A DNA stretch of 64,000 nt, taken from a virus. Taxonomy: Duplodnaviria > Heunggongvirae > Uroviricota > Caudoviricetes. Shown here piece by piece: positions 1 to 64,000 of the stretch. The stretch lies in IMG/VR virus record IMGVR_UViG_2778260992_000001. The stretch is one strand, 5' to 3'. Under the pieces are notes generated by a model. It ran no database searches. It was not told the DNA's origin and saw only the letters and a program-made list of their open reading frames with translations. The translations under genes were made by a program, and so were the position numbers. Position 1 is the first letter of the stretch, and every line of letters starts with the position of its first letter.

Positions 1-23
1 TCGATCGTACACCTGCTGATGTT

Positions 24-413
24 ATGGCCTACACGTTGGATTTGGTCGGCCATACAAATGAAGAGCGGTGTATTGAGTTAGCCCTCGATATCGAAAAGTT
101 TTGCCACAAAACTGCCATTTCAAACTTTAACGCCATTGCTGGCTTACGCCCGGGAGTCGCTCTCTCAGAGCGAGATTACTTGCGATCACAACGAGCATCA
201 TTAGACCGTCTGTATGTTGCTCGTATTGATGCGTTGATGTGCGGGGAACTGACAAAAATTCACCTGCATCCGCAAAGGGGAGATCTGCAAACCTTCGTCG
301 TTTCCAACCGATATCGCACGGTTGAAGCAAGAGCCAGATCAGTGATGAGAATGCTAGATAACGCTGTAGAAAAGATAGAAAACCGGTTCTGTGGCCGAGT
401 GACCGTTCATTAG
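24..413 (+). CDS. hypothetical protein (frame is open to window start; may be 5' truncated)
   Basis: 129-aa ORF; no stop between position 3 and the ATG at 24; no recognisable motif. Confidence 0.4.
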   Translation: MAYTLDLVGHTNEERCIELALDIEKFCHKTAISNFNAIAGLRPGVALSERDYLRSQRASLDRLYVARIDALMCGELTKIHLHPQRGDLQTFVVSNRYRTVEARARSVMRMLDNAVEKIENRFCGRVTVH

Positions 414-474
414 AAATTGTTCGCCTCTTCTACATTGCGACAATAAAACTCTCAAAATGGGTTAAGGATAAAAA

Positions 475-894
475 ATGTTTAGTGAAATGTTGCTTGAAGA
501 TGAACTGGATCGGAAAACAACAGAGGCTTTGATTCGTGTGGCGGACGAACATTCTCGGTCGTTTATGAGCGATCGAGAGGCTCGTCTGGCTATTCGTGCC
601 ATATTCGAAACTGCGCAAGGGCTTGTTGGCGCACAAGTAGGTGAAGCCATTAACATCGCCATGTCTCAGTTCAGTGAAGGCAGTAAAAAGCCTCTGTTTC
701 CTATGCATTTGATGCTGGCTGGTGGCACGGTGCTTTATATCTCTGTTTGTCTGGATAGCAACCAAATCAATATTCTCAACACTGCGTCAGGTAAGTGGAA
801 AGATCCGATTGTCTGTGAAACCAGTGAAGAAACTTTGAAAAAAGCGGCTCAATTTGTACGTAGCGCACTACTTAAGGGCGCTAAGAAGTTGTAA
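475..894 (+). CDS. hypothetical protein
   Basis: 139-aa ORF with AAGGA-type RBS upstream; same strand as neighbours. Confidence 0.5.
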   Translation: MFSEMLLEDELDRKTTEALIRVADEHSRSFMSDREARLAIRAIFETAQGLVGAQVGEAINIAMSQFSEGSKKPLFPMHLMLAGGTVLYISVCLDSNQINILNTASGKWKDPIVCETSEETLKKAAQFVRSALLKGAKKL

Positions 895-903
895 GGAGTT
901 CTG

Positions 904-1461
904 ATGACAACGATTGTTGCAGGCATCGATATCGAGTCTACGGGACTGGATTTCCTTGCTGGTCATAAAATTATTGAAATCGCAATTACCCGCTATGAAC
1001 TGGAGACACAGAGACATATTGATAGTCTGGAGATGCGTTTTAACCCTCGCAGAAACATAGATCCGAAAGCTCAAGCCGTTCATGGCATTTCATTGGAACA
1101 GCTCGCAGCTGAACCTTTGTTGTCAAATCATGCCAGCGAAATTGGCGCTTATATGGGGGCATGTAGTGCGTGGATTGCTCATAACGGCGAAGCGTTTGAT
1201 ATACCATTTATTCGGCACGAGTTTTCAGGGTATGGAGTAAGACTGCCAGACGTTCCTGTTATAGATACTATGTTATCGGGATTGTGGGCCACAGAAGACG
1301 GTAAACGTCCCCGCCTTGAAGAGTTGGCCTTCTCTCTTGGCTTTATATACGATCATGCCAAAGCACATAGTGCCTTATATGACACAAACTTAATGATGCA
1401 ATGCTTCTTTAAGGCACGTAATAAGTACGGATTTTTTAAATTACCCTCTGAAATTGTGTAA
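904..1461 (+). CDS. DnaQ-like (DEDDh) 3'-5' exonuclease
   Basis: Exo I motif IDIESTGLD, Exo II HNGEAFDIPF, Exo III HSALYDT in translation. Confidence 0.65.
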   Translation: MTTIVAGIDIESTGLDFLAGHKIIEIAITRYELETQRHIDSLEMRFNPRRNIDPKAQAVHGISLEQLAAEPLLSNHASEIGAYMGACSAWIAHNGEAFDIPFIRHEFSGYGVRLPDVPVIDTMLSGLWATEDGKRPRLEELAFSLGFIYDHAKAHSALYDTNLMMQCFFKARNKYGFFKLPSEIV

Positions 1462-1465
1462 AGCA

Positions 1466-1505
1466 AAAGCCTACTTTAAAGAGAGTTTAAAGTAGGCTTT
1501 CTTTT
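1466..1505 (+). terminator. rho-independent terminator-like hairpin
   Basis: inverted repeat aaagcctactttaaa / tttaaagtaggcttt followed by cttttaaa. Confidence 0.5.
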
Positions 1506-1621
1506 AAAGAACAGTCGCCTTTCAATCATTTCCTGCCTGTATTTAATACTTTTCCGCCTGATAGGTTTAGTCAAAATATAGCCATCGAAACGCAAATGTA
1601 ACCAAACAGAAGGAGACTTAC

Positions 1622-2431
1622 ATGAGTTCGGTTGAAAATGTAATGACAAATGATGATCTGGACGAACTGACAGCTATGTTGCAATCACTTGATGAACCGG
1701 TAAAAAAAGCTGCACAGGTTGAGAATACTGATGATATTGACGATCTGCTTCTAGGCCTCGATGCTGGCGTAGCCATGAGTTCTGATGATGTTGCCGAAGA
1801 ACTGTTCAATGAAGAAAAAGCAGGTGATTTTAGCTCCGCTTTAAATGAGTTGGAGTTAGCGCATGAGCCTATAAACGTAATTAACGCTGAAAGTGGTGAA
1901 GCTGCCGAAAATGAGCCAGAACAGTTGGGGATCATTGAGGTTGAAGAGTGTGTTGAGGTTAATGATGAATTAAAAGTTCAACAGTCAAATGATAGCAATA
2001 CAAATAAAAAAGCTCGTGCTGCAAGAGGTCCTCGTTTTACTTTAAGTGATAAAGATGATTCGTTTTTCAATAAAGCAGGCTTAGAAAAAGATATTTTCTT
2101 AGACGCTTATGAAAACGCGCCTGTCAAAGCGAAGGATAAGATATTAAACCTTCTTAATTGGTTTAGCGGAGGTCCAGATATTAGTGTTTACACGGTAATT
2201 TCCATGAGACACCTTCTCACAGAAAAGAAGGCTACAAGTAATAGTATTAAGATTGCTTTAATGAGCAATCCAGAAAAACCGTATCCGCTTAACACTGCGT
2301 CAACTCAGGCTGGGCAAATGATGGCTGTATTTCCAGCTACAGGAATTGCCGTTAGAGACGGTGGAAATCTAACATTGAACGAAGAATCACCGATCGTTAA
2401 GAAGTTTGTCGCGGAGTACACTATTGGATGA
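1622..2431 (+). CDS. hypothetical protein with strongly acidic N-terminal half
   Basis: 269-aa ORF, RBS aggagac; N-terminal ~130 aa very D/E rich. Confidence 0.5.
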   Translation: MSSVENVMTNDDLDELTAMLQSLDEPVKKAAQVENTDDIDDLLLGLDAGVAMSSDDVAEELFNEEKAGDFSSALNELELAHEPINVINAESGEAAENEPEQLGIIEVEECVEVNDELKVQQSNDSNTNKKARAARGPRFTLSDKDDSFFNKAGLEKDIFLDAYENAPVKAKDKILNLLNWFSGGPDISVYTVISMRHLLTEKKATSNSIKIALMSNPEKPYPLNTASTQAGQMMAVFPATGIAVRDGGNLTLNEESPIVKKFVAEYTIG

Positions 2432-2507
2432 CGTTCCCCTACTGAAAATAAAGCCCATAGAGAGCTTTATAGTGCTGGGTAAGCTAACCCATACCCAGCA
2501 CCACAAA

Positions 2508-2554
2508 AACGCGCCAGAGAGCTTCTTGTTCGCATTTCTGGCGCGTTTTATTTG
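2508..2554 (+). terminator. rho-independent terminator-like hairpin
   Basis: acgcgccaga...tctggcgcgt stem followed by tttatttg. Confidence 0.5.
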
Positions 2555-2613
2555 ATTGCCATACATAAAATCAAATGCAAAAATAGGTAATCACTTACCT
2601 ATTGAGAAAGAAG

Positions 2614-3207
2614 ATGATTGCAGCCGAAAAAATCAAACAGCGAAAGCGCGACAACTCTCTTCGTGACCTCTGGAGAACACCTGATTGGCTGTTTTCTGCC
2701 ATTCAACGTTATCTTGGGGTGACATTTGATGTTGACGTTGCCTGCAACAAGGACAATGCAAAGCTGCCTAATTTCATAGGCGTTGAGCGTGATGCTTTGA
2801 AATCTGAATGGGGACAGCCAGGTACAATTGCCTTCCTCAATCCACCCTACTCCAAAATCTCCCCCTGGATTGATGCTGCTATACGTGAGCAGGCTCGCGG
2901 AGTTACAACAGTGATGCTAATTCCTCAATCCCTCGATACAAAGTGGTATGAGCGTGCAACAGAGTATGCGAATGAGACGATTATTCTGTCTGGTGGCCGC
3001 GTAGCGTTTGTCGAGCCTGACGTCAATTTGGGTCAGGTAGAAGTAAACATCAACCCCGGTGGCAGTATGCTCGTTGTTTTTCGAGGATTCTGTCAGGACG
3101 CTGGGCACTCTATAAGCAAGATCCCTTTGGACGTAATGAAAAGTCTGGGAGGGTATGATCCTGCGAATGTGGTCAGGAAAAAAAGACCATCAAAGAAGGC
3201 TGCTTAG
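2614..3207 (+). CDS. phage-type DNA N6-adenine methyltransferase (Dam family)
   Basis: translation contains WRTPDWLF, FDVDVAC, FLNPPYS motifs typical of small phage Dam MTases; ATG 2614 preferred over upstream TTG 2602. Confidence 0.7.
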   Translation: MIAAEKIKQRKRDNSLRDLWRTPDWLFSAIQRYLGVTFDVDVACNKDNAKLPNFIGVERDALKSEWGQPGTIAFLNPPYSKISPWIDAAIREQARGVTTVMLIPQSLDTKWYERATEYANETIILSGGRVAFVEPDVNLGQVEVNINPGGSMLVVFRGFCQDAGHSISKIPLDVMKSLGGYDPANVVRKKRPSKKAA

Positions 3208-3392
3208 TTTGTTCTGGCGAGTGTAATTAACCTGCTTCTGTATATAAATAACTACATATTAATTATTAATATACGGAAGCAGGCTGTTTTGTATCAGAGA
3301 CTCCCAGACCTGAACACCACTACAGAATCCACTAGAACCCCTTCTCAGACGCTTTAAAATCGATTTTATGAACCACTTTAAGGAAAACTAAC

Positions 3393-3623
3393 ATGTCATA
3401 CCCGACCAATGTTGTTGCGCTCGTAGAGAGCGATTTTCTGGCTAAGGCTCGTGAAATGATGAAAGATCGCGAGCAGGCTTTCAACTTGTACGAATGGGCA
3501 ATTAAGTGCTTGCATCTTGGGGAGCATCGCGAACTTGTTGAACAGCTTTTAGGTGAGTTGATCAACGAGGTGTTTGCCTTGAATGTTCAACTACATGGTC
3601 GAGAAAATAACCAATCGAAATGA
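3393..3623 (+). CDS. hypothetical small protein
   Basis: 76-aa ORF with RBS aaggaaa upstream. Confidence 0.4.
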   Translation: MSYPTNVVALVESDFLAKAREMMKDREQAFNLYEWAIKCLHLGEHRELVEQLLGELINEVFALNVQLHGRENNQSK

Positions 3624-4120
3624 TAGATAAGTACAAACTATTCATAAGATGGATTGTAAGTGCTAAGATCTGATAGTTTCCAGTCGTAGACTGGAGACTC
3701 GACCTGATGGGTGGGGGTAAGCGTCACTGGCGTCAGGTTTAAAAAAGCTCACTACCAGCGTAGAACCGGTGCCGTTTAGGTGTCGGGGAAGGGGGAACCA
3801 AAGTGAGCGGAGACAAGGGTCACTTTATGATTGTCGAGTCTGGGATGTTTCGAGAGGTTGAATCCAGTACTCCCCTTCATAAAGTGTGGGAAGATCTCGG
3901 TTCTGGGGTGCTGTCATCCATAACTTCCCAAGTCTAAGCTGGCAGTAGACTTAGACCATAGCTTTTCAGGTTATGAAACGACCAGGTTGGTGAGGAATTT
4001 TATACTCACCTCCCTGGGAGAGTATTACCTGAAAAGACAACCTCTCACTTCGTTCGAGGTGAACTTCACTCACTTCGTTCGTTCAGTTCAGGTTTATAAA
4101 AACCTGTACTGGGAAGTAAT
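3624..4120. other. ~500-bp ORF-free region; candidate structured non-coding RNA or regulatory region
   Basis: no ORF of 60 aa or more on any frame; several G-rich tracts and short direct repeats (cacttcgttcg x2). Confidence 0.3.
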
Positions 4121-4204
4121 TTGTTTATTTTAATAATTATTACACGCACGCGTGTGCGCACGCGCGAGGAAAAAATCGGCGCGGCGCTTGATTCAGGAGT
4201 TTAT

Positions 4205-4795
4205 ATGACGTCGAAGACACCAGCCCGGTCGCAAGCAAAAACTCGCAAAAAAGACAAAAACAAAAATTCTCCCCGCACCAATCCCACAACGCCTGTCGTA
4301 GAGTTCAATCCCCAGCTTAAAACCGTGAAAATCTTCAGTGATGGCTCTTGCCTTAAAAATCCGGGTGGCCCGGGCGGTTACGGTATAGTTCTCCAGTATC
4401 GTGGTGAGGAACGCGAGTTCTCAGATGGTTTTCATAGCACCACCAATAACCGCATGGAGATGATGGGGGCACTTATCGGGCTGGAGCGTTTGAAATATCC
4501 ATGCAACGTTATTTTGCACTCTGATAGCCAGTATCTGAAAAACGGCATGACACAGTGGATGAAATGGTGGAAACGCAATGGATGGATGACTTCTGACAAA
4601 AAACCGGTAAAGAATGTTGATCTGTGGAAGCGTCTGGATGAGGCCGCAAGTCGACATAATGTTCGCTGGAAGTGGGTTAAAGGTCACGCCGGGCATCGTG
4701 AAAATGAAATATGTGATCGACTCGCGAAGATCGCAGCTTTTTCCGCAGCAGATATGCCTCACAAGAAAGATATTGGTTTTGTTTATAACAAGTAG
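4205..4795 (+). CDS. rnhA: ribonuclease HI with basic N-terminal extension
   Basis: translation matches RNase HI along its length ([51 protein letters not shown]); RBS caggag before ATG 4205. Confidence 0.8.
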
Positions 4796-4943
4796 TAAGT
4801 AAGTGTTTACCTATCATTTTAAATCATGTATCTTATCGGCGTCAGGATGACAATGTGTCGGTAAGACACAGTTCCAGGATGGAACGAGAAAGGCGGCTGG
4901 CAATCGCCAGCCGCAACTCTTTCTGACACTGGATGGAGTCCAC

Positions 4944-5438
4944 ATGGCACGTCAAACCTATTTCACTTCTGCAACTAAACGTCCTCGTTCTTTACGTCAA
5001 ATTTTGGCCGAATTATTTAGCGGTCGTGTTATGTCACGTCTTGATGAACTAGAGACTACCGTTCGGTTGCTGAATGAACGTTTAGATAATCAAGCGTCAG
5101 TTGTTGCGAACGTGGGGGCGATTGTTGCCTCTGGTTCTTCACGCGAAGCGAAAAGTACACGGCCTTTAGTGAAGGAGAAAAACAACAAGGACAGTTCGAA
5201 TGGAAAATTTTCAAAGAAAGAGGCTGAAACCAATGGCCTACGTTCTCATTATAGTTTCACTGGCGACGGTAGCCGTTCCAGCCGGCCAGAGCCTTTTGAT
5301 GCCGGATTCATCCATCACCACACCTTCGTCGACGACAATTACCACCACTCCAGTGGAGCGTCCTGTCACTCTGGATGGGATGGCGGTGGATGCGATACCT
5401 CAAGTTCATCCAGTTACTCAGGATCATGCTGTGACTAA
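4944..5438 (+). CDS. hypothetical protein (C-terminal part low-complexity; overlaps alternative frame 5200..5451)
   Basis: 164-aa ORF; ambiguous overlap with another frame encoding a signal-peptide-like T/P-rich product. Confidence 0.3.
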   Translation: MARQTYFTSATKRPRSLRQILAELFSGRVMSRLDELETTVRLLNERLDNQASVVANVGAIVASGSSREAKSTRPLVKEKNNKDSSNGKFSKKEAETNGLRSHYSFTGDGSRSSRPEPFDAGFIHHHTFVDDNYHHSSGASCHSGWDGGGCDTSSSSSYSGSCCD

Positions 5439-5447
5439 GGCGGTTGT

Positions 5448-5636
5448 ATGAACTGGTTTTCAAATCACTTTGGAAAAATTTGGCTGGCAATTCTTGCCCT
5501 CATGGCCGCCGGTTGGGTATCGAACATTATAAAACTTGTTTGCTCTGGCGATCTCCAGTTTCAGGCTGGCATGACCTTGGCTCGTGTAGTTGGGATTTTT
5601 GTTTTTCCAGTTGGTTCGGTACTTGGTTATTTCTGA
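5448..5636 (+). CDS. hypothetical small membrane protein
   Basis: 62-aa ORF with two hydrophobic segments. Confidence 0.3.
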   Translation: MNWFSNHFGKIWLAILALMAAGWVSNIIKLVCSGDLQFQAGMTLARVVGIFVFPVGSVLGYF

Positions 5637-5690
5637 CGGCTGTTAGTGCATATGCATTGACCATCTCTGCGTAAGCAATTTATGTAATTA

Positions 5691-5708
5691 GAAAACAACT
5701 TGTTTTGA
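5691..5708. promoter_or_regulatory. palindromic operator-like site, class 1 (AAGAAAACAAnTTGTTTT)
   Basis: gaaaacaacttgttttg located ~25 bp upstream of ATG 5730. Confidence 0.5.
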
Positions 5709-5729
5709 CAAATAATAAAAGGAAAACAC

Positions 5730-6155
5730 ATGTTAGGTTTCTTCAAAAAGAAAACTCGTAAAGCTGTTATCGAAGTCAAAAAAATGGAGAACCGTGATGC
5801 GGTTGAGGCCACCGTGTGGGGCGCGTACATGATCTCCTATGCCGACGGCACATGTGACGCAAAAGAAATTGCCATTCTTGAGAAGACAATTGCAGCTCTG
5901 CCTGCGTTTTCTCCGTTTGCTGGTGAAATTGCCCAAATGAGCGCCAATATCCGTGCTCGTTACGAAGCGTCCCCTCGTTCTGCTAATGCACAGGCTATTC
6001 GTGAGCTGTCTGATATTGCGGGTACTCCAGAGGCGGTCGATGTTCTGTGTCTGTGCCTTGATATTGCCGATCAGGACGGCATTGGTGAACAAGAAGAGCA
6101 GGCACTGAAAAAGATCGCCCAGGCGCTTCAGTTGTCACTGGATGCTTATCTCTAA
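5730..6155 (+). CDS. hypothetical protein (possible TerB-like fold)
   Basis: 141-aa ORF; weak resemblance to TerB/DjlA-N helical domains only. Confidence 0.4.
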   Translation: MLGFFKKKTRKAVIEVKKMENRDAVEATVWGAYMISYADGTCDAKEIAILEKTIAALPAFSPFAGEIAQMSANIRARYEASPRSANAQAIRELSDIAGTPEAVDVLCLCLDIADQDGIGEQEEQALKKIAQALQLSLDAYL

Positions 6156-6313
6156 TGCTTGAGAGATTCCGGCTTGTGATCGTCATTGCTCTTCTGGTGA
6201 TGGCGGTGTTGGTGGATTTTACGGGAAAGATGATGTCTGTCATTTCTGATGGCGTCCTCATTGGTTTGGCGATCTACTTCGCTTATCCGTTAGTTCGTAA
6301 AGCAAAGTGCTAA
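6155..6313 (+). CDS. hypothetical small hydrophobic protein
   Basis: 52-aa ORF overlapping upstream stop (TAATG), largely hydrophobic; below the 60-aa track cutoff. Confidence 0.3.
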   Translation: MLERFRLVIVIALLVMAVLVDFTGKMMSVISDGVLIGLAIYFAYPLVRKAKC

Positions 6314-6315
6314 TG

Positions 6316-6342
6316 ACAAGGGCCAAATGGCCCTTGTGTTTC
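6316..6342 (+). terminator. terminator-like hairpin
   Basis: acaagggccaaatggcccttgt followed by gtttcg. Confidence 0.45.
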
Positions 6343-6417
6343 GTTGACCGAAATAGAGAGTTTGCACCTTTACGTTTAGCTTGCTCCCCTTTTATGCCAC
6401 ATCACAATAAAGCCAAT

Positions 6418-6435
6418 AAGAAAACAACTTGTTTA
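6418..6435. promoter_or_regulatory. palindromic operator-like site, class 1
   Basis: aagaaaacaacttgttta ~20 bp upstream of ATG 6453. Confidence 0.5.
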
Positions 6436-6452
6436 AGCATTAGGAAAAACAC

Positions 6453-7022
6453 ATGTGCAAGAAATGCAAAGCGATAGCTGATGAACAAAACGCCTTATTC
6501 GAAGAAATGGATGCTAATGAACTGGTCAAAATGTTAGCCATTCTTCGAGGAATAGAAGACGTTTCCATATTTGAGAGAGTGGTTACAGCACTTAATTTTG
6601 AGTCCACCTTTGAAGAGCCAACTCAGGTTGTAGCTTTAGCACATCATTTCGGTGTTCATTATCTTGCTGAAAAAGAGCGCGCTGATAAGTTGCAGGCGAC
6701 TTTGGATATGGTGAGCGAGACTCAACGAACTGATGACACTAACAAGAGTGAGGCGATTATTGCCAGCAAAGATCGTGAAATTGCTGGGCTTAAATCCTCT
6801 CTAACGATGTTGATGTCTGCGTTCAATCTTATGTCTTCTCAGGCGGGTTATAAAATGCCATCACTAAACAGCGATGATCCGATGGCCGTTCGTCAGCTTT
6901 TGGGAGCAATGGCCGACCAACTCGACGACACAAAGAGTCGGCTTGAAGACATGATGCGTGAGTTAAGCCATCGACATAACCTCGCAACACAGCCACACAA
7001 AGCCTTTCAAAGCTCTAATTGA
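6453..7022 (+). CDS. hypothetical protein
   Basis: 189-aa ORF downstream of class-1 palindrome. Confidence 0.5.
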   Translation: MCKKCKAIADEQNALFEEMDANELVKMLAILRGIEDVSIFERVVTALNFESTFEEPTQVVALAHHFGVHYLAEKERADKLQATLDMVSETQRTDDTNKSEAIIASKDREIAGLKSSLTMLMSAFNLMSSQAGYKMPSLNSDDPMAVRQLLGAMADQLDDTKSRLEDMMRELSHRHNLATQPHKAFQSSN

Positions 7023-7077
7023 TCTGATATGGCCGCATGATCGGCCATATTGTGTTGATAAAAAACAAGGATGAAAA

Positions 7078-7359
7078 ATGGCATACGGTACAGGGATTTA
7101 CAACAATAAAGGAATTAACGTTACTGGCTTCCTTACTCCTATTTTTTTTCTTGATCGATTTACTGCGTCATCAGGCTCTAAGACGTACTCCAATCCGCCA
7201 CCGGGTAAATCGCTACATGCCGTGTGGTCATTGATGCCTCTTAACAACGACAACTACATTAATTTACCTGTTCCAACAGTTACTATTAATGGAAATACGG
7301 TTAGTTGGTCAAATTTATATACGGGGCTTGGTTCTTACATATACACATACTGGGGATAA
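7078..7359 (+). CDS. hypothetical protein (N/Y/G/T-rich)
   Basis: 93-aa ORF in AT-rich segment. Confidence 0.35.
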   Translation: MAYGTGIYNNKGINVTGFLTPIFFLDRFTASSGSKTYSNPPPGKSLHAVWSLMPLNNDNYINLPVPTVTINGNTVSWSNLYTGLGSYIYTYWG

Positions 7360-7361
7360 TT

Positions 7362-7976
7362 ATGTTCGGGATGTCAATTACTCAATCAGATGGAAGTTTG
7401 TGGATGAGTCCAGAATTTACTCCGCAAAATCTGATTAATAAAGGGACAATGTCTACATCTAAAGGTTCTGTTTTTCAAACATCAATCCCATCAAACAAAT
7501 CATGCTTTTTCTTCATAAAAAGCAGTAATAAGGCGAACATGATGTTTATTCATGAGCATAGTAACGGATACAATGCTCTCAGATTGCATCAGGTAAATGG
7601 TAGCCCCGGAACAATAACAGTTTATGCTTTTTCTGATATGGTGTTACCACATTCTGGCTATGGCATTGCCATGTATAACAGCGCAGGCGCAATGGTGTAT
7701 CACGGTGAGATGATGCCCCTTGATGCGAAACTTATCACTATTTCGGACCCTCAATTTACCATAGATGTGGGGTATCCGTGTGCGGTAATGCCTGCTATGG
7801 TTGGGGTTTATAACTATAGACGAACCGATTACGACAGACCTGTCTATGTAACTATGACCGGTGCAACTGGAAACCAAGTATATAACGGTCAATGGTATTC
7901 CGGTAATGTCACATGGGATATTAAGAAGATTTATACAAACAAAATCCTGGTTATAAATACCTCAAAGTATGATTAG
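7362..7976 (+). CDS. hypothetical protein (N/Y/G/T-rich, probably beta-rich)
   Basis: ATG 7362 directly after upstream stop; 204 aa. Confidence 0.4.
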   Translation: MFGMSITQSDGSLWMSPEFTPQNLINKGTMSTSKGSVFQTSIPSNKSCFFFIKSSNKANMMFIHEHSNGYNALRLHQVNGSPGTITVYAFSDMVLPHSGYGIAMYNSAGAMVYHGEMMPLDAKLITISDPQFTIDVGYPCAVMPAMVGVYNYRRTDYDRPVYVTMTGATGNQVYNGQWYSGNVTWDIKKIYTNKILVINTSKYD

Positions 7977-8079
7977 CAAATACCTTTATTTAAAGGATTG
8001 CCTGTTAATTTCTATTTAGCACCTTTTCATTTTTGAAATAATTGCACCATTAAACAAATCTTTTCTTAATGGTGCAATT

Positions 8080-9765
8080 ATGAATACAGCCCTTTCCATC
8101 ATCGACGATGCCAACTCAAACACTGCTATCGATTATCGTCAGGAAATGAACGTCATCCACGAAATTGTGGCCGAGTGCGAGAAGGAGATCGCCTTCATGT
8201 ATCAGGTTCACGACTTCGTTTATGGAGACGAACGCCACAACATGATTAATCGCCTGCTGCAACTGAACCACCGACCAGATGAAGAACGCTCACGTTTGAA
8301 TCGAGCTTGGCTGGATAAAGTCGATCTGGAATGGGTGAAACAGAATATTTGGGCCGAGTACTGGAGGAAGGTCACGGATATGACTAACGTTCTGCTGATC
8401 ATGCCAGCTTCCCGTCGCGACGAGTGGCGTGAGCAGTTTATCGAGGGTAAGCAGGAAGTCATCAAAACTGACAGAACCGGCTATCAGATGAAGGTAAAAG
8501 AGTTCGTTGGTGTACCGGAGTTCAAAGCAGAAACGGTCATACCCACGATGCTTAATTTGCTGAATGACAGGCACAAATATCTCTCTGAGCGCGTGTATGG
8601 CTTGTTTAAGGCGCTGAGTCCTGCGCACAAGACAAATAAGACAAACGGTTTCAGCGAACGTCTGATAATCGCTGACTGCATTTCTGATTTCTGGCGGGAC
8701 AGCGTTAGCGTGAACTATCGCAAAGAGGACTACATCGACGATCTGCGTGTCTTGCTTCATTTCTTCGCGCACAAAGAATTTATTACCATCAACCGCACTG
8801 CTGAGGTGCTATCAGCTGCGTATAGGGCAAACGACTGCCAGACCGGTGACTGGATGAACGTCGATGGAAATCTGATGCGCGTGAAGATGTTCAAGAACGG
8901 CAACGTTCACTTTGAAATACATCCTGACGTGGCCTGGAAGTTGAATGAGGTGCTGGCTTACAGTATGCCTGCTGCAATCCCCGCGCCATGCCGAACTGCG
9001 CCAAAAACACGGGCACCAAAGCAGTTCGGTTTAATCCAGAAGACGATCTCCGTGCCGGTTCGCACTGCGCTTCGTGACGGGCGATTGAGCAAAGACAAAG
9101 GCGTATGGTACTTCTCTGATTCAGCTCTCCAGAAGTCGCAGGTGGAAGAGCTTGAGCGCACACTGAGCTTCATTGGCGGCGTGCAGGAGAAAAAGCACTG
9201 GCAGTTCCCGTATGAGATCGGCCATACGCTAAATACGATTGTGGCTACCGGATTAATACCGGATACAAAATCACACCAGTTCTACCCTACCCCACGCTTG
9301 ATTGCTGAGTACGTTGCCAGAGCCACTGAATTGAAGCCTGGTGAGAAGCTGCTGGAGCCTCAAGCCGGACGTGGGGATCTTCTGGCCTATATTAACGCCG
9401 ATCTGGAAGATGTTACCTGCATAGAAATCGCACCTCTCTTCGCTGATATCCTGCGTGGAAAAGGGTATACGAACACGATTTGCTGCGACTTCATAAAGTG
9501 GTCTGAGGACAACGCAGGTTATCAGTTCGACAAAATCGTTATGAACCCGCCGTACTCGCTTGGTCGTCATAGAGAGCACACGATGGCTGCGCTGGGGCAT
9601 CTGAAAGTCGGCGGGCGTCTTGTAGCAGTATTGCCGGGCACTGCGCCAATACTGGACTGGATGACGATGGATAATTACGTTTATGCCAGAGGGAAGTCGT
9701 TTACCAACGAGTTTGAAGATACCGGGATCACAGTCAGCGTATACGTTTTCAAACGCGTTAAATGA
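8080..9765 (+). CDS. putative DNA N6-adenine methyltransferase with large N-terminal domain of unknown function
   Basis: C-terminal region has SAM-binding-like EPQAGRGDL and catalytic NPPY (MNPPYS); N-terminal ~380 aa unassigned; perfect hairpin immediately upstream of ATG. Confidence 0.65.
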   Translation: MNTALSIIDDANSNTAIDYRQEMNVIHEIVAECEKEIAFMYQVHDFVYGDERHNMINRLLQLNHRPDEERSRLNRAWLDKVDLEWVKQNIWAEYWRKVTDMTNVLLIMPASRRDEWREQFIEGKQEVIKTDRTGYQMKVKEFVGVPEFKAETVIPTMLNLLNDRHKYLSERVYGLFKALSPAHKTNKTNGFSERLIIADCISDFWRDSVSVNYRKEDYIDDLRVLLHFFAHKEFITINRTAEVLSAAYRANDCQTGDWMNVDGNLMRVKMFKNGNVHFEIHPDVAWKLNEVLAYSMPAAIPAPCRTAPKTRAPKQFGLIQKTISVPVRTALRDGRLSKDKGVWYFSDSALQKSQVEELERTLSFIGGVQEKKHWQFPYEIGHTLNTIVATGLIPDTKSHQFYPTPRLIAEYVARATELKPGEKLLEPQAGRGDLLAYINADLEDVTCIEIAPLFADILRGKGYTNTICCDFIKWSEDNAGYQFDKIVMNPPYSLGRHREHTMAALGHLKVGGRLVAVLPGTAPILDWMTMDNYVYARGKSFTNEFEDTGITVSVYVFKRVK

Positions 9766-9766
9766 T

Positions 9767-9785
9767 AGGTAAATACTTACTTAAT
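9767..9785. promoter_or_regulatory. palindromic site, class 2 (TAGGTAAGTA..TACTTACCTA)
   Basis: taggtaaatacttacttaa between 8080..9765 and 9827..10531. Confidence 0.45.
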
Positions 9786-9826
9786 TTGTGTAAGAATGTA
9801 GTAACTAAACGAGAAGAGAAAAACAC

Positions 9827-10531
9827 ATGAGCAACCTCCAGTTAGAGCATTTTAACGTCACAGGCCGTTCTGATTTTCCTTTCAAGTTTACATTGAAAGG
9901 TTATGCAGAGGATGCGGTAGGCCAGATCATTATTGATAAAGGCATCGTTAAGTTTGAGGGGGATTTTGATGAATCCGCGAAAACATTCATAGACTTCGTT
10001 GCCAAACGTTGGAGCGAGCAATGGAAAAACCTGGAAAAGCGCGCCAATGAGTTTGATCGGTTCATGGATGCAATGGATACAGCAAAAGAGGCTCTTGATG
10101 CCGGGACTCCGTTAGATCTGGAGTCACTTTTCAACGGCGAAGTGGCCTCTGCGATGTTTGCCACCATGTTCGCGGGTGAGTTCGTCCGCAGCGGTGCCAA
10201 AAACTACCTTGAGCTGGATTACAACGTCCCTGCAATTGGCGATTTCGTCGTTACCATCCAACGCAAAGAAGGTAAGACGCCAGGTGAACGCGTCGCAGAG
10301 CTTGAGGCCGTTGTGGATCAGCGTAACGGAGAGTGTGACCGTTTGATCAACGAGCTTCATGCACTTCGGGAAGAAAGAATATGTGCGGGTAGCAAGACAC
10401 GTAATGCAGCGGATATCTACTTCCAGTTAGTTGAGGAATGCCAGATTCCACCAGGTGGCTCTCTTGTCGATTACGTCAGACATTTAATGGCGGAAGTTAA
10501 CTCCAGCCATAAAGATGGTGAGGTGCGCTGA
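9827..10531 (+). CDS. hypothetical protein
   Basis: 234-aa ORF, RBS gagaag. Confidence 0.5.
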   Translation: MSNLQLEHFNVTGRSDFPFKFTLKGYAEDAVGQIIIDKGIVKFEGDFDESAKTFIDFVAKRWSEQWKNLEKRANEFDRFMDAMDTAKEALDAGTPLDLESLFNGEVASAMFATMFAGEFVRSGAKNYLELDYNVPAIGDFVVTIQRKEGKTPGERVAELEAVVDQRNGECDRLINELHALREERICAGSKTRNAADIYFQLVEECQIPPGGSLVDYVRHLMAEVNSSHKDGEVR

Positions 10532-10911
10532 TGTTTGGCATTGACGCACAGCGTATAGCCGCTTTTGCAAAAAGCCCTCTTGATAATCCCTTGTCTCGTA
10601 GTGAGCAAATGGAGCTGGCAAGGCTTTTTCTTCACATTCAAAAACAGGCAGACATTTTCAATAACATGCCTAATCAACCTATTCTGGATGGTCACATCCA
10701 GATGGTCATTAACAGTCATGAGAAAGGCTGGGCTGCAATCGTCCCCTGCACAATTACATACAAGTTGGCGAAAGAGGTTCAAGAGTTTCGAAAAGCCAGT
10801 GTCGAATCGGAGTCTACCAAAGCCGCAATAAACACTCTTATTCGCATGGGGTTCACATGGACCGGTGGAGCCTACTGGCAAGCACCTCACCCCATTTTAT
10901 CCGGCAATTAG
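10531..10911 (+). CDS. hypothetical protein
   Basis: 126-aa ORF overlapping upstream stop (ATGA coupling). Confidence 0.45.
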   Translation: MFGIDAQRIAAFAKSPLDNPLSRSEQMELARLFLHIQKQADIFNNMPNQPILDGHIQMVINSHEKGWAAIVPCTITYKLAKEVQEFRKASVESESTKAAINTLIRMGFTWTGGAYWQAPHPILSGN

Positions 10912-10941
10912 ACGCTACAAATCCTTCGGCATGAATAAATA

Positions 10942-10962
10942 AAGGCCATAAGTTGTGGCCTT
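10942..10962 (+). terminator. terminator-like hairpin
   Basis: aaggccataagttgtggcctt followed by A/T-rich run. Confidence 0.45.
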
Positions 10963-11030
10963 AAATAAATTGTTTTCTACATTTTCTTATTTGTGAAAAT
11001 AACCACAACTAGAAAACAACGGAGTTAAGA

Positions 11031-11672
11031 ATGTCTAGTATTTCCGAAGCTCATATGTTCGCCGCTGGCGCTCATGGTGGCGTTGGTCAGAAAAGAAAAT
11101 ATACCGGCGAAGACTACATCAACCACCCGGTTGCTGTCCGAGAGATTGTTGCATTGCATGACGGAACCGTGGAGATGCAAATCGCGGCGCTTCTGCATGA
11201 TGTGGTCGAAGACACCCATGTAACCATAGAGATGGTTCGTGATCACTTCGGTGAGCGCGTAGCTGAAATGGTTCAGGCTCTGACCAACATTGCAAGGCCA
11301 GAAGACGGCAATCGAATACAGCGTTTCATCATCAATGTCCGGGAGCTGGAGCAAAATCTCGACATGCAGACGCGCATGATCAAGCTGGCTGACCTGCTCG
11401 ACAATACCTCTTCTATCGTGAGTCGCGATCCCGAGTTTTCAGCTGTCTACCTCGCAGAGAAAGAACTGATGCTGGACGTACTCTTTCACGGCAAAGAGAT
11501 TGGTGCCAATGCTGATGTTGTCGAGTACATGGAGAGGATAGGTATAGAACACCCGTTGCTATTAAGCGCAATGGCGAAAGTCACTGAAGGTATTGCGCTT
11601 CTGAAACCGGTACACATCAAACGTTATGAAAAACACAAATCGCTGATCTGGAGCGCGTGGGAGGCTGCATGA
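11031..11672 (+). CDS. HD-domain phosphohydrolase, RelA/SpoT-type (putative small alarmone (p)ppGpp hydrolase)
   Basis: HD signature LLHDVVEDT plus upstream H..H metal-binding context; 213 aa, no synthetase domain. Confidence 0.6.
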   Translation: MSSISEAHMFAAGAHGGVGQKRKYTGEDYINHPVAVREIVALHDGTVEMQIAALLHDVVEDTHVTIEMVRDHFGERVAEMVQALTNIARPEDGNRIQRFIINVRELEQNLDMQTRMIKLADLLDNTSSIVSRDPEFSAVYLAEKELMLDVLFHGKEIGANADVVEYMERIGIEHPLLLSAMAKVTEGIALLKPVHIKRYEKHKSLIWSAWEAA

Positions 11673-12211
11673 AGGTCGAAAAAATAGATGTTCTTTCCTT
11701 TGTGCTGACGGATCTGGAACGCCTCGATCCGGTTCGAGTGATGATTGAAAACTACGAACCTGGTAAGGGAAGAATCACCATCACCTGCTACGGAAAAGCG
11801 TGGACTGCGGCTTGGTTTGCTATGGGCGGTGATGATGTGCAGACGTTCATTAAGCGAGTTAGCAACGATTATCTAATCGACAATTTCGACCCTCAACTGC
11901 TAAGCACGGTCGACGATGACAACGATGCAAATCTGCTTTTCGTAAAGTCAGAAATCATAAAGTTACGAAGAGAGAGAGAAATAGACGCCGTACTGGCTCG
12001 CGAAATGTGGGACGAGGCGGAAAACGCCGATGACGTAAAAGAAAGCTGCTGTTGTTTCGGCGTCGGTAACAAACTGCTGAATCTCTTTGGTGATGATCCG
12101 TGGTATGCCGACTGGCCAACGGTACCAAACCCGAAATACCAGTATCTGGAACGCATTGTGAACGCGGTACGTGAAGGGCTGAAAGAGTTAGATAAGTTAG
12201 AGGCATCGTAA
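11669..12211 (+). CDS. hypothetical protein
   Basis: ATGA overlap with upstream gene, RBS ggaggctg. Confidence 0.5.
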   Translation: MKVEKIDVLSFVLTDLERLDPVRVMIENYEPGKGRITITCYGKAWTAAWFAMGGDDVQTFIKRVSNDYLIDNFDPQLLSTVDDDNDANLLFVKSEIIKLRREREIDAVLAREMWDEAENADDVKESCCCFGVGNKLLNLFGDDPWYADWPTVPNPKYQYLERIVNAVREGLKELDKLEAS

Positions 12212-12624
12212 TGAGAGAGAAAATCAAGAACCCGGTCGTCGTATTGTATAAACGGGAAACCAGCGATTCTTATGCGGTATCCATCACTGATGGAAGCCAG
12301 AACATGCACGATGGTCTGCTAATGGCCTCCGTATCTCCTGATGATTCTGACTACCCTTTCGCCACTTTCGCTATGGTTGGTTACTACATGGCTGCCGAAA
12401 TTGAGAAGTTGCGTGTTGAGCTGGAGACCGTTAAACAGCGGGAAAAGGATCTGTTTATGGAAAATGTTCGACTTAAGTCAGGTATAGCAGGTCTGATACA
12501 CCTCGGTATTCGATATGCGGATGTCGAAGTCATGAAAATAGCTGGAGATGCCCAGCTTTCTACTCCCTGTACTGACAGCATCATAAACAGTATTGCATCA
12601 GGCGTTTTCACCAAAGAGGGTTAG
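12211..12624 (+). CDS. hypothetical protein
   Basis: 137-aa ORF, translationally coupled. Confidence 0.45.
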   Translation: MREKIKNPVVVLYKRETSDSYAVSITDGSQNMHDGLLMASVSPDDSDYPFATFAMVGYYMAAEIEKLRVELETVKQREKDLFMENVRLKSGIAGLIHLGIRYADVEVMKIAGDAQLSTPCTDSIINSIASGVFTKEG

Positions 12625-12625
12625 C

Positions 12626-12814
12626 ATGATGAGAACAGTAGAAGTTCGCGCTGAAGATGTAATCCCAGGTGATGTGGTCATAACATCTAAAGGCAAACGA
12701 TGTGCGGTTAAATCTTTCTGGATGGAAGGTGACAAAGTGACTCTGTTCGGTACGGATGGTTCCGAAACGGATTATGACTACGACGAATTGCTTGTTGTTG
12801 AGAGAGCTGCCTAA
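12626..12814 (+). CDS. hypothetical small protein
   Basis: 62-aa ORF in operon context. Confidence 0.35.
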   Translation: MMRTVEVRAEDVIPGDVVITSKGKRCAVKSFWMEGDKVTLFGTDGSETDYDYDELLVVERAA

Positions 12815-13518
12815 TGACCACCTTTACCAAAGAACAGTTAATCTCCCATGCACGCGAAAGCGTTAGTTATCTGGAAAACTTGAAAGGACGTGTTAGCAAA
12901 GAAGGTGCGGACTGCAAAGTTGTTCTTGAGATGGTTGAACGAGATCTAGAACTGGCACGAATTGCACTGGCCTCGCTTGAGGCAAAACCAATAGGTGCAT
13001 TCCACATTGCAGAACAGCAAGTTGACGGCACAAGTGACTACCTCAAGGATGGAGAATGGCCTATTGATAATGGAATTATTGAGGTCTACGCCGCCCCACC
13101 CATTCCAGTAGTACCTGAAGAAAAACCAATGCCTAACCCTCTTAAAATGTACGCGGTCGATGCTGTTGCCGCTATTGCAGAGGTGAGAGGCTGGAACGCC
13201 TGTCGTGCCGCCATGCTTCAGAGTCAAGATAGTGGCATTAAGGATAGCTGGATAAGCTGTAGTGAGCGAATGCCTGTAATCGGCGAGCTAAATTGGAGAA
13301 CTGGTTTTCCTTTGCTGATTACGTGTGAGATCGGCGTTATACCAGCTTATTACGGCTTTGTGAGCGTTAATGGGGGTAAGCATTATGGTTTTATGGAAAG
13401 TTTTAAATACGGAGACGATCGCGGCGGCCATCCTCAAACTAATGAATATGGACTGATTAGCAACGTAACCCATTGGATGCCGCTACCAGAACCTCCGCAG
13501 GAGTCGCAGAGTGAATAA
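12814..13518 (+). CDS. hypothetical protein
   Basis: 234-aa ORF, ATGA-coupled. Confidence 0.5.
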   Translation: MTTFTKEQLISHARESVSYLENLKGRVSKEGADCKVVLEMVERDLELARIALASLEAKPIGAFHIAEQQVDGTSDYLKDGEWPIDNGIIEVYAAPPIPVVPEEKPMPNPLKMYAVDAVAAIAEVRGWNACRAAMLQSQDSGIKDSWISCSERMPVIGELNWRTGFPLLITCEIGVIPAYYGFVSVNGGKHYGFMESFKYGDDRGGHPQTNEYGLISNVTHWMPLPEPPQESQSE

Positions 13519-13717
13519 AGCAGAGTTATTTCAGAAAATATCGGCTCTCGCGACTGAATGTCACGCTATAGCATCTGAGCTTGATGTTGGCGGTGAACGA
13601 ACCGAGATGTTCGAAATATACAGTGTGCTGCGCAATCTCTGTCGGCGTGGCTACGCTACTCAGGTAGGGCGAATGACTAACCCACTACTTTCATTCTGTG
13701 ATGAGGATGACGAATGA
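13511..13717 (+). CDS. hypothetical small protein
   Basis: 68-aa ORF overlapping neighbours. Confidence 0.35.
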   Translation: MNKAELFQKISALATECHAIASELDVGGERTEMFEIYSVLRNLCRRGYATQVGRMTNPLLSFCDEDDE

Positions 13718-14097
13718 TGCATAAATCAGTAGCCGGTGAGCTTCAGAAGGAAGTCGATAATACCACTGATCTATTGGACGATATTTTAAGCATTCTCGCG
13801 CTGCTTGAGGCTGGCGATTGGTCAGAACATTGCACTAAAACAGAGCTAGGCGGTCGGCTTGAAAGAGAGATTACACGACTGATTAGCGATGCCCAAAATG
13901 ATTTGTCACCTGAGCATCTCCCCTGCGATGTAGTTCTTGTGCCAGGGATGAGGATACACGAAGGCGTCAGAACGAAAACATTATTAACCGCATTACAGAG
14001 AAGAGCCGAACTAAGCTCGCGGATAAAGTTGATGCCATCCAAAATATTTGATGTCGTCAAATTTACGCCATCGCAACATACTGAGAGAGATAAATGA
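13714..14097 (+). CDS. hypothetical protein
   Basis: 127-aa ORF, coupled. Confidence 0.45.
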   Translation: MMHKSVAGELQKEVDNTTDLLDDILSILALLEAGDWSEHCTKTELGGRLEREITRLISDAQNDLSPEHLPCDVVLVPGMRIHEGVRTKTLLTALQRRAELSSRIKLMPSKIFDVVKFTPSQHTERDK

Positions 14098-14720
14098 GCA
14101 CGGTAGCGAAAGATCTCACAGAAGATATTCTCAATGAAATTATTGCTGGTGCAAATACCTCGCTTGAGCAACTTCTTGCGTTAGCACTGAGAGCCGAACG
14201 TCGAGACAGAAATCGTTTTTATGAGCGATTACCAGGGAAGCGACCAGATAGATCGGATGAAGAAGGTTGCGATATAGACTACATGGAGCCTTCAGAGATT
14301 TATCAACTTGGTAAAGATGACGGCTGGAACGCTTATCACGATGCTGTGATGAAGTTGGATGAAAAAGTTAAACCTCTTTCTCGACCGGTAGATCACGGTT
14401 TCCGCGATAACTGCGAATGCTCTAGTTGCCAGACCACGGCCCGTATTTGTTCCGAATTGACAGATAAGTCCAGCCTAATCTACGAAGTTAATGTAGGCGG
14501 TAATACATGGGTCGAATGCACAAGAGCTGCATACGTAAGAGCAAAAGACAAGGGTGAATTAACCAGAGTTGTTACCCATCACCCAAATAATGAGCTTAAA
14601 GATCACCAGATTAGAGAACTGGTGAACGAGTTGCGGGATATTGCGGTTCAGTACCACGGAGCGCAGCAATTGCGGGAGAAAATTGCCAGAGCAGTGAACA
14701 ACTCAGTCCGTAAAAAATAA
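14094..14720 (+). CDS. hypothetical protein
   Basis: 208-aa ORF, last gene of operon before hairpin. Confidence 0.5.
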   Translation: MSTVAKDLTEDILNEIIAGANTSLEQLLALALRAERRDRNRFYERLPGKRPDRSDEEGCDIDYMEPSEIYQLGKDDGWNAYHDAVMKLDEKVKPLSRPVDHGFRDNCECSSCQTTARICSELTDKSSLIYEVNVGGNTWVECTRAAYVRAKDKGELTRVVTHHPNNELKDHQIRELVNELRDIAVQYHGAQQLREKIARAVNNSVRKK

Positions 14721-14737
14721 GCAATAGTACGATAAAG

Positions 14738-14762
14738 AGGCCCCATGCTCTTGATGGGGCCT
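14738..14762 (+). terminator. terminator-like hairpin
   Basis: aggccccatgctcttgatggggcct. Confidence 0.4.
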
Positions 14763-15160
14763 GTAGCAACTAGCGTTATGGACGCTGGTTTACGTACTCA
14801 ATGATCGCTTTGATAATCGCGAACATCGGCGGCACGATTTTGAACAGTAAGTTAACCATAACAGGCCTCACTTAGTTTTATCGCGCCTAGCTGCAAATAC
14901 CTTTGGGCTTGCCTTTGCAGTTGCAATATCTGTAGTCGCCAGATACTTACGGCACGATTTCGAGTTAAGGTAAGGTTTTAGAGTCACCAAAAACCTGGAC
15001 TTAAATCTTCTTTGAGAACAACGATGTTTGGTAAATGGTCATTATTACCTAGCATGACGGCTCAACGTTTCTTGATGAATCCAGTACATTCGGTTAATCT
15101 TAGCTCAGTCGCCAGATACTTATGGCTCAGGAACAGAGGCGCAAACTCTGTTTCCTTTTA
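14763..15160. repeat. ORF-poor region with duplicated ~20-bp modules
   Basis: agtcgccagatactta at ~14934 and ~15105; ggcacgattt at ~14826 and ~14952. Confidence 0.35.
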
Positions 15161-15162
15161 AA

Positions 15163-15190
15163 AAGCCCAGCCTAGTCAACTGGGCTTTTT
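15163..15190. terminator. bidirectional rho-independent terminator
   Basis: aaaaagcccagcctagtcaactgggcttttt (A-run, GC stem, T-run). Confidence 0.55.
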
Positions 15191-15485
15191 AATGTCCGTT
15201 TTTAACCAAATGTACCCACAATACCGCAACATCAGTGTCTTGCGAATTAAGATAGGATTTATAGAGACTATGTGCAAGTGCATAACTTTGTGGATAACTC
15301 GTAAAGGAAAAAGTGGTTTCCGCGGACATTAGTTCAGACAAGGAGTCTGGGAAAGTCAATGGGAAGTAAAAATTTGTTAAAAATAACGTTTGTTGGAATT
15401 GTATATATTTATGCCTTTCAATAGTTAGCATCTTATTAACATCTTTTTTAAGAGATAGAGTTCAAAAATATATAGCTTCAACATA

Positions 15486-15505
15486 TACTGTATGCATATA
15501 CAGTA
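15486..15505. promoter_or_regulatory. LexA (SOS) box
   Basis: tactgtatgcatatacagta fits CTGT-N8-ACAG, ~17 bp upstream of the UmuD'-like ATG. Confidence 0.7.
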
Positions 15506-15521
15506 TTAAGAGGCGAGTATT

Positions 15522-15911
15522 ATGGGCTTCCCTTCTCCTGCGGCGGATTATGCTGAGAGCCGTATTTCTCTTGATCAGCAGATAATTAGACATCCTTCAG
15601 CGACCTACTTCATGAGGGCAGCTGATAGTCATCATCGTGAGGGAATATTACAGGGTGCATTGCTGGTGGTCGATTCCTCACTTACCCCGGTTGATGGTTC
15701 TCTGCTTGTATGCGCTCTGGATGGGGAATATCGCGTAAAAAGATACCGGAAGTATCCACGTCAGCATCTGGAGGATTTAAGAACCGGTAAGAAGGAAGCA
15801 TTGCCAAAGGATGACGATGGATGCACGGGCAGCAATGCCGTGTTTGGTGTGATCACTCACATTATCAACGACGCAAGAAGTGGCGAGTTTGATGATTGTC
15901 CCGTGATGTAG
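15522..15911 (+). CDS. UmuD'-like (HumD-like) S24 peptidase-fold protein, pre-processed form
   Basis: begins MGFPSPAADY, i.e. at the position equivalent to the UmuD Cys-Gly cleavage site; contains conserved Ser (ADSHH) and a candidate Lys (RVKRYRK); no umuC downstream. Confidence 0.65.
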   Translation: MGFPSPAADYAESRISLDQQIIRHPSATYFMRAADSHHREGILQGALLVVDSSLTPVDGSLLVCALDGEYRVKRYRKYPRQHLEDLRTGKKEALPKDDDGCTGSNAVFGVITHIINDARSGEFDDCPVM

Positions 15912-15922
15912 GAGAACTGATT

Positions 15923-15948
15923 AGGCGGTGCAATGCACCGCCTTTTTA
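15923..15948. terminator. bidirectional terminator between UmuD'-like gene and apbC
   Basis: aggcggtgcaatgcaccgcct followed by ttttt. Confidence 0.5.
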
Positions 15949-17049
15949 TCACACTGCGCGGAATGCGATTTCGCCAGGTATTACTTCACCTTGCCAATAC
16001 ATTTGGGCAGCAACGCGATCTGCGAGGTCACGATAAATAGCCGTAAATTCGCTATCTGGACGACTAATAACGGTTGGTGTTCCGTTATCCAGATCTTCAC
16101 GAAGAGAGATATGAAGTGGCATTTGGCCTAACAACTGCGTGTTGTATTTCTCGGCCAGTTTCTGTGCGCCACCGGTGCCAAAAATTGGCTCGTGATGACC
16201 GCAGTTACTGCAAATATGCACACTCATGTTTTCAACGATACCCAGTACCGGCACTTCGACTTTTTCGAACATCACAATGCCTTTCTTCGCATCGATCAGC
16301 GCGATGTCTTGCGGCGTAGTTACCACAACCGCACCAGTTACAGGAATGTTCTGCGCCAGCGTCAACTGAATATCACCAGTGCCCGGCGGCATATCGAGAA
16401 CGAGATAGTCCAGATCAGGCCACAGTGTTTCCTGCAACATCTGCATCAGCGCCTTGCTGGCCATCGGTCCACGCCACACCATTGCATTGTCGTCGGTGAC
16501 CAGATAACCAATAGAGTTGGTTGCCAGGCCATGAGACATGATAGGTGCCATGTGAGTACCGTCAGGTGAGGTTGGACGTTGGTTTTCCGAGCCCAGCATG
16601 GTTGGAATTGATGGACCATAGATATCGGCATCCAAAATACCAACTTTCGCACCTTCAGCAGCCAACGCCAGTGCCAGGTTTACCGCCGTGGAGGATTTAC
16701 CCACGCCGCCCTTGCCTGAGCTGACGGCGATAATGTTCTTCACGCCATTAATGCCTGGTTGGTTTTTGACGCGCTTAAGCGTGGCAATGTTGTACGACAG
16801 CTTCCAGTCAATAGCCTTTGCGCCAGTGATACGGAGCAGATCACCACTACATTGCTCTTTCAGGTCTTCAAAAGGCTTATTCCACACGAAAGGCATGATT
16901 AGTTCGACATGCAGTGTGTCATCCATCAACGCAACATGGTGTAACGCTTTAAGCGTAGTCAGGTTGTGTTTCAGGGTTGGGTGCTGAAAATTAGCCAGCG
17001 TACCGGCTACCATTGCTCTCAGGGCATCCGGCGATTTGGACTCGCTCAT
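15949..17049 (-). CDS. apbC: iron-sulfur cluster carrier ATPase ApbC/Mrp
   Basis: 366-aa translation with Mrp/NBP35 P-loop SSGKGGVGKS and CxxC (CSNCGHH); recognised as enterobacterial Mrp from recall. Confidence 0.9.
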   Translation of the reverse strand: MSESKSPDALRAMVAGTLANFQHPTLKHNLTTLKALHHVALMDDTLHVELIMPFVWNKPFEDLKEQCSGDLLRITGAKAIDWKLSYNIATLKRVKNQPGINGVKNIIAVSSGKGGVGKSSTAVNLALALAAEGAKVGILDADIYGPSIPTMLGSENQRPTSPDGTHMAPIMSHGLATNSIGYLVTDDNAMVWRGPMASKALMQMLQETLWPDLDYLVLDMPPGTGDIQLTLAQNIPVTGAVVVTTPQDIALIDAKKGIVMFEKVEVPVLGIVENMSVHICSNCGHHEPIFGTGGAQKLAEKYNTQLLGQMPLHISLREDLDNGTPTVISRPDSEFTAIYRDLADRVAAQMYWQGEVIPGEIAFRAV

Positions 17050-17206
17050 CCCGTCTCCTTTATTTTAATTTGCGCAATTGTCGCCTTGTAGTGTACTCCA
17101 GCTACGACATTTAATCATTTATGAGAAATGCTGTTATCACATGGCAGACATAAGGCCATTTTGTTACTATCAAGCCCCTTTTCACTACAAAGAAGTAATG
17201 CCTACT

Positions 17207-19240
17207 ATGACCCAAGTCGCGAAGAAAATTCTGGTGACGTGCGCGCTGCCGTACGCTAACGGCTCAATCCACCTCGGCCATATGCTGGAGCACATCCAGG
17301 CTGATGTCTGGGTTCGTTACCAGCGAATGCGCGGCCACGAGGTTAATTTCATCTGTGCCGACGATGCCCACGGTACGCCGATCATGCTGAAAGCACAGCA
17401 GCTTGGTATCACACCGGAACAGATGATTGGCGAAATGAGTCAGGAACACCAGACTGATTTTGCAGGCTTTAACATCAGCTATGACAACTATCACTCGACG
17501 CACAGCGAAGAGAACCGTCAGTTGTCCGAGCTTATCTATACTCGCCTGAAAGAGAACGGTTTTATTAAAAACCGCACCATCTCTCAGCTGTACGATCCGG
17601 AAAAAGGCATGTTCCTGCCGGACCGTTTTGTGAAAGGCACCTGCCCGAAATGTAAAGCACCGGATCAATACGGCGATAACTGTGAAGTCTGCGGCGCTAC
17701 TTACAGCCCGACTGAACTGATCGAGCCGAAATCGGTAGTTTCTGGTGCTACGCCGGTAATGCGTGATTCCGAACACTTCTTCTTTGATCTGCCTTCTTTC
17801 AGCGAAATGTTGCAGGCATGGACCCGCAGCGGTGCGTTGCAGGAGCAGGTGGCAAACAAAATGCAGGAGTGGTTTGAATCTGGCCTGCAACAGTGGGATA
17901 TCTCCCGCGATGCGCCGTACTTCGGTTTTGAAATTCCGAACGCACCGGGCAAATATTTCTACGTCTGGCTGGACGCGCCGATTGGCTACATGGGTTCCTT
18001 CAAGAATCTGTGCGACAAACGCGGCGACACTACCAGCTTCGACGAATACTGGAAGAAAGACTCCACCGCCGAGCTGTACCACTTCATCGGTAAAGATATC
18101 GTTTACTTCCACAGCCTGTTCTGGCCTGCCATGCTGGAAGGCAGCAATTTCCGCAAGCCGACCAACCTGTTTGTTCATGGCTATGTGACGGTGAACGGTG
18201 CGAAGATGTCCAAGTCTCGCGGCACCTTTATTAAAGCCAGCACCTGGCTGAATCATTTTGACGCTGACAGCCTGCGTTACTACTACACTGCGAAACTCTC
18301 TTCGCGCATTGATGATATCGATCTCAACCTGGAGGATTTCGTTCAGCGCGTGAATGCCGATATCGTGAACAAAGTGGTTAACCTGGCCTCCCGTAATGCA
18401 GGCTTTATCAACAAGCGTTTTGACGGCGTGCTGGCAAGCGAACTGGCTGACCCGCAACTGTACAAAACCTTTACTGATGCTGCTGAAGTGATTGGTGAAG
18501 CATGGGAAAGCCGCGAATTTGGTAAAGCGATTCGTGAAATCATGGCGCTGGCTGATCTGGCTAACCGCTATGTCGATGAACAGGCTCCGTGGGTGGTGGC
18601 GAAGCAGGAAGGGCGCGATGCCGATCTGCAGGCGATTTGCTCTATGGGCATTAACCTGTTCCGCGTGCTGATGACGTACCTGAAACCGGTACTGCCGAAA
18701 CTGACTGAACGTGCAGAAGCATTCCTGAATACAGAACTGACCTGGGATGGTATCCAGCAACCGCTGCTGGGCCATAAAGTGAATCCGTTCAAGGCACTGT
18801 ATAACCGCATCGACATGAAGCAGGTTGAAGCACTGGTGGAAGCATCCAAAGAGGAAGTAAAAGCCGCTGCCGCGCCAGTAACTGGCCCACTGGCAGATGA
18901 TCCGATTCAGGAAACCATCACCTTTGACGACTTCGCCAAAGTTGACCTGCGCGTGGCTCTGATTGAAAACGCGGAGTTTGTCGAAGGTTCTGACAAACTG
19001 CTTCGCCTGACGCTGGATCTCGGTGGCGAAAAACGTAATGTCTTCTCCGGCATTCGTTCCGCTTATCCAGATCCACAGGCACTGATTGGTCGTCACACCA
19101 TTATGGTGGCCAACCTGGCTCCGCGTAAAATGCGCTTCGGTATCTCCGAAGGCATGGTGATGGCTGCTGGCCCCGGCGGGAAAGATATCTTCCTGTTAAG
19201 CCCGGATGCTGGTGCTAAACCAGGCCACCAGGTTAAGTAA
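17207..19240 (+). CDS. metG: methionyl-tRNA synthetase
   Basis: translation from [29 protein letters not shown] (HIGH) through KMSKS and C-terminal tRNA-binding domain; appears near-identical to E. coli MetG as recalled; divergent from apbC as in the host chromosome. Confidence 0.95.
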
Positions 19241-19323
19241 TTAAGCAACCATTCTTCACAATGCCCGGCAATACGCTGGGCATTTTCATTTAGACACAAT
19301 CCCTTCTGATTTACACATACCCT

Positions 19324-19338
19324 AAAACAATTTGTTTT
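19324..19338. promoter_or_regulatory. palindromic operator-like site, class 1
   Basis: aaaacaatttgtttt. Confidence 0.5.
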
Positions 19339-19371
19339 CTGCCTTTTGTTGATTGAGATAATAAACCACAT

Positions 19372-19390
19372 AAGAAAACAACTTGTTTTG
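19372..19390. promoter_or_regulatory. palindromic operator-like site, class 1
   Basis: aagaaaacaacttgttttg, 12 bp upstream of ATG 19402. Confidence 0.5.
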
Positions 19391-19401
19391 GAGTGGTTTA
19401 A

Positions 19402-19701
19402 ATGTTGAACATTACCCAAGCCTACCAGGTGGCATTGATCAGCTCATCTCATACATCAGAGGAAGATGCTCGCCGATTCATGATCGCAAGCAATGAGCTG
19501 GATTGGGTTTCACAAATTGAGTACGGTTGCATTGTCCACGCCGGGTTACAGGATGATGTCTGGAAAGACAACTTGCGTCGATATGGTATATCCGAGGGCG
19601 CGATTTCGAACATTCAGAAGGTACTTGATGTAGGCTTCGACTCTGTACATTTCGATTGTGGCGCACCGGTCGTTGAAGGGCTTGAGTGCTGGCAATGGTA
19701 A
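19402..19701 (+). CDS. hypothetical protein
   Basis: 99-aa ORF following class-1 palindromes. Confidence 0.45.
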   Translation: MLNITQAYQVALISSSHTSEEDARRFMIASNELDWVSQIEYGCIVHAGLQDDVWKDNLRRYGISEGAISNIQKVLDVGFDSVHFDCGAPVVEGLECWQW

Positions 19702-19737
19702 TCCGGCAATCGCTTCATACTAGATAACGGAGAATTT

Positions 19738-19923
19738 ATGCTTAAAGAAGACTCATATCTACTAAAGGCGCTTGAAATGCGTGGCGTTGAACCTACAGTG
19801 AAAAACGCCCACGATATCTACCTTCAGTTTTCACCGGAGCTGAAACGGCTCATAAATCAATACGGGGTTAATGACTCAAGTGTTAAAGCGATGATAGATG
19901 ATGAATTAGACCATCTCATCTAA
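19738..19923 (+). CDS. hypothetical small protein
   Basis: 61-aa ORF with RBS acggaga. Confidence 0.35.
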   Translation: MLKEDSYLLKALEMRGVEPTVKNAHDIYLQFSPELKRLINQYGVNDSSVKAMIDDELDHLI

Positions 19924-20075
19924 TCGTTATCCTATGATAATGGTTTCACTTTGAGATTGTCATTTTTCATAGCCAAAGCTGATGTTTGTGGAAGGTGGAT
20001 TGATAAACGGATGCGTATTTAGGTTATACAAGTGAGAAAATTGATAATATATAAAAGCGATTTTTATGTGATGGA

Positions 20076-20645
20076 ATGGATGTGATGGAAACCCAGAACC
20101 AACAAACAAAACCTCTGAATAACATTTATGCGTGGATTCTAGCGTTCATGCCTTTCTTCTTTGGAGTATTGCCGGAAGAGTATACCAATTACGCTATTAT
20201 AATTGGGGGTGTAACTACCATCGGTTTGTTAGTAGCTGACAGAATGGCTCTATCGGAGTCTGGCTGTGAACCACCTTCAATTCTATGGGGGGTATTCCTC
20301 CTGCCTGTCTATCTCTGGAAGCGCGCGACTATTACAAAAGGCAGCAGAGTGCCATTTATCATAATCGTTGCGTCGCTGGCTTGGATTATCTTCATCGGCA
20401 TCCCACACAAGGACGAGGTTGCTCTTGAAGAAGCAGCCTGCCCTCTCGTGACAACTATTCTGAAAGAGAATAACGGTTCGACTGCACCAAAATGTATGAA
20501 GGTGACAATAGAGGACAAGGTGACGGATAAGTTCTATAGAGCAACGGCTACACTAGACAATGGTAATGACATTAACATTACTCTGGAACTTACCGGTGAC
20601 AGGAACTTCTACGTCCGTGTTCCAAATGTTTATCTGAACAACTAA
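20076..20645 (+). CDS. hypothetical integral membrane protein
   Basis: 189 aa with 3-4 hydrophobic helices. Confidence 0.5.
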   Translation: MDVMETQNQQTKPLNNIYAWILAFMPFFFGVLPEEYTNYAIIIGGVTTIGLLVADRMALSESGCEPPSILWGVFLLPVYLWKRATITKGSRVPFIIIVASLAWIIFIGIPHKDEVALEEAACPLVTTILKENNGSTAPKCMKVTIEDKVTDKFYRATATLDNGNDINITLELTGDRNFYVRVPNVYLNN

Positions 20646-20759
20646 CGGTTGCAACTTATTGATAATGGCGGTCACAATTTGATTCTTTTCTATAAGAATC
20701 CGTTGATCGCCACTACTCCCCTTCCATACCTGCAATCATACCCTTAAATATCAATAGGT

Positions 20760-22170
20760 TATGGTTGTTTATACAAATAAGAAAACAACTAAATAACAGA
20801 TCAACGAAACGTCAACGCTTTCACCCGATTTGGTCTAAAAAATTGACGTTTTCACACATCACTTCTTATACCCGTAACTCTACGCAGCAGACAGCGCCAC
20901 AGCGTCCAATTTTCACCACAGACGACCCAACACACTACCAACAAAAACACACGCTCAAAATCGCTCCCGTTGCGTTACGCAACCATATAAACAACTTATT
21001 TTCAGGCATAACAAAACAACTAAATAACACACATGCCATTCCCAAAAACAACCAACCTCTTTATGGCAGGCTACCGAAAAGACCCACCTCTTCTCCCCAG
21101 GCTACCGGACAACCAACCTAACTTTCACAGGCAATCCGAAAACATTCATACGCGCGATACCCACGACACGCCATTACCCAAACAGCGAAGAAATACCAGA
21201 CTCACTGAAACCCCAACGAAGCCTGTTACCGCAAGGATTCTCTCAATCCCAAAAGACACGAAACAGAACAATCACGGGAAACGCCATTACCCAATACACG
21301 AATAACTACAAAAGCCTTTCAGGCACTCCAGACAAACAACTCAAACACAATAACGAAAGCAATCGCCCACCTGCCATTACTCCATACACGGAGAAGAACA
21401 ATCACCAAAACGACGAGAACACCCCATAGAAGAACCACCGCAAAACGAACGAAACCACATACACCGACAGAGAAAACAACACACCCAATTCACCAACAGA
21501 AATAGTCGCCGTATAGGACATTCTGGAAGGAGTGAGCATTAACGCCTATAGAGAGGTTGAGACAGATAAAACACAACATGTATAGCGAAGAAGCCAGGTA
21601 TGTATAAGTGGGGATGGAAGGAGGGGTGTCGCCTCCTTTTTCGTATTTATTCAACTCCTGATTTTATCCCCCGTAACACCCCTACGGTCAGCCTTCGGTC
21701 CATACAGGGGAAAGGCTGCATCCCGCTACAGAAACGGCTGGGTTGCCTTTGGGAACGGCTGGAGGTTTTCAGGGAAACGGTCGAGTTGCCTGTGTGGATT
21801 TCGGGAAAAGGCTCGATGCCGGTTCAGGAACGGTGGCGTACCGGTATAGCGAGAGGGAGAGTTGCGGCTACCCACCTGTAATGTGCGGGAAGAAGAGAGG
21901 CGCTCACGTAGGCGGACTTGCTTACCGCTGGATTCCCTCTGAATGCCCAGCTACAGCGTAATTGTGCCAGACAGCCAACGGGTCACAATCGATTTCAGTA
22001 GGTTTTTGGGGAGAGGATTACTCTGCCACCAGCCACTTTCGGCCACTAAATCAGAATAATGTAAAAAGTGTACTCGGTACTGAACCTGAAAACTCACTGC
22101 CAAAACCACATTCACCGGAACAAAATCCTTTTTCGCCTGTGCGTTATTGCGATAATAACACCATCAAGAA
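20760..22170. repeat. ORF-poor region: A+C-skewed tract with ~19-bp repeats followed by GGRAACGGC-type iterons
   Basis: top strand nearly G-free 20800-21560; repeats gccattacccaaacagcgaag / gccattacccaatacacgaat / gccattactccatacacggag; then gggaaaggctg, gaaacggctg, ggaacggctg, gggaaacggtcg, gggaaaaggctcg. Confidence 0.45.
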
Positions 22171-22185
22171 AACATGTTGTTTAAG
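22166..22185. promoter_or_regulatory. palindromic operator-like site, class 1 (variant spacing)
   Basis: aagaaaacatgttgtttaag. Confidence 0.45.
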
Positions 22186-22194
22186 GATTGCTTT

Positions 22195-22524
22195 ATGTTT
22201 ACAAATATCGACATCAACCAAATCAAGAAATTAACTCAAAAAGAGTTTGATCAGTTTTATGAGTTAGAAGGTTGGTCTTCCACTCTGATCAATTCAAGAT
22301 GGGTGCTGGAACTGATGACTCGTGATGACGCACCTGCTTTGATGATCAGCGACCTGGGTGAAGATGCTGACTTTATGGATATGAGCGAATTTTGTGTGGA
22401 CACATACAACCGCAGCCAGAAGTACTACTTCACATGCGATAGCGAAAATGACGTGATTTCTAAGGTCTATCTTCACCTCGTCCAGCATTGGGACGTTCAG
22501 GAGTTTCTTGAAGTATTCGAGTAA
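22195..22524 (+). CDS. hypothetical protein
   Basis: ATG 22195 preceded by RBS taaggat; 109 aa. Confidence 0.45.
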   Translation: MFTNIDINQIKKLTQKEFDQFYELEGWSSTLINSRWVLELMTRDDAPALMISDLGEDADFMDMSEFCVDTYNRSQKYYFTCDSENDVISKVYLHLVQHWDVQEFLEVFE

Positions 22525-22650
22525 CCCCAACCAAAGCCAGCATTGCTGGCTTAATTTCTCTATAGCCGCAGGGAAGAACCTGCATATAGCTCATGCACCT
22601 GATCAATATGCTTTGTAGCCGTTTTCTTACTGGTATTATTTACGCCATTG

Positions 22651-22667
22651 AGAAAACAAGTTGTTTA
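22651..22667. promoter_or_regulatory. palindromic operator-like site, class 1
   Basis: agaaaacaagttgttta. Confidence 0.5.
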
Positions 22668-22677
22668 CGGAGTTGTG

Positions 22678-22989
22678 ATGAAAAAATCATTGGTTCTTGG
22701 TCTGGACAAAGACCAGAAGAGAAAAGAGAAGCCTGCGCTGGTTGCTCAATTAACTTTGCTGGACATCGTTGCCAATGGAACCTCTATTCGTCTGTTCCGT
22801 GAAACAGCGGTGTCTTTCGATAAAAACACCTTTACTCGTTATGTAATGAATGTTCGTCGCCAGCGTGGAAAAGGCTGGGTGGCATTTCAAAGAATGTGGC
22901 CGGAACATCAGCTCGAACTGGCTTTGATGGAAGTTAACCGCGTGGCCCAGCAAGAGATTCAGAGAGCATCAGTGATGGCAATAGCCTGA
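22678..22989 (+). CDS. hypothetical protein
   Basis: ATG 22678 with RBS acggag; 103 aa. Confidence 0.45.
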   Translation: MKKSLVLGLDKDQKRKEKPALVAQLTLLDIVANGTSIRLFRETAVSFDKNTFTRYVMNVRRQRGKGWVAFQRMWPEHQLELALMEVNRVAQQEIQRASVMAIA

Positions 22990-23023
22990 TAATGTGCAAG
23001 TGGTAATTAGTCGACCGTACGAC

Positions 23024-23052
23024 AGCCCCGCCATCCTTACGGGGCTTTTTTG
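23024..23052 (+). terminator. rho-independent terminator
   Basis: agccccgccatccttacggggct + tttttt. Confidence 0.6.
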
Positions 23053-23115
23053 TATTGTAAGTACATACTTACGATCATAGAATATAAAAATAACCAAAAC
23101 ACTACGGAGAGTGAA

Positions 23116-23511
23116 ATGACCGTTAAACGCGAAAAACTGACAGTTGATGTTTACTATGCCTCTGAAACCGCCGAAGGTAAGAATGTGGCAAAAATCACCG
23201 TTGTTACGTACAACACCGAAACTGGTGCCGAAGTCCAGGCCAGTACGATCGTGCGTAAAGGTGATGCCTCCGGCGGCGAGTACGCGACTCAATACCAGTC
23301 CATTCTCGATGCAACTGACCCGCTGCTGCTGAAAATCGAGAACTACTTCCGCCAGGTTAATGAAGAGGTGTTTGAAACCATGATGAATATGGTTAACACC
23401 GTATTCGCCTCCAGCCTGAATACCAACACTACCTGGATTGGTCAGTACGGCCTGCGCATTACCTCTGGCATTCCTGCCGACACCTTAATCCCTGAAAGCG
23501 TATTCGCTTAA
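23116..23511 (+). CDS. hypothetical protein
   Basis: ATG 23116 with RBS ggagagtg; 131 aa. Confidence 0.5.
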   Translation: MTVKREKLTVDVYYASETAEGKNVAKITVVTYNTETGAEVQASTIVRKGDASGGEYATQYQSILDATDPLLLKIENYFRQVNEEVFETMMNMVNTVFASSLNTNTTWIGQYGLRITSGIPADTLIPESVFA

Positions 23512-23520
23512 TCCTCTTTA

Positions 23521-23547
23521 AATGGCGCGTAAACCGCGCCATTTTAT
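23521..23547 (+). terminator. rho-independent terminator
   Basis: aatggcgcgtaaaccgcgccatttt. Confidence 0.55.
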
Positions 23548-23555
23548 TATGCCCG

Positions 23556-23573
23556 ATAACAATTTGTTTTCTG
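23556..23573. promoter_or_regulatory. palindromic operator-like site, class 1
   Basis: ataacaatttgttttctg (flanks match the 19324 copy). Confidence 0.5.
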
Positions 23574-23628
23574 CCTTATCTGATTTGTGAAAATGATTTC
23601 ACTGAAGCAACTTAATAAGGAAACCATC

Positions 23629-24003
23629 ATGGGACTTGATATCTATATCGAGACGCAGCCTAAAAACGATCTGAATAACGAGGCATCCAGAAAGCAGGTT
23701 GCTTACTTCCGTAAGTTCAATGCGCTCGTTGGGTGGATGGAGCGCAACGTAGGTGAAGTCGAAAATTGTGAGCTTTTAGAATTAACGATGAATGACATTT
23801 GTTTTCTGAAGGCTCATTTGATGCACATAAACGAAAGTAATTGCGAAGAGTACTTGCCTACCCGGGAAGGTTTTTTCTTCGGCAGTCAGGAGTACGATGA
23901 AGGTTACTGGCATGATGTGGGGCAGTTGAAAGAGCTTGTGGAAGATCTGATTAAGAACCACGACTTTCACAATAACAGACTGACCTTCTGCGCCTGGTGG
24001 TAA
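23629..24003 (+). CDS. hypothetical protein
   Basis: ATG 23629 with RBS aaggaaacc; 124 aa. Confidence 0.45.
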   Translation: MGLDIYIETQPKNDLNNEASRKQVAYFRKFNALVGWMERNVGEVENCELLELTMNDICFLKAHLMHINESNCEEYLPTREGFFFGSQEYDEGYWHDVGQLKELVEDLIKNHDFHNNRLTFCAWW

Positions 24004-24005
24004 AT

Positions 24006-24149
24006 ATGGGCGATTTCAAGAAACGCCTGAAGGAAAGAGCCGAGATGGTCAGAAAGCAAAACGCCTCTTCTGTCATCAGATACGCAAGGCAGTTTAGTCG
24101 CAACAACAAATCAGTTGAGGAAAAGATCCTTAGCGTAATCGGGCGATAA
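24006..24149 (+). CDS. hypothetical small basic protein (47 aa)
   Basis: ATG 2 nt after upstream stop, followed by hairpin; below the track length cutoff. Confidence 0.25.
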   Translation: MGDFKKRLKERAEMVRKQNASSVIRYARQFSRNNKSVEEKILSVIGR

Positions 24150-24154
24150 TTATT

Positions 24155-24178
24155 AAGGCCACCAGCATTGGTGGTCTT
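24155..24178 (+). terminator. terminator-like hairpin (repeat copy 1)
   Basis: aaggccaccagcattggtggtctt; near-identical copy at 24626. Confidence 0.45.
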
Positions 24179-24302
24179 AAATGACTTTTAATAACCGAAG
24201 GTTAGTTTGAAACCTGGCTATCAACTTCCATAACCTTTCTTGTGTATTCAGCCTGTATTAACTTCTTTTATGCCTTATCTACACTGCGATAATTACACCA
24301 AC

Positions 24303-24320
24303 AAGAAAACAACATGTTTA
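24303..24320. promoter_or_regulatory. palindromic operator-like site, class 1
   Basis: aagaaaacaacatgttta with conserved upstream flank gataattacaccaac. Confidence 0.5.
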
Positions 24321-24332
24321 CGCAGTTAGGAT

Positions 24333-24620
24333 ATGCTCATGACTGATTTCACCATTACCCCTAAAGCACAAAATGTATTTCTTGAATCATGGCTGGACTT
24401 GCCGGAAACAGAACAGCAAGAAATGGATCATGTGGATTATGACGAGCAGGTAAGCACGCGATTCTTCCACTTTGAGGGATGCGTTTACGACATTGTCGAC
24501 TTCATGCGAGATGACCGCTTCCCTGAATGGCACGCAAGCTATCCACTAAACGCCTTTGCCATGCTGATGATCCGTGTGGATGATTCAGGGGATACCATCG
24601 ACATCGGTCTGCTCCACTAA
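24333..24620 (+). CDS. hypothetical protein
   Basis: 95-aa ORF, RBS aggat. Confidence 0.45.
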   Translation: MLMTDFTITPKAQNVFLESWLDLPETEQQEMDHVDYDEQVSTRFFHFEGCVYDIVDFMRDDRFPEWHASYPLNAFAMLMIRVDDSGDTIDIGLLH

Positions 24621-24625
24621 AGGCT

Positions 24626-24649
24626 AAGGCCACCAGCATTGGTGGCCTT
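24626..24649 (+). terminator. terminator-like hairpin (repeat copy 2)
   Basis: aaggccaccagcattggtggcctt. Confidence 0.45.
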
Positions 24650-24787
24650 AAATGACTATCTTGTTTCCCGCAGGCTAAAAACACCAACCTCTTACCTCCA
24701 GGCAACCGACAAACCCACCTGTTCCCGTCCGGCTACCGTAACTTTCCACTTTGACGCCTTATTCGTACAACGATAATTAACACCAAC

Positions 24788-24807
24788 AAGAAAACAATTT
24801 GTTATTT
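24788..24807. promoter_or_regulatory. palindromic operator-like site, class 1
   Basis: aagaaaacaatttgttattt with same upstream flank as the 24303 copy. Confidence 0.5.
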
Positions 24808-24824
24808 ACGATAAGGAATTAATC

Positions 24825-25307
24825 ATGAATTTTATCGCTACTGTAAACGCACCCGCACATGGCAATATCGCTGTAACGTTCTCTGACATTGAAAAACGAG
24901 TACTTGGTGCATGGCGCGACAATGAGACGGTAGAACTGTCAGCACAAGAAAAATGCATTATTGCACGCGACATCATTGGCAATCGTCGTTACTCGCGGGT
25001 ATTTGAAAAAGCGTATGTGGTAAATTCTGGATTCGGAACGTTCGTCTTTCCGGTGCGCTCCGGGCGATTCTGCCAGTCCAAGCTGATTGAGTTCGCTACG
25101 CAGATTTCTGTCTGGATTAAAACTCAATCGTCGTTCAAATTTTCCGACGATGAAGCAGTATCGCAGGGGATGCGGATCGCCAACAATGCAATTAAATGCA
25201 AAAACATTACGTATACCGCTGGCGTTGATACATGGAAACTGTTTTGCGCTAACTTTATGCTGAATGTATACGCAAGCAACCGCATCCACATCCTTGATGG
25301 CGTGTAA
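24825..25307 (+). CDS. hypothetical protein
   Basis: 160-aa ORF, RBS aaggaat. Confidence 0.5.
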   Translation: MNFIATVNAPAHGNIAVTFSDIEKRVLGAWRDNETVELSAQEKCIIARDIIGNRRYSRVFEKAYVVNSGFGTFVFPVRSGRFCQSKLIEFATQISVWIKTQSSFKFSDDEAVSQGMRIANNAIKCKNITYTAGVDTWKLFCANFMLNVYASNRIHILDGV

Positions 25308-25923
25308 CTGAGAAGAGGGCCAGAAACGGCCCTTTCTCTATAGCCACCAGCTGCCGCAGGGAAATTTTCAGAAACGGCGAGGAACGTATTCATGAGCCGA
25401 CGGGAAACGGCCAGGATTTTTTCGGGAAACGGCTGCATTCGCCTTTATGTAGAAAAAACATCGGGAAGCTGGTGGAATCCAACCAGCGGTTGTCGGACAG
25501 GTGAGCGGGGAAAATTATGATGACTTTCGTCACCTGAGACATCCAGATTTCTTTCGTAGCATAATCACATACGTGATTAAGTGGTGTGATTATGTGAAAA
25601 ATCACGCGCACATAATACGCGAGCGGATACAGAACAAAACAAAATGCCGATCCGCACCGACAAATAAACGCGGATCACATAGCAAGACTAAAAGCCAATG
25701 ATTAACCATACTCTATAGCGCAATATAACGCGTTTTAAGCGCGTTAATGTGTTAAGTAATGGGTATGTACTGGCAAGGATATAAAAGCGCGTCTATGGCG
25801 TTATTTTGGTGCTTATTTTTATGTTGTTGGAGTGAGTTAAAGACAATAAAAAACGCGCCATTGATGGCGCGTTATTGTGGAAGTATTGGAAACGAAAAAA
25901 GCGCCCATAGTGGGCGCTCGATT

Positions 25924-26154
25924 TTATTTATGTAAACTGATTTCAAATCCCATTTCTACAAACGCTTTCAGCATTAAAAATATATCAGCGTCGTTCACGT
26001 CTGCTTTTTTTCGCTCCTGGTCGCTCAATAAGTCAATTTTGCGCGTCGTTTCATCTATAAGCTCGACTGCGCGCCCAGCGTAACCAGCGATCCCAGCGAT
26101 GCGATTAACATAATATTCGTTATGGACGTTAACGCCAGCGATAAGAACAAACAT
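25924..26154 (-). CDS. hypothetical small protein
   Basis: 76-aa ORF in AT-rich minus-strand cassette; preceded and followed by gcgcccatagtgggcgc hairpins. Confidence 0.4.
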   Translation of the reverse strand: MFVLIAGVNVHNEYYVNRIAGIAGYAGRAVELIDETTRKIDLLSDQERKKADVNDADIFLMLKAFVEMGFEISLHK

Positions 26155-26174
26155 GATTAAGCTCCTTAAAAAAA

Positions 26175-26423
26175 TTAAATAGAATTTTGAAGTTTTCCAA
26201 TTAATGCGCTTAAACGTAAGTATTCACGTTTGCGCTTGCAATCTCGCTTGCTGTTAAGCAAATCAGAAAACGTAAAATTTAATTGGTCGCGTTGCGCGAT
26301 TAAATCATCGATTAATTCTAGTTTATAAGCGCGATACTTTGCGCGATATTCCGCGCGGATCTTGTCATAGCTGACCATTTTCAAAGCTCCTTTAAAGCGC
26401 CCATAGTGGGCGCTTGATTCCAT
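26175..26423 (-). CDS. hypothetical small basic protein
   Basis: 82-aa ORF, K/R-rich. Confidence 0.4.
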   Translation of the reverse strand: MESSAHYGRFKGALKMVSYDKIRAEYRAKYRAYKLELIDDLIAQRDQLNFTFSDLLNSKRDCKRKREYLRLSALIGKLQNSI

Positions 26424-26426
26424 TAA

Positions 26427-27077
26427 TTACGCTTTGAAAGCATCAGCTAAATAATTGTAGAAATCATTTTTAATGAAGCGATATTGCTGAGTACCAGCTT
26501 TCGCGCTCCCAGCTCCTTTGACTTTTTCAACAAGTCCAAGACGTTCGCAAAGATTGATCAACTGGTTGGCTTGAGTATAACCAGCGTCCAATTTAATTTC
26601 ACACGCTTTTTTAGCTTCATTCATTAAATCGAAAACAGCGCCATTAGTGAACGTGTCGATCTCGTCGTTAATCATATCGATTAAAGCGAATACACGAGAT
26701 CCAGACATATCAGCGATGGAATAAACGCATTTACCAGATTTAATTGATTTAACCAGATAAACCAGTTTTTCCAGAGAATAACTATTAGTCATTGCATCAC
26801 GGAAAAATACTTCTGGCGCTTGTTTGCTTGCTTTAATCGCATAGTAGAAAACAGAGCATAATTTTTCGTCTTCTACTGCGTTTACGACGTTGTTGATGAA
26901 GTAAGCAAGTTTAGTGGTCGCAGCTTGCATATTTGCTTTGTCTGCTTTAGTGTGCGTACCATTTTTATAATGTTCGTTATATGTTTGAGTTGCCAGATCT
27001 GCTTTTTCGCGCAGTTCATCGGATACAATGGAAGCAGCTTCAATGATGGATTTTTTAGAAATGATAATGTTAGCCAT
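26427..27077 (-). CDS. hypothetical protein
   Basis: 216-aa ORF, RBS aaggaaaaatt on minus strand. Confidence 0.5.
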   Translation of the reverse strand: MANIIISKKSIIEAASIVSDELREKADLATQTYNEHYKNGTHTKADKANMQAATTKLAYFINNVVNAVEDEKLCSVFYYAIKASKQAPEVFFRDAMTNSYSLEKLVYLVKSIKSGKCVYSIADMSGSRVFALIDMINDEIDTFTNGAVFDLMNEAKKACEIKLDAGYTQANQLINLCERLGLVEKVKGAGSAKAGTQQYRFIKNDFYNYLADAFKA

Positions 27078-27360
27078 GATAATTTTTCCTTATGTAAATT
27101 TAAAATTTATTGTCGTTAGCGTCTTCGCTTTCGACGAGTTCAATTATCGATATGCGAAAAAAGATTGCAAGTGTTTTTTTTAAATTTTTTGCAGGGATGA
27201 AAGTCCTAGAAATAAAAGCGAGATCGTCGAAGGTGTTCCCTAAATAAATAATCGATTGCGGCTTTAGACCTTATATATATTTAGGTTATTTGATTTGTAG
27301 ATATAAAGAAGTGATGTGAAAAATAATAACCGGACTTAGCCGGTTATTAACCTTATAGAT

Positions 27361-27669
27361 TTATTGAACAGAATCTACAGCCTTACGATTGGTGTCAAAT
27401 AGCGCATCAACGAACTGTGCCGATGACTCGCTAGATTCGCAATCCAACATTGCCCGTTCTTCATTTGCCACTTTCTTACACAGTTCTACATTCTCACCTA
27501 TCGCTTTTCCTGCTTTTACGGCTGCCGAAAATTGATACATGCAAACTGATACATTCTGAGACGTTGAGCACACGTCATTCATCAGCGACTGAATGACAGG
27601 CTTATAGTCCATTGCATTTGCCGCAACTGAGCAAAGTAAAAATAATGGTGGTAACAATATCGATTTCAT
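27361..27669 (-). CDS. hypothetical secreted Cys-containing protein
   Basis: N-terminal signal-peptide-like MKSILLPPLFLLCSVAANA; 102 aa with 5 further Cys. Confidence 0.5.
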   Translation of the reverse strand: MKSILLPPLFLLCSVAANAMDYKPVIQSLMNDVCSTSQNVSVCMYQFSAAVKAGKAIGENVELCKKVANEERAMLDCESSESSAQFVDALFDTNRKAVDSVQ

Positions 27670-27672
27670 AAC

Positions 27673-28197
27673 TCAAAAAGGCAAAATTCGTTCAACCCAA
27701 TCGAACAAAACAACTATTTTTCTACCGTTCTCGACACGTAGTGTAACCTGACAAGCATCTGCGCCTGCTGACACCCCCTCAATTTCACGGCCATCCGCCA
27801 TGTACACCCTTATAGATTTGTTTGCTTTGTAGGCTTGGTTGCAAATTGCAAAAAAATCGCGGCGTGATGGCCGATTATCGACATAATCAGGGTGAACTGT
27901 TAGTCGACCTTTGAAATCGTGAGCGATACTGTCAACCACACCTGATTCAATTGTACTAATGCGTTCAAGTGGGAGCCTTATACGATTTTCTTTGTCAAAA
28001 GGGGCTGGGCAAAGGTCAACTTTGTTACGAGATGGCATGAGGCCATAAACGTACATGCAAAACGCCTGGCCATCTTCGAGAGTGACCCTTACAGGAATTT
28101 GTTCTCTGCGCCAGAACATCAGTAGTTTTTCAACGTTAGTGTAATCTCGCGGCCAGAGTTCAGCTTGGATACCGTAGGTAATATCTTTGGTTGTCAT
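27673..28197 (-). CDS. hypothetical protein
   Basis: start placed at internal Met (MTTKDITYG) so as not to overlap upstream lipoprotein gene; 174 aa. Confidence 0.4.
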   Translation of the reverse strand: MTTKDITYGIQAELWPRDYTNVEKLLMFWRREQIPVRVTLEDGQAFCMYVYGLMPSRNKVDLCPAPFDKENRIRLPLERISTIESGVVDSIAHDFKGRLTVHPDYVDNRPSRRDFFAICNQAYKANKSIRVYMADGREIEGVSAGADACQVTLRVENGRKIVVLFDWVERILPF

Positions 28198-28201
28198 GTC
28201 A

Positions 28202-28624
28202 TCACAGAGTTGTTGGCAGAATGTCGATGTCACCAGAATTGCTGGTGAACACCCTGAACGCTTTTGTGTCTCCATTCTTCAGAGTCGTTTCTCGCTCTTG
28301 ACGAGCGGGGTTTAGAGCACATAAACCTGCACCTTCAAGAGATGCACCCACAATTAATTCTCCGGCATTTAAATGAAAAGTCGCTTTTTCGCCTGTAGCC
28401 AGTTTTGCGACAGTTTCGCCATTGATGAAAATGGAAGCATCACATCCAGCTCCTACAAAACCTGTGTCTCTCATTACCACCAACGTAGCTGGCGCTGCGC
28501 TTTGATACTTGAACACTTTGGCCTGCGGTGCTGGTTTGGCGTCATGGATTGATATTGGACGTGATTGGCACGCGGTAAGCATCAACACTGGTAACGTTAG
28601 TAGAGGGAGAAGCGAGTATTTCAT
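28202..28624 (-). CDS. putative lipoprotein
   Basis: MKYSLLPLLTLPVLMLTAC: signal peptide with lipobox L-T-A-C. Confidence 0.55.
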   Translation of the reverse strand: MKYSLLPLLTLPVLMLTACQSRPISIHDAKPAPQAKVFKYQSAAPATLVVMRDTGFVGAGCDASIFINGETVAKLATGEKATFHLNAGELIVGASLEGAGLCALNPARQERETTLKNGDTKAFRVFTSNSGDIDILPTTL

Positions 28625-28692
28625 GTTAGTTTTAGAACAGAAAGTGAACAGTATGGGAGACTTCATCTTTGTCTCCCTAATTGATAGCGTGA

Positions 28693-28971
28693 TTATTTTA
28701 ATCTGCTTAATAGCGTTTCAAGATCTTCCTTTGTCATATTAGAGTTCTCATAGATACGCATGATTTTCTCACGAGTCTTAGCGGAAGCCCCGACAGAAGA
28801 TATAACCTTGTCAAAGTCGGCCATTGTCAATTGTTCCAGAATGGTATTTATGACTTCAGCCTTAGACATTTTGATATTTTTTTCTTTTAGTTTCACTTGA
28901 AACTTTCCAAGTTTGTCATTGGCCTTATCAGACAATGCTACCTGACAGTAAGTTGTTTTCTTTTCACTCAT
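28693..28971 (-). CDS. hypothetical protein
   Basis: 92-aa ORF directly downstream of helicase gene on minus strand. Confidence 0.45.
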   Translation of the reverse strand: MSEKKTTYCQVALSDKANDKLGKFQVKLKEKNIKMSKAEVINTILEQLTMADFDKVISSVGASAKTREKIMRIYENSNMTKEDLETLLSRLK

Positions 28972-28973
28972 AA

Positions 28974-30533
28974 CTAATCTCGTTTCAGAACTCCAAAATC
29001 GAATGCTCCATCAATAGGCAATACACCTTCTGCAAAGCCAGGTGTGGTGTCGATGATGTGTTTTCGCTCATAAGAGTGAGACAACAGGTATTTGTTGCTA
29101 ATGTCAATGAAATCAGTGATAAAACACACGTTTGCCTGATTTTTTTTGGCTCGTAAGCCACGACCGACACGCTGTCTCATTTCAACTTCTGCTTTCCCAC
29201 CACCAGCAAGAATGACCGCACCAACGCTTGGCACATCAACACCAACATCCAGAATAGTCGAGCCTATTAAAACATCTATTTCACCAGACGCTAAACTATT
29301 CAGCTTTGCTTGCCTTGTCGTCTGGTTAGATTCCCCATAGATGAAATCAACTTTAAGACCTGACTCCTTCATCATCTCCATCAGGATTTGCCCGTGGCGT
29401 TTAAGACGAACCAGAGTCATGCAGTTGAGTGAATGTTGCTTATAAAGCAATGCCTCGCGCACTATGGCCTCGTTACGTCCCAAATTATACACGATCCCCA
29501 ACTGATAAGCCTTTTGGTAGGCGGTGCTCATACCAACTCTAAAATTAAGGTGTTTGTTGGCAAGTTCCGCCTTGATTCTGACCTCGTCTGGCTTGTAAGC
29601 AACTTTATGATAAAGGAAGTACGGTTTTGCCAGAATGCCTCGATCAATCAGGTACTTTTCTGTGACTTTAATTTCAATTCGACCGGCCACAGCCATCAGA
29701 CGCATGTTGGCTTCTGTAGAATCCTTCATGAACGGCGTGGCCGTAAGCGCCAGACGATAGTCTGCGTTCACACATAATCTGGCAATGTCATAGAAATTAG
29801 AGCCTGAAGACTCATGCGCTTCTTCCAGAATAAGCAGAGACACACTTGAAAGGAAGCGTTTCACTAGCTCCCGACGTTTGAGGTGGTAGCTCTTTTTATC
29901 TGGTGTTGCATCGCGTGGTGGTTCTTCAAGGAAACTTGCCAGAGTTTGAACTGTAGCGACGTTGATATGTCGTGATACCTGGAACTCACCCGAGCCAATG
30001 ACTCCAACCTTTTGGTCTTTTAACCACGGTTCGCCATTTTCGGCGCGGTAGTCGATGGATCTCTGGAAGTTTTCGGCCATTTGAAACATCAGAACAGAGC
30101 GGGTTGTTAAAAATAATGTCATTCGACCGATACGTGCAGCTGCTTTGCAGGCAACGTTAGATTTCCCGCCACCAGTAGCGATCTGCGCAATCATCATTCC
30201 CTCTCGAACCAGTGTTTCCACAGTCTGATCCTGATATGCATAATCAGGATTGTATGGGAATGGGTTAACCGCCGGATTTGGTTTACCAAGCGCCGGGGCT
30301 TTGTCTTTGCGGATATGAACACATTTGATGCCCGCCTTGTTCAAGTTCGCCGCTACAGGCTTGGCAAAGCCAGCAGGGAACGAGTTTTTACTCCAGTTGA
30401 ACATCGTGCTTGTGCCCTTCCAGTCGCCAGTCTCGACTTCGTAGCTCAACATTTGCTGCACCAGTTGCTTTACCTTGTCATCTGCGCCAGAAATAAGCGC
30501 ATTTACTGCGTTAGATACAATCCGAACAGTCAT
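28974..30533 (-). CDS. superfamily-2 DExH-type helicase
   Basis: motif I ATGGGKS, motif II LILEEAHE, motif III LTATP, C-terminal RecA-like domain with QRVGRGLR (motif VI). Confidence 0.7.
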   Translation of the reverse strand: MTVRIVSNAVNALISGADDKVKQLVQQMLSYEVETGDWKGTSTMFNWSKNSFPAGFAKPVAANLNKAGIKCVHIRKDKAPALGKPNPAVNPFPYNPDYAYQDQTVETLVREGMMIAQIATGGGKSNVACKAAARIGRMTLFLTTRSVLMFQMAENFQRSIDYRAENGEPWLKDQKVGVIGSGEFQVSRHINVATVQTLASFLEEPPRDATPDKKSYHLKRRELVKRFLSSVSLLILEEAHESSGSNFYDIARLCVNADYRLALTATPFMKDSTEANMRLMAVAGRIEIKVTEKYLIDRGILAKPYFLYHKVAYKPDEVRIKAELANKHLNFRVGMSTAYQKAYQLGIVYNLGRNEAIVREALLYKQHSLNCMTLVRLKRHGQILMEMMKESGLKVDFIYGESNQTTRQAKLNSLASGEIDVLIGSTILDVGVDVPSVGAVILAGGGKAEVEMRQRVGRGLRAKKNQANVCFITDFIDISNKYLLSHSYERKHIIDTTPGFAEGVLPIDGAFDFGVLKRD

Positions 30534-30579
30534 AAACCTCTTTCCTTAGTGCCTTTTGTATGTTATTTGGCTATTATAA

Positions 30580-30598
30580 TAAGTAAGTGATTACTTAG
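30580..30598. promoter_or_regulatory. palindromic site, class 2
   Basis: taagtaagtgattacttag immediately upstream of first ParB-like gene. Confidence 0.45.
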
Positions 30599-30615
30599 TG
30601 GATTGTAGCAATAAA

Positions 30616-31296
30616 ATGGATGTAAAAATCACGATTTTGCAGGTTGATGTTGCCAACCTTCGCCCGAATACCTGGAACACCAATTCGGTTGGTGCGCAGA
30701 ATTTTGAAAAACTGAAAGGTTCTATCGAAAAATTGGGCTTTTTTAAGCCAATTTTGGCTCGTGAACTTGAAGATGGATTTTTTGAAATCCTCGGCGGTGA
30801 ACATCGCTGGCGTGCTGCTATTGAGCAAGGAATTTCAACGGTTCCGGTGCTTTCTGTGGGCAAAATTAGCGATGTCGTAGCTAAACAGATGTCACTGGTG
30901 GACAACGAGCGATACGGTGAAGACGACCAAATCGCATTGCAACGCTTCATTGAAGAAATTCAGTCAGAACTTGACTATCAACTGTTTGAAATCGCTCCGT
31001 ATGACGACGAAATCTCGATGGTTTTAGCAAAAGAGGCGGCAATCGACCTTGAAGCACTGGAGGCGTTGTCTCGTGGTAGTGATGAGCCTGTCGATACCGA
31101 CAAACGAGAGAAAACCGAACGTGTGGGTGCGGAACATCAGACCATGCGCTTCAAAGTAACTTTCGATGCGTCAGATCGTGTTGCAGAAACCATAAAAAAC
31201 ATCATCAAAGAGCAGGCTATTAACACCGGTAATGAAATGGAGAACGCTGGTGAGGCTCTGGTGTGGCTGGTCGACTACTACAAGGAGCGTATGTAA
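30616..31296 (+). CDS. ParB N-terminal-domain (ParB/Srx nuclease-like) protein 1
   Basis: LGGEHRWRAAIEQGISTVPV ParB-N signature; start ATG 30616 (alternative GTG 30598). Confidence 0.6.
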   Translation: MDVKITILQVDVANLRPNTWNTNSVGAQNFEKLKGSIEKLGFFKPILARELEDGFFEILGGEHRWRAAIEQGISTVPVLSVGKISDVVAKQMSLVDNERYGEDDQIALQRFIEEIQSELDYQLFEIAPYDDEISMVLAKEAAIDLEALEALSRGSDEPVDTDKREKTERVGAEHQTMRFKVTFDASDRVAETIKNIIKEQAINTGNEMENAGEALVWLVDYYKERM

Positions 31297-31964
31297 TGAC
31301 CAAAAAGTTTGAAATCGTATATCGCGACCCGGCAGATCTTATTCCCTATGAGATGAATGCCAAAAAGCATGATGAACAGCAGATCAGAGATCTGGCCGCA
31401 GCCATTAAAAAGCGCGGATTTGACCAGCCAATTACGGTCGATAAGAACGACGTAATTATTACTGGCCACGGCCGCCGTGAGGCTGCAATTTTTGCTGGAC
31501 TTGAGCGCGTACCGGTTATTGTTCGCGATGATCTCAGTGATGACGAGGTTCGTGCGAAGCGCCTTGAAGATAACCGACTTGCCAGCATTGATTACGATGC
31601 AATTAAGCTACAGAAAGAGCTTGAGTCGCTTGTTCTGGACGATATCGAGGTTTTCGGCTTTGAAGAGCGTGAGTTGAATGTTCTCGTTGGCAGTATGACA
31701 GAAGAAATGGACACCGACTCGCTAGTTATCGATCTTGGCGAAGAAACTAAACGACAGAAGGATGAACACACCGAGATCAGTCGTGAAGTTGCAGCGGAAG
31801 AAGTACGTGTTGTCGACGTATTGGGCTTTAAAACGCTCCCTGCTGGCTCTGCCATTGTTGTTGGTGATTTGCTTGCCCATATGGAAGAAATGACGGGAGA
31901 AAGCGGGGTAGACGCATTTGTGGCATATGCGGAGAAGATCTCTTCCGGGGAGATGGCTGCATGA
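31296..31964 (+). CDS. ParB N-terminal-domain (ParB/Srx nuclease-like) protein 2
   Basis: ITGHGRREAAIFAGLERVPVIV ParB-N signature; TAATG coupling, RBS aaggag. Confidence 0.6.
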   Translation: MTKKFEIVYRDPADLIPYEMNAKKHDEQQIRDLAAAIKKRGFDQPITVDKNDVIITGHGRREAAIFAGLERVPVIVRDDLSDDEVRAKRLEDNRLASIDYDAIKLQKELESLVLDDIEVFGFEERELNVLVGSMTEEMDTDSLVIDLGEETKRQKDEHTEISREVAAEEVRVVDVLGFKTLPAGSAIVVGDLLAHMEEMTGESGVDAFVAYAEKISSGEMAA

Positions 31965-32626
31965 GCAAATACATCATCAACGTATCGTTTCAGACACGCG
32001 TAAATAAAACCACGCGCACGTTGGAAATCGCTGAGTCGTTCGGGCTTGGCCTGGACGAAAAAGAGTGGACGCTTTACGACAATCTGGAGCTGGAAGTGAA
32101 GCAGGGCGATGTGGTGTACATCACCGGCCAATCCGGTTCCGGCAAATCCGTTGTGCTGCGCGAGTTGCAACGACAGATGAAGGATGAAGGGCTGTCTGTA
32201 GCCTCCATCGATGATTTTACCTTCGATAATGAGGTTAACGTCATCGATCAGTTGGGCAAAACGACCAGTGATGCGCTTGGGTTGTTATCTATGGCTGGTC
32301 TGAACGATGCATATCTGTTTGTTCGCAAGCCTTCTGAAATGTCAGACGGCCAGAAATATCGTCTCAAGATTGCCAAACTGATTGAGTCAGGCGCTAAAGT
32401 ATGGGCTGCTGACGAGTTCGGCGCTGTTCTCGACCGTGTAACCGCTCAGGTTGTGGCGTCTAACCTCCAGCGTGCCGCTCGAAAGGTTGGTGCGACGGTA
32501 ATGGTGGCGACGACTCACGAAGACCTGAAGAACGCGCTGCGCCCTGATATGCAGATCACCAAGCACTACAAAGAACGCGTGAAGGTGGAATATCACAATG
32601 GTAGTCATGATGAGGTCCATTCATGA
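31961..32626 (+). CDS. stand-alone ABC-type ATPase (nucleotide-binding-domain only)
   Basis: Walker A GQSGSGKS, ABC signature-like MSDGQKYRL, Walker B VWAADEF, H-loop TTHED; 221 aa, no membrane domain. Confidence 0.6.
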   Translation: MSKYIINVSFQTRVNKTTRTLEIAESFGLGLDEKEWTLYDNLELEVKQGDVVYITGQSGSGKSVVLRELQRQMKDEGLSVASIDDFTFDNEVNVIDQLGKTTSDALGLLSMAGLNDAYLFVRKPSEMSDGQKYRLKIAKLIESGAKVWAADEFGAVLDRVTAQVVASNLQRAARKVGATVMVATTHEDLKNALRPDMQITKHYKERVKVEYHNGSHDEVHS

Positions 32627-33513
32627 CGGACATCATCATTAAACGCTACCGCCCTGAAGAGTTTCCGCGTCATCTGGACTTTCTGGAGCGAATGACTGTT
32701 ACAAAGGGAACTGTAGAGGACTGGCACGCTCTTAAGTCGCTTCACTACAAAACAGACGGCAAACCTTTCGCGCCAACTTACTATCGCTGCGAACTTGATG
32801 ACCGTCTGGTGGGCGTCGTGGTTATGGCTTACCCGAAACTACTGTTGGCACCTCGCCACCGCATGTTTCCTAAGTTGAAACCAACCACTAATACCACCGT
32901 GGCTAACCAGTACTGGGGTCGGTACGTGAATAACAACTTTGCGGTGATCAGTCGCTCAGTTGTGGATACTCAGTATCGTGGCGTAGGCGTCTCTTATAGA
33001 ATGATTAACCTGGTTAGCAGGATGCATGACCGGCCAATCATTGAGATCCAGTCCTCGATGAGCAAATACAATCCCTTCGCCATGAAAGCAGGGTTTAAGT
33101 TCATCCGCCCTGAGCGACCGAAGAGCTATGAAAGTGCACTGCGTGTGTTCCAGCGCCATTTCCGCTCCGACCCGGGTGATAACGAGGCGATCGTCAAAGA
33201 GTTGTTCGCTATGAGCGAGTCTCGTCGTCGCCGTGCGCTGCGCGATTTGGTGGCGGACTACCATAAGAACAGTTCCCTGGCAAAAGCTGGGCGGAATCGT
33301 GGCACGACGATTCAGGACATTGCCGACAGTCTGGTGGACGAGGCCAGCATTGTGAAGCTGCTCAAGGACATTCACAACCTGAGCTTTACGTCTCCGTTGT
33401 ATGGTGTGTACCGAAACCCTGACTTTGGCCGTCGACTGCCTGACACGCTGCCACTGCTGGCATTCGACAAACAACCTTTGGATAAACCGTTAGAAATTGC
33501 TTTACCGGCATAA
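32623..33513 (+). CDS. hypothetical protein (possible GNAT acetyltransferase-like fold)
   Basis: ATGA-coupled; YRGVGVSYRMI resembles GNAT motif A; otherwise unassigned. Confidence 0.4.
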   Translation: MTDIIIKRYRPEEFPRHLDFLERMTVTKGTVEDWHALKSLHYKTDGKPFAPTYYRCELDDRLVGVVVMAYPKLLLAPRHRMFPKLKPTTNTTVANQYWGRYVNNNFAVISRSVVDTQYRGVGVSYRMINLVSRMHDRPIIEIQSSMSKYNPFAMKAGFKFIRPERPKSYESALRVFQRHFRSDPGDNEAIVKELFAMSESRRRRALRDLVADYHKNSSLAKAGRNRGTTIQDIADSLVDEASIVKLLKDIHNLSFTSPLYGVYRNPDFGRRLPDTLPLLAFDKQPLDKPLEIALPA

Positions 33514-33522
33514 GGATTTGCC

Positions 33523-33789
33523 ATGACGTTAACCGATAAACAAAAGGACATCATCAAAACGCTCAATCTCGGTTATGAGCGAGGTCATCTACTTGACCTG
33601 GACGAATTGCTTGAAGTTTTGCCGTACAAGACAACCAAGCAAAGTATCCAGTTCTCAATTCGCGCTCTGATAAAAAAGGGGCTGGTGGAGAAAGGGCATA
33701 CGCGCCAACGCAGTGACAATCGCTATCACCGCCGGACTCTTGGGTTAACCACTTTAGGTCGAGCCAAAGCGAAGTTACTGGTGATGTAA
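33523..33789 (+). CDS. hypothetical small DNA-binding (winged-helix-like) protein
   Basis: 88 aa, basic C-terminus. Confidence 0.4.
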   Translation: MTLTDKQKDIIKTLNLGYERGHLLDLDELLEVLPYKTTKQSIQFSIRALIKKGLVEKGHTRQRSDNRYHRRTLGLTTLGRAKAKLLVM

Positions 33790-33903
33790 TCGGTCTGGGA
33801 GCTTATTTAAAGACCTGCATCTGTATATATAAATAATAAGTAACTTATTAAATATATACGGAAGCAGGCTTCGTAAGACATGCCAGACCTAATTAAACAC
33901 CCC

Positions 33904-33947
33904 AGAAAACAAGTTGGTTAGCAGATGCAGTAAACAAGTTGTTTTAG
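33904..33947. promoter_or_regulatory. two class-1 palindromic sites in tandem upstream of small terminase gene
   Basis: gaaaacaagttggtt and taaacaagttgtttta. Confidence 0.5.
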
Positions 33948-33984
33948 AGCGCATGGACGCGCTCTGTGTGTTTTAGAGGGATCT

Positions 33985-34617
33985 ATGACGGTCGAAAAAG
34001 ACGAGGTAAAAACTCGCCTGACACCAGCGGAGTGGGCCGAAGCTGAAGCCAAATGGACGTCAGGCGAATATACACTCTCAAAGCTGGAGGAAGAGTACGG
34101 CATTCGTCGTGAAACACTCTCCAGACATTTCAAAAAGCGAGGATTAGAGAAAGGCGCGGACTCTGTTGGGAAGATGGTTCGTGAGTCTCTTAAATCTGAC
34201 GCAGAGCTTCGCGCTAAAGCCCGTGCGGAAAAGATAGAAGAACGTCGTACACGTTATGACGGCTGGGCGTATGCGTTGGGGCAGATGGTGATGGTCGAAG
34301 TCACTACGGCCAAACGTGAGGGTAAGCCTTTAGGGGCGATTGAGGATTCTCTCAAGAGCTTACAGAGAGCCAGTAATACCCTTGCAAAATGCTTTGAAGT
34401 TTCGTCCAAAGCATTGGGCATGGATCATGCGGAAAATGACGAGGAAGAAATTCCGAACCTGGTATTTGGTGAGCTTACGCCTTCCCAGGTGGCGAAATTA
34501 CGTCAGGAAGACGACGAGCCTGAAATCATCGATGACGAATTGCTTGAGACGTTGGAAGAAGAAGCTCTAAGCGAATTTGATGCGACAGATGATGGAAGTG
34601 AAGGGGAGGACGAATAA
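33985..34617 (+). CDS. putative terminase small subunit
   Basis: position immediately upstream of and coupled to large terminase; N-terminal HTH-like region, acidic C-terminus. Confidence 0.55.
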   Translation: MTVEKDEVKTRLTPAEWAEAEAKWTSGEYTLSKLEEEYGIRRETLSRHFKKRGLEKGADSVGKMVRESLKSDAELRAKARAEKIEERRTRYDGWAYALGQMVMVEVTTAKREGKPLGAIEDSLKSLQRASNTLAKCFEVSSKALGMDHAENDEEEIPNLVFGELTPSQVAKLRQEDDEPEIIDDELLETLEEEALSEFDATDDGSEGEDE

Positions 34618-35873
34618 TGGCAATCCCGTCCTCGCTCAGTCTTGTGCAACTGCATTCTGGACAGATGAAAGTCTTCCAGTCTCCGCATCGATTTAAAGTT
34701 GTTTGTGCTGGTCGACGCTGGGGAAAATCCCGGTTGTCGATCTCCACTATTATTCGTGCGGCGGCAAAGGAAAAAAAGCAAAGGGTCTGGTATGTCGCTC
34801 CTACATACCAGATGGCTCGCCAGATTTTGTGGGACGATCTACAGGAAGTTCTGCCTCGTAAGTGGGTTAGGAAAAAGAACGACACCACGATGACAATCGT
34901 GTTGAAGAACGGTTCGGAGATCGCCCTCAAAGGTGCTGATAAGCCTGACACTCTGCGCGGCGTAGCGTTGCATTTTGTAGTGCTTGATGAATTTCAGGAT
35001 ATGAAGGCTGACACCTGGTACAAGGTGTTACGACCTACTCTTTCATCGACACGCGGCGGTGCACTGATCATTGGTACGCCAAAAGGCTTCTCGGAATTTC
35101 ACAAACTGTGGACTATAGGCCAGAACGTAGAGCTGCAAAGAAAGGGACAGTGGAAGAGCTGGCAGTTTGTAACTGCCGATTCTCCGTTTGTACCTACGGC
35201 GGAAATTGAAGCTGCTAAGAACGATATGGACCCGAAATCGTTCGCTCAGGAGTACCTGGCGAGCTTTGAGAACATGTCCGGGCGCGTTTACTACCCGTTC
35301 GATCGTAACGTGCATGTAAAACCGCTTCAGTTCAACCCTCGGTTGCCTATATGGGTAGGGCAGGACTTCAACATTGACCCGATGTCTTCAGTAATTTTGC
35401 AACCTCAGCCAAATGGTGAGCTATGGGCAATTGATGAATTGGTGCTCTTTTCCTCTAACACGGCAGAGGTTTGTGATGAGCTTGAGAGACGCTTCTGGCG
35501 CTGGAAATCACAGATAACGGTATTTCCAGATCCGGCAGGTGCTTATCGCCAACATGCTCGCGGGGAGTCTGACGTCGACATATTCAAAGAGAAGGGATTC
35601 TTACGTGTCGATTATTCGAAAAAGCACCCGCCAATTGCGGATCGTGTTAATGCTGTTAACCGAATGCTGATGACCGCATCTGGAGATATCCGGCTGTATA
35701 TCGATCCGAAGTGCAAGCATTTGATTGATTCACTGGAAAAAGTCATCTACAAGCCTGGAACACGAGATATGGATAAGACAGGTGGCATTGAGCATAGTGC
35801 AGACGCATTGGGCTATCCAGTACATCGTAGGTATCCAGTCAAAAACCGTGTTATTCTTGGTGGTTCTCGATAG
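34617..35873 (+). CDS. terminase large subunit
   Basis: Walker A CAGRRWGKS, Walker B HFVVLDEF, followed by nuclease-like C-terminal half. Confidence 0.8.
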   Translation: MAIPSSLSLVQLHSGQMKVFQSPHRFKVVCAGRRWGKSRLSISTIIRAAAKEKKQRVWYVAPTYQMARQILWDDLQEVLPRKWVRKKNDTTMTIVLKNGSEIALKGADKPDTLRGVALHFVVLDEFQDMKADTWYKVLRPTLSSTRGGALIIGTPKGFSEFHKLWTIGQNVELQRKGQWKSWQFVTADSPFVPTAEIEAAKNDMDPKSFAQEYLASFENMSGRVYYPFDRNVHVKPLQFNPRLPIWVGQDFNIDPMSSVILQPQPNGELWAIDELVLFSSNTAEVCDELERRFWRWKSQITVFPDPAGAYRQHARGESDVDIFKEKGFLRVDYSKKHPPIADRVNAVNRMLMTASGDIRLYIDPKCKHLIDSLEKVIYKPGTRDMDKTGGIEHSADALGYPVHRRYPVKNRVILGGSR

Positions 35874-35890
35874 GTAAGTAATTATCTAAG
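35871..35890. promoter_or_regulatory. palindromic site, class 2
   Basis: taggtaagtaattatctaag between terminase and portal genes. Confidence 0.4.
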
Positions 35891-35899
35891 GTTATTCAA

Positions 35900-37474
35900 A
35901 TGGAATTGAACGACAAACAAATTAAGGATCTGGTGGCGCGACGCCACCCGGAATACGAAAAGAAAAAAGAACATTGGGACTTCCTCGCCAGCACTTACGC
36001 TGGCGGGCGTGGTTGGTTTACAGACAATATCTTTCGTTACTTTAAAGAGGGAGATCAGGAGTTTAAGGAGCGAGTTGAGCGTGCTTATCGCTTCAACCAC
36101 ACTCGTGAGGTGGTAAACCTCATCAACAAATATCTCTTTAAAGAAGACATTCATAGAAATATCGAAGAGGCACCAGAGCAGATCCGCAATTTCTGGAAAC
36201 GTGCGACCCGCCAGAATGCCTCTATTGACTCATTTATGGCCGCTATTGATTTGCAGTCGTCTATTTACGGTCGCATATGGGTTGTTGTCGATAGCACGAT
36301 GAGTGGTGATGTTGAGTCAGTAGCTGACGAGAAAAAGAAAGATGCTCGCGCCTACGCCTACTGGATTTCACCTCAGCAAATGCTGGATGTGGCATGGGAC
36401 GACGACGGGAATATGTTGTGGGCGTTAATTGTGGAAGTCGCTCGTGATGACGCAGATCCTTTTACTTCTACAGGTCAGGAATACCAACGTTATCGTCTGT
36501 GGACACAAAACGAGTGGTATCTGTTCCGTGAGGAAGTGAAGAAGGGCGCTGGTGGAGCAGGTCGCCGTCAGGCAAAAGTTATTTTAGAGGATAGCGGTGC
36601 GCATAATCTCGGCGTAGTTCCTGTGTTTCCTGTTGATTGTATTGGAGAAAGTGAATCACCGTATTTCAGCCCATCGTTGATCGATGATATCGCTTATCTT
36701 GATCGTGCGGTTGCAAACTATCTGTCAAACCTTGATGCCATTATTCAGGATCAGACATTTAGCCAGTTGGCTATACCGGTACAGTCGCTTTTACCTGGTG
36801 ATGAAAACCACACTAAAGTGCTTGAAATGGGCACAAAGCGAGTCTTCACCTACGATTCTGAAGGTGGAAACCAGCCGTTTTATCTGTCACCAGACCCGAA
36901 ACAAGCTCAGATGATCATCACTACGATTAAGACGGTGATTAACGAAATCTACCATTCAGTTGGTGTAGCTGGTGAGCGAACGAAGCAGGACAACGCACAG
37001 GGAATCGATAACTCATCTGGTGCCGCAAAAATGTATGACTTCCAGCGTGTAAATAGCTTGCTTGTCACAAAAGCAGAGCGTCTGGAAAGGGCTGAACGCC
37101 AAATCATGCTACTGGTTGCGAAATGGATGGGGGTAGATCTGGACGAAGACCACTCTTTAATTGCGTATCCAGAAAGTTTCGATATTCGTGGCCTTACTGA
37201 TGAATTTTCTGTTGCCGAGAAACTGTCGTTACTTCAGGCACCGGACTCTGTACGTCGTCACCAGATGGAAATGCTGATTGAGAAGATTTTCCCGAACATC
37301 ACTGAGGCGATGAAGAAGGAATTTGATAAAGATCTCTTGAATTTTCCGCCAAAAAATGATCTAAATACCCTTGAAAATAAGTCAGTACTTACTTATGATC
37401 AAGGCACAGCCCAAGAAAGCGGGCAAGATCAACCCCGAGGGAATGGGGACTCATCTACTCAAGAGAACGAGTGA
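35900..37474 (+). CDS. portal protein
   Basis: 524 aa; position after large terminase, size and composition consistent with portal. Confidence 0.65.
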   Translation: MELNDKQIKDLVARRHPEYEKKKEHWDFLASTYAGGRGWFTDNIFRYFKEGDQEFKERVERAYRFNHTREVVNLINKYLFKEDIHRNIEEAPEQIRNFWKRATRQNASIDSFMAAIDLQSSIYGRIWVVVDSTMSGDVESVADEKKKDARAYAYWISPQQMLDVAWDDDGNMLWALIVEVARDDADPFTSTGQEYQRYRLWTQNEWYLFREEVKKGAGGAGRRQAKVILEDSGAHNLGVVPVFPVDCIGESESPYFSPSLIDDIAYLDRAVANYLSNLDAIIQDQTFSQLAIPVQSLLPGDENHTKVLEMGTKRVFTYDSEGGNQPFYLSPDPKQAQMIITTIKTVINEIYHSVGVAGERTKQDNAQGIDNSSGAAKMYDFQRVNSLLVTKAERLERAERQIMLLVAKWMGVDLDEDHSLIAYPESFDIRGLTDEFSVAEKLSLLQAPDSVRRHQMEMLIEKIFPNITEAMKKEFDKDLLNFPPKNDLNTLENKSVLTYDQGTAQESGQDQPRGNGDSSTQENE

Positions 37475-37495
37475 TAAGTAACAAAGGGAATTTTT

Positions 37496-38383
37496 ATGAA
37501 ACTGTGGCAAATGCTTTTGGCCCGTCGTGGTCTGATGGATGTTGCTGAAGCGCATGAGCGTGGAGGCGCTGGCGGTGTAGCTGCTGATAATGAGCAGAGT
37601 ACACAAAATCCTGACAAACAGGGTGAACAAAAAGAGCAGCCGAAGGGTGATGACGAATACGCTGGCATGACTCATGAAGAGTTACTGGCCGAACTTCGTA
37701 AAACCAAGAAAGCTGGTGCTGAACTGCTGAAAGAGAACATGAAGCGCAAAGAGAAAGAGCGCACATTGGCCGATCAGCTTGCTCAGTACGGTGATATCGA
37801 CCCGGCGCGTGCTCGCCAGCTTTTAGAAGCTGAACAGGCCGCAGAAAATGCACGTCGTGAGGCGGAGCAAGCTGAACTGGAGCGTCGTGGTGAGTTCGAT
37901 GCTGTTAAAAAACAGATGATCGAAGCACACCAGGCAGAGCTGGCACAGCGTGACGAACGTTATGCAGCACTGGAAAGTGAAAACGCATCACTGAAATCTC
38001 AATTAGTCGAGATGACCGTGGGCGCTTCCTTCAGTAACTCTCTCTTCCTACGTGACAAAGTTCTGATGACTCCGGCAAAAGCCCGCGTGATCTACGGTTC
38101 TCATTTTGAAGTGGGTGAAGACGGTAGCGTAGTGGGTTATGACAAACCGGCAGGTCATAAAGAACGAGCTGTTCTGGTTGACGGTGAAGGTAAGCCGTTG
38201 CCGTTTGAATCCGCGATTGAACGCATTGTGCGGGCAGATCCGGAAGCTGACGCATTGATGCGTAGCGAAGCCAAGCAGGGTGTAGGCTCACATTCCAAAT
38301 CGACCTACACAATATCCCAACCGAAGAACAAGTCGACTATGGATAAGTTGGCCTCCGGTCTGGGGAAAATTGGACTTAAGTAA
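37496..38383 (+). CDS. putative scaffolding protein
   Basis: 295 aa, charged coiled-coil-rich, between portal and major capsid genes. Confidence 0.55.
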   Translation: MKLWQMLLARRGLMDVAEAHERGGAGGVAADNEQSTQNPDKQGEQKEQPKGDDEYAGMTHEELLAELRKTKKAGAELLKENMKRKEKERTLADQLAQYGDIDPARARQLLEAEQAAENARREAEQAELERRGEFDAVKKQMIEAHQAELAQRDERYAALESENASLKSQLVEMTVGASFSNSLFLRDKVLMTPAKARVIYGSHFEVGEDGSVVGYDKPAGHKERAVLVDGEGKPLPFESAIERIVRADPEADALMRSEAKQGVGSHSKSTYTISQPKNKSTMDKLASGLGKIGLK

Positions 38384-38408
38384 CATCTAAATCAAAGGGA
38401 ATTGATAG

Positions 38409-39284
38409 ATGCCATTACTGCGTGAAGAAGCTGAAAAGCTGTCTAACAACGAACTTGAACAGGGTGTGATCGAAACTATCATCGATCGCGATGACCTGTT
38501 TGCCATCTTGCCTTTTATGAAAATTAATTCAAAGGCATATCTGTACAACCGTGAAAAAACGCTGAGTGAAGCTACCTTCATCGACGTTAACGACACCATC
38601 CCTGAAGGTGCAGCAACCTTCGAAGAATGCGTTGCGAAACTGCGTATTCTGGCTGGTGACGTAGACGTTGATAAATTCCTGGCAACCACTATGGCCGACA
38701 CCAATAACCAGTTGGCTATTCAGGTTCGTCAGAAAGTTAAAGGTCTGGCTCGTGCGTTCCGCCGCAACCTGATTTTGGGTGACTCCAGCTCCAACAACAA
38801 AGCGTTCGACGGTATTCCACGCCTGATGCATGAAGATCAGAAGATCGACATCGCAGGTGCATCTATGACTTTCTCCATGTTCGACGAACTGGTCGATGCG
38901 GTGAAAGATCTTGGTGCTGACTGCATCATGATGCGTTCAGAGCACCTGCGTGCTTACCGTGCGCTGCTGCGTACAGTAAACGTAGGCCCGTCTGAAATCA
39001 TGATGGAGAACTTCGGTCGTCCGATGCTGTGTCATAACGGCGTTCCGTTCATTATCAACGACTTCATCCCGACCGATTCTGGCAAAGCAAGCATCTACTG
39101 CCTGCATCTGTCAGAAGAGAACGGCGTTACTGGTCTGTATGGCGGCGACAACGCAGGTATCGTTGTTGAAAACATTGGTACTGTACAGAACAAAGACGCA
39201 GTACGTACCCGTGTGAAGTGGTACTGCTCTCTGGCGAATAAGCACGATAAGGCTATCGCTGCACTGACCAATGTAAAAATTTAA
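38409..39284 (+). CDS. major capsid protein
   Basis: 291 aa, position, strong RBS and codon usage, strong terminator downstream. Confidence 0.65.
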   Translation: MPLLREEAEKLSNNELEQGVIETIIDRDDLFAILPFMKINSKAYLYNREKTLSEATFIDVNDTIPEGAATFEECVAKLRILAGDVDVDKFLATTMADTNNQLAIQVRQKVKGLARAFRRNLILGDSSSNNKAFDGIPRLMHEDQKIDIAGASMTFSMFDELVDAVKDLGADCIMMRSEHLRAYRALLRTVNVGPSEIMMENFGRPMLCHNGVPFIINDFIPTDSGKASIYCLHLSEENGVTGLYGGDNAGIVVENIGTVQNKDAVRTRVKWYCSLANKHDKAIAALTNVKI

Positions 39285-39317
39285 TCAGTGTAGTAGATAA
39301 GCAGTTATCTATGTTAA

Positions 39318-39345
39318 AGGGTGGGCTATACGCCCACCCTTTTTG
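39318..39345 (+). terminator. rho-independent terminator after major capsid gene
   Basis: agggtgggctatacgcccaccct + tttt. Confidence 0.6.
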
Positions 39346-39357
39346 TAGGAGCGAGAA

Positions 39358-40278
39358 ATGCCAGAACAAAAGATGAAGATTACGGAAGAGGCATTTTCGG
39401 ATTTTACGGGGCATATGTGCCGTGCCGGATTTACCAATTCTATCTCCGATGAACCTTTAACCGAGCGGCAACAAAGTCAGCTATCTGCTTGTTTGCAGGC
39501 GGTTCCCTTCTCCCAATCCGTAAACATAACTCCGGCTTCACCATCAGTTTTGGTTGGGAAAACTGTTCAACTTAGTGCAGGTATTAGTATGGGTAAGAGT
39601 GCCAGTTCATTCACCTGGAAGTCAGCCAATGATCAAATTGCAACCGTTAACGGCACTGGATTAGTAACTGGCGTAGCCCCAGGCAAAGTAAAAATTACTG
39701 CAACTGATCAGGAAACCCAGCTTTCCGCTTCAGTGGAAGTCACCGTAAATCCGGTAGCCGTTCAATCCGTAACGGTAACGCCAGACTCAACCTCTGTTGA
39801 GAAAGGAAAATCAGTCAGTCTGAAAGCGAATGTTCAGCCGTCAAATGCGACGAATAAGGCTGTTACCTGGTCTTCCAAAAATGAAGATAAGGCAACGGTA
39901 GACCAGAGCGGGAACGTAACTGGTGTAGAAGTTGGCACTGCGACGATTGAGATCGTTTCCCAAGATGGCAGCAAAAAGGCAACTGCAACGGTGGAAGTAA
40001 CTGCGCCTGTTGTGGCTGTTACTGGTGTCGAAATCGACCCAAATAGCACAACCGTTGAGGCAAACAAAACTGTTCAGCTGATCGCAAATGTCGAGCCGGT
40101 AGGAGCCACAAATAAAACCGTTACTTGGGAATCCAAAAATACCGAGTTTGCAACGGTGGACAGCGAAACCGGTGTTGTAACTGGTGTTGCGGCTGGCACT
40201 GCCACAATCGAGGTTACTACACAAGATGGTAGCCACAAAGCGACAGCGACCGTAGAGGTCACTGCCGCACAGGAATAA
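39358..40278 (+). CDS. Ig-like (Big_2-type) domain protein, probable head decoration/accessory protein
   Basis: three tandem Ig-like repeats each ending ATVDQ/ATVDS..GxVTGVxxGTATIE. Confidence 0.6.
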   Translation: MPEQKMKITEEAFSDFTGHMCRAGFTNSISDEPLTERQQSQLSACLQAVPFSQSVNITPASPSVLVGKTVQLSAGISMGKSASSFTWKSANDQIATVNGTGLVTGVAPGKVKITATDQETQLSASVEVTVNPVAVQSVTVTPDSTSVEKGKSVSLKANVQPSNATNKAVTWSSKNEDKATVDQSGNVTGVEVGTATIEIVSQDGSKKATATVEVTAPVVAVTGVEIDPNSTTVEANKTVQLIANVEPVGATNKTVTWESKNTEFATVDSETGVVTGVAAGTATIEVTTQDGSHKATATVEVTAAQE

Positions 40279-40285
40279 CCGATAT

Positions 40286-40307
40286 TGGGCGGCGAAAGCC
40301 GCCCAAG
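40286..40307 (+). terminator. hairpin (possible terminator/attenuator)
   Basis: ttgggcggcgaaagccgcccaa, no clear T-run. Confidence 0.35.
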
Positions 40308-40322
40308 TGGAGAGAAAGCGTT

Positions 40323-40757
40323 ATGAAACCAGCAAAAATTGTTTTATTAGAACCGCAATTTTCCGGTTATTCGGGAATGCTGTGCGGCGTTCAGTTCGAG
40401 AACGGGGTATCCGTAGCGGAGTTGCCTTTTATCGATCAGCAGAGAATTTGTGCATCAATGCGAGCGTCAACAGTAGAGGGAAAAAATGTTTCCCCATCTG
40501 CCGCATACAGTGATCGTGGTGAATTGGCCGCAGACCTGATTACAGAGCCAGTAGCGCCTGACATTGTGCCAATGAAACGTGGGACACCAGATGAACCGGC
40601 CAAACAGATCCAGACTTTCACACGAGAAGAGCTGGAGTCCATTGCAGACAACGAAGGTATTGCCGGTCTACGAGTTATTGGTAATCAGGTTGGTGTTAAA
40701 GCGAAAGGAATTGTCGAGATGATTGAAGGCATCCTGAAAGCACAAGGCGGTGAGTAA
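40323..40757 (+). CDS. hypothetical protein (head-tail region)
   Basis: 144-aa ORF. Confidence 0.4.
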   Translation: MKPAKIVLLEPQFSGYSGMLCGVQFENGVSVAELPFIDQQRICASMRASTVEGKNVSPSAAYSDRGELAADLITEPVAPDIVPMKRGTPDEPAKQIQTFTREELESIADNEGIAGLRVIGNQVGVKAKGIVEMIEGILKAQGGE

Positions 40758-41590
40758 TGGCGCAGATCGACTCGTATCGTAGCGGTGAAGCTGTTTCTCT
40801 TTCATTTGCCTTCAACGTGCTGGATATCGAATCTGCCACCTACACAGTAAAGGACAGCACCGGGGCTATTCTCGTTGATGGCGAGCCGCTAGAAATTACC
40901 AGCGGGCAAATGTCGATTCCGGTTGTCGTGTCGGCTGAATATAACCTGCTCTCTGAGAAAGAACGCGATCTGCGGTACGTCATTGTGAAGGCTGTTGCAT
41001 CGGGTCTGACGCATGAAGGGCGGCAAATGTATGTTCTGCTGAATAGTTTTGAACTGTCGATACCAGAACAGTCGTTTGCAACTGTCGCTGATGCTCAAAT
41101 GCAGGCGATCGATATGCTGAATGGGGACACTTTGCTGTCGGATGGTGAAGGCTTAATGCGCAAGCGTCTCATTGAGGCTACCAGACGAATTAAAACTTTA
41201 CCGTTCTCAATCCGCAAAATTCTACGTATCGACTTTGACCGATACGATCGCCCTCAAAATATGCTGAATGTGTATGACATTCCGTGGGGAGCAGACGGAG
41301 CGTACCGGCATGATTTAGTCGATTGGGAAAAGATGACGCAGGAGAAGTTTGAAGAGTTCCCTGACTACTTCAAAGAAGCGTTGATGCTTGCCGTTGTCAA
41401 CGAAGCGTGTGAGATCGCAAATGGCAATGATGTTGCCGCAGCACGAGAAGATGGCATTTTGTCAGAGTCCATCGGTGAAACAACCAACATGTACCGTACC
41501 GGTAAAGCTGCAAACGTGCATGTGGCTCGCAGTACCTGGCGCTTGCTGGTCAGTTACATTAACAACCGTATGATTGTTCGCCGTGCGTAA
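40757..41590 (+). CDS. hypothetical protein (head-tail region)
   Basis: 277-aa ORF, ATGA-coupled. Confidence 0.45.
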   Translation: MAQIDSYRSGEAVSLSFAFNVLDIESATYTVKDSTGAILVDGEPLEITSGQMSIPVVVSAEYNLLSEKERDLRYVIVKAVASGLTHEGRQMYVLLNSFELSIPEQSFATVADAQMQAIDMLNGDTLLSDGEGLMRKRLIEATRRIKTLPFSIRKILRIDFDRYDRPQNMLNVYDIPWGADGAYRHDLVDWEKMTQEKFEEFPDYFKEALMLAVVNEACEIANGNDVAAAREDGILSESIGETTNMYRTGKAANVHVARSTWRLLVSYINNRMIVRRA

Positions 41591-41669
41591 CGCTAGTCGC
41601 ATTATTTACTTTTGGTCGAAATGGTTTTTGGCCAGTAATGAGAGCGACCGACAACAACAGGGAGAGAGC

Positions 41670-42014
41670 ATGAATATTTCATGGCAAACAGAAATTGCGA
41701 TCTACCGCTTTGGCGCAAAGAACGTTTACGGCGAGGCGCAATTGCAATTCGTCAGGAAGACGAATGTCGGCGTGGTTAAGTTCGAACAGAGTAATGAGAA
41801 ATCGTCAGTTCGTGCTGATAGCTCTGGTAGCCGTGGTAAGGCGAGTCTGGAGTTGTTTGATGCTGTGTTAGTTGTCCCTTTAGAAGCGGCTGTACAACTT
41901 GATGATGTGCTGATCCTTGAAGGTCAAAAATTAAAGGTGTCCAGTGTTCATCGCCGCTGGGGGCTACGAGGAAGACCTGGGCATCTTGAAGTGGGGGCGA
42001 ATATATGGGTCTGA
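41670..42014 (+). CDS. hypothetical protein (possible head-tail adaptor)
   Basis: ATG 41670 after RBS ggagagag; 114 aa. Confidence 0.4.
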   Translation: MNISWQTEIAIYRFGAKNVYGEAQLQFVRKTNVGVVKFEQSNEKSSVRADSSGSRGKASLELFDAVLVVPLEAAVQLDDVLILEGQKLKVSSVHRRWGLRGRPGHLEVGANIWV

Positions 42015-42478
42015 AATACGATGCGCATCAGTTCAAACGTGCGGGGAATAGACTCAACAACAGCCAGAAAGCATTTAAGCGATATCTTATTCGGGACATG
42101 GAAAAGCTGGCGCGTTTGGTTGAGCGTCTCAGCCGTGCAATGGCTCCGCTGGAAACCGGATCTCTGGAGACAGCTATCTTTGCCAGGGTGATTAAAGAAG
42201 GTTATTCAGGGCTGCGCATTGAGCTTTCTGTGTCTGGAGCAAAACCACGTCAGGGGCATCCGGGCGTAGAAGTCGGTGACTATGCTAAGTACATGGAGCT
42301 GGGTAAATATCGACTCGGTTATCTTTCTCGAATGAAGAACGTGACAAACCCACCAATTGCCGGTGTTAAACCTCGTGTTGGGCCACACTTTCTGGAAAGA
42401 GCGGTGGAAATTAGCGAGAAGCAGTTCTCAGAAGCGATTCTTGAGGCTGCCAGAAAAGCCGGTTTTACGAGAGGTTAA
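42005..42478 (+). CDS. hypothetical protein (possible head closure/neck protein)
   Basis: 157-aa ORF overlapping upstream gene. Confidence 0.4.
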   Translation: MGLKYDAHQFKRAGNRLNNSQKAFKRYLIRDMEKLARLVERLSRAMAPLETGSLETAIFARVIKEGYSGLRIELSVSGAKPRQGHPGVEVGDYAKYMELGKYRLGYLSRMKNVTNPPIAGVKPRVGPHFLERAVEISEKQFSEAILEAARKAGFTRG

Positions 42479-42479
42479 T

Positions 42480-42863
42480 GTGTTTATCGAAGCGTTTGCA
42501 AGTTTGATGCAGAAGGCAAAGATTGGCACGGTCGGGACTGACATTTTCTGTCACTACTTGCCTGCCAATGTGAAATCTGGCGTCCTGCTTATTAACCCAA
42601 ATACCGGCATCAGCATCGATCATGAGCTACAGGGCTTTTATCACGAATCATTCACAATCATTGTGCGTGGTTCGTCAATTACTACGACGGTTGAGAAAGC
42701 CAATAAAATCATTGAGATGTTTCCAGTAGAGGAAACGGAATCTGGTGGTGTTTATTTTCGACTTGTACGACCGATGGCGATGCCAATCATTTATCCCAAA
42801 AATGATGGGGCATTAATAGAAGCAGGCATTCCTGTTGAATTTGCTGGCTATTTATTGAATTAA
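42480..42863 (+). CDS. hypothetical protein (possible tail completion/terminator protein)
   Basis: GTG start after RBS agaggt; position before major tail gene. Confidence 0.35.
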   Translation: MFIEAFASLMQKAKIGTVGTDIFCHYLPANVKSGVLLINPNTGISIDHELQGFYHESFTIIVRGSSITTTVEKANKIIEMFPVEETESGGVYFRLVRPMAMPIIYPKNDGALIEAGIPVEFAGYLLN

Positions 42864-42869
42864 GTTAAT

Positions 42870-42889
42870 TGGTAAGTATATACTTACCA
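42870..42889. promoter_or_regulatory. palindromic site, class 2 (perfect)
   Basis: tggtaagtatatacttacca upstream of major tail gene. Confidence 0.5.
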
Positions 42890-42937
42890 TTAGCGCAATG
42901 AATGCGTAGAATTAACGGAAAAAGGAGTTTTCCATCA

Positions 42938-43684
42938 ATGTCTAATACCCATGTAAAAAACATCAAACTTGGTGCCTGTAAGGTGTCGTTTGGTGGTGTG
43001 GATTTGGGTTACACCAAAGGTGGTGTTCAGGTTGAAGTAGCCACTGAAACGCTGAAAGTCACCGTCGATCAGTTGGGGCAGACCGTAATTTCCGAATTAG
43101 TTCAGGGGCGCAACATTACCATCACCGCGCCTCTGGCTGAGTCTGTACTCCAAAACATGGTTGACCTGATGCCCGGTTCTACTCTGAGCGAAGATGACAA
43201 CTCTGTCACGATCACATCTGCACAGGGCGTCAACCTGATCGATGTGGCGAAGGAGCTGGTTCTGACTCCGCAGGACACCACCGACTATGTGTTGACCATT
43301 CCGAAAGCGGCAACCGCGGGCAACTTCACTATGACCTACCAGTCTGATGATGTTCGTGTGTTCTCTGTTCAGTTCAGCGCATACCCGGATGATGAAGGCG
43401 TTCTGGGCAAAATGAGCGGTCCCAAACCGGTAAAAACTGTGTCGATCACACCGGAATCTCCAACCGTAAAAGCTGGAGAAACTGTGCAACTGACAGCCGA
43501 AATCACTCCAGCTGATGCCGCAGACAAAACCGGTGTTTGGGAATCTGAAGACCAGGAAAAGGCCACGGTAGATCAAACGGGTCTTGTGCGTGGTGTGGCG
43601 CAGGGTACTGCAAACATCTCCTTCACCAGCAATAGCGGTGCTAAGAAGGCAACTAAGTCAGTAACGATTAACTCCGCAGATTAA
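42938..43684 (+). CDS. major tail protein with C-terminal Ig-like domain
   Basis: RBS aaaggag; C-terminal ~80 aa Big_2-like (ATVDQTGLVRGVAQGTANISF); position before chaperone/tape-measure genes. Confidence 0.65.
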   Translation: MSNTHVKNIKLGACKVSFGGVDLGYTKGGVQVEVATETLKVTVDQLGQTVISELVQGRNITITAPLAESVLQNMVDLMPGSTLSEDDNSVTITSAQGVNLIDVAKELVLTPQDTTDYVLTIPKAATAGNFTMTYQSDDVRVFSVQFSAYPDDEGVLGKMSGPKPVKTVSITPESPTVKAGETVQLTAEITPADAADKTGVWESEDQEKATVDQTGLVRGVAQGTANISFTSNSGAKKATKSVTINSAD

Positions 43685-43697
43685 TCAGTAATTAAGC

Positions 43698-43724
43698 AGA
43701 GGCTCAGGATGAGCCTCTCTTTTA
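43698..43724 (+). terminator. terminator/attenuator hairpin after major tail gene
   Basis: agaggctcaggatgagcctct + cttttaaaa. Confidence 0.5.
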
Positions 43725-43739
43725 AAAGGATTTTAACCA

Positions 43740-44057
43740 ATGACCAAATTACTCGATCTCGATTCCATTCTGCCTCCGAAGAAAAGTATCAAATTTGGCG
43801 GTCAGGAATATCCCATCGTTGAAATGACGGTTGGTTTGTTCGTTTCCATCAAGCAGATGGAAGGCAAAGATCTCATGAACATGTCCCCTGTTGAGCAAGT
43901 GACAGCTTATGCAGATCTGGTTCGTAAGGTTATCCCTTCAGTACCTGACGAAGTTCTTGAAAAACTGACTGTTCCGCAACTCCAGCAGATCTTCACCTTC
44001 GCTATGGAAGTGATTGATGAAGAAAACGAAAAAGCGGCTGGCGAAGGGGCAAAGTAA
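43740..44057 (+). CDS. tail assembly chaperone (lambda G-like)
   Basis: 105-aa ORF immediately upstream of tape measure gene. Confidence 0.6.
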   Translation: MTKLLDLDSILPPKKSIKFGGQEYPIVEMTVGLFVSIKQMEGKDLMNMSPVEQVTAYADLVRKVIPSVPDEVLEKLTVPQLQQIFTFAMEVIDEENEKAAGEGAK

Positions 44058-44407
44058 TTTCCCGCGATGAATCCGGGACAAGGACCGTTTCAATAGATCT
44101 CGGATTCTATTTCAGTCGTGTAGTTGCTCACTACGCTGTGTCGCCATTAGAGCTATTGAACATCCCTCTCACGATGTTCTGGATGCTCAGTCGCAATATA
44201 GACCGTCTGCGTGCGGAAGAGGATGTCCGCAACTTACAAGTCGCTCGTGCGTCCCAGGCGGATGGCGAGGCTGTGAAGGCGTTCATGGAGGGTTTGCAAC
44301 TCAGGATTGGAAGACCAGTCGTAACAGATAAAGTCTACGATCCAAGCCAGGATAAGGCAGACCCTGACGCCAAAGAGCAACTGATGCAAATATTTGGCAG
44401 AGGATGA
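43740..44407 (+). CDS. putative tail assembly chaperone -1 frameshift product (lambda GT-like)
   Basis: the -1 frame is open from 44021 to stop at 44405-44407; candidate slippery run gaaaaag at 44028-44034. Confidence 0.4.
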
Positions 44408-44414
44408 CAAGGGA

Positions 44415-47400
44415 ATGTCACAAAACGTAGAGTTTATCCTGTCGCTGGAAGACAAACAGTTTACAGCGTCAATCGATCGTGCGGGGAAACTGCTTACTCG
44501 ATTTGGTGAGCAGGTAACAAAGCCTGCTCAAAAAATCCAAACCTTTGAACGCTCTTTGGGTTCGGTCGCCCGTATCATTGGCGTTCTGGAAAGCAAGCTC
44601 GATTCTACGGCAGATAAACTACAGGATGTAGCTGCCGGTTTTGAGCTTGCTTCAGATGCTACGCGTAAAATGCGTGGCAACATCACCAGCCTCAATTCTG
44701 GTCTTAAAGCCCTGATTGAGCGCGTCGATACGACAACTTCTTCAGTAGATAAACTCACCGCGTCATTACGTAAAGTGCAATCAGAGCTAAATGATTTCTC
44801 TGATTGGGCGACCTATGCAAGCAAAAGCGCAAGCCGCTTTGGTACTGAGGTCAAAGAAGCCTCTGCGTCCGTGAGTGGCATGAATACGCGCCTTAATACC
44901 ACGACGAAGCGACTCAGTAATTGGGGTGTCACAACGAGTCAGGCTGCCGAGGGACTGAAAAAGGTTCGTGAGCAGATGGACGAAGTTATTGGACGTCAGC
45001 AACTGATTAGCAAGCCGGTACGCGTTCGTACATCTGGAAGTGGCGATGGTGGTAGCGGGCAGCGTAGCGGCGCTTCTGGTCACAGCGGTAAAAATAACGA
45101 AGGAGGTATGTTCTCTGGCCTTCGTGGCAACATTTTCCTGCTTGGCGAGATCGGAGATGCTGCCAGAACGGTTACTGACATCATGTTTGGGTGGCAGAAG
45201 CCTATTGTTGAAGCTGCGGCCGAAATGGAACGTATGCGGGTGATGCTTCGAGGGTTGAATAAGGAGAAGTCCAACCCTGGCCAGGCTGCCGCTGATGATA
45301 TGAAGTACATCGTAGACATGGCTCAAAATGCGCCGTTCGCGATGCAGGCGTTAACAGATTCCTTCGTGAAGTTTCGTTCTGCTGGCTTAGATCCAACCGA
45401 TGGTTCTCTGAAGGCGCTGGTGGACTCCGTTGCTCGTTTTGGTGGTGATAGTGAGCTGTTGAAACGTGCGGCTGTGGCCGTTCAGCAGATGTCCGGTAAG
45501 GGCGTCGTGTCAATGGAAGAGCTACGTCAGCAATTAGGTGAAGCCGTTCCTAACGCGATGCAGGCAATGGCAGACGCCGCAGGCATCACTATGGGGGAAC
45601 TGACTAAAGCCGTTGCCAGCGGTACGGTTGAGGCAAAGCAGGCGTTGTCTCTGATGTTTGTTGGTCTGCGTGCGGAGAACGAGAACGCAGCGAAAGACAT
45701 GATGCAAACCTACACAGGTGCGCTGGCGCAACTTCAGACGTCATTCACGTTATTTGCTGATCGAGTTGGTCAGGCTGGATATCTGGATTCTCTATCAAAG
45801 GGGATGAAAGAACTGGCTTCAATCATGAATAGCGCCGAAGGGATTTCGTTTGCCAATTCTTTAGGTTCGGGGTTAACGACGGCAATCGATGGGTTGCGTC
45901 AGCTTGCTCAATGGTTAGCAAAGAACCAAGAGCTGGTAATTAATCTCGGTAAGGTCGTGGCCGCGATGGTTGCGTTCAAACTGATGCGAGCAGGGATCAT
46001 GGGAGTAGTTGGCGCAGGCAGCCAGATGGTTAGCACCTTTGCCACGATGGCGACCGCCATACAGACTCCATTTAACCTCGGCGCTACAGCAGTAACTCGA
46101 TTCAATCGTGCGGCACGTATGGGGTTGGCTCCGATCCCCTCTCTTATTTTCGCCATTCGTGGGGCGATTACGGGGCTTAAAGGTGCTTTTGCAGGATTAA
46201 CGGCGTTCATTGCAGCAAACCCTATAGGGGCAGCATTTACAGTTGCCACTGTAGCTGTTGCTGGCCTAATCACGTACATGACCATGCTCCGCAGCGAAAC
46301 TTCAAAGGTCGTTGACGAGATTAGGAAAATACCAGAAGCGATGACAGCGGCCAAACGTGCACAAATGGCCGACCGCGCAGAAAAGCTCGAAAAGCAGATT
46401 CTTGCTGATCAACGAGCATTAAAAACTGGTGAGGGTGTTAATTACGTATCTAACTCTGCCGGTGTTATTACTCACAAAGAGTCGAAGGCTGACATTGAAG
46501 CACGCCTGAAAAAAAATCAGGAAGAGTATCAAAAGATAACCGGCACGATAGCTCTTGGTGACGGCGCTGTAGCAAAGCGTTTGGCTAAAGAGGCTGCCGA
46601 ATCTCAGATTGAGAAAATTCGAGCGGAAAACCAGATTTTCGCGGCAACATTCGTGAAAGCCCGGCAGGAGGCTCTGGAGAAGATCCAGAAAATCAATGAT
46701 GACAGTTCACTTTCAGATGATGAAAAGAACAAGCTATTGGCACCGTTACGTGAAACGGTAAACAAAAGCTATCTGGAGCCTGCGCAAAAACTGGTTGATT
46801 CACTTTCTTCTCGTAAGAATGCGACCGAGAAGCAAATCGCGACTCTTAATGATCAGCTTGAAAAAGCCAAAAAGGATGGAAATACCGAGCAGATCCAGAA
46901 ACTTCAAGGCAGTATTCGTGGTTATCAGGAGCATTTGGAAACCGTTGCTCAGGAACTGACTCAGGCAGAGTTCGAGAGAGATAACGCGGCCAAAACTGGT
47001 AAGGGCGTGATGTCAAACCAGGGGACTGTTCTTGGGTTAGGTACAACTGATAAAGCTGCTCAGAAGGCGCTGGCGCAATATATGCGAAACCAGATGGATT
47101 CTGCGACTTATCAGCGTACTTTGCCTGACGGCACTCCGATGATGGACTTCGAAGGTAAGCCTATTATTGGGCCTAAACAACTCAAGACGCAGCTTAATTT
47201 GCAGAAAGCATCCAGTGCCAGCTCTCTGGAGAAAATGAGCGATGAAGAGCGTGCCGCAGCCATTGCTGCACTGACTAAAGCTCGTGAACAGGATGCCGCA
47301 GCTGCCGAGAAAGCCGCCCAACGATCAGCTAACGCCTCGCAGCGTGCGGCCAAGAAGGAGCAGGCAGCGCAACAGAAACTGGCAGCCGGATACCAGAAGG

Positions 47401-48986
47401 CTCTGGATAAAGCCGATCAGCTTATGGGGCAAATGGGTGAAAGCTCTAAGGCTACGGTATCGTTTGATCAGTCTCTTCGCGATACAACGAAATCGCTGAC
47501 AGATTTGGCTAATGCGGTTCCTAACGAGTTCATCACTCAAGAGATGATCGACAAGGCGAAAAAACGTCTTGAAGACCTCAAAAATGCGACACCTGAATAT
47601 CGCGAGATGTTTAATCGCCGCAATGTTGAGCAGATGATCTCCACTTGGGCACCGGAGGCGGATTCCATTATTAGTGCTGGCTATACGCCGTCTCGCGAAG
47701 AGAAAGTTGCTGATTTCGAAGACACCTACAACCGCAATCTCAAAGCGTTGATAGAACTTCGTGATAAGGCGTCTGATCCTAAAGTTGTGGCGCTTTATAC
47801 AAAGAAAATCAATCAACTGATTGCTGCTGGCAATACCGCGCTTATTAAAGAGACGGGGACTGCGACGCAGAAGTTGGCACTGGAATACGAAAACTTGGCA
47901 GAGCAGATCGAAAGCACCTGGACTGATTTGTTTAGTGGCTTAACTGATGTCCTGACTGATTTCGTTATTAACGGGAAGATGAGCTTCTCCAGCCTATCTC
48001 AGTCCATTTTGAAAGATATCACCAATATGGTCGTGAAGTCGCAAATCACGCTGCCTCTAATGAACATGTTGGGGATGGGAACCACCGCAGCTGGTAGTTC
48101 ACAGAGTGGCAATTTGCTCACTGGAGTTGCTTCTGCCGTTGCCAATCAAGGTGTACGAATGGGCAACACTGTTAATGGCGACAAGTCGGTAGGAGAAGCC
48201 ACGAAGGAGACGTCCAGTTCGGTAACTGGATTGGGGCAAACAACACAGCAGACCACCAGCGCAATTGGCACAGCAACAAATGCGATTGGTAGCTGGGTAT
48301 CGGGGCTATTTGATAGCACCGAAGCCAAAGATGCTGAGACAAAAGCAGTGAAGGACTCCATCTTCTCGATGCAGAACCTCAGCTCTGTTACCGGCGCTCT
48401 GTCTGCCGCGTTTGCAATGCTTGGAGCTAATGCTTCCGGCTCTGGTAATAAGTGGTTGAATTTCGGCGCGACAGTTGCATCTGGTTTGGTTTCAGTATGG
48501 GCTGGTGGTGGATTTGATGGATTGATGTCCGGTTCTTCTGGCTCAACTTCCGGGTTCAACAATCTGACCAGTTCTGCTGCCGATGGCACGAATGGTATTC
48601 CTGCAATTCCGAAGTTTGCAAATGGTGGCATATTCGGAAAAGACGGCGTGATCCCGCTCCGGGCATACCAGAAAGGCGGTATCGCCAACTCACCTCAATT
48701 GGCGTTGTTTGGGGAAGGCGATATGAATGAGGCGTATGTTCCATTGCCTGATGGTCGAACAATCCCTGTAACGCTCAGTACCGATGGTATGAGTGGAGGA
48801 GGAAATGTTCTTTCTCCGGTATCAATTGAGATCAACGTCCATAGTGACGGTAGCACAACTGAATCCGGCGATACAGAAAGCATATGGAACAATGCCGCTC
48901 AACGGATGAAAGCAATCGCGCTTGAGACTATCGCTCAAGAGAAACGCCCTGGCGGATCACTCAACCCAAACACTCAACGTAACTAA
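44415..48986 (+). CDS. tail tape measure protein
   Basis: ~1520 aa, coiled-coil-rich with Gly-rich hydrophobic segment; ATG 44415 preferred over TTG 44394. Confidence 0.85.
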   Translation: MSQNVEFILSLEDKQFTASIDRAGKLLTRFGEQVTKPAQKIQTFERSLGSVARIIGVLESKLDSTADKLQDVAAGFELASDATRKMRGNITSLNSGLKALIERVDTTTSSVDKLTASLRKVQSELNDFSDWATYASKSASRFGTEVKEASASVSGMNTRLNTTTKRLSNWGVTTSQAAEGLKKVREQMDEVIGRQQLISKPVRVRTSGSGDGGSGQRSGASGHSGKNNEGGMFSGLRGNIFLLGEIGDAARTVTDIMFGWQKPIVEAAAEMERMRVMLRGLNKEKSNPGQAAADDMKYIVDMAQNAPFAMQALTDSFVKFRSAGLDPTDGSLKALVDSVARFGGDSELLKRAAVAVQQMSGKGVVSMEELRQQLGEAVPNAMQAMADAAGITMGELTKAVASGTVEAKQALSLMFVGLRAENENAAKDMMQTYTGALAQLQTSFTLFADRVGQAGYLDSLSKGMKELASIMNSAEGISFANSLGSGLTTAIDGLRQLAQWLAKNQELVINLGKVVAAMVAFKLMRAGIMGVVGAGSQMVSTFATMATAIQTPFNLGATAVTRFNRAARMGLAPIPSLIFAIRGAITGLKGAFAGLTAFIAANPIGAAFTVATVAVAGLITYMTMLRSETSKVVDEIRKIPEAMTAAKRAQMADRAEKLEKQILADQRALKTGEGVNYVSNSAGVITHKESKADIEARLKKNQEEYQKITGTIALGDGAVAKRLAKEAAESQIEKIRAENQIFAATFVKARQEALEKIQKINDDSSLSDDEKNKLLAPLRETVNKSYLEPAQKLVDSLSSRKNATEKQIATLNDQLEKAKKDGNTEQIQKLQGSIRGYQEHLETVAQELTQAEFERDNAAKTGKGVMSNQGTVLGLGTTDKAAQKALAQYMRNQMDSATYQRTLPDGTPMMDFEGKPIIGPKQLKTQLNLQKASSASSLEKMSDEERAAAIAALTKAREQDAAAAEKAAQRSANASQRAAKKEQAAQQKLAAGYQKALDKADQLMGQMGESSKATVSFDQSLRDTTKSLTDLANAVPNEFITQEMIDKAKKRLEDLKNATPEYREMFNRRNVEQMISTWAPEADSIISAGYTPSREEKVADFEDTYNRNLKALIELRDKASDPKVVALYTKKINQLIAAGNTALIKETGTATQKLALEYENLAEQIESTWTDLFSGLTDVLTDFVINGKMSFSSLSQSILKDITNMVVKSQITLPLMNMLGMGTTAAGSSQSGNLLTGVASAVANQGVRMGNTVNGDKSVGEATKETSSSVTGLGQTTQQTTSAIGTATNAIGSWVSGLFDSTEAKDAETKAVKDSIFSMQNLSSVTGALSAAFAMLGANASGSGNKWLNFGATVASGLVSVWAGGGFDGLMSGSSGSTSGFNNLTSSAADGTNGIPAIPKFANGGIFGKDGVIPLRAYQKGGIANSPQLALFGEGDMNEAYVPLPDGRTIPVTLSTDGMSGGGNVLSPVSIEINVHSDGSTTESGDTESIWNNAAQRMKAIALETIAQEKRPGGSLNPNTQRN

Positions 48987-49028
48987 CTATCGACTGCCCC
49001 GACGGGGGCAGTCTCACAAGGATGTGAG

Positions 49029-49364
49029 ATGGAAAGACAAACGTTTAATTGGTATCCAGATTACGAATCTGAAAAAAGCGTAAAACCGAATGTAACGGTA
49101 CTTAATTTTGGTGATGACTACGAGCAGCGACAGGCTCAAGGTCTTAATCGTATTAAAGAAGAATGGTCGTTAACCTTTACAAGATCATACAACGAAATTA
49201 ATGCAATCGATGACTTCCTGACTGAGCGATCAGGCGTTGAATCGTTCTATTGGGTTAATCCAAGAGGCAAGCAGATTGTAGTTGTATGTGACAGTCATAC
49301 GGTCAAGCGATATCAGGGGTACTGTGTCTTAACTGCTACATTCAGACAAGTATTTGAGGCTTAA
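49029..49364 (+). CDS. minor tail protein (lambda M-like)
   Basis: 111 aa immediately after tape measure, before L/K/I/J homologues. Confidence 0.65.
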   Translation: MERQTFNWYPDYESEKSVKPNVTVLNFGDDYEQRQAQGLNRIKEEWSLTFTRSYNEINAIDDFLTERSGVESFYWVNPRGKQIVVVCDSHTVKRYQGYCVLTATFRQVFEA

Positions 49365-49446
49365 GTATCTGGATAAGTAAGTACTAATTTACTATCATTG
49401 TGGCGCTGACAGGATGTTAGCGCCTACTTATTTCAAGGATGAAACA

Positions 49447-50145
49447 ATGGGAATTAAAGCTGATATTCAGAGCTTATCTCCCTCTGCACTCATTGAGTTG
49501 TTCGTACTGGATATGTCGAACACAACTTCAGGGGGGAAGCTATTCTTCCACGCCGGAACAAACGAACTGATGCAACCGGTCGTCTGGCAAGGAGTGACAT
49601 ACGAGCCGTGGCCAATCAAAGCATCAGGTTTTGACAAAACGGGCCAGGGAACGTTGCCACGTCCAAAAATTCAGGTATCGAACTTTGCCGGAACCGTCTC
49701 TGCGGAAGTTCAGGCGAACGACGATCTTGTTGGCTGCCGCATTATTCGCAAGATGACGCTGGCTCGCTTCCTCGATGCCGTTAATTTTAAAGACGGCAAC
49801 CCAACAGCAGATCCAAACCAACATTTCCCGGATGAAATGTGGTTTATCGAACAGAAAACTCTCGAAACTCATCAGGTTGTCGAGTTTGAATTGTCCAGTG
49901 TGTTCGATTTGATGGGGGTGCAACTGCCGTATCGTCAGATCATTAAAAACACCTGCCCGTGGAAATACCGAGGGCCAGAATGCGGCTATACCGGTCCATA
50001 TTTCGACAAAAATAACCAGCAGACGTCTATGTCTGGTGCTGATTACTGCACAAAACGTTATGACGCCTGTAATGCGCGTCGGAATTATTTTGCCAACGGA
50101 GTGATCCATTTTGGCGGGTTTATTGGAGCTACGCGATATGGGTAA
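49447..50145 (+). CDS. minor tail protein L
   Basis: clear similarity to lambda gpL as recalled (WQGVTYEPWPIKASGFD, ARFLDAVNF, C-terminal Cys cluster). Confidence 0.85.
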   Translation: MGIKADIQSLSPSALIELFVLDMSNTTSGGKLFFHAGTNELMQPVVWQGVTYEPWPIKASGFDKTGQGTLPRPKIQVSNFAGTVSAEVQANDDLVGCRIIRKMTLARFLDAVNFKDGNPTADPNQHFPDEMWFIEQKTLETHQVVEFELSSVFDLMGVQLPYRQIIKNTCPWKYRGPECGYTGPYFDKNNQQTSMSGADYCTKRYDACNARRNYFANGVIHFGGFIGATRYG

Positions 50146-50935
50146 TAAAGCAATCCCTGAGCTTGGCTCTGATGTTATGCAGCAAATCTATCTCTGCGCC
50201 ATAAATCGCTACCCTAATGAAGCGTGTGGCTTTCTGGTGAGAACTAATGGCGACAAATATCGCTTTATGGAAGCGCGAAATGTTTCGGAGAACCCGCAGA
50301 ACACTTTTGTAATGCACGTTGACGACATTATGGCGGCAGAGGATGCAGGTGACGTAATCGCAATCTGGCATTCACATACTGATGAATCAGCAGAAGCATC
50401 TGATGCCGATCGTGCAGGCTGTGAAGCGACGGAAGTTCCGTGGATGATTCTGGCTATTCGCAAGAATGTTGAGGGAGATGCCCCTTTCCATTTTAGCGAG
50501 ATGAATGTGATCACACCTGATGGTTTCGAAATGCCATACCTGGGTAGACCGTATGTATTTGGCGTATTCGATTGCTGGATGTTGTGTCGGGACTATTTGA
50601 AGCGTGAGTTTAACGTCGAGCTTAACCCGAACGCACACCTGCATATTCCATCGTGGTACACCGGCGATAACGACATTCTCGACCAGAACTACCGAAACGA
50701 GGGATTGGTACGGCTTGCGCCTGGAACAGAGCCTCAACGTGGGGACGTCTTCTTTATTCAATACGGGAAAATGCCAGATCACTGCGCGGTTTATATCGGC
50801 GATGGAATGATTCTTCATCACCAGATCGACCGTCTTAGTTGTCGTGCTTATTACGGCGGAATGTATCAGAAACATACGACGCATCACTTGCGTCACAGAG
50901 ACTTGCTCAAGGGAGATGAGACGTGTCTGAGTTAG
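50138..50935 (+). CDS. tail assembly protein K (MPN/JAB + NlpC/P60-like domains)
   Basis: EACGF, HSH metal motif and C-terminal DC...H as in lambda gpK. Confidence 0.85.
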   Translation: MGNKAIPELGSDVMQQIYLCAINRYPNEACGFLVRTNGDKYRFMEARNVSENPQNTFVMHVDDIMAAEDAGDVIAIWHSHTDESAEASDADRAGCEATEVPWMILAIRKNVEGDAPFHFSEMNVITPDGFEMPYLGRPYVFGVFDCWMLCRDYLKREFNVELNPNAHLHIPSWYTGDNDILDQNYRNEGLVRLAPGTEPQRGDVFFIQYGKMPDHCAVYIGDGMILHHQIDRLSCRAYYGGMYQKHTTHHLRHRDLLKGDETCLS

Positions 50936-51516
50936 TTCATGTGCAGCTTGGCGGCCCTATGGCCAAACATTTTGGCCGCCACTGGCATCTAAAGGTGCGC
51001 AATGCAAAACAGGCTCTGGATTTAATTGAGGCCAACAAGCCTGGGTTTAAAGCATGGATGAAGCGCAATATCAAAACCTATGACCGTTACCACATCCAGA
51101 TCACCAATAAACAGGGCCACAAGTGGTCTGTTGACGAAAGTGAATATCAGATGATGGGGCAGTCTGACAACATTGCCAAAATCCGCATTACACCTGTTCC
51201 GCGAGGAAGCGGTGGATCTGCTTTTGGGTGGTTTCAGACGGTAGTAGGGGCCGCTTTGTTGGTTGTATCGGCGGTAGTGATGCCTGCTTTAGCACCTCTC
51301 GGTTTGTCACTGATGATGGGCGGCATATCACAAATCATATCGCCGCAAGCCACTAACGAAAGTGTGAGACAGGCAGATAACTCGAACTCTTATTATTTCG
51401 ACGGCCCTCAAAATACAGAAAACCAGGGCAACCCAGTACAACTTATCTATGGCGAGGAAATTCTGGTTGGCTCACAGGTTGTGAGTTCTTCAATCACGAT
51501 TGACCAGCTAATGTAA
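50923..51516 (+). CDS. tail assembly protein I
   Basis: hydrophobic Gly/Ala segment and C-terminal LIYGEEILVGSQVVS as in lambda gpI; GTG start. Confidence 0.7.
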   Translation: MSELVHVQLGGPMAKHFGRHWHLKVRNAKQALDLIEANKPGFKAWMKRNIKTYDRYHIQITNKQGHKWSVDESEYQMMGQSDNIAKIRITPVPRGSGGSAFGWFQTVVGAALLVVSAVVMPALAPLGLSLMMGGISQIISPQATNESVRQADNSNSYYFDGPQNTENQGNPVQLIYGEEILVGSQVVSSSITIDQLM

Positions 51517-51533
51517 ACAAGGATTTTTTGAAC

Positions 51534-54500
51534 ATGGAACAGTTCAAGAAGAAAAAGCTACCGCTGTTTATTGCCGGTGCGGGTGGTAAAAAAAGCAGCA
51601 AAAGCTCCAGCCGTACACCGGTTGAAGCCGACGATACCGTAAATTCTCGTGCAATGGCCGCTATCCTCGATCTTCTTGGGGAAGGGGTAATTGGCGGCTT
51701 AGTAAATGGCGCAAGATCTATTTTTATCGACGATCTGCCGATTGTAAATGAAGACGGTTCCTCCAACTTCAGCGGAATCACATGGGATTTTCGCGACGGT
51801 TCACAAGACCAGACTCCAATGTCTGGCTTTGATTTCGTTGAAACGCCTAAATCCGTCAATATCCAGTTAAAAAAAACACATTATGTAACGGTTTCAATCG
51901 ATAACGATGAAGCTGATCGGGTTCGTGTCATCATGAAGTTTCCTTCTTTGCGAAGCATAGATAAAAAAACTGGTGACACGAACGGTACGACTGTTGAGTA
52001 CAAGTTCCAGATAGCAAATGGCGACTCAACATTTGTAGATGTGGTCGCTGAAGGTGAAAAAAGCGTTGGCATTAAGCTAACAGCAAAGAAGACCGGCGTT
52101 TATTACCGTAGCTATGAGCTGAAGCTGCCTAAGCCTGGACGAGCATACAAGGTTCGTGTGGTCCGTATTACCGATGATAACAGTAGCCAGTATCTCTATA
52201 ACGATACATGGGTGGATTCAATCGGGGAAATTGTCGATACACCGATGAACTATCCAAACTCTGTTTTGGTTGGATTGAAGGTAAACTCTGAGCAATTCGG
52301 CAGCACCATGCCATCTCGCTCTTATCTGGTGCGTGGCCTAAAAATTCGAGTACCTTCAAACTATAACGAGTCCAGTAACACTTACGCTGGGGTATGGGAT
52401 GGCACTTTTAAGCTGTTGTCTTCTTCGAACCCCGCGTGGATTCTCTTTGATTTGCTGACCAATGCTCGATATGGCCTTGGTCAGTATGTGTCGGAATCTA
52501 TGATTGACCTTGGCCAGTTGTACCAGATTGGTCGATATTGTGACGAAGAGGTCGATGATGGCTTTGGTGGCAAAGAGAAACGCTTTGCAATCAATACGCA
52601 GATCACCAGTCGACAGGACGCATACCGGCTAATTCAGGATATTGCCGGAGCATTCCGCGGCATGGTGTTTTGGGCTGGTGGGATGGTTAACATCATGCAG
52701 GATAGCCCATCAGATCCGGTAATGATGTTTACCAACTCTAACGTCAAAGATGGATTGTTTACCTATAAAGGTTCTGCGCGTAAAGATCGCCCATCCGTTG
52801 CGCTCGTAACCTACAACAACAAGGAGGACGGTTATAAGCAAAACATCGAGTACGTCGAAGATCAGGACGCAATGCGCCGTTATGGTGAGCGTAAAACAGA
52901 AGTCGTAGCATTTGGCTGTACAAGCCGAGGGCAGGCTCACCGAGTTGGTTTGTGGCTTTTATATACCTCCAGAATGGAGTCGGATGTAATTACATTTACT
53001 GCCGGCTTAGACGCGTCATTTCTGATGCCTGGTGAAACCGTTCTGATTCAGAACAAATATCGCGCAGGCAAACGTAACTCAGGTCGAATTGTGGCGTTTA
53101 CCAAAAACAGCGTCACACTCGATGCGCCTGTGTCGTTAGCCAAAGGCGGCTGCTTTATTCGAATACTGAATCAGGAAGGCAAAATCGTTGAACGCGATGT
53201 TCTTGAAACTGGCGAAAATATAACAAAAGTTACGTTTTCAAAAGCCCTGTCTTCGGCTGAAACGCCTGTTTTGAACGGCGTCTGGACTATTACAGAACCA
53301 GACCTCGAACCTATGCGCGTTCGCATCGTTAACATCGCGCAGGGGGAAACGCCGGGTAGCTTTGACATCACCGCTGTTGAGAACAATCCGTCTAAATATG
53401 AGGCAATCGACAATGGTGCAACGCTGATCCCGCAGAATACGACGGTATTGGACCCAACTTACTCCAAGCCATCTAATCTGCAAATCACTGAAGGGACTTA
53501 TCTCTCAAGCCCGGGCAACCTGTCAGTAAAACTGACTGCAACATGGGAAGGGAAATCTCCAGAGTATTGGATCAGTTGGCGACGTTCTGATGAAAACAAT
53601 GTATCGAACTGGCAATCGGCGCGTGTAACCGAAGAGCAATACGAAATCGTTAATGTCGCGGAGAATGGACGCTACGACTTCCAGCTGTATGCGGTTTCAT
53701 TCAACGGTAAAAAAACAGAGATTATCAGTACCGTTTATCAGGTGTTGGGCACAATGACACCGCCGGATTCCCCAACGTCATTAACGGCCGTTGGAGACTA
53801 TCGTAATGTGATACTGAATTGGGTTAATCCAGATTCGGTAGACCTTGATCACATTAATGTTTACGCATCCCAGACCAACAATCTGGATACGGCGAAACTG
53901 ATCGCAGAGTCTGCAAGCACCACCTTTACACATGCTGGTCTTGGGGATAGCGAAACGTGGTATTACTGGGTTCGAGCATCGAACAAGCGAGGTATGTTAA
54001 GTCCTCCGAACTCAAACTTGGGTACAGAGGCGACAACTCGCGATGTACTGTCGTTCCTGACTGGCAAAATTACATCTTCCGAGCTTGGTCAGGCTCTGCT
54101 TGAGGACATCAACAGCAAAGCCTCTCAAGAAGCAGTTGACGAGTTAAATGAGCATATCAACCAGAGCGTCGAATCTTTGGAGGGGGCGGTAAACGACGTT
54201 AAGGAAGATATAGCTGAATTAGATAAGCAGTTCAGCGATAACCTCGCGGATTTTGAAATAAAATTCAACGAGCGTAGCGATGCTTTGGAGAACGCACAAA
54301 CCGAGCTTAAAGGTGAGGTTTCGGCAACGATCGACAAGGTCAATGAAGCGTTTGAAAAAATTGATGCTACTGATGCTGCAATTGTTGAAATCGAAAACAC
54401 CGTATCTGAACACGATAAAGCTCTCGCTAATACAGTCGAGGCAATAAAGGCTGCAAGAGATGAAGCGGCGGCTCTTATTGCTAAGGAAAGCGAGGCTCGT

Positions 54501-56261
54501 GTTGAAGGCGATGCTGCAAACGCTAAACAACTGGAAGTGTTGCAGTCAACGGTAGAGGAAAGCTCCGCTGCCGTTGAAGAAATGAAAAAGACGGTTGCAG
54601 AGGTCGATCGTGCCAGTGCAGAACTGACTACGAACATTGAGGCGTTAGCCAAAACAAATATTGACCTGGCTCTTCGTCAAGATGAAGACCAGCACAAGCA
54701 GATGGTCAATAACGCGAAGATCGCAACAACACAGAAAACCTTTGCTGATGATATGTCTGCAATGGCCACGAAGGTTGAGGAAATTCGCGTAGAAATTGGC
54801 GAAGACATTAAGGCCAGTATTCTGGAAGAGTCCACCGCTCGTGCCGATGGCGATGAAGCGTTGGCAAAGCGTGTCACTCAGCTGCAATCTAAGTTTGAAG
54901 GAGATATCAGCGCGGCGATTAGTACAGAGCAGGAGGCTCGTACATCTGCCGATGAAGCTCTGACGACACAGATCACTCAGCTTGAGTCGAAAGTAAGCAA
55001 CGATATCGTCGCAGCTATTAAGGAAGAGCAAGAAGCCCGAGCAACGGAAGATTCGGCTCTGGCAAGCCAGATCACCCAACTTCAGGCAAAGGTTGATGAT
55101 GATATTTCTGCTGCAATACGTAGTGAGCAGGAGGCCCGAGCAAGCGGGGACTCTGCGTTAGCCAAACAAATAAACCAGCTTCAGTCAAAGGTTGACGGTG
55201 ATATATCCGCTGCCATCACTCAGGAGCAGGAGGCCAGAGCAAGTGCTGACCAGGCGCTCTCACGAGAAATTAACAGCCTGCGAGCACAAACCGGAACTGA
55301 TATTGCCGCAGCGGTTGCTGTAGAGACAAAAGCAAGGACTGATGCCGATAGTGCATTGTCTACCCAGATTACGTCTCTTACAGCAAAAGCTAATGATCTC
55401 GAGGCGTCTCTTGCCAGAGAAACAACGGCTCGTGCAGATGGTGATACCGCTTTAACAAAAGAGGTTTCAAGTTTAAAAGCACAGACAGCGAAAGATATTA
55501 GTGCGGCCGTTGCAGTTGAAACGCAGGCTCGAACTGATGCTGACTCGGCGTTGTCGTCTCAGATCACCAAGCTGACCTCTCAATACAAAGAGGATATTAA
55601 AGCGGCTGTAGCAACCGAAACGAAAACGCGTACAGAGCAAGATGCGGCATTGGCGACTCAAATCACAAACTTAGAGTCTCAAACAGCAGCCAACATTTCT
55701 GCGGCGGTCACAACTGAAACGACAGCGAGAACGCAGGCAGATAATGCTCTGAGTGGGCGAATCGATACTCTGAAAGCAGAGGTGGATGGAAATACCGCGA
55801 CAATTCAACAGCAGGCAACAGCTATTGCTGATACCAACAAAAAAGTGTCAACCGCGTGGACGTTGAAAATGGAGACTTCAACGAGCGGAGGGCAGAAGTA
55901 TGTTGCCGGTATTGCGCTTGGTATTGACACCACTGGGCTATCTCAGTTTTTGGTTCAGGCGGACAGGTTTGGTTTGGTCAACTCTGTCAACGGGAAGATC
56001 ACCACGCCATTTGTTATCGAAAACAGTATTGCCTATATGAATGGTGCTTATATCAAGGATGGCACAATCACCAATGCAAAGGTAGGCGATCTGCAATCTA
56101 CCAATTTTGTTAGCGGTAGATCTGGATGGCGATTCGGTAAAAATGGAACGCTTGAAATAAACGGTAATAGCGGCGGCAATGGGCGATTGGTCATTAATGG
56201 TCAGCGGATTGACGTTTATGACGATAACAACGTCCTACGAGTAAGAATTGGCCGTCTGTGA
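51534..56261 (+). CDS. host specificity protein J (central tail fibre/tip protein) with internal coiled-coil tandem repeats
   Basis: N-terminal two-thirds collinear with lambda J as recalled (NSEQFGS, YCDEEVDDGFGG, FGCTSRGQAHRVGLWLL); ~30-aa repeats in the C-terminal part. Confidence 0.9.
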   Translation: MEQFKKKKLPLFIAGAGGKKSSKSSSRTPVEADDTVNSRAMAAILDLLGEGVIGGLVNGARSIFIDDLPIVNEDGSSNFSGITWDFRDGSQDQTPMSGFDFVETPKSVNIQLKKTHYVTVSIDNDEADRVRVIMKFPSLRSIDKKTGDTNGTTVEYKFQIANGDSTFVDVVAEGEKSVGIKLTAKKTGVYYRSYELKLPKPGRAYKVRVVRITDDNSSQYLYNDTWVDSIGEIVDTPMNYPNSVLVGLKVNSEQFGSTMPSRSYLVRGLKIRVPSNYNESSNTYAGVWDGTFKLLSSSNPAWILFDLLTNARYGLGQYVSESMIDLGQLYQIGRYCDEEVDDGFGGKEKRFAINTQITSRQDAYRLIQDIAGAFRGMVFWAGGMVNIMQDSPSDPVMMFTNSNVKDGLFTYKGSARKDRPSVALVTYNNKEDGYKQNIEYVEDQDAMRRYGERKTEVVAFGCTSRGQAHRVGLWLLYTSRMESDVITFTAGLDASFLMPGETVLIQNKYRAGKRNSGRIVAFTKNSVTLDAPVSLAKGGCFIRILNQEGKIVERDVLETGENITKVTFSKALSSAETPVLNGVWTITEPDLEPMRVRIVNIAQGETPGSFDITAVENNPSKYEAIDNGATLIPQNTTVLDPTYSKPSNLQITEGTYLSSPGNLSVKLTATWEGKSPEYWISWRRSDENNVSNWQSARVTEEQYEIVNVAENGRYDFQLYAVSFNGKKTEIISTVYQVLGTMTPPDSPTSLTAVGDYRNVILNWVNPDSVDLDHINVYASQTNNLDTAKLIAESASTTFTHAGLGDSETWYYWVRASNKRGMLSPPNSNLGTEATTRDVLSFLTGKITSSELGQALLEDINSKASQEAVDELNEHINQSVESLEGAVNDVKEDIAELDKQFSDNLADFEIKFNERSDALENAQTELKGEVSATIDKVNEAFEKIDATDAAIVEIENTVSEHDKALANTVEAIKAARDEAAALIAKESEARVEGDAANAKQLEVLQSTVEESSAAVEEMKKTVAEVDRASAELTTNIEALAKTNIDLALRQDEDQHKQMVNNAKIATTQKTFADDMSAMATKVEEIRVEIGEDIKASILEESTARADGDEALAKRVTQLQSKFEGDISAAISTEQEARTSADEALTTQITQLESKVSNDIVAAIKEEQEARATEDSALASQITQLQAKVDDDISAAIRSEQEARASGDSALAKQINQLQSKVDGDISAAITQEQEARASADQALSREINSLRAQTGTDIAAAVAVETKARTDADSALSTQITSLTAKANDLEASLARETTARADGDTALTKEVSSLKAQTAKDISAAVAVETQARTDADSALSSQITKLTSQYKEDIKAAVATETKTRTEQDAALATQITNLESQTAANISAAVTTETTARTQADNALSGRIDTLKAEVDGNTATIQQQATAIADTNKKVSTAWTLKMETSTSGGQKYVAGIALGIDTTGLSQFLVQADRFGLVNSVNGKITTPFVIENSIAYMNGAYIKDGTITNAKVGDLQSTNFVSGRSGWRFGKNGTLEINGNSGGNGRLVINGQRIDVYDDNNVLRVRIGRL

Positions 56262-56292
56262 TGGTGGAAAAAAAATTTTATATCGGTAAGAA

Positions 56293-56310
56293 TAGGTAAG
56301 TACTTACTTA
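56293..56310. promoter_or_regulatory. palindromic site, class 2
   Basis: taggtaagtacttactta between J and tail fibre genes. Confidence 0.45.
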
Positions 56311-56354
56311 ATGGCGGGCAAGGATAGCCCGCCAAATCAAGGAGCATATTCAAC

Positions 56355-59300
56355 ATGTGGTACAGGGAAGGTACTATCACATTTACACAGGGTAGCAATA
56401 CTCTGGTTGGGGCAGGGACAGCCTGGAACGTAACAGCTAATGGTGTGTTGCCTGGGATGATCGTCATTGGCCCCGACAACAAGCTGTATGAGATCAAGCG
56501 CGTAACCAGTGATACGAACATTGTTCTCTCAGAACCTTATACCGGCGAAACTCAGTCTGAAGTTCCGTGCCGAATCATTACGACCTATGAAGGCGACTTA
56601 ACACAGTTTAGCGCGCGCTTTACTGCACTAATGTCGCGTATGTCGGCTGATTCAAAGTCCATGCGCAGTTGGTTGACTGCTCTGGATGAGGTGACAATCG
56701 AGCGTGAAGACGGTACAGAAGTGACCGTTAAGCCGCTAATGCAGATCGTCAACGAGCACAACGAAAACGTTGAGTGGTATAAAAATAACACTGACGCGAT
56801 TGATGCTGCTGGCGACAAAGCTCGTGAGGCGGCGGCCAGTGCTGCCGCAGCAGCAGAAAGCGCCAATACCGCTGGAGAAAAAGCCTCTCAAGCGTCTCAA
56901 AGTGCATCCGCTGCGGCATCCTCACAAAGTGCTGCAAGTGCGAGCGCAACTGCTGCGAAAAAATCTGAAACGAACGCACAAGCCGCAAAAGAAGCGGCAG
57001 CAGAATCAGCATCTGTAGCGTCGGCCAAAGCATCGGAGGCAGCAACATCTGCGTCCAGTGCCTCTGCATCTAAGGATGCAGCCAAAGCATCAGAGACTAA
57101 CGCTTCATCGAGCGCAAACGCGGCAGCATCATCGGCAACAGAAGCTGCAAATTCGTCTAAGGCAGCAAAAACGTCAGAGGCAAACGCAAAAGCATCTGAA
57201 ACGGCAGCCGAACAGAGTGCATCGTCTGCAAACAGTTCGAAATCTGCGGCAGAAGCGTCAGCAAGCGCAGCCTCAGCAAGTGCGGATAGTGCTTCATCAA
57301 GTGCAACAGCGGCAGGAAAATCTGCGGATAGCGCATTGTCATCAGCGACAACAGCTACCACAAAAGCGACAGAGGCGACGAGTCAGGCTACAGCTGCTAA
57401 AAATTCAGCATCTGCAGCAAAAACCTCTGAAACAAATGCAAAGACTTCAGAAGACAATGCTGCTTCCTCTAAGGCGGCAGCTGCTGAATCTGCAAGTTCT
57501 GCGTCTGCATCAGCCTCCTCAGCATCCGCTTCAAAAGATGAGGCTACCAAGCAGGCATCAGAAGCGAAGGGCAGTGCTTCAACGGCATCCACGAAAGCAA
57601 CAGAGGCGGCAGGCAGTGCGACGGCTGCATCTCAGAGCAAAACTGCTGCTGAATCCGCTGCGACCCGTGCGGAAGCTGCTGCTGATCGTGCTGAAGAGAT
57701 TGCCGGTGCGGTTGCGATGGAAGACGCAAGCCTTACAACTAAAGGTGTTGTGAAACTTAGCAGTGCTGTCGATAGCACCAGTGAATCGCTGGCCGCAACG
57801 CCAAAAGCAGTTAAAGCAGCCAATGACAATGCGAATAGCAGGGTGCCATCTAACCGAAAAATTAACGGAAAAGCACTGACTGCGGATATAACATTAACGC
57901 CGAAAGATATTGGTACTTTAAATTCAGTAACGATGTCTTTCTCTGGCGGGGCTGGGTGGTTCAAACTGGCTACGGTTACCATGCCACAAGCGAGTTCCAT
58001 CGTTTACATCACATTGATTGGTGGTGCTGGATATAATGTTAACTCCCCTATGCAGGCTGGTATATCTGAACTTGTTCTTCGTGCGGGAAATGGAAATCCA
58101 AAAGGTCTTACTGGTGCGTTATGGCGAAGGACATCGGTTGGATTTACTAATTTTGCATGGGTGAATACATCCGGCGATACATATGATATTTATGTTGAGA
58201 TTGGCAATTATGCGACGAGTGTAAATGTCCACTGGGATTGTACTGCAAATGCGTCAGTTTCTATTTATACATCGCCAACATATTCAGCGAGTAAGCCTGC
58301 CAGCGTTACCGATGGTGTTGTTTATACGATGTATAGCTCACATCAGAAACCTACGCCATCAGATATTGGAGCACTGCCAACAACCGGAGGAACAGTTTCT
58401 GGTCCGTTGTCTGTTACAGGCGGATTAACTGGTTCATTGAATGGTAATGCAAGTACAGCAACGAAATTACAGACGACAAGAACTATCGGTGGAGTTGGTT
58501 TCGACGGTTCTGCCAATATTAATCTTCCAGGTGTAAACACTACGGGTAATCAGAACACCACTGGTAATGCCGCAACTGCTACAAAACTACAGACGGCAAG
58601 AACTATCGGCGGCGTGAGCTTTGATGGTACTGCAAATATTAATTTGCCAGGTGTTAATACGACTGGTAATCAGAATACAACAGGTAATGCGGCTACTGCT
58701 ACGAAGTTGCAGACTGCGCGTACTATTAATGGGGTGTCGTTTGACGGTTCGGCAAATATTTCCTTGTCACCAGCAAATATAGGTTGCCCGGCATCTCCTA
58801 CTGGTTGGTTAACTACAGGAAGTAATGGCGGAGCAATAACAACAGCCCAGTTAGTGACGTTATTGCAAAATAATGGAGCCTTTAACACAAAGGCATGGAT
58901 TGCTCGATGTGCGTGGGCCTATGCCAATAGCGCAACCATACCAAATAGTGAAACTGGTTGTGGCGTTATTCCATTGGCAGGAGCTGTTATAGAAGTATTT
59001 AATAACGGTAGTAGTTCAAATAATTATACGATCCGCATAACAACGGCCACAACGACAAGTGTTTCCGGTGCTCTCACTAATGCGGAGTTTATCTATGTAT
59101 TTAATGGCACAGATTATTCTCCAGGATGGCGAAGAGTATATAACACGAAAAACAAACCAACTGCATCTGACGTTGGTGCATTACCTCTTACCGGTGGTAC
59201 ATTATCTGGAGGTTTGACATCTTCTGGTGAGATCGTTTCAAAATATGCAAATGGTTTCCGCATTGCTTACGGTAGCTTTGGGTTCTTTATCCGTAATGAC

Positions 59301-60383
59301 GGCGGCAGCACATATTTCATGCTAACAGCATCAGGAGATACGTTAGGTTCATGGAACGGCTTGCGACCGATTACAATTAATAATACTAGCGGTGTTGTGT
59401 CTATTGGTAATGGACTAAATGTTACTGGTGGCGTAAATGGTAGTTTGAACGGTAATGCTTCAACAGCTACGAAGTTGCAAACAGCGAGAAACATCAATGG
59501 TGTTAAGTTTGATGGCTCAGGCGATATCAACATTAATACATTGGTATCTCGTGGCCGAGTTACGGCGTTAAGCGGCTCTACTCAAGGCACTGCTGGCATT
59601 CAAATGTACGAGGCGTACAACAATAGCTATCCGACCACGTATGGCAACGTATTGCACATGAAAGGTGCGAGTGCTGCTGGCGAGGGTGAGTTGCTTATTG
59701 GCTGGAGTGGTACGAGCGGTGCACATGCGCCGGTTTTCATTCGCTCCCGAAGAGATACCACTGATGCAGCATGGTCAGCGTGGGCACAGGTATATACCGC
59801 TAAGGATTCAATCCCTGGTGTGAATACAACCGGTAATCAGAACACTACTGGTAATGCTGCCACCGCCACAAAATTGCAGACAGCAAGGAAAATTGCTGGT
59901 GTGGCGTTTGATGGCTCTGCCGATATTACTTTGACTGCGGCTAACCTTAATGCCTATACGAAAACAGAGGTAACAAACCTTCTAAGTTCCTATGTGAAGA
60001 GCAGTTCTCTTCCAAGCATGACTGTGCGAACTTCCTCTGTTTCAGGTGGGGATATGGGCATGAGTTTGTCCGCATTCATTAGCCACCTTAAATCAAATGG
60101 GGCGTTTAGCAAAAGTTATTGGATTGGCTTTGGCGATGCTATGGGATTCAATGCTGGCAGTATCAACAATATAACGGGATTTGGTGCTGTAGAATTAGCA
60201 GAATCCATAATCGAAGTTTTTAATCTACCTAATGGTGATTATACAATTCGTTTAACGACGTCACACAAAGCTGACTACGGTGGGATTACAAACGCAATCC
60301 TCGTTTATCACTACCGCAGTAATAGAAACCCGGCAGGTCAATGGCTTAAATTTGCCGGTACTCTTGGGGCTACAAACAACTGA
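56355..60383 (+). CDS. side tail fibre protein
   Basis: Ala/Ser-rich SETNAK-type low-complexity region, conserved AATPKAVK fibre motif, repeated GNAATATKLQTARTIGGV modules. Confidence 0.85.
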   Translation: MWYREGTITFTQGSNTLVGAGTAWNVTANGVLPGMIVIGPDNKLYEIKRVTSDTNIVLSEPYTGETQSEVPCRIITTYEGDLTQFSARFTALMSRMSADSKSMRSWLTALDEVTIEREDGTEVTVKPLMQIVNEHNENVEWYKNNTDAIDAAGDKAREAAASAAAAAESANTAGEKASQASQSASAAASSQSAASASATAAKKSETNAQAAKEAAAESASVASAKASEAATSASSASASKDAAKASETNASSSANAAASSATEAANSSKAAKTSEANAKASETAAEQSASSANSSKSAAEASASAASASADSASSSATAAGKSADSALSSATTATTKATEATSQATAAKNSASAAKTSETNAKTSEDNAASSKAAAAESASSASASASSASASKDEATKQASEAKGSASTASTKATEAAGSATAASQSKTAAESAATRAEAAADRAEEIAGAVAMEDASLTTKGVVKLSSAVDSTSESLAATPKAVKAANDNANSRVPSNRKINGKALTADITLTPKDIGTLNSVTMSFSGGAGWFKLATVTMPQASSIVYITLIGGAGYNVNSPMQAGISELVLRAGNGNPKGLTGALWRRTSVGFTNFAWVNTSGDTYDIYVEIGNYATSVNVHWDCTANASVSIYTSPTYSASKPASVTDGVVYTMYSSHQKPTPSDIGALPTTGGTVSGPLSVTGGLTGSLNGNASTATKLQTTRTIGGVGFDGSANINLPGVNTTGNQNTTGNAATATKLQTARTIGGVSFDGTANINLPGVNTTGNQNTTGNAATATKLQTARTINGVSFDGSANISLSPANIGCPASPTGWLTTGSNGGAITTAQLVTLLQNNGAFNTKAWIARCAWAYANSATIPNSETGCGVIPLAGAVIEVFNNGSSSNNYTIRITTATTTSVSGALTNAEFIYVFNGTDYSPGWRRVYNTKNKPTASDVGALPLTGGTLSGGLTSSGEIVSKYANGFRIAYGSFGFFIRNDGGSTYFMLTASGDTLGSWNGLRPITINNTSGVVSIGNGLNVTGGVNGSLNGNASTATKLQTARNINGVKFDGSGDININTLVSRGRVTALSGSTQGTAGIQMYEAYNNSYPTTYGNVLHMKGASAAGEGELLIGWSGTSGAHAPVFIRSRRDTTDAAWSAWAQVYTAKDSIPGVNTTGNQNTTGNAATATKLQTARKIAGVAFDGSADITLTAANLNAYTKTEVTNLLSSYVKSSSLPSMTVRTSSVSGGDMGMSLSAFISHLKSNGAFSKSYWIGFGDAMGFNAGSINNITGFGAVELAESIIEVFNLPNGDYTIRLTTSHKADYGGITNAILVYHYRSNRNPAGQWLKFAGTLGATNN

Positions 60384-60501
60384 TTTAGGGATTATTTATA
60401 TGGCTGTGTGGTTTAAAAATGCGATTTCACAGCCGCAATCATAGGGATATATTAGTGAGTTACTAGATGCGAATATGAACAACCGTTAAACGGTATATGT
60501 A

Positions 60502-60524
60502 TAGGTAGGTAAGTATATACCTAC
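60502..60524. promoter_or_regulatory. palindromic site, class 2
   Basis: taggtaggtaagtatatacctac upstream of lysis cassette. Confidence 0.45.
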
Positions 60525-60586
60525 AATTAAAAGGAGAAGTGTGATATAAATCCGCCATCCCGATTTGACTTTTCACGGAGGAAAAC

Positions 60587-60910
60587 ATGTCGAACGAGAT
60601 GGCGGGCGTTACAACAGAGCAAGTTGAGCGTATTGCCGCGATCGTTGCTCGGGAGGTTGTTGGCAAATTAGGCAAAGAGCTACGTGAAGAAATTGGCCAG
60701 GAGGTCAATGATCAGCTGAAAACCTACTTTGGTGATATGACCCCGGCGCAACATAGTATTCAACACTCCAACCTGGACAAGCTCCTTAACCGGTTAGATT
60801 CCATCTCCAGTGGGTTCTTTGGCGGCATTGTTTCTAAAATAACGTCGTTCATTATTACTGCACTGCTTTTGGGGTTAGCCGCGTATGGCGTAAAAAATGG
60901 ACTGCAATAA
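60587..60910 (+). CDS. hypothetical membrane protein, possible holin
   Basis: 107 aa with one C-terminal hydrophobic helix; first gene of lysis cassette. Confidence 0.35.
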   Translation: MSNEMAGVTTEQVERIAAIVAREVVGKLGKELREEIGQEVNDQLKTYFGDMTPAQHSIQHSNLDKLLNRLDSISSGFFGGIVSKITSFIITALLLGLAAYGVKNGLQ

Positions 60911-60923
60911 CAGGAGATCAAGG

Positions 60924-61616
60924 ATGAAGACTCCGAGAGGCATTCGTAATAATAACCCCGGTAATCTTGATAAAGGATCACCGTGGCAAGGTCTGGTTGC
61001 GAATCCAGATGAACCGCGCTTTTGCACGTTTAAAGACCCTGTTTGGGGGATTCGTGCGTTGGCGGTGACTCTAATTACCTACCACGACAAACGTCGCGCA
61101 AAAGACGGCTCAAGTATCGATACCATTCGTGAAGTTATTGAACGTTGGGCACCGCCGAATGAAAACAACACTGACGCCTACATTAATGAGGTGTCTAAAG
61201 CCGTTGGTGTAACCGCAGACATGATCATCGATCTGCATGATTACGACATTCTTCGACCTTTGGTTGAGGCAATCATTCGCCATGAGAATGGGCGAGGTCC
61301 GCTAAAAACGCTGAACACCTGGTATGCGGCAGAAGTTATTGAGGAAGGTCTGCGTCGAGCTGGCGTCGTTAAGCCGGTGAAAACCGTGAAGGCTGTTCCT
61401 GTAACTAAAGAAACAGCAGGCGCAACTGTCACAGCAGGTATTGGTCTGGCGCAGCTGGCCGATGTTATGCCGCAGGTTTCCGCTGCTATGGATAAAGCAC
61501 AAGGTCATATCTCTAGCGGGGATACAGTACGCATCATCTTCGGTATTGCCACTATTGTTGTGGCTGGATTTATCGCCTGGTCGCAGGTAAGAAGACACCA
61601 GAAAGGGATGGTCTAA
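60924..61616 (+). CDS. putative endolysin (cell-wall hydrolase) with C-terminal membrane anchor
   Basis: position between holin-like gene and spanins; C-terminal hydrophobic segment; catalytic family not assigned. Confidence 0.4.
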   Translation: MKTPRGIRNNNPGNLDKGSPWQGLVANPDEPRFCTFKDPVWGIRALAVTLITYHDKRRAKDGSSIDTIREVIERWAPPNENNTDAYINEVSKAVGVTADMIIDLHDYDILRPLVEAIIRHENGRGPLKTLNTWYAAEVIEEGLRRAGVVKPVKTVKAVPVTKETAGATVTAGIGLAQLADVMPQVSAAMDKAQGHISSGDTVRIIFGIATIVVAGFIAWSQVRRHQKGMV

Positions 61617-61617
61617 T

Positions 61618-61869
61618 ATGCTAGGCAGCCTGATGACAAAGCTAAAAGTTGCTTTGATTACGCTGGCTGCCGTTCTTTTCGTTCTGGTCGGCGCTTACAC
61701 GATGGGCGGAAATGCGGCGCGACGAGCAATGGAAGAGAAGGCAAAACAGGAAGACAGGAAACGACTTCAAAGCACAGTGGACGTCAAAAATGAAACACTT
61801 GATGAGTTACGGAGCAAGGATGCTTCTACTGTTCATCATGAGTTGCACAATAAGTGGTTGCGTGATTAA
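61618..61869 (+). CDS. i-spanin (Rz-like)
   Basis: N-terminal TM helix then charged coiled-coil region; contains overlapping +1 frame lipoprotein gene. Confidence 0.6.
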   Translation: MLGSLMTKLKVALITLAAVLFVLVGAYTMGGNAARRAMEEKAKQEDRKRLQSTVDVKNETLDELRSKDASTVHHELHNKWLRD

Positions 61870-62020
61870 GCCTCAACCCGATGGGGTGCTTTTCTGCGAT
61901 GCGGCTACACCGCTATACATCAGCCGTGATGATCTCATGACCGAAGAGACTGAAAGAGAGGTGCTTTTTCACAATATGATTGGGGAGCGATTGTGTGGAT
62001 GGGGCAGAAAAGTGCCATAA
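61790..62020 (+). CDS. o-spanin (Rz1-like lipoprotein), overlapping Rz in +1 frame
   Basis: signal peptide with lipobox ISGC, Pro-rich mature start; begins inside Rz and extends beyond it. Confidence 0.55.
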   Translation: MKHLMSYGARMLLLFIMSCTISGCVIKPQPDGVLFCDAATPLYISRDDLMTEETEREVLFHNMIGERLCGWGRKVP

Positions 62021-62194
62021 CAAAAGTGGCGTTTTCTAACATAAAATTTGCATATTATTAGAGCACAAGGTAGATTTGATGCATGGATGTCAAGTAAATC
62101 ATACCTTGTTTTAATAAATCGACGCATACTCGTAGCCTCTAAACCGACAAGGTCGCCGCTATGACATAAAGTTATTACCGGCTAAGGTGGAAAC

Positions 62195-62593
62195 ATGCAT
62201 ACTGCACTTAACGCATCTCGTTCTATTCAGACGATAAGAGACTGTACCAAGATGATCGCATCGGTTCCGTTGCGGTATTGGGATGACTCGCTCCAAATTC
62301 GTGAAATGAACAAACCAGGTATGCTTAAGGATCAGCGTTTCATCGTTAACCTTAAAAGTGACGTTGAAGAAGGCAAGTTTACCATCAAATTGTTTGCAGA
62401 AATGATGGTGCTCAACAATCGGTTACGTTTCCTTGTTAAGCCAGAAAAACAGTTTCCCGATGTTGTGCGTTGTGAACCGGATGCTTTCTATGAGATTGAA
62501 AGCAAAATAGCTAAATTTATCAAAGATAAATACCGCGTAGATGTTAAAATAGCGAAACTGGATTCACCTACGGATATGCGGCTAGCGAACTAA
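62195..62593 (+). CDS. hypothetical protein
   Basis: 132-aa ORF, RBS aaggtgga. Confidence 0.45.
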   Translation: MHTALNASRSIQTIRDCTKMIASVPLRYWDDSLQIREMNKPGMLKDQRFIVNLKSDVEEGKFTIKLFAEMMVLNNRLRFLVKPEKQFPDVVRCEPDAFYEIESKIAKFIKDKYRVDVKIAKLDSPTDMRLAN

Positions 62594-63370
62594 ATGTCAC
62601 CATCATTCATAGCAGAGTATTCAAAAGTACTGTCTGATTTCCCTGAATGTGAAACAAGAGAAAAAATCAGAGTTGGCTACATGGTTAACTCTGATTTTTC
62701 TGTTTTACGACTCACAGAATGGTCCTTGACCGGTTCTAATTATGATTACTGTTTGACAGTGTCATTTGTAGGCGACCCTGATGCAGATTGGCTTCAAGAA
62801 CATGCAATGGATCTTGACGAGCAGGGGTATTCAGAAGCAGAGATAGTTCATAGTGTTCGTGAGTTAGTTGGTGATGAGCAAGAAGATGATGACGGCATTC
62901 AGATCGCCAGGTTCGTCTACAAACGATTCCAGTTTCGCTCACAAAAAGGCTCTCATCTTGGGGTCCAGATTAAAGGGGCATTTGTAACCCCTTCAAAGGA
63001 ACAAAAGGGACTTGCTAGAAGAGTTTACAATTTCCTTCTCAATTGGCATGACCATGTGGTATGTGATGACCATCAGACGGTTTACGGTGCCAGAATTTGG
63101 GCGGTCGGTATGCTTCTGGTCGGGCGTGTCCAAATCTATGACAATTTAAACAAAGAATTTATAGATGTCCTTGTTGAAGGTGGTATTGGGCAGAATGGCG
63201 TCAAACCGTGGGACGCGCTGCTATTGAGCAGCGAGGCCCAGTTACGTCACTGGAACCCTATGGCCGTCAGCATAGACCCATCTAGTCAGATTCTCGCCAT
63301 CATCTCCAAAGAAGACCGTCACATTGAAGTGGGCGTTACAACTTTTGACGCCAGGTCTACCAACCATTAA
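62594..63370 (+). CDS. hypothetical protein
   Basis: 258-aa ORF; terminator downstream. Confidence 0.5.
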   Translation: MSPSFIAEYSKVLSDFPECETREKIRVGYMVNSDFSVLRLTEWSLTGSNYDYCLTVSFVGDPDADWLQEHAMDLDEQGYSEAEIVHSVRELVGDEQEDDDGIQIARFVYKRFQFRSQKGSHLGVQIKGAFVTPSKEQKGLARRVYNFLLNWHDHVVCDDHQTVYGARIWAVGMLLVGRVQIYDNLNKEFIDVLVEGGIGQNGVKPWDALLLSSEAQLRHWNPMAVSIDPSSQILAIISKEDRHIEVGVTTFDARSTNH

Positions 63371-63375
63371 TTCCT

Positions 63376-63398
63376 AAACCCGCTTCGGCGGGTTTTTG
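63376..63398 (+). terminator. rho-independent terminator
   Basis: aaacccgcttcggcgggttt + ttg. Confidence 0.6.
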
Positions 63399-63473
63399 AT
63401 GTTTCAGTTTCTTTATCAACCTACTAATTAACCTTTACACCGCAGCCGTAGGCATTTAGGCTATATCACATAT

Positions 63474-64000: not shown

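Follow-up and report, generated by a model that had tools for sequence, protein, structure and literature searches.

A recurrent 18-bp palindrome at gene junctions of SSU5-type phage-plasmids is a candidate operator for a dimeric phage regulator

The stretch of DNA analysed here, a window of 64 kb, belongs to an SSU5-like phage-plasmid and is 98.5% identical to Cyrano, a phage of E. coli LF82. A palindrome recurs at its gene junctions. The nine copies listed in the original prediction were all found, each within 0-4 nt of its predicted position, which confirms the recurrence as a real observation. The first copy (TAGGTAATCACTTACCTA, 2584-2601) precedes dam, has arms that are invariant in 26 distinct orthologous sequences and is adjoined upstream by a sigma-70-like promoter (2556-2584; TTGCCA-17-AAAAAT with an upstream TG), such that the end of this tool-detected promoter is the first base of the palindrome. 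The second (4796-4813) overlaps or follows the stop codon of the RNase H gene, its flank forms the hexamer TATCAT and on its 3' side lies a structured GGA-loop leader or sRNA. The third (9766-9783) comes right after the stop codon of a DUF4942 gene and is followed by a conserved extended -10 element (TGTAAGAAT) beginning 6 nt downstream. A weaker copy (30580-30597) occupies the 64-bp divergent region between a uvsW-like helicase gene on the minus strand and the first ParB-like gene on the plus strand; on its helicase side is a perfect TATAAT (30573-30578, minus strand) lacking a -35 element, and the Acinetobacter counterpart of this site carries TATACT, also on the helicase side.

Further along, the opening TAG of the palindrome at 35871-35888 closes the large terminase gene as its stop codon and the portal ATG follows 11 nt on, leaving no space for a promoter plus leader. 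This is the most widely conserved site: across relatives it overlaps the stop codon of the terminase gene, with the portal ATG 11-19 nt beyond, and it is present in every enteric, Morganella, Xenorhabdus, Photobacterium, Halomonas and Acinetobacter relative examined, the palindrome being absent at this junction in the two most distant MAG loci (L144 and L145). Two sites additional to the nine lie nearby. One (37378-37395) is within the 3' end of the portal ORF, approximately 100 nt before the next gene, and is kept across lineages with lineage-specific half-sites. The other (39294-39311) lies 9 nt past the stop codon of the major capsid gene, directly 5' of an intrinsic terminator (39316-39344), and the same arrangement of palindrome and terminator is found in Acinetobacter, Halomonas, Morganella and Xenorhabdus. 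A 22-bp copy (42869-42890, including a 20-bp perfect palindrome) precedes the major tail gene, a degenerate one (49374-49394) precedes tail gene L, where Klebsiella phage pJN2-26 has a regular 18-mer, and another (56293-56310) precedes the tail-fibre gene. The last copy (60506-60523) stands before the lysis cassette with a conserved extended -10 element (TGATATAAA) 19 nt downstream, which places the centre of the palindrome at approximately -42. Additional weak or variant sites occur at 3624 and 23057; the latter (GTAAGTACATACTTAC, 23057-23072), a possible member of the family, is flanked by an intrinsic terminator on one side and a TAGAAT hexamer on the other. Some copies adjoin stop codons or ribosome-binding sites.

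The element is an 18-bp site of two-fold symmetry, TARGTAAGT·ACTTACYTA, with A/T-rich flanks that are likewise symmetric in enteric genomes, where the centre of the motif is AAGTACTT. Within the window, TARGTAA-N4-TTACYTA matched 13 times against 0.5 expected, TAGGTAAGTA with at most one mismatch 14 times against 2.0, and TARGTAANNNNTTACYTA with at most two mismatches 13 times against 0.53, with 0 of 100 shuffles reaching so high a count for either of the latter two; 15 sites had a PWM score of at least 10, compared with 0.35 in shuffles. This enrichment rejects a chance origin of the family. The 7+4+7 spacing is specific, given that a gap of 4 returned 12 hits and other gaps 0-5, with the exception of a gap of 0, whose 11 hits are the identical sites read in an overlapping register shifted by 4 nt. 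Because the half-site TAAGTAAGT repeats internally every 4 nt, the 22-bp sites, such as that before the major tail gene, are two overlapping 18-bp registers, and a separate 22-bp spacing class was rejected.

Beyond the window, the genomes of Cyrano, SSU5 and pJN2-26 (~105 kb each) contain 19-22 strong sites, or 28-32 in total, where shuffles yield fewer than 0.5. The sites are confined almost entirely to gene junctions in the lytic gene arrays, and 19 of the 20 strong sites of Cyrano are intergenic. The original description of the family as lying mainly in the late operon fails at this scale: about half of the ~20 strong sites in the three complete genomes precede replication, recombination and nucleotide-metabolism genes, the early-type genes behind sites being dam, nrdA, sbcD, thyX, gp32, uvsW and those of a helicase region. 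Of 120 IMG/VR loci with exact matches, approximately 80 are SSU5-like, and unrelated contigs have single hits only. The expectation that site positions would be conserved in related phages was borne out, as the same junctions keep a palindrome; at orthologous sites the arms are invariant, and the centre and flanks drift. In more distant relatives the half-site takes other forms (TCAGTCA in Acinetobacter, TAAGTCA in Photobacterium, TAGGTAT in Morganella and Xenorhabdus). The Acinetobacter relative has 27-31 sites versus 0.3 expected, and Photobacterium, Halomonas, Morganella and Xenorhabdus each possess their own palindrome variant, the central AGTACT being missing from those of Photobacterium and Morganella. 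As judged from these comparisons, the palindrome is under strong purifying selection and its half-sites have co-evolved into different forms across host lineages.

A palindrome between cistrons could be read by a protein as DNA or could fold once transcribed, and RNA hairpins for processing or translational coupling had been suggested. The data give this suggestion no support. Paired cells at symmetric positions amounted to 86.2% versus 86.4% in shuffles (335 of 500 shuffles scoring at least as high), there was no covariation between the arms (score 0.132 versus 0.137 in shuffles), and G·T and A·C mismatches between the arms were about equally frequent. When the transcribed palindromes were folded, the predicted hairpins were weak (-1 to -9.1 kcal/mol; z from -0.07 to -3.8): two of ten sites folded no better than shuffles, a top-scoring site had a z of approximately 0 and the very well conserved site at 4796 reached only -1 kcal/mol. 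The two halves of the palindrome evolve independently in these alignments, as expected of protein half-sites, and this independence, together with the absence of covariation and the weak folds, argues that the palindrome is recognised as double-stranded DNA by a symmetric dimer and does not act as an RNA hairpin. The palindrome has the properties of a binding site for a phage DNA-binding regulator and would define an undescribed regulon; in the searchable literature no description of the motif was found, nor relevant data on SSU5/pHCM2 regulation or on transcription starts.

Relative to recognisable predicted promoters, the palindrome lies at +1, at ~-30, at ~-42 or where there is no promoter. 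Several sites are followed, at a distance of 6-8 nt or 19 nt, by predicted extended -10 elements that are conserved, and the distance to the best-conserved -10 ranges from overlapping to +22. Since this geometry is not fixed, a pure internal-promoter reading covers only a subset of the sites. The proposal of internal late promoters or activator sites stands in so far as it invokes a regulatory site at the DNA level, and its late-specificity is lost, given the copies before dam, nrdA, sbcD, thyX, gp32 and uvsW.

The best explanation, tentatively adopted here, is that the palindromes are operators for a phage-encoded symmetric dimeric regulator that silences lytic transcription units. One such regulator would co-ordinately control essentially all lytic transcription units of an SSU5-type phage-plasmid, and its main role would presumably be control, probably of negative sign, in the plasmid-prophage state. 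At a promoter-overlapping site the bound protein would block initiation (dam at +1; the ead, CYRAN_34, sbcD and tRNA promoters at ~-30; holin at ~-42), and at a promoterless cistron junction it would prevent read-through as a roadblock or insulator (between terminase and portal, within the portal ORF and after the capsid gene). Operators are favoured, besides the findings above, by the following: the placement of the sites varies against conserved predicted promoters, as it does at the P1 C1 operators; the terminase/portal site is conserved where no promoter can serve the portal gene; and in published RNA-seq of the LF82 lysogen all genes behind strong sites are silent, and the uvsW and CYRAN_34 promoters, which have weak sites, are active. 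Nevertheless, the trend between site strength and leaky expression in the same lysogen data, although negative, is not significant (rho -0.25 to -0.44, p 0.05-0.3), which counts against the operators, as does the single large drop in expression that was checked, from CYRAN_30 to CYRAN_31: a long hairpin terminator accounts for it, and the drop was rejected as evidence of a roadblock.

The P1 C1 operators are likewise present in many copies (~17 or more) dispersed over an enterobacterial phage-plasmid, overlap sigma-70 promoters at the -35, the spacer, the -10 or +1 (annotation of the P1 record) and would let one protein silence many lytic operons. They are, however, asymmetric 17-mers (ATTGCTCTAATAAATTT) absent from late operons, whereas the element described here is a symmetric 18-mer found also between late cistrons, and tblastn of the window, Cyrano, SSU5, pJN2-26 and the Acinetobacter plasmid returned no C1 homologue at E <= 1. 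A second parallel is found in the stoperators of mycobacteriophage L5, the sites of its gp71 repressor, of which approximately 30 lie in the short intergenic spaces of early and late operons, often by stop codons, and which are thought to stop elongating polymerase in the prophage. Copy number and intergenic placement in both early and late operons are shared, but the L5 sites are 13 bp, asymmetric and orientation-dependent, compared with 18-bp palindromes here, and host phylum and repressor family differ.

The occupant of the sites in lysogeny is most likely the Xre-type repressor CYRAN_45, a candidate binder encoded outside the window. In the LF82 lysogen CYRAN_45, listed as the master repressor, is expressed at ~10x background (PMC9928086, Table 1, S1 Table), and in Cyrano as well as in pJN2-26 the gene is preceded by a perfect 14-bp core (GGTAAGTGCTTACC), just 3' of a -10-like TAATAT. 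It is this combination of expression in the lysogen and a variant site at its own promoter that favours CYRAN_45. Against the operator reading, phage SSU5 retains perfect sites in the absence of CYRAN_45, which implies either another binder or a recent deletion. The Xre gene beside the integrase was found in 865 PLSDB plasmids, and the Xre protein changes at several positions, though not interpretably against the half-sites.

The alternative occupant would be an 88-aa winged-helix protein encoded within the window (33523-33789, plus strand; CYRAN_123, SSU5_130, phrog_900), which is conserved in every lineage with a palindrome family. Its AlphaFold model (pLDDT 82) has MarR-family repressors as best PDB matches and comprises the winged-helix core alone, without the MarR dimerisation helices; no Pfam family was found for the protein and phrog_900 is of unknown function. 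MarR-family operators are palindromes of 16-20 bp bound by winged-helix dimers, a size that the present element matches, and the MarR-like fold of the model co-occurs with the palindromes throughout. Its recognition helix (TKQSMQFSIRALIKK), however, is almost invariant although the half-sites differ by lineage, and therefore a recognition helix that tracks the half-site is unsupported for this protein.

The main rival to the operators, and a less likely one, is that each palindrome is an activator box for promoters without a -35 element. A phage activator, for example the MarR-like protein at 33523-33789, would bind at approximately -28 to -11 and recruit sigma-70 RNA polymerase to a -10 hexamer starting with the terminal TA of the palindrome, and early and late genes would share one 'lytic' promoter class, comparable with the P1 -22 box and the T4 MotA box. 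Consistent with this, in 58-75% of enteric sites the final two bases of the palindrome are also the first two of a TAnnnT. This signal, however, is symmetric, being equally frequent on the mirrored upstream side, so that the -2 offset is not directional evidence, and a fixed-distance -10 in enteric genomes was rejected. The Acinetobacter relative presents a different picture: at 12 of 27 sites the downstream end is replaced by a -10-like hexamer (TATACT/TAnnnT) with no -35, this hexamer is directional (~12/27 along transcription versus 2/27 mirrored) and it switches side at the sole opposite-strand gene, that of the uvsW-like helicase. Such a directional hexamer resembles an activator-dependent promoter and so weighs against operators. 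Where a site is fused to a -10, the leader is mostly 34-117 nt long, and the TATAAT on the enteric uvsW side points the same way. Furthermore, the other palindrome family of this genome lies at classical promoters with GATAAT and a TTGACG-like -35, against which the missing -35 at the 18-bp palindromes stands out, and under macrophage conditions published RNA-seq shows expression rising exactly at the sites 9019, 57447 and 59400.

A precedent for an activator box exists in the P1 late promoters, in which a palindromic box near -22 is followed by a -10 without a -35 (AAGTNACTT-N4-TAnnAT; PMC10695390). The points of comparison are the centre of the enteric motif and the TAnnnT that often starts at the palindrome end. 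The box here, however, is 18 bp versus 9 bp in P1, its centre is ~1.5-2.5 bp nearer the hexamer, the sites are not confined to late genes and many have no usable -10 or leader. A homologue of the P1 activator Lpa was not found, tblastn giving nothing below E = 0.8 and hhalign of the winged-helix family against Lpa a probability of 0.15%. Against activation stand also the variable spacing to the best-conserved -10, the universally conserved sites that lack room for a leader (terminase/portal, dam, CYRAN_31 and ParB), the near-invariance of the winged-helix recognition helix and the lysogen data, in which transcripts of uvsW and CYRAN_34 are present and the winged-helix gene does not rise above background.

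It is conceivable, if rather improbable, that the palindrome is bifunctional, serving as a promoter box with an activator, possibly the MarR-like 88-aa protein, and as an operator or roadblock with the Xre repressor. Were this so, two proteins competing for ~25 identical sites would switch all early and late units together, in a system conserved from Enterobacteriaceae to Acinetobacter, Photobacterium and Halomonas with half-sites retuned in each lineage. Phage-plasmids of the SSU5, pHCM2 and pMT1 type are widespread in E. coli, Klebsiella, Salmonella, Yersinia pestis and Acinetobacter, are clinically common and can carry resistance genes (PMC9600943). The motif offers a testable map of a lytic regulon that takes in ~25 sites, a pair of candidate regulators and, across five lineages, natural variants of specificity, and would aid the annotation of transcription units in these elements.

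Very unlikely is the proposal that the sites load the two ParB-like proteins encoded at 30598-31964, in the manner of parS, KorB-OB or Noc-NBS, and seed a CTP-dependent clamp that would serve silencing, partition or the organisation of the genome. KorB and Noc typically act at palindromes that are dispersed, and in the RK2 KorB, ParB and Noc systems palindromes dispersed on a plasmid are used for global silencing; here, ParB-family genes lie beside one site. Two proteins with a ParB N-terminal domain occur in all lineages directly 3' of a palindrome, and ParB1 has a GxxRxxA box (GGEHRWRAA) and matches Spo0J, ParB and Noc. Unlike those systems, though, only ParB_N was detected in the ParB-like proteins, a match to the helix-turn-helix region of Spo0J was not credible and the C-terminal halves are acidic; with no helix-turn-helix domain detected, they were rejected as binders. 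Both genes are moreover silent in the lysogen and hence have no maintenance role in the plasmid state, and the genuine partition operon, with ParA and neighbours, is located elsewhere with the other palindrome family.

Scarcely to be expected, given the pairing and folding results, are RNA-level hairpins in polycistronic transcripts, acting in RNase III/RNase E processing, as 3' stabilisers, in nut- or RAT-like antitermination or as translational operators. The sites are transcribed, lie between cistrons and are often beside ribosome-binding sites or just 5' of terminators, and nearby intergenic hairpins do covary, such that RNA structure matters in these regions. A possible partner would be an FljA-like RNA-binding protein (27676-28275), a full-length FljA homologue (PF03614, E = 2.5e-84); FljA binds a 5'-UTR hairpin. 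The Acinetobacter relative, however, has a palindrome family yet no FljA, p37 or Cra homologue, and given this and the lack of an RNA signal the FljA-like protein was set aside as binder. In addition, Rfam gave no match, the predicted transcription start of dam falls within its palindrome, and a conserved stem with a free loop is the reverse of most protein-hairpin recognition.

Least probable are selfish or structural repeats with no dedicated trans-acting factor, serving as recombination linkers for module exchange like T4-type PeSL cassettes or REP elements: the sites at 56293 and 60506 do bracket the highly variable tail-fibre module, as in Cyrano and SSU5, with the holin-side site kept in pJN2-26 and the fibre genes unrelated, but the fixed positions of orthologous sites, arms invariant over long divergence and lineage-specific half-sites indicate sequence-specific selection at each site rather than the spread of a mobile repeat, one site lies within coding sequence, and homology usually carries on across both sides of a site.

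It is very probable that a symmetric, phage-encoded regulator binds the recurrent 18-bp palindromes as double-stranded DNA and that these sites mark the boundaries of the lytic transcription units. Nucleotide identity over positions 34000-44000 identifies the window as an SSU5-like phage-plasmid, with 98.5% identity to Escherichia phage Cyrano (pLF82), 81% to Salmonella phage SSU5 and, for Klebsiella phage-plasmids (pJN2-26 among them), approximately 78%. On the Cyrano coordinates, position 34000 of the window falls near 150 and position 1 near 74,500. The position weight matrix consensus is TAGGTAAGT·ACTTACCTA, with R/Y at positions 3 and 16, four loosely conserved central bases and flanks that are A-rich upstream and T-rich downstream. 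Allowing up to two mismatches, TARGTAANNNNTTACYTA has 13 matches in the window against 0.53 expected, a count reached in none of 100 shuffles, and the 7+4+7 spacing is specific. All nine palindromes named in the original prediction are present, to which are added one at 39294, 9 nt past the major capsid gene, and one at 37378, within the portal ORF. The longer palindromes at 42869 and 49374 do not form a separate geometry: both score well in the 18-bp model, the internal period of 4 in the half-site TAAGTAAGT meaning that each holds two overlapping 18-bp registers. The complete genomes compared (Cyrano, SSU5 and pJN2-26) carry 28-32 sites each by position weight matrix, 19-22 of them strong, against fewer than 0.5 in shuffles. 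Nearly all are intergenic, most lying at -11 to +15 nt from the preceding stop codon and the remainder 120-160 nt past it and 0-16 nt ahead of the next start codon. Placement mainly in the late operon, as had been proposed, does not hold, since sites are also found ahead of dam, nrdA, sbcD, thyX, gp32, the helicase region and the tRNA cluster, and one lies in front of the uvsW operon, which runs in the opposite direction; the plasmid-maintenance, toxin-antitoxin and minus-strand accessory genes are without sites. Searched with TAGGTAAGTNNTTACCTA, IMG/VR yielded 120 loci, of which approximately 80 are SSU5-like, often with several sites each, and the unrelated contigs have single matches.

Among aligned orthologous junctions the 7-bp arms show little or no variation, and drift is seen in the central bases and in the intergenic sequence around the site; at the dam junction, for example, the arms are invariant across 26 distinct sequences. 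The enteric motif is not found in a distant relative from Acinetobacter baumannii, which shares the gene order of the window and has a large terminase with 60% identity to the window's; this relative has its own palindrome, aTCAGTCAGTACTGACTGAt, in 27-31 copies against 0.3 expected. These Acinetobacter-type sites (TCAGTCAGT) occur at junctions equivalent to the enteric ones: terminase/portal, uvsW/ParB, nrdB/nrdA, before sbcD, after the capsid gene beside a terminator, and in the repressor-switch region. Further lineages, taken from a GTDB genome scan with terminase alignment, have TAGGTAT-N4-ATACCTA (Morganella and Xenorhabdus), TAAGTCA-N4-TGACTTA (Photobacterium) and TAAGTAA-N4-TTACTTA (Halomonas); their sites, too, fall between terminase and portal, within the portal gene near its 3' end, and past the capsid gene. 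The retention of a site inside coding sequence, together with the lineage-specific half-sites, indicates a sequence-specific trans-acting reader. As a regulon signal the palindrome is well supported and extends across the lineage, in a plasmid family of medical relevance, and the natural specificity variants make the responsible regulator directly testable. The Halomonas sulfidaeris locus (AP019514.1, 1.89 Mb), whose terminase shares 65% identity with the window's, is a structural module of SSU5 type within a 4.2-Mb chromosome record, so the element may be integrated in that lineage rather than a plasmid.

There is no single geometry between site and promoter, promoter calls being consensus matches throughout. 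At dam a conserved predicted promoter, TTGCCA-17-AAAAAT, which was independently found by a scan tool, ends at base 1 of the palindrome, so that the site would cover the transcription start. An extended -10 (TGTAAGAAT or TGnCATAAT) is conserved at ead, CYRAN_34, sbcD and the tRNA cluster; it begins 6-8 nt downstream, placing the site centre at approximately -30. The lysis cassette has a conserved TGATATAAA 19 nt downstream of its site, placing the centre there at approximately -42. The terminase/portal palindrome includes the terminase stop codon and ends 11-19 nt ahead of the portal ATG, directly before the ribosome-binding site, and there is likewise no space for a leader at the ParB and CYRAN_31 sites. 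Intrinsic terminators follow several sites at 1-27 nt. Negative control in the plasmid-prophage state is tentatively preferred as the mechanism, since it would explain why the geometry varies, why sites are universally conserved where no promoter can operate, why the repressor's own promoter has a variant site, and how genes are expressed in the lysogen. Palindromes overlapping promoters would occlude them, those at junctions would act as roadblocks or insulators, and the likely occupant would be the Xre-type repressor CYRAN_45.

The main alternative, which is not exclusive of negative control and is possible although unlikely, is that the palindrome is an activator box for promoters without a -35 element, in the style of P1 late promoters. 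The hexamer starting from the palindrome's terminal TA fits TAnnnT in 58-75% of enteric sites; given that the mirrored upstream side does so in 42-67%, this is a symmetric feature of the flanks and carries no directional evidence in enteric sites. The Acinetobacter sites are directional, the upstream end always being ...aTC and the downstream end either symmetric GAT or TATACT/TAnnnT, the latter found in approximately 12 of 27 sites against approximately 2 of 27 on the mirrored side. At the uvsW-like helicase of this relative, the sole adjacent gene on the opposite strand, TATACT is on the helicase side, and where sites are fused to a -10 the leaders are mostly 34-117 nt. These directional fusions favour an activator box, as does the enteric uvsW promoter, where a perfect TATAAT is without a -35.

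Published RNA-seq of the LF82 lysogen (PMC9928086) places all genes behind strong palindromes, and the gene for an 88-aa winged-helix protein (33523-33789), at background, and two promoters with weak palindromes, uvsW (site score 17) and CYRAN_34 (site score 23), are transcribed. Across 20 strong sites the relation between site score and downstream expression is negative and not significant (rho -0.25 to -0.44, p 0.05-0.3), and under macrophage conditions expression rises at sites 9019, 57447 and 59400 and falls at others; these data come from non-induced cultures at a resolution too coarse for the sign of regulation. For the one expression drop examined, 64-fold between CYRAN_30 and CYRAN_31, the palindrome was rejected as the cause because a long hairpin terminator explains it: at Cyrano (L004) 31150-31215, beyond the window and after the partition operon, a perfect hairpin (GACCTGCTTCTGTATATA...TATATACAGAAGCAGGTC) is followed by TTTT, with a degenerate copy of the palindrome, TAAGTAAATTAGTATTTA, in its loop.

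CYRAN_45 is a protein of 128 aa encoded beyond the window, adjoining the integrase; its expression in the LF82 lysogen is approximately 10 times the local background and it is listed as the master repressor (PMC9928086, Table 1, S1 Table). It is present in 865 PLSDB plasmids, pHCM2-like and pMT1-like among them, and absent from phage SSU5. In Cyrano a perfect 14-bp core, GGTAAGTGCTTACC, lies ahead of CYRAN_45 just 3' of a -10-like TAATAT, pJN2-26 has GGTAAGTACTTACC at the equivalent position, and the Acinetobacter switch region holds two degenerate Acinetobacter-type sites. The 88-aa protein is, besides TerS, the only small DNA-binding candidate kept in all lineages, SSU5 and Acinetobacter included; its AlphaFold model is a winged helix (pLDDT 82) with MarR-family repressors as best PDB matches, and its recognition helix is almost invariant, yet the half-sites vary between lineages. 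That the palindromes are loading sites of a ParB type is very improbable: the two ParB-like proteins have the ParB CTPase-type N-terminal domain, and were rejected as binders as they are without a recognisable helix-turn-helix domain. These two proteins belong to a four-gene cluster (30598-33513) directly upstream of the packaging genes, which is kept as far as the Acinetobacter relative and silent in the lysogen; the other two members are an ABC-type ATPase and a protein annotated in Cyrano as an ABC-type ATPase with a fused acetyltransferase domain, and one of the ParB-like proteins has an intact GxxRxxA CTP-binding motif. An FljA-like protein, p37 and Cra were rejected as binders since the Acinetobacter relative has no homologue of them, and no homologue of the P1 regulators Lpa and C1 was found.

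FljA is a post-transcriptional repressor of phase-1 flagellin, and Klebsiella is non-flagellate. The full-length homologue at 27676-28275 on the minus strand (PF03614, E = 2.5e-84; weak C-terminal Hfq-like match) has annotated orthologues in SSU5 (SSU5_121), Cyrano (CYRAN_114) and Klebsiella pJN2-26, shows low to moderate expression in the LF82 lysogen and is probably an accessory gene acting on host flagellin.

RNA hairpins, also offered in the original prediction, are a very improbable reading. A hairpin function predicts that symmetric positions covary and that G·U is tolerated better than A·C, and the sites show neither. In each genome the two halves are Watson-Crick complementary just as often as independent halves would be, G·T mismatches are as frequent as A·C ones (21 vs 19, 14 vs 10 and 16 vs 13), paired cells amount to 86.2% against 86.4% in shuffles (at or above the observed value in 335 of 500) and the covariation score is 0.132 against 0.137. 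The predicted hairpins are weak (-1 to -9 kcal/mol), the highly conserved site 4796 folding at just -1 kcal/mol, and Rfam gave no match at threshold anywhere in the window. Given that site-specific hairpins nearby do covary, pairing in the palindrome would have been detected; the lack of covariation and of a G·U preference, with the weak folds, argues for recognition of the palindrome in double-stranded DNA by a symmetric dimer. Of these neighbours, the 5' leader of the major tail gene (42891-42935) forms a small hairpin whose stem changes in compensatory fashion between relatives (GCGCA..TGCGT, GCACC..GGTGC, GTGTC..GACAC) and then an invariant second hairpin, GGAAAA-AGGAG-TTTTCC, with the Shine-Dalgarno sequence in its loop. 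The other, 4833-4925, between palindrome 4796 and ORF 4944, is a conserved region of four hairpins without an Rfam match. One stem covaries (GTGTC/GACAC, GTACC/GGTAC, GTGCT/GGCAC), GGA is present in two loops (GTCA-GGA-TGAC and GTTCC-AGGA-TGGAAC), another GGA overlaps the next gene's ribosome-binding site and a GC-rich hairpin follows at 4893-4914; the region resembles a leader of the CsrA-binding type or a small sponge RNA.

No description of the motif was found in the searchable literature. Like the P1 C1 operators, the palindromes are numerous, are scattered across a phage-plasmid and overlap promoters, here predicted ones, at positions that vary, and like the L5 stoperators they are tens of intergenic sites in early and late operons. 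However, both known types are asymmetric and no C1 homologue is present, so the palindromes belong to neither. The P1 late-promoter box, AAGTNACTT-N4-TAnnAT, resembles the centre of the enteric motif but differs in length, spacing and gene class, Lpa is lacking, and the likeness is lost in the Photobacterium and Morganella variants.

Least probable is that the palindromes are recombination linkers. Palindromes 56293 and 60506 bound the tail-fibre module (56293-60523), to which the modules of SSU5 and pJN2-26 are unrelated: there is a P1 S-like fibre in Cyrano, a different fibre with an adhesin in SSU5 and a 12-kb fibre gene in pJN2-26. Sites flank the module on both sides in Cyrano and SSU5, pJN2-26 retains the site before the holin gene, and the shared 18-mers could serve as exchange points for this module.

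A different palindrome family, of 15 bp, AAAACAANTTGTTTT, presumably the one the earlier reader had called the first, has 15 matches in the window against 0.6 expected (5692, 6421, 19324, 19375, 22653, 23556, 24306, 24791, 33906, 33931, 63477 and others). These lie approximately 12 nt downstream of good -10 hexamers (GATAAT), some with a recognisable -35, and would therefore fall at approximately +6 of the transcripts, just before the ribosome-binding site. They are mostly ahead of small accessory genes and in Cyrano also of parA and the helicase gene; just ahead of the small terminase gene there are two copies and then a terminator-like hairpin, and the family is absent from the Acinetobacter relative. 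Finally, identical GC-rich hairpins, AGCGCCCATAGTGGGCGCT, at 25900-25918 and 26396-26414, approximately 500 bp apart around a small minus-strand ORF, are probably bidirectional terminators or a duplicated element.

Follow-up and report, generated by a model that had tools for sequence, protein, structure and literature searches.

Why should a phage-plasmid keep the same long palindrome behind a DNA methylase gene and again in front of its small terminase gene? This question is raised by the 64,000-nucleotide stretch analysed here (the window), an SSU5-like phage-plasmid of E. coli with 97–99% identity to phages CMS-2020a, PhiR41_1 and Cyrano and about 78% to SSU5. The original prediction described at these two places a conserved AT-rich hairpin flanked by GC clamps and containing the octamer TATAAATA, and proposed that it acts as a T4-type late promoter or as a packaging site. 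The repeat itself is real, as copy A (3212–3310) and copy B (33792–33889) are paralogous and lie where they had been placed, and the pairwise alignment that had been suggested as a check aligns them over 136 columns at 78% column identity, with long stretches of exact identity. The 16-mer TATACGGAAGCAGGCT is exact at both copies and, with up to 3 mismatches, occurs at 4 sites versus 0.35 expected, a number reached by 0 of 100 shuffles; a repeat search of the window groups the pair as one family (D18). The genes around the copies are also those that had been described, with a Dam-family methylase before copy A, a winged-helix gene before copy B, and terS and terL after it (Table 1), and the octamer is present in both copies, at 3243–3250 in copy A.

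Table 1. Positions of the parts of copies A and B and of the neighbouring genes and signals in the window.
Feature	Position	Strand	Basis or remark
Dam-family adenine methylase gene, last of the block upstream of copy A	2602–3207	+	Pfam PF05869, E=2.3e-38; methylase annotation in relatives
Copy A, left outer box TTCTGGCGAG	3212–3221	+	Family alignment; degenerate form of family box GTCTGGGAG
Copy A, inner palindrome CCTGCTTCTGTATAT...ATATACGGAAGCAGG	3231–3283	+	15-bp GC-based stem and AT-rich upper stem
Copy A, T-tract CTGTTTTGTATC	3284–3295	+	Putative terminator tail directly 3' of hairpin; 5 T in first 8 nt
Copy A, right outer box CTCCCAGACC	3301–3310	+	Family alignment
Promoter-like box CAGACGCT-T-TAAAAT	3346–3360	+	-10-like hexamer at 3355–3360; 33 nt before ATG at 3393
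76-aa ORF, first gene past copy A	3393–3623	+	PHROG 5343 (no assigned function)
88-aa MarR-like winged-helix gene, directly before copy B	33523–33789	+	AlphaFold model, pLDDT 82.8
Copy B, left outer box GGTCTGGGAG	33792–33801	+	Family alignment
Copy B, inner palindrome	33814–33868	+	Includes TATAAATA at 33828–33835; without T-tract
Copy B, apex motif TAAGTAACTTA	33837–33847	+	Small palindrome of this type also present at five further window positions
Copy B, right outer box GCCAGACC	33882–33889	+	With left box extends palindrome to ~98 bp (33792–33889); 40 pairs in fold
Two operator-like palindromes of AAACAAnTTGTTT type, between copy B and terS	33907–33919, 33932–33944	+	
Separate GC-rich hairpin and T-run abutting the terS ribosome-binding site	33945–33976	+	Flagged terminator-like by scan
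terS (small terminase / DNA-binding protein)	33985–34617	+	
terL, next gene after terS	34617–35873		

Both copies form a long hairpin, GC-rich at the base and AT-rich at the top, in agreement with the original prediction. When they were folded as RNA, 0 of 200 shuffles was equally stable: the stretch 3225–3300 of copy A (76 nt, spanning the core) folds at -25.7 kcal/mol (z about -6.3 to -6.8) and copy B at -26.3 kcal/mol (z about -7.3 to -8.7), and the z-scores of all copies folded span -6 to -10. The special status that had been assigned to the terS-side copy also stands, since copy B carries no T-tract and its palindrome is extended to about 100 bp. No copies beyond A and B were detected in the window by a search allowing up to 4 mismatches per 17-nt arm. 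SSU5 harbors a third one (class C, at 33459–33515), flanked by SSU5_037 and by SSU5_038 and the helicase/primase module; this class belongs to SSU5-type genomes and lies outside the window. In Cyrano, the regions with the copies are 31134–31328 (C), 78060–78247 (A) and 108317 to 135 (B).

The family is widespread. All 120 IMG/VR loci retrieved by an arm-pattern search were assigned to class A, B or C by their flanks, their orientation relative to the genes is uniform, and all copies occupy conserved intergenic positions; in addition, 800 PLSDB plasmids match the element, Yersinia pestis pMT1 among them. In enterobacterial relatives each genome has three conserved copies with near-identical cores; an Acinetobacter relative has one. 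The arms, CCTGCnTCyGTATA, are strictly kept across Escherichia, Salmonella, Klebsiella and Yersinia. Because the arms are invariant, RNAalifold found no compensatory pairs among 33 close variants and recovered the invariant base stem alone, a result that is neutral on structure, given that the retrieval pattern itself fixed the arms. Rfam 15 contains no family that matches the element at gathering score, with only chance microRNA-type hairpin matches far below it, and a literature search, whose coverage did not extend to the SSU5 genome note, returned no description of the element.

The three classes differ in what follows the hairpin. At least 5 T in 8 nt are found 3' of it on the gene strand in 22/24 unique variants of class A and 20/20 of class C, versus 0/24 of class B; on the opposite strand such tracts occur in 4/20 variants of class C and in none of the 24 of class A or the 24 of class B. 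The tract of copy A that reaches 5 T in 8, as an intrinsic terminator would need, is CTGTTTTG, and copies A and B and copy C of Cyrano each fold into a stable stem-loop with a GC-rich base, on the same strand as the genes that precede them. Expression data exist for one relative, E. coli LF82 carrying Cyrano, as gene-level log2(fpkm+5) values in 10 samples (S1 Table of PMC9928086; data set GSE154648). CYRAN_30, directly before copy C, has values of 5.7–10.4, and CYRAN_31, directly after it, of 2.3–4.2, which in this gene-level RNA-seq means a fall of up to ~1000-fold over a gap of 193 nt (PMC9928086). Copy C with TCTTTTAAAG is the sole strong hairpin in this gap (-41.6 kcal/mol, z about -10). 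On either side of copy A the flanking gene is near background in the same data, so that the values are informative for class C alone (PMC9928086); CYRAN_80, after copy A, exceeds CYRAN_79 (Dam) in 10/10 samples, at these near-background levels (PMC9928086). Classes A and C also have in common a box, CCAGWCGC(T)-TAnnAT, about 100 nt past the palindrome centre, the promoter-like pattern being present in 22/24 class A variants and the related class C box reading CCAGTCGC-TATGAT/TATCAT.

The T-tracts of classes A and C, the drop across class C and the box common to both therefore make a terminator (plus promoter) cassette the best reading. The family would consist of three paralogous intergenic palindrome cassettes, of which A and C combine an intrinsic terminator with a promoter and insulate operons, whereas B would not be self-terminating; the probability assigned to this proposal as a whole is about 0.5. 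Termination would be the cause of the fall in expression across class C, and copy A would play the same terminator role.

The model proposes that the cassettes punctuate SSU5-type genomes at the borders of long co-directional gene blocks. The + strand transcript of copy A would fold into a hairpin of ~23–25 bp with a GC-rich base and, as the U-tract lies immediately behind it, RNA polymerase arriving from the upstream block, which ends with Dam, would be released there. The promoter-like box some 100 nt further on would start the next block, and terminator and promoter together would insulate the neighbouring units. Class C would keep the par operon, which is on in the lysogen, apart from the silent lytic replication genes. 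Copy B, which has no U-tract and whose flanks lengthen the palindrome to about 100 bp, would for that reason not terminate by itself; it is probably the ancestral long palindrome retained by this phage family between the MarR-like gene and terS, with a separate terminator behind it, and probably serves to control or process the transcript running into the late operon. From the winged-helix gene to terS and terL, expression falls only ~2–7-fold (PMC9928086).

Intrinsic terminators such as lambda tR' resemble the element in that a U-tract on the gene strand comes directly after a hairpin with a GC-rich base, and in their place behind a block of co-directional genes; class C, as expected of a terminator, coincides with a large drop in downstream expression. 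They differ from it in that the stem of the element, of ~23–25 bp, is unusually long and mostly A-U, in its outer inverted boxes, in the absence of a U-tract from one of the three copies, and in that its sequence, beyond its structure, is conserved across genera and among three paralogous copies, with an arm conservation far stricter than terminator function requires. A simple terminator scan called 0 copies of the element, and ordinary GC-rich terminators are found elsewhere in the phage, for example near 15126, 15911 and 23030. A promoter scan called no sigma-70 promoter on the + strand within or beside copies A and B. As copy B has the same core and lacks a T-tract, the function of the family as a whole cannot be termination. 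The combination of stem-loop and promoter is reminiscent of the PeSL cassettes of T4-type phages, which Arbiol, Comeau and Krisch reportedly described in 2010 as repeated intergenic promoter and stem-loop units at module borders. The element is likewise a repeated intergenic stem-loop with a promoter-like box at module borders, and mosaicism upstream of class C runs right up to the cassette, but it has three copies only, its stem-loop precedes the box, and there is no sequence relationship.

The position of copy C, directly between the ParA operon and the helicase/primase module, also bears on a DNA-level role in replication or segregation, in which the palindromes would be lytic origins of the herpesvirus oriL/oriS type or dispersed centromeres like those of N15. 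Upstream of copy B there are genes whose products have ParB N-terminal domains and, as in herpes simplex virus oriL/oriS, an AT-rich centre lies between GC-richer inverted boxes in several copies per genome, here three. However, this proposal leaves the class-specific T-tracts and the expression drop unexplained, one class of the element behaving as a terminator where the viral origins do not; the arms contain no iteron-like or parS-like repeats, and the single copy of the Acinetobacter relative is near terS, away from its replication and par genes. A role of this kind is thus considered very improbable.

The late promoter that had been proposed rests on the octamer TATAAATA, which resembles the core of T4 late promoters and would be read by a phage-modified RNA polymerase. 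It is on the gene strand in both copies of the window, and the late operon follows copy B. In the family, however, it is present on the + strand of 25/36 distinct cores and missing from 11/36, among them those of Klebsiella class B; some cores have it on the opposite strand. It has 5 occurrences in 64 kb (1.5 expected), and none of the late genes, which occupy ~30 kb of the + strand at 34–64 kb, is preceded by it except via copy B. The annotations of SSU5, and those of Cyrano as far as the listing covers them, include no gp55-/gp33-like genes, and expression across class C goes down, not up. This part of the original prediction could not be upheld, and a T4-type late promoter at these sites is regarded as extremely unlikely. 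A phage sigma factor encoded by the Acinetobacter relative was considered in this context and dropped, as tblastn gave no homologue in SSU5 or in the window.

The outer boxes add a second tier to the hairpin. Of the class B variants, 82% have significantly complementary flanks (p<=0.05); the share is 32% in class A and 7% in class C. Inner and outer stems together make a helix of 35–40 bp in copy B and in the SSU5-type copy A. It could be argued that this two-tier hairpin is a site of RNase III processing or retroregulation like lambda sib/tI, where the outer stem likewise can form only once transcription passes the T-tract. The RNA stopped at the T-tract would end in a protective inner hairpin, and the read-through RNA, which at copy B means all RNA, would make the longer outer stem and be cut, a putative step. 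The right outer box is indeed 3' of the T-tract, so that its pairing is possible in read-through RNA only, and the B-type palindromes of distant relatives form helices of 30–45 bp. Unlike tI/sib, the element has no link to an integrase gene, and its outer stem is at best weak in class C, where pairing is not significant, and in copy A of the window, whose left box pairs weakly with the right one in this E. coli lineage (z about -1). The strand test does not tell a role of the RNA from a role of the DNA: the + strand folds better in 10/11 B-type palindromes or lineages, random windows of the same sequences favour it in 40–76% (SD ~6 kcal/mol), and among the cores alone 18 favour the + and 13 the - strand. 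These fold differences are within the random-window baseline, and the test was dropped as evidence for an RNA role. Processing by RNase III therefore appears quite unlikely as the function of the family.

A further alternative is that the palindromes are DNA operators through which a phage regulator switches on or off the three operons downstream, namely the late genes, those for replication and the block that follows Dam, termination being secondary. The candidate regulators would be the adjacent MarR-like winged-helix protein or a factor binding TAAGT..ACTTA palindromes, both putative. The predicted model of the 88-aa protein matches MepR, MarR and small archaeal winged-helix proteins in Foldseek (TM 0.72–0.78), and its gene, directly before copy B, adjoins terS in distant relatives too. 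The gene just before terS encodes a late activator in many other phages, RinA being an example. The apex of copies B and C is a small palindrome that recurs before other genes, with 6 window matches to TAAGT-N0-6-ACTTA versus 0.27 expected and more than 20 homologous copies of this type in the Acinetobacter relative; it is found in 9/13 class B cores, 5/10 class C and 0/13 class A. The apex sequence changes in concert between copies B and C within one lineage, and this, together with the strict conservation of the arms, suggests that a trans-acting factor may read the sequence. Boxes of CTCCCAGAC type are repeated around the element and again beside the -10-like box. The AAACAAnTTGTTT-type palindromes, two of which lie between copy B and terS, number 14 in the window versus 0.56 expected, and other copies of them flank extended -10 promoters (repeat families D3/D4). 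Nevertheless, the arms of the cores are spaced by 52–57 bp, a variation of about half a helical turn that is awkward for one dimer touching both of them, and the promoter scan, as noted, made no + strand call beside the palindromes at which such a regulator would act. Copy A of the E. coli lineage has moreover lost the apex motif and most of the outer complementarity while retaining hairpin and T-tract. The operator proposal is accordingly rated as rather unlikely.

The other function that had been proposed is that of a packaging site, in which copy B would be the cos or pac recognition or cleavage site of terminase, and copies A and C secondary or decayed copies of it. Copy B ends 116 nt before the start of terS, a common location of such sites, whereas copy A is 30 kb away from the terminase genes. 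Copy B also has the twofold symmetry seen in cos/pac sites upstream of terS (lambda cos, SPP1 pac), although known cleavage sites are much shorter than its palindrome. SSU5 has a linear GenBank record that opens within the class B palindrome, 8 nt to the right of its centre. This start is off-centre, however, the joined ends neither lack nor duplicate a base when set against related plasmids, and an assembly break at a hairpin or repeat accounts for it equally well. The record of Cyrano starts one base away from that of SSU5 and is not independent, Cyrano being the re-annotated plasmid pLF82, probably oriented on SSU5. None of the 56 IMG/VR stretches with a class B flank starts in the palindrome, and the literature search mentioned above found no published description of the packaging ends of SSU5.

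A cos or pac site is expected once per genome, but enterobacterial relatives contain three near-identical cores, and cleavage at every one would break the genome up. Among characterised TerL proteins, the closest are T5-like, Jersey-like and P74-26-like, at ~25–30% identity, and therefore give no support to a cos mechanism; typing of TerL as a guide to the packaging mode was dropped, as this identity is too low to tell. Long palindromes upstream of terS are found family-wide, yet the perfect arms of at least 30 bp in distant relatives favour intra-strand pairing over a binding site for terminase. Packaging at copy A, as part of the original prediction, is not supported, given the three copies per genome, the T-tracts in 2/3 classes and the expression drop at class C, and a cleavage or recognition site at copy B is judged unlikely.

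The comparison with distant relatives, where palindromes were located by arm search, places copy B in a wider frame than the proposed terminator cassettes A and C. Long palindromes with other arm sequences lie at the same place in Faunimonas (z=-12.3), Methylocystis (z=-9.3) and Acinetobacter (z=-5.7), the last having its single large palindrome ~560 nt upstream of terS. An equivalent hairpin and T-run also precedes terS in distant relatives, with different stem sequences. As these relatives keep a long palindrome with different arms at one place, palindromy itself appears to be selected there. Tentatively, the palindrome at the site of copy B may be a conserved cis element that depends on its structure and is shared by a very broad family of phage-plasmids, acting in a late or packaging step. 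Under this tentative proposal, the element would range from Enterobacteria to Acinetobacter and alpha-proteobacteria, with arms that co-vary wholesale between lineages, and it would work as a hairpin or a cruciform, either as a site of packaging initiation or cleavage or as a cruciform or dsRNA switch gating the late operon. The enterobacterial lineage would have copied the inner half of the palindrome twice and added T-tracts, turning the copies into terminators.

SSU5-type phage-plasmids are common in clinical Enterobacteriaceae and their regulation is almost unstudied. If the terminator and promoter reading holds for classes A and C, the element would give a first map of how ~100 kb of co-directional genes are divided into transcription units, and would mark where the genes for plasmid maintenance, which the lysogen expresses, are insulated from lytic genes. 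It would also define a control region before the late and packaging operon, composed of the winged-helix gene, the long palindrome, the putative operators and a terminator. Furthermore, the repeat could be used as a compact typing marker for the SSU5-type plasmid family. The hairpins are likely sites of assembly breaks. Many truncated winged-helix proteins are found in draft assemblies, which is compatible with breaks near the repeat. The record of Klebsiella phage vB_KpnS_p4727 opens at the ATG that follows copy A; this start was considered as a genome end and rejected, as it represents an arbitrary re-orientation to a gene start.

Copies A and B, the paired hairpins of the window, lie among genes that are nearly all on the + strand. 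The surroundings of copy A are 97-98% identical to the E. coli phages CMS-2020a, PhiR41_1 and Cyrano (the re-annotated plasmid pLF82 of E. coli LF82), ~79% to Salmonella phage SSU5 and ~77% to Klebsiella relatives, and those of copy B show the same pattern among relatives, which, by sequence comparison, identifies the window as part of an SSU5-type phage-plasmid. The original prediction of a hairpin repeat occurring twice has been borne out: both copies are present at the places it gave, their pairwise alignment gives 78% column identity over 136 columns, and both form long folds equalled by no shuffle (z = -6.8 for A and -8.7 for B). The right-arm 16-mer is identical in A and B and, with up to three mismatches, occurs at 4 sites versus 0.35 expected; a search allowing up to four mismatches per 17-nt arm found no further copies in the window.

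Positions of the repeat copies, neighbouring elements and small palindromes (window coordinates unless another genome is named)
Feature	Position	Sequence or remark
Copy A, inner palindrome	3231-3283	CCTGCTTCTGTATAT ... ATATACGGAAGCAGG
Copy A, left box	3212-3221	TTCTGGCGAG
Copy A, right box	3301-3310	CTCCCAGACC
A/C downstream box, window form	3346-3360	CAGACGCT-T-TAAAAT; 33 nt before ATG at 3393
Copy B, inner palindrome	33814-33868	
Copy B, left box	33792-33801	GGTCTGGGAG
Copy B, right box	33882-33889	GCCAGACC
Copy B, apex	33837-33847	TAAGTAACTTA; member of TAAGT-N0-6-ACTTA family
Two palindromes downstream of copy B	33907-33944	AAACAAnTTGTTT
Separate GC-rich hairpin and T-run	33945-33976	adjoins terS ribosome-binding site
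Third copy, SSU5	33459-33515	between SSU5_037 and SSU5_038/helicase/primase module
Copy C, Cyrano	31159-31211	
TAAGT-N0-6-ACTTA, exact	23058, 30584, 33837, 37378, 42873, 56297	
TAAGT-N0-6-ACTTA, looser	near 2583, 9765, 35870, 60508	35870: terL/portal junction
AAACAAnTTGTTT sites	5693, 6422, 10963, 19325, 19376, 20989, 22170, 22654, 23557, 24307, 24792, 33907, 33932, 63478	

SSU5 carries a third copy, whose position, by SSU5 spacing, falls past the end of the window. An arm-pattern scan of IMG/VR gave at least 120 loci, and among the matches listed every one is assignable by its flanks to class A (after the Dam methylase), class B (between an 88-aa gene and terS) or class C (before the replication module), with a single orientation relative to the genes. 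In PLSDB, 800 plasmids have a match, from Klebsiella, Escherichia, Enterobacter, Yersinia pestis (pMT1), Salmonella and others. The core, or inner palindrome, measures 52-57 bp across the family. At its apex, B resembles C of its own lineage more than the same class of other lineages, AATAAGTAACTTATT being common to B and C of E. coli and ACTAAGTnACTTATT to those of SSU5; this likeness, read from the sequences, indicates that the copies evolve in concert. The repeat family is real, conserved and, as far as the accessible literature goes, previously undescribed. A terminator hairpin in an intergenic cassette is of a kind already known; what is new is how strictly the sequence is conserved, that the three paralogous copies differ in their tails by class, and that a palindrome precedes terS throughout the family. 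The upstream side of class C in the IMG/VR loci is wholly different between lineages up to ~25 nt before the palindrome and its downstream side is conserved; this cassette marks a mosaic junction.

The classes are told apart by their tails. On the gene strand, at least five T in the 8 nt after the hairpin are found in 22/24 unique variants of class A, all 20 of class C and none of the 24 of class B; the same count on the opposite strand is reached by 0/24, 4/20 and 0/24, respectively. Classes A and C also have ~130 nt downstream in common, ending in CCAGWCGC(T)-TAnnAT. Expression data for E. coli LF82 carrying Cyrano (log2(fpkm+5), ten samples, S1 Table of PMC9928086) bear on copy C: CYRAN_30, upstream of it, has values of 5.8, 5.74, 8.61, 8.97, 10.42, 10.15, 9.85, 9.78, 9.97 and 10.14, and CYRAN_31, downstream, 2.32, 2.88, 2.9, 2.91, 2.56, 2.65, 3.06, 2.99, 3.91 and 4.19 (PMC9928086), so that gene-level values in the best-expressed samples fall from ~1000 to ~1 fpkm. 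Since the 193-nt gap between these genes has no hairpin with a T-run besides copy C, we infer that copy C is the terminator of the par operon; it would stop this operon, active in the lysogen, ahead of the silent replication genes.

Of all family members, copy A of this window comes closest to being a terminator and nothing else: its hairpin and T-tract are intact, it has little outer complementarity, and it lacks the TAAGT-N0-6-ACTTA motif found at the apex of copies B and C (0/13 class A cores have it). Both flanking genes are low in Cyrano, and CYRAN_80, downstream, exceeds the Dam gene upstream in 10/10 samples, which fits a promoter after the hairpin. The best-supported reading of copy A is that of a predicted intrinsic terminator closing the upstream block, with a promoter behind it that would start the next. 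Further on, the intergenic region 3671-4040 is strongly structured, has two stable hairpins and includes a 44-aa ORF (3803-3937, equivalent to CYRAN_81); in RNA-seq of the lysogen the Cyrano equivalent of this region averages 117, ~12-fold over the prophage background, and it may encode a small RNA or small protein expressed in lysogeny.

Copy B is of another build. Its class stands out by flank complementarity beyond the core (p<=0.05 versus shuffles), which 82% of class B variants show, as against 32% in class A and 7% in class C, and copy B with its flanks makes a ~98-bp palindrome of ~40 pairs. Gene-level expression around it in Cyrano is up to ~90 fpkm for the winged-helix gene, ~30 for terS and ~12 for terL; expression is attenuated across copy B but not blocked. 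Because a separate terminator stands right before terS, late-gene transcription must read through it, which suggests control of the late genes by antitermination. This hairpin and T-run, with a different stem sequence, keeps its arrangement in distant relatives (L136, L137, L139, L140, L142, L145, L147, L149).

Relatives found via TerL keep the order of winged-helix gene, intergenic region and terS, and their intergenic region carries long palindromes that have AT-rich centres but arms of quite another sequence. The z-scores of these palindromes are -12.3 in Faunimonas (102 nt), -9.3 in Methylocystis, -3.4 in a Piscirickettsiaceae genome, -3.3 in Chitinibacter and -2.6 in Xenorhabdus. The Acinetobacter baumannii relative pZHOU-1 (TerL 59% identical) has one three-tier palindrome (~110 bp, z = -5.7) that precedes terS by ~560 nt, with no second copy in the 100 kb examined. 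T-tracts are absent from all these distant palindromes, and in every one of the genomes a separate terminator stands directly before terS. Long palindromes with unlike arms at one place indicate that palindromy as such is kept before terS throughout this very broad family; copies A and C of the enterobacterial genomes seem to have arisen later from the inner half of a B-type palindrome and to have gained T-tracts. Perfect arms of at least 30 bp argue for intra-strand pairing over a dimeric protein site. The + strand folds better in 10/11 lineages, but random windows are biased the same way to a similar size, so that RNA and DNA are not separated by this measure.

The original prediction had described TATAAATA as a core like that of a T4 late promoter. 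A T4-type late promoter is very unlikely: the motif is on the + strand in only 25/36 distinct cores, is missing from Klebsiella class B copies and, in some class C copies, lies on the opposite strand; it occurs 5 times in the window versus 1.5 expected, with none but that of copy B before late genes; the SSU5 and Cyrano annotations list no gp55-type factor; and a simple sigma-70 scan gave no + strand promoter at copy A or copy B. In pZHOU-1, a sigma-70-family sigma factor adjoins a MoxR ATPase (L150 22485-23150), with no homologue by tblastn in SSU5 or the window.

A cos or pac packaging site, the other guess, is not the best reading either. The one positive hint is the linear SSU5 record, whose last bases are ...GTGACTTATTA and whose first are AATATATACGG...; its start falls within the class B palindrome of SSU5, 8 nt right of the centre. 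This start would also be explained if the assembly had broken at a hairpin or repeat, and SSU5 joined end to end matches its plasmid relatives without gap or duplication. The Cyrano record starts one base away, and since Cyrano is a re-annotated plasmid, its start is taken as modelled on SSU5. Of 56 IMG/VR stretches that carry the class B flank, not one starts inside the palindrome. A genome with three near-identical cores, two of which have terminator tails, does not suit cos or pac, and the large terminase is nearest, at low identity, to P74-26, T4, T5-like and Jersey-like phages, with cohesive ends not indicated. Copy B is a long palindrome that does not terminate, set in the region controlling the late/packaging operon.

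The winged-helix label given to the 88-aa protein encoded upstream of copy B is correct: its confident model (pLDDT 82.8) resembles MarR/MepR-type winged helices at TM 0.72-0.78, and the protein may be a regulator with copy B as its operator. TAAGT-N0-6-ACTTA is matched exactly at 6 sites of the window versus 0.27 expected, several shortly upstream of gene starts, and the homologous motif ATTATTAGTAAGCGCTTACTATAAT stands before more than 20 genes of the Acinetobacter relative and at the apex of its large palindrome; the motif may serve as an operator or promoter element throughout the family. The palindromic AAACAAnTTGTTT has 14 matches versus 0.56 expected, several flanking extended -10 promoters (e.g., TGAGATAAT at ~19355), and these look like prophage-repressor operators over many early promoters.

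Upstream of the winged-helix gene, 30598-33510 encodes two ParB N-terminal-domain proteins and two P-loop/ABC-type ATPases, one of them annotated in Cyrano as an acetyltransferase-domain fusion; the place of this block upstream of terS is kept in the Acinetobacter relative. Five ~31-nt direct repeats (AAAACAACCAACCTC...CAGGCTACCG) at 30-31-nt spacing, in two clusters 3.6 kb apart (21045-21141 and 24677-24742), look like iterons or centromere repeats. Diverged in-frame repeats of 120-nt period (families D1/D2, GGTAATGC...ACGAAATTACAGAC...) at 58407-59944, in what is presumably the tail-fibre gene, probably represent a repeated protein domain.

Follow-up and report, generated by a model that had tools for sequence, protein, structure and literature searches.

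A probable gene for a large structured non-coding RNA in SSU5-like phage-plasmids

Results

An ORF-free gap in a phage-plasmid DNA-metabolism block

The stretch of DNA analysed here (the window) comprises 64,000 nucleotides of the virus record IMGVR_UViG_2778260992_000001. The E. coli plasmid pPSUO78_2 (CP012114.1) is 100% identical to the window region, and around the gap studied here identity is 97% to Escherichia phages PhiR41_1, CMS-2020a and Cyrano and 83% to Salmonella phage SSU5. On these matches, the window is an SSU5/pHCM2-type phage-plasmid. The gap lies in a + strand DNA-metabolism block made up of a DnaQ-like exonuclease, a Dam-like methyltransferase, a 76-aa ORF, the gap itself and RNase HI, with RepA, helicase, primase and ribonucleotide reductase encoded at other sites of the replicon. 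ARAGORN reported no tRNA or tmRNA in the window.

An initial annotation of this DNA had described 3624-4120 as a region without ORFs of 60 aa or more between coding genes, and had proposed it as a structured non-coding RNA. We found that no ORF of that length is present inside the region on either strand, the longest being one of 44 aa (3803-3937, +) and one of 48 aa (3987-4133, +). The flanks are coding as described: the + strand carries the 76-aa ORF (3393-3623) on one side and RNase HI (4205-4795) on the other. A 224-aa ORF beginning with TTG (4121-4795) is rnhA, the true start of which is the ATG at 4205. The 76-aa protein is predicted to form a three-helix bundle (pLDDT 79.6). A PDB fold search with this protein gave no meaningful match (all E > 5) and thus no support for a resemblance to Rop, which was dropped. 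The parts of the locus are as follows.

3393-3623, + strand: small ORF of 76 aa, PHROG 5343 (phrog_5343, E = 7e-53), directly 5' of the RNA
3627-3641, no strand assigned: degenerate copy ATAAGTACAAACTAT of a dispersed phage palindrome (GGTAAGTACTTACC in SSU5); TAAGTA invariant in 50 relatives
3641-3669, + strand: sigma-70-type promoter, with -35 TTCATA (3641-3646), a 17-bp spacer and extended -10 TGcTAAGAT (3661-3669)
3676-3698, + strand: 5'-terminal hairpin H1, free in sequence, pairing kept
3701-3739, + strand: helix H2, a long hairpin with invariant AUGGGUGGRGG; 15 pairs, 5 of them compensatory
3747-3808, + strand: domain closed by H3 (GCUCACU/AGUGAGC), with the unpaired conserved stretch UACCAGCG, hairpin H4 and purine-rich GGGGAAGGGGGAACC (3785-3799)
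3810-4046, + strand: central multi-helix domain, closed by long-range pairs of 3810-3820 with 4040-4046
3821-3886, 3887-3930, 3932-3956 and 3962-4036, + strand: central-domain helices H8/H9, H10-H12, H13 and H14/H15, respectively
4046-4081, + strand: direct repeat CACUUCGUUCG around the tetraloop hairpin GAGG-UGAA-CUUC (4056-4067), invariant in 50 sequences
4083-4119, + strand: 3' hairpin H18, with variable apical part CAGGUUUAUAAAAACCUG (4089-4106), overlapping conserved CUGGGAAGUAA (4109-4119)
4120-4142, + strand: A/T-rich spacer (U-rich in the RNA) whose length and sequence vary
4143-4204, + strand: GC-rich alternating purine-pyrimidine rnhA leader CACGCACGCGTGTGCGCACGCGCG, A-run, GGCGCGGCGC and Shine-Dalgarno sequence, outside the RNA core
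4205-4795, + strand: RNase HI with a lysine-rich N-terminal extension (PF00075, E = 1e-44, residues 40-178)

The + strand folds into a structure supported by covariation

Stem-forming segments had been claimed for the gap, and they are borne out by folding. The + strand of 3624-4205 reached -214.1 kcal/mol compared with -167.8 +/- 6.1 for dinucleotide shuffles (z = -7.6), far below the shuffle energies, and the 450-nt core gave z = -5.2. The - strand reached -175.1 (z = -6.0), 39 kcal/mol worse than the + strand. An alignment of 50 relatives that were 86-100% identical yielded an RNAalifold structure of 135-142 pairs. Among these 50 sequences, 98.8% of cells held standard pairs, compared with 37-49% when the 3' partners were slid by 1-3 columns. 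Two-sided changes occurred at 14 pairs compared with 2-4 in the slid controls, and the covariation score was reached by 0 of 500 shuffles. The compensatory changes that the initial annotation had suggested looking for in relatives proved to be abundant, and the addition of members down to 67% identity raised them to 42 of 142 pairs, compared with 7-14 in slid controls. One relative, L241 (79% identical), was left out of the analysis as a C-to-T converted, bisulfite-like assembly.

Individual helices showed how the pairing is kept. In H1, six of nine pairs had two-sided changes, for example TTTCCAGT/ACTGGAGA, GCTGGCAGA/TCTGCCAGC and GATTTCGA/TCGAAATC, and H2 occurred as GACCUGA/UCAGGUU, GGUCUGG/CCAGACU and GGCAGA/UCUGCU. 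Three compensatory pairs were found in H3 (ACCUGYU/AGCAGG in the divergent members L237 and L243). In the central domain there were at least 10 in H8/H9, 3 in H10, where UGGGAAG/CUUCCCA changes to AGGAAGG/CCUUCCU, 2 in H12, 6 in H13 and 2 in H15; the helix closing this domain is invariant and is neither supported nor contradicted by covariation. The apical stem of H18 changes in a compensatory manner between GGUUU/AAACC, GGGG/CCCC and GGGA/UUCC. It was the divergent members that newly supported H3, both parts of H8, H10, H12, H13 and H15. Covariation lends no support to most helices of the 3' third, which do not vary among close relatives and are hard to align with confidence to the divergent members. 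Furthermore, many pairs on the + strand are invariant G-U pairs or belong to GC/GU/AU series. On the opposite strand each G-U pair would turn into an A-C mismatch, which identifies the + strand as the one that folds. Together, the comparisons showed about 17 helices in addition to the 5' hairpin, and covariation supports many of these.

The short direct repeat that had been reported is also present, with CACTTCGTTCG at 4046-4056 and again at 4071-4081. Two copies of an 11-mer, with one mismatch allowed, are no more than expected by chance, but both are unchanged across the 50 relatives. L237 and L243 keep the tetraloop hairpin between them as GAGG-GAAA-CCUC. Other pairings were considered and rejected. 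CUUCCCA (3924-3930) might have paired with the 3' sequence UGGGAAGU (4110-4117) as a switch or terminator, and L237 and L243 compensate only with its 5' partner. An 8-bp helix using the second repeat copy was absent from the same two divergent members, and a purine-rich/pyrimidine-rich pseudoknot of GAAGGGG with CCCCUUC was uncompensated in L237 when inspected by eye.

Promoter and ends of the RNA

Between the stop codon at 3623 and the first helix only a few positions are fixed and the remaining sequence is free. The fixed columns are the TT of the -35 element, TA..AT of the -10 hexamer (3664-3669) and the upstream TAAGTA, with the TG before the -10 element present in most clades; the divergent members L237 and L239 keep the same layout. 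A simple consensus promoter scan did not report this 3641-3669 promoter. From its position we placed the transcript start near 3676, at the foot of the 5'-terminal hairpin. The palindrome copy, centred ~43 bp 5' of the predicted start, may be an operator or activator site.

At the other end, the RNA probably stops within 4120-4142, which also borders on a variable gene slot. Its 3' end was placed there because the conservation border, the breakpoints in relatives and the drop of the RNA-seq signal at rnhA all point to it. In relatives with other downstream genes, similarity breaks off at 4131 or 4178 of the window. A U-rich tract starts 3-8 nt past the last helix in most clades, and a scan of the + strand gave no canonical intrinsic terminator after the RNA. 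The region first proposed can accordingly be divided, with its ends inferred, into a promoter (3624-3675), an RNA from ~3676 to ~4120-4135 and, beyond it, a separate GC-rich rnhA leader (4143-4187). This leader is kept only where rnhA follows, has an A-run of ~5-10 bases and is missing in the relative L171.

The element is transcribed in lysogens

A discrete, abundant transcript had been suggested as a further check, and published data provide one. Strand-resolved RNA-seq of E. coli LF82 carrying Cyrano, a phage-plasmid 96% identical here, revealed a discrete transcript at CYRAN_81, which lies inside the RNA element (PMC9928086). In stationary LB culture CYRAN_81 reached 117 fpkm, a gene-level count for the 135-nt annotated ORF, compared with 9.5 for the upstream ORF and 8.4 for rnhA (PMC9928086, S1 Table). 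In THP1 macrophages at 6 h its log2(fpkm+5) values were 10.35/10.30, and those of the flanks were 5.2/5.0 and 5.0/4.8 (PMC9928086). The signal therefore exceeds both flanks 12-14-fold in LB and ~35-45-fold in macrophages. These values show that the transcript is confined to the gap; it is produced while the phage is a lysogenic plasmid, at levels that differ ~10-fold between conditions. The 76-aa ORF is poorly expressed in lysogeny. The same study gives 12x for CYRAN_81 and 10x for the putative master repressor (PMC9928086, Table 1), and includes CYRAN_81 among transcribed 'morons' (PMC9928086).

Conservation exceeds that of the flanking genes

We found the gap in 687 PLSDB plasmids, of which 677 are typed non-mobilizable, from Klebsiella, Escherichia, Enterobacter, Salmonella, Citrobacter, Cronobacter and other hosts, and in 12 phage records. 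A search of 5426 complete E. coli genomes detected it in 232, and plasmids account for 232 of the 234 matches; the E. coli carrier plasmids, among those listed, are 72-120 kb, and the site has no annotation in them. Species-representative genomes contained only two such loci, both in Kluyvera and both with the RNA. Divergent members found via the protein of the upstream ORF were 85% (L239), 70% (L243) and 67% (L237, L238 and L240) identical. At loci where the RNase H was only 38-49% identical, the upstream genes were tightly packed and there was no RNA element.

Compared with six relatives, the core (3698-4120) is 90.4-95.7% identical, whereas nucleotide identity in the flanking genes is 73-82%, except for the rnhA of L035 (92%); in the five diverged relatives rnhA is 73-78% identical. 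Four-fold degenerate sites of the flanking genes are 24-56% identical, which is near saturation. The borders of conservation are sharp in every clade, beginning at CTCGACCTGAT (3698) and stopping at CTGGGAAGTAA (4119). Having the same borders in all clades, together with a core conserved above its flanks, indicates purifying selection on non-coding sequence, unpaired stretches included, and does not have the appearance of recent transfer. The comparison showed that the RNA sequence, including its loops, is under far stronger selection than the neighbouring proteins are.

The RNA does not depend on the downstream gene

The gene 3' of the element varies. The Enterobacter plasmid pEH4236 has betT there, the Salmonella plasmid pCFSAN006211 and L245 each have an opposite-strand gene, and in L237 an uncharacterised gene and a Tad2-like gene follow a 67% identical copy. 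Where rnhA is replaced in this way, element identity remains 91-95% in pEH4236 and pCFSAN006211 and 93% in L245. This persistence shows that the F1 RNA, as we designate the RNA of this element, is independent of the downstream gene and is not an rnhA leader, and that a variable gene slot adjoins its 3' border. The neighbour that stays constant is the 76-aa ORF (PHROG 5343), always directly upstream; rnhA is usual and not obligatory. Among metagenome loci with the 76-aa ORF, 60 of 62 had a hit to an F1-type RNA, or to the F2-type RNA described below, directly 3', counting as one of the 60 a 31-nt stub at a contig end and as one of the two without a hit a contig that ends inside the ORF.

A second RNA occupies the same slot

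In a sister lineage, found in Klebsiella phage-plasmids such as pKSB1_9A_3, the genes keep this order around a gap of ~580 nt (F2). Compared with the window, the RNase H of pKSB1_9A_3 is 51% identical and its small ORF ~46-49%. An nhmmer profile of F1 detected no similarity in F2 loci, and a covariance model of the F1 5' domain, run on them with filters off, gave nothing (best E ~1). F2 is nevertheless strongly folded (z = -8.9) in comparison with shuffles. Its 13 distinct sequences form 155 pairs that are paired in 97.4% of cases compared with 37-45% in controls, with 13 compensatory pairs compared with 0-3. It likewise has a promoter-like layout after the TAAGTA palindrome and a 5' hairpin, and it persists without rnhA. 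A locus with a small ORF 69% identical to that of the window carries an F2-like RNA, whereas loci at 59% keep F1. On this distribution, F1 and F2 behave as exchangeable cassettes and not as the ends of one divergence series.

No match to known RNA families

A scan of the whole window with the 4227 models of Rfam 15 at the gathering threshold gave 0 matches; the models included C4, RNAI, 6S, CsrB, GOLLD, ROOL, OLE, raiA, HEARO, riboswitches and ribozymes. At E values up to 10 only miRNA-like noise appeared, none of it over the core, and scans of the relatives L084, L237 and L242 likewise returned no family match. The covariance-model check suggested at the outset was thus negative, which indicates that the RNA is undescribed and not that it is absent. 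Full-text searches of the literature on SSU5/pHCM2 phage-plasmids and non-coding RNA gave no description of the F1 RNA; its only trace there is CYRAN_81, mis-annotated as a 'hypothetical protein'. We place F1, as a new family, among the large structured non-coding RNAs borne by phages, which are a loosely known kind of RNA.

Discussion

We conclude, with a probability of roughly 0.7, that the + strand from ~3676 to ~4120-4135 is a gene for a highly structured non-coding RNA of ~445 nt, the founder of family F1. The compensatory changes and the discrete transcript in Cyrano support the original proposal of a structured RNA: the region is transcribed, it is conserved above its flanking genes, and no short coding gene accounts for it. 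The experiments cited and the comparisons above showed an independent, promoter-driven, strongly selected + strand RNA that is present in lysogens, and this RNA is a core feature of SSU5-like phage-plasmids.

As to what the RNA does, our best guess is that it acts in trans via its three-dimensional fold, which seems most likely because there is no conserved ORF, no antisense target in its own genome and no linked regulated gene, and because the loops are near-invariant. This reading, of a trans-acting ribonucleoprotein (RNP), rests on the exclusion of alternatives. By analogy with 6S, CsrB and OLE, the RNA might bind or sequester a protein or be an RNP scaffold; by analogy with ROOL and GOLLD, it might be a self-assembling or catalytic particle. 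Time and again, large bacterial RNAs with such conservation of structure and loops have proved to be ribozymes, the cores of RNPs or assemblies of an unusual kind. Taken jointly, a protein-binding or RNP-scaffold role and a self-assembling or catalytic one have a little less than an even chance of being correct. The function would be needed during phage-plasmid dormancy, in plasmid or prophage maintenance or in host manipulation. We propose tentatively, at just under even odds, that F1 represents an undescribed class of large, complex-folded, lysogeny-expressed RNA with an activity of its own or a dedicated partner, and that F2 can replace it.

An immunity-type RNA like P1/P7 C4 or P4 CI would be constitutive in the lysogen and processed from a longer leader. 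It would pair with repeated targets in phage transcripts and so block lytic or anti-repressor genes, with F1 and F2 as alternative specificities. Consistent with this are the expression in lysogeny at the level of the master repressor, the operator-like palindrome at the promoter, the direct repeat flanking a complementary segment, CGAGGUGA, and the SSU5 Ant gene ~1.7 kb downstream. F1 and F2 also do not track the phylogeny of the neighbouring ORF, as swappable specificity modules would not. However, known immunity RNAs are ~70-80 nt long, and at 445 nt with near-invariant loops F1 is far larger and more constrained. The Rfam C4 model did not match, pairing with the second repeat copy is lost in L237 and L243, and the downstream genes vary. 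Furthermore, the best complementarity in the other 109 kb of the replicon scored 24.3 bits, compared with an average of 26.1 and a maximum of 28.2 for shuffled queries, which argues against a C4/CI-type antisense mechanism within the element. We therefore regard an immunity role as unlikely.

The initial annotation had offered a structured leader as the alternative, that is, a cis-acting, attenuator- or riboswitch-like element controlling rnhA or another downstream gene. In most members the element does lie directly 5' of rnhA on the same strand, a U-rich tract follows its last helix, and an abundant transcript with low rnhA is what an attenuator would give. But the RNA stays intact where the downstream gene is replaced or inverted, at 91-95% identity with betT or an opposite-strand gene in place of rnhA, and the same is true of F2. 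In addition, rnhA has its own, separately conserved GC-rich leader, and riboswitch and leader family models gave no match, all of which makes this reading quite improbable.

Size and complexity would also suit a primer like ColE1 RNA II (~550 nt), forming an R-loop at its 3' end, processed by the adjacent RNase HI and serving a second origin, lytic or copy-up. The G-rich first half (skew +0.27), the A/T-rich stretch after the RNA, the usual RNase HI neighbour and the setting within a replication and nucleotide-metabolism module fit such a primer. It is nonetheless very improbable. The cumulative GC skew rises monotonically through the element without inflection, a RepA-type origin lies elsewhere on the replicon, and the sequence just 3' of the RNA is the least conserved, which together argue against a ColE1-like primer or origin. 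No conserved antisense promoter was seen by eye, the RNAI model did not match, rnhA is dispensable for keeping the element, and constitutive high expression in lysogens at ~5.5 copies misfits a firing origin.

Inverted repeats that only mimic RNA structure could also belong to a DNA-level element (a binding-site array, oriT, pac site or single-strand origin). Such an element could explain a long conserved non-coding stretch with many inverted repeats and a dispersed palindrome at its 5' edge. The pairing is strand-specific, however, with + strand G-U pairs that become A-C mismatches on the other strand, and covariation supports long-range nested helices. There is a conserved promoter with a discrete transcript, the plasmids are typed non-mobilizable and there is no skew signal; a DNA element is highly improbable. 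The weakest reading, a small protein gene at the 44-aa CYRAN_81 ORF (3803-3937), which is annotated in one record and given as a transcribed 'moron', is hardly credible, as this ORF starts with GTG, is frameshifted or interrupted in 13 of 50 relatives and is broken in the flagged divergent members L059, L070, L239, L243 and L237 despite nucleotide conservation, and no other ORF of at least 10 aa is conserved on either strand, each being broken in at least 2 members while the nucleotides stay conserved. The remaining probability falls to explanations that we have not considered.

The existence of the F1 RNA and the selection on it are solid, and the RNA is common in clinical enterobacteria. Phage-plasmids of the SSU5/pHCM2 type are present in ~4% of complete E. 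coli genomes and among hundreds of Klebsiella, Enterobacter and Salmonella plasmids, some carrying resistance genes, and F1 is their most strongly conserved non-coding feature. Being made during dormancy and induced in macrophages, it offers a concrete, testable handle on phage-plasmid biology. RNA biologists would gain from a new large RNA in an organism as amenable to genetics as E. coli. One may also ask why a conserved slot that can hold either of two unrelated RNAs should be under selection to contain a big folded RNA.

Among known RNAs, 6S and CsrB are abundant, stable, trans-acting, protein-binding and dependent on growth state, and F1 may be likened to them in these respects. It is multi-branched, whereas 6S is a single bulged duplex and CsrB an array of GGA hairpin loops, and neither model matched. 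With ColE1 RNA II it shares the size of a structured plasmid transcript of 450-550 nt, the link to RNase H and a G-rich 5' half. Unlike RNA II, it has no antisense RNA I that we could find, no conserved origin segment downstream and no skew signal, and it belongs to a replicon with RepA in which the RNase H neighbour is dispensable. The P1/P7 C4 and P4 CI RNAs are likewise RNAs of plasmid-prophages made in lysogeny from a host-type promoter, with direct repeats around a complementary segment and alternative 'alleles' in related elements. F1 differs from them in being ~six times larger, in having no model match and no target complementarity in its own genome, and in being untied to an ant operon.

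In character F1 most resembles the orphan large phage RNAs GOLLD and ROOL, although it is a member of none of these families. It has no match to the Rfam models of GOLLD, ROOL, OLE or raiA, it belongs to phage-plasmids of Enterobacteriaceae, the window has no tRNA gene, and it is expressed in lysogeny, whereas GOLLD and ROOL are reported around lysis. Like GOLLD and ROOL, it is borne by phages or prophages, has no ORF and has a function that is not deducible from sequence. Like them, and like OLE and raiA, it is several hundred nucleotides long and combines many covarying helices with highly conserved unpaired stretches.

An RNA of a second family at the same locus

Klebsiella phage-plasmids of a sister lineage (30 PLSDB records) carry F2, a structured RNA of ~480 nt that is unrelated to the RNA of the window (F1), in the same slot 3' of the small ORF. 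We found 13 compensatory pairs in F2, and no Rfam match for it. At L242 the small ORF is F1-like and the adjoining RNA is a divergent F2-type. The F2 loci are as follows.

L084 (pKSB1_9A_3), 2348-2928: F2
L164-L170, L227-L235 and L242: F2

One further relative, L241 (a contig of Logan SRR8137545), has the F1 element with practically every C replaced by T, and translation of its called gene does not give the query. The contig appears to have been assembled from bisulfite-converted reads, and its use would yield false G-U 'covariation'.

Sequences flanking the RNA

Immediately 3' of the RNA lies a gene slot whose contents vary by plasmid, as seen at L171 (pEH4236), L172 (pCFSAN006211), L237/L238 and L245. 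Some plasmids have rnhA there, others betT or minus-strand hypothetical genes, and others again an unknown 200-aa gene with a Tad2-like gene after it, the latter being anti-Thoeris-like by a weak Pfam match.

In the window the slot holds rnhA, and its leader contains a conserved GC-rich alternating purine-pyrimidine tract, CACGCACGCGTGTGCGCACGCGCG, that is Z-DNA-like and hairpin-forming. The A-run 3' of this tract is ~5 to 10 long and differs among near-identical relatives; such a tract could be slippage-prone or regulatory. The phage-plasmid RNase HI itself has a lysine/arginine-rich N-terminal extension of ~40 aa before the Pfam RNase_H domain (residues 40-178), and an equivalent in-frame extension, unannotated by PGAP, is present in the F2 lineage.

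Window 4143-4187: GC-rich tract in the rnhA leader
Window 4205-4320 (+): RNase HI N-terminal extension
L084 2929-2997: equivalent extension in the F2 lineage

On the other side, directly 3' of the Dam-like methyltransferase gene, lies a perfect AT-rich inverted repeat of ~59 nt (window 3227-3287), for which cmscan returned miRNA-like noise only. The repeat may serve in bidirectional termination or bind a protein.

In the related phage-plasmid Cyrano, CYRAN_43, annotated as a 'hypothetical protein', is reported to stand 723-fold over prophage background in LB, with all else far lower (PMC9928086 S1 Table). It may represent a further unannotated RNA or a toxin-antitoxin transcript.

A dispersed palindrome

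An AT-rich palindrome with the core GTAAGTAnnTAC and the extended form TAGGTAAGTA-NN-TACTTACCTA occurs in the window in 14 copies at two or fewer mismatches, compared with 1.6 expected and a maximum of 5 in 100 shuffles.

Window 2587, 4799, 9769, 23057, 26216, 30583, 35874, 37381, 42872, 49377, 56296, 60509: palindrome copies (12-mers)
Window 3627-3641: degenerate copy

Most of the copies checked lie in short gaps immediately 3' of a stop codon. The palindrome could form a hairpin in intercistronic RNA or mark a processing site there; alternatively, by analogy with the C1 operators of P1, it could be a dispersed operator.
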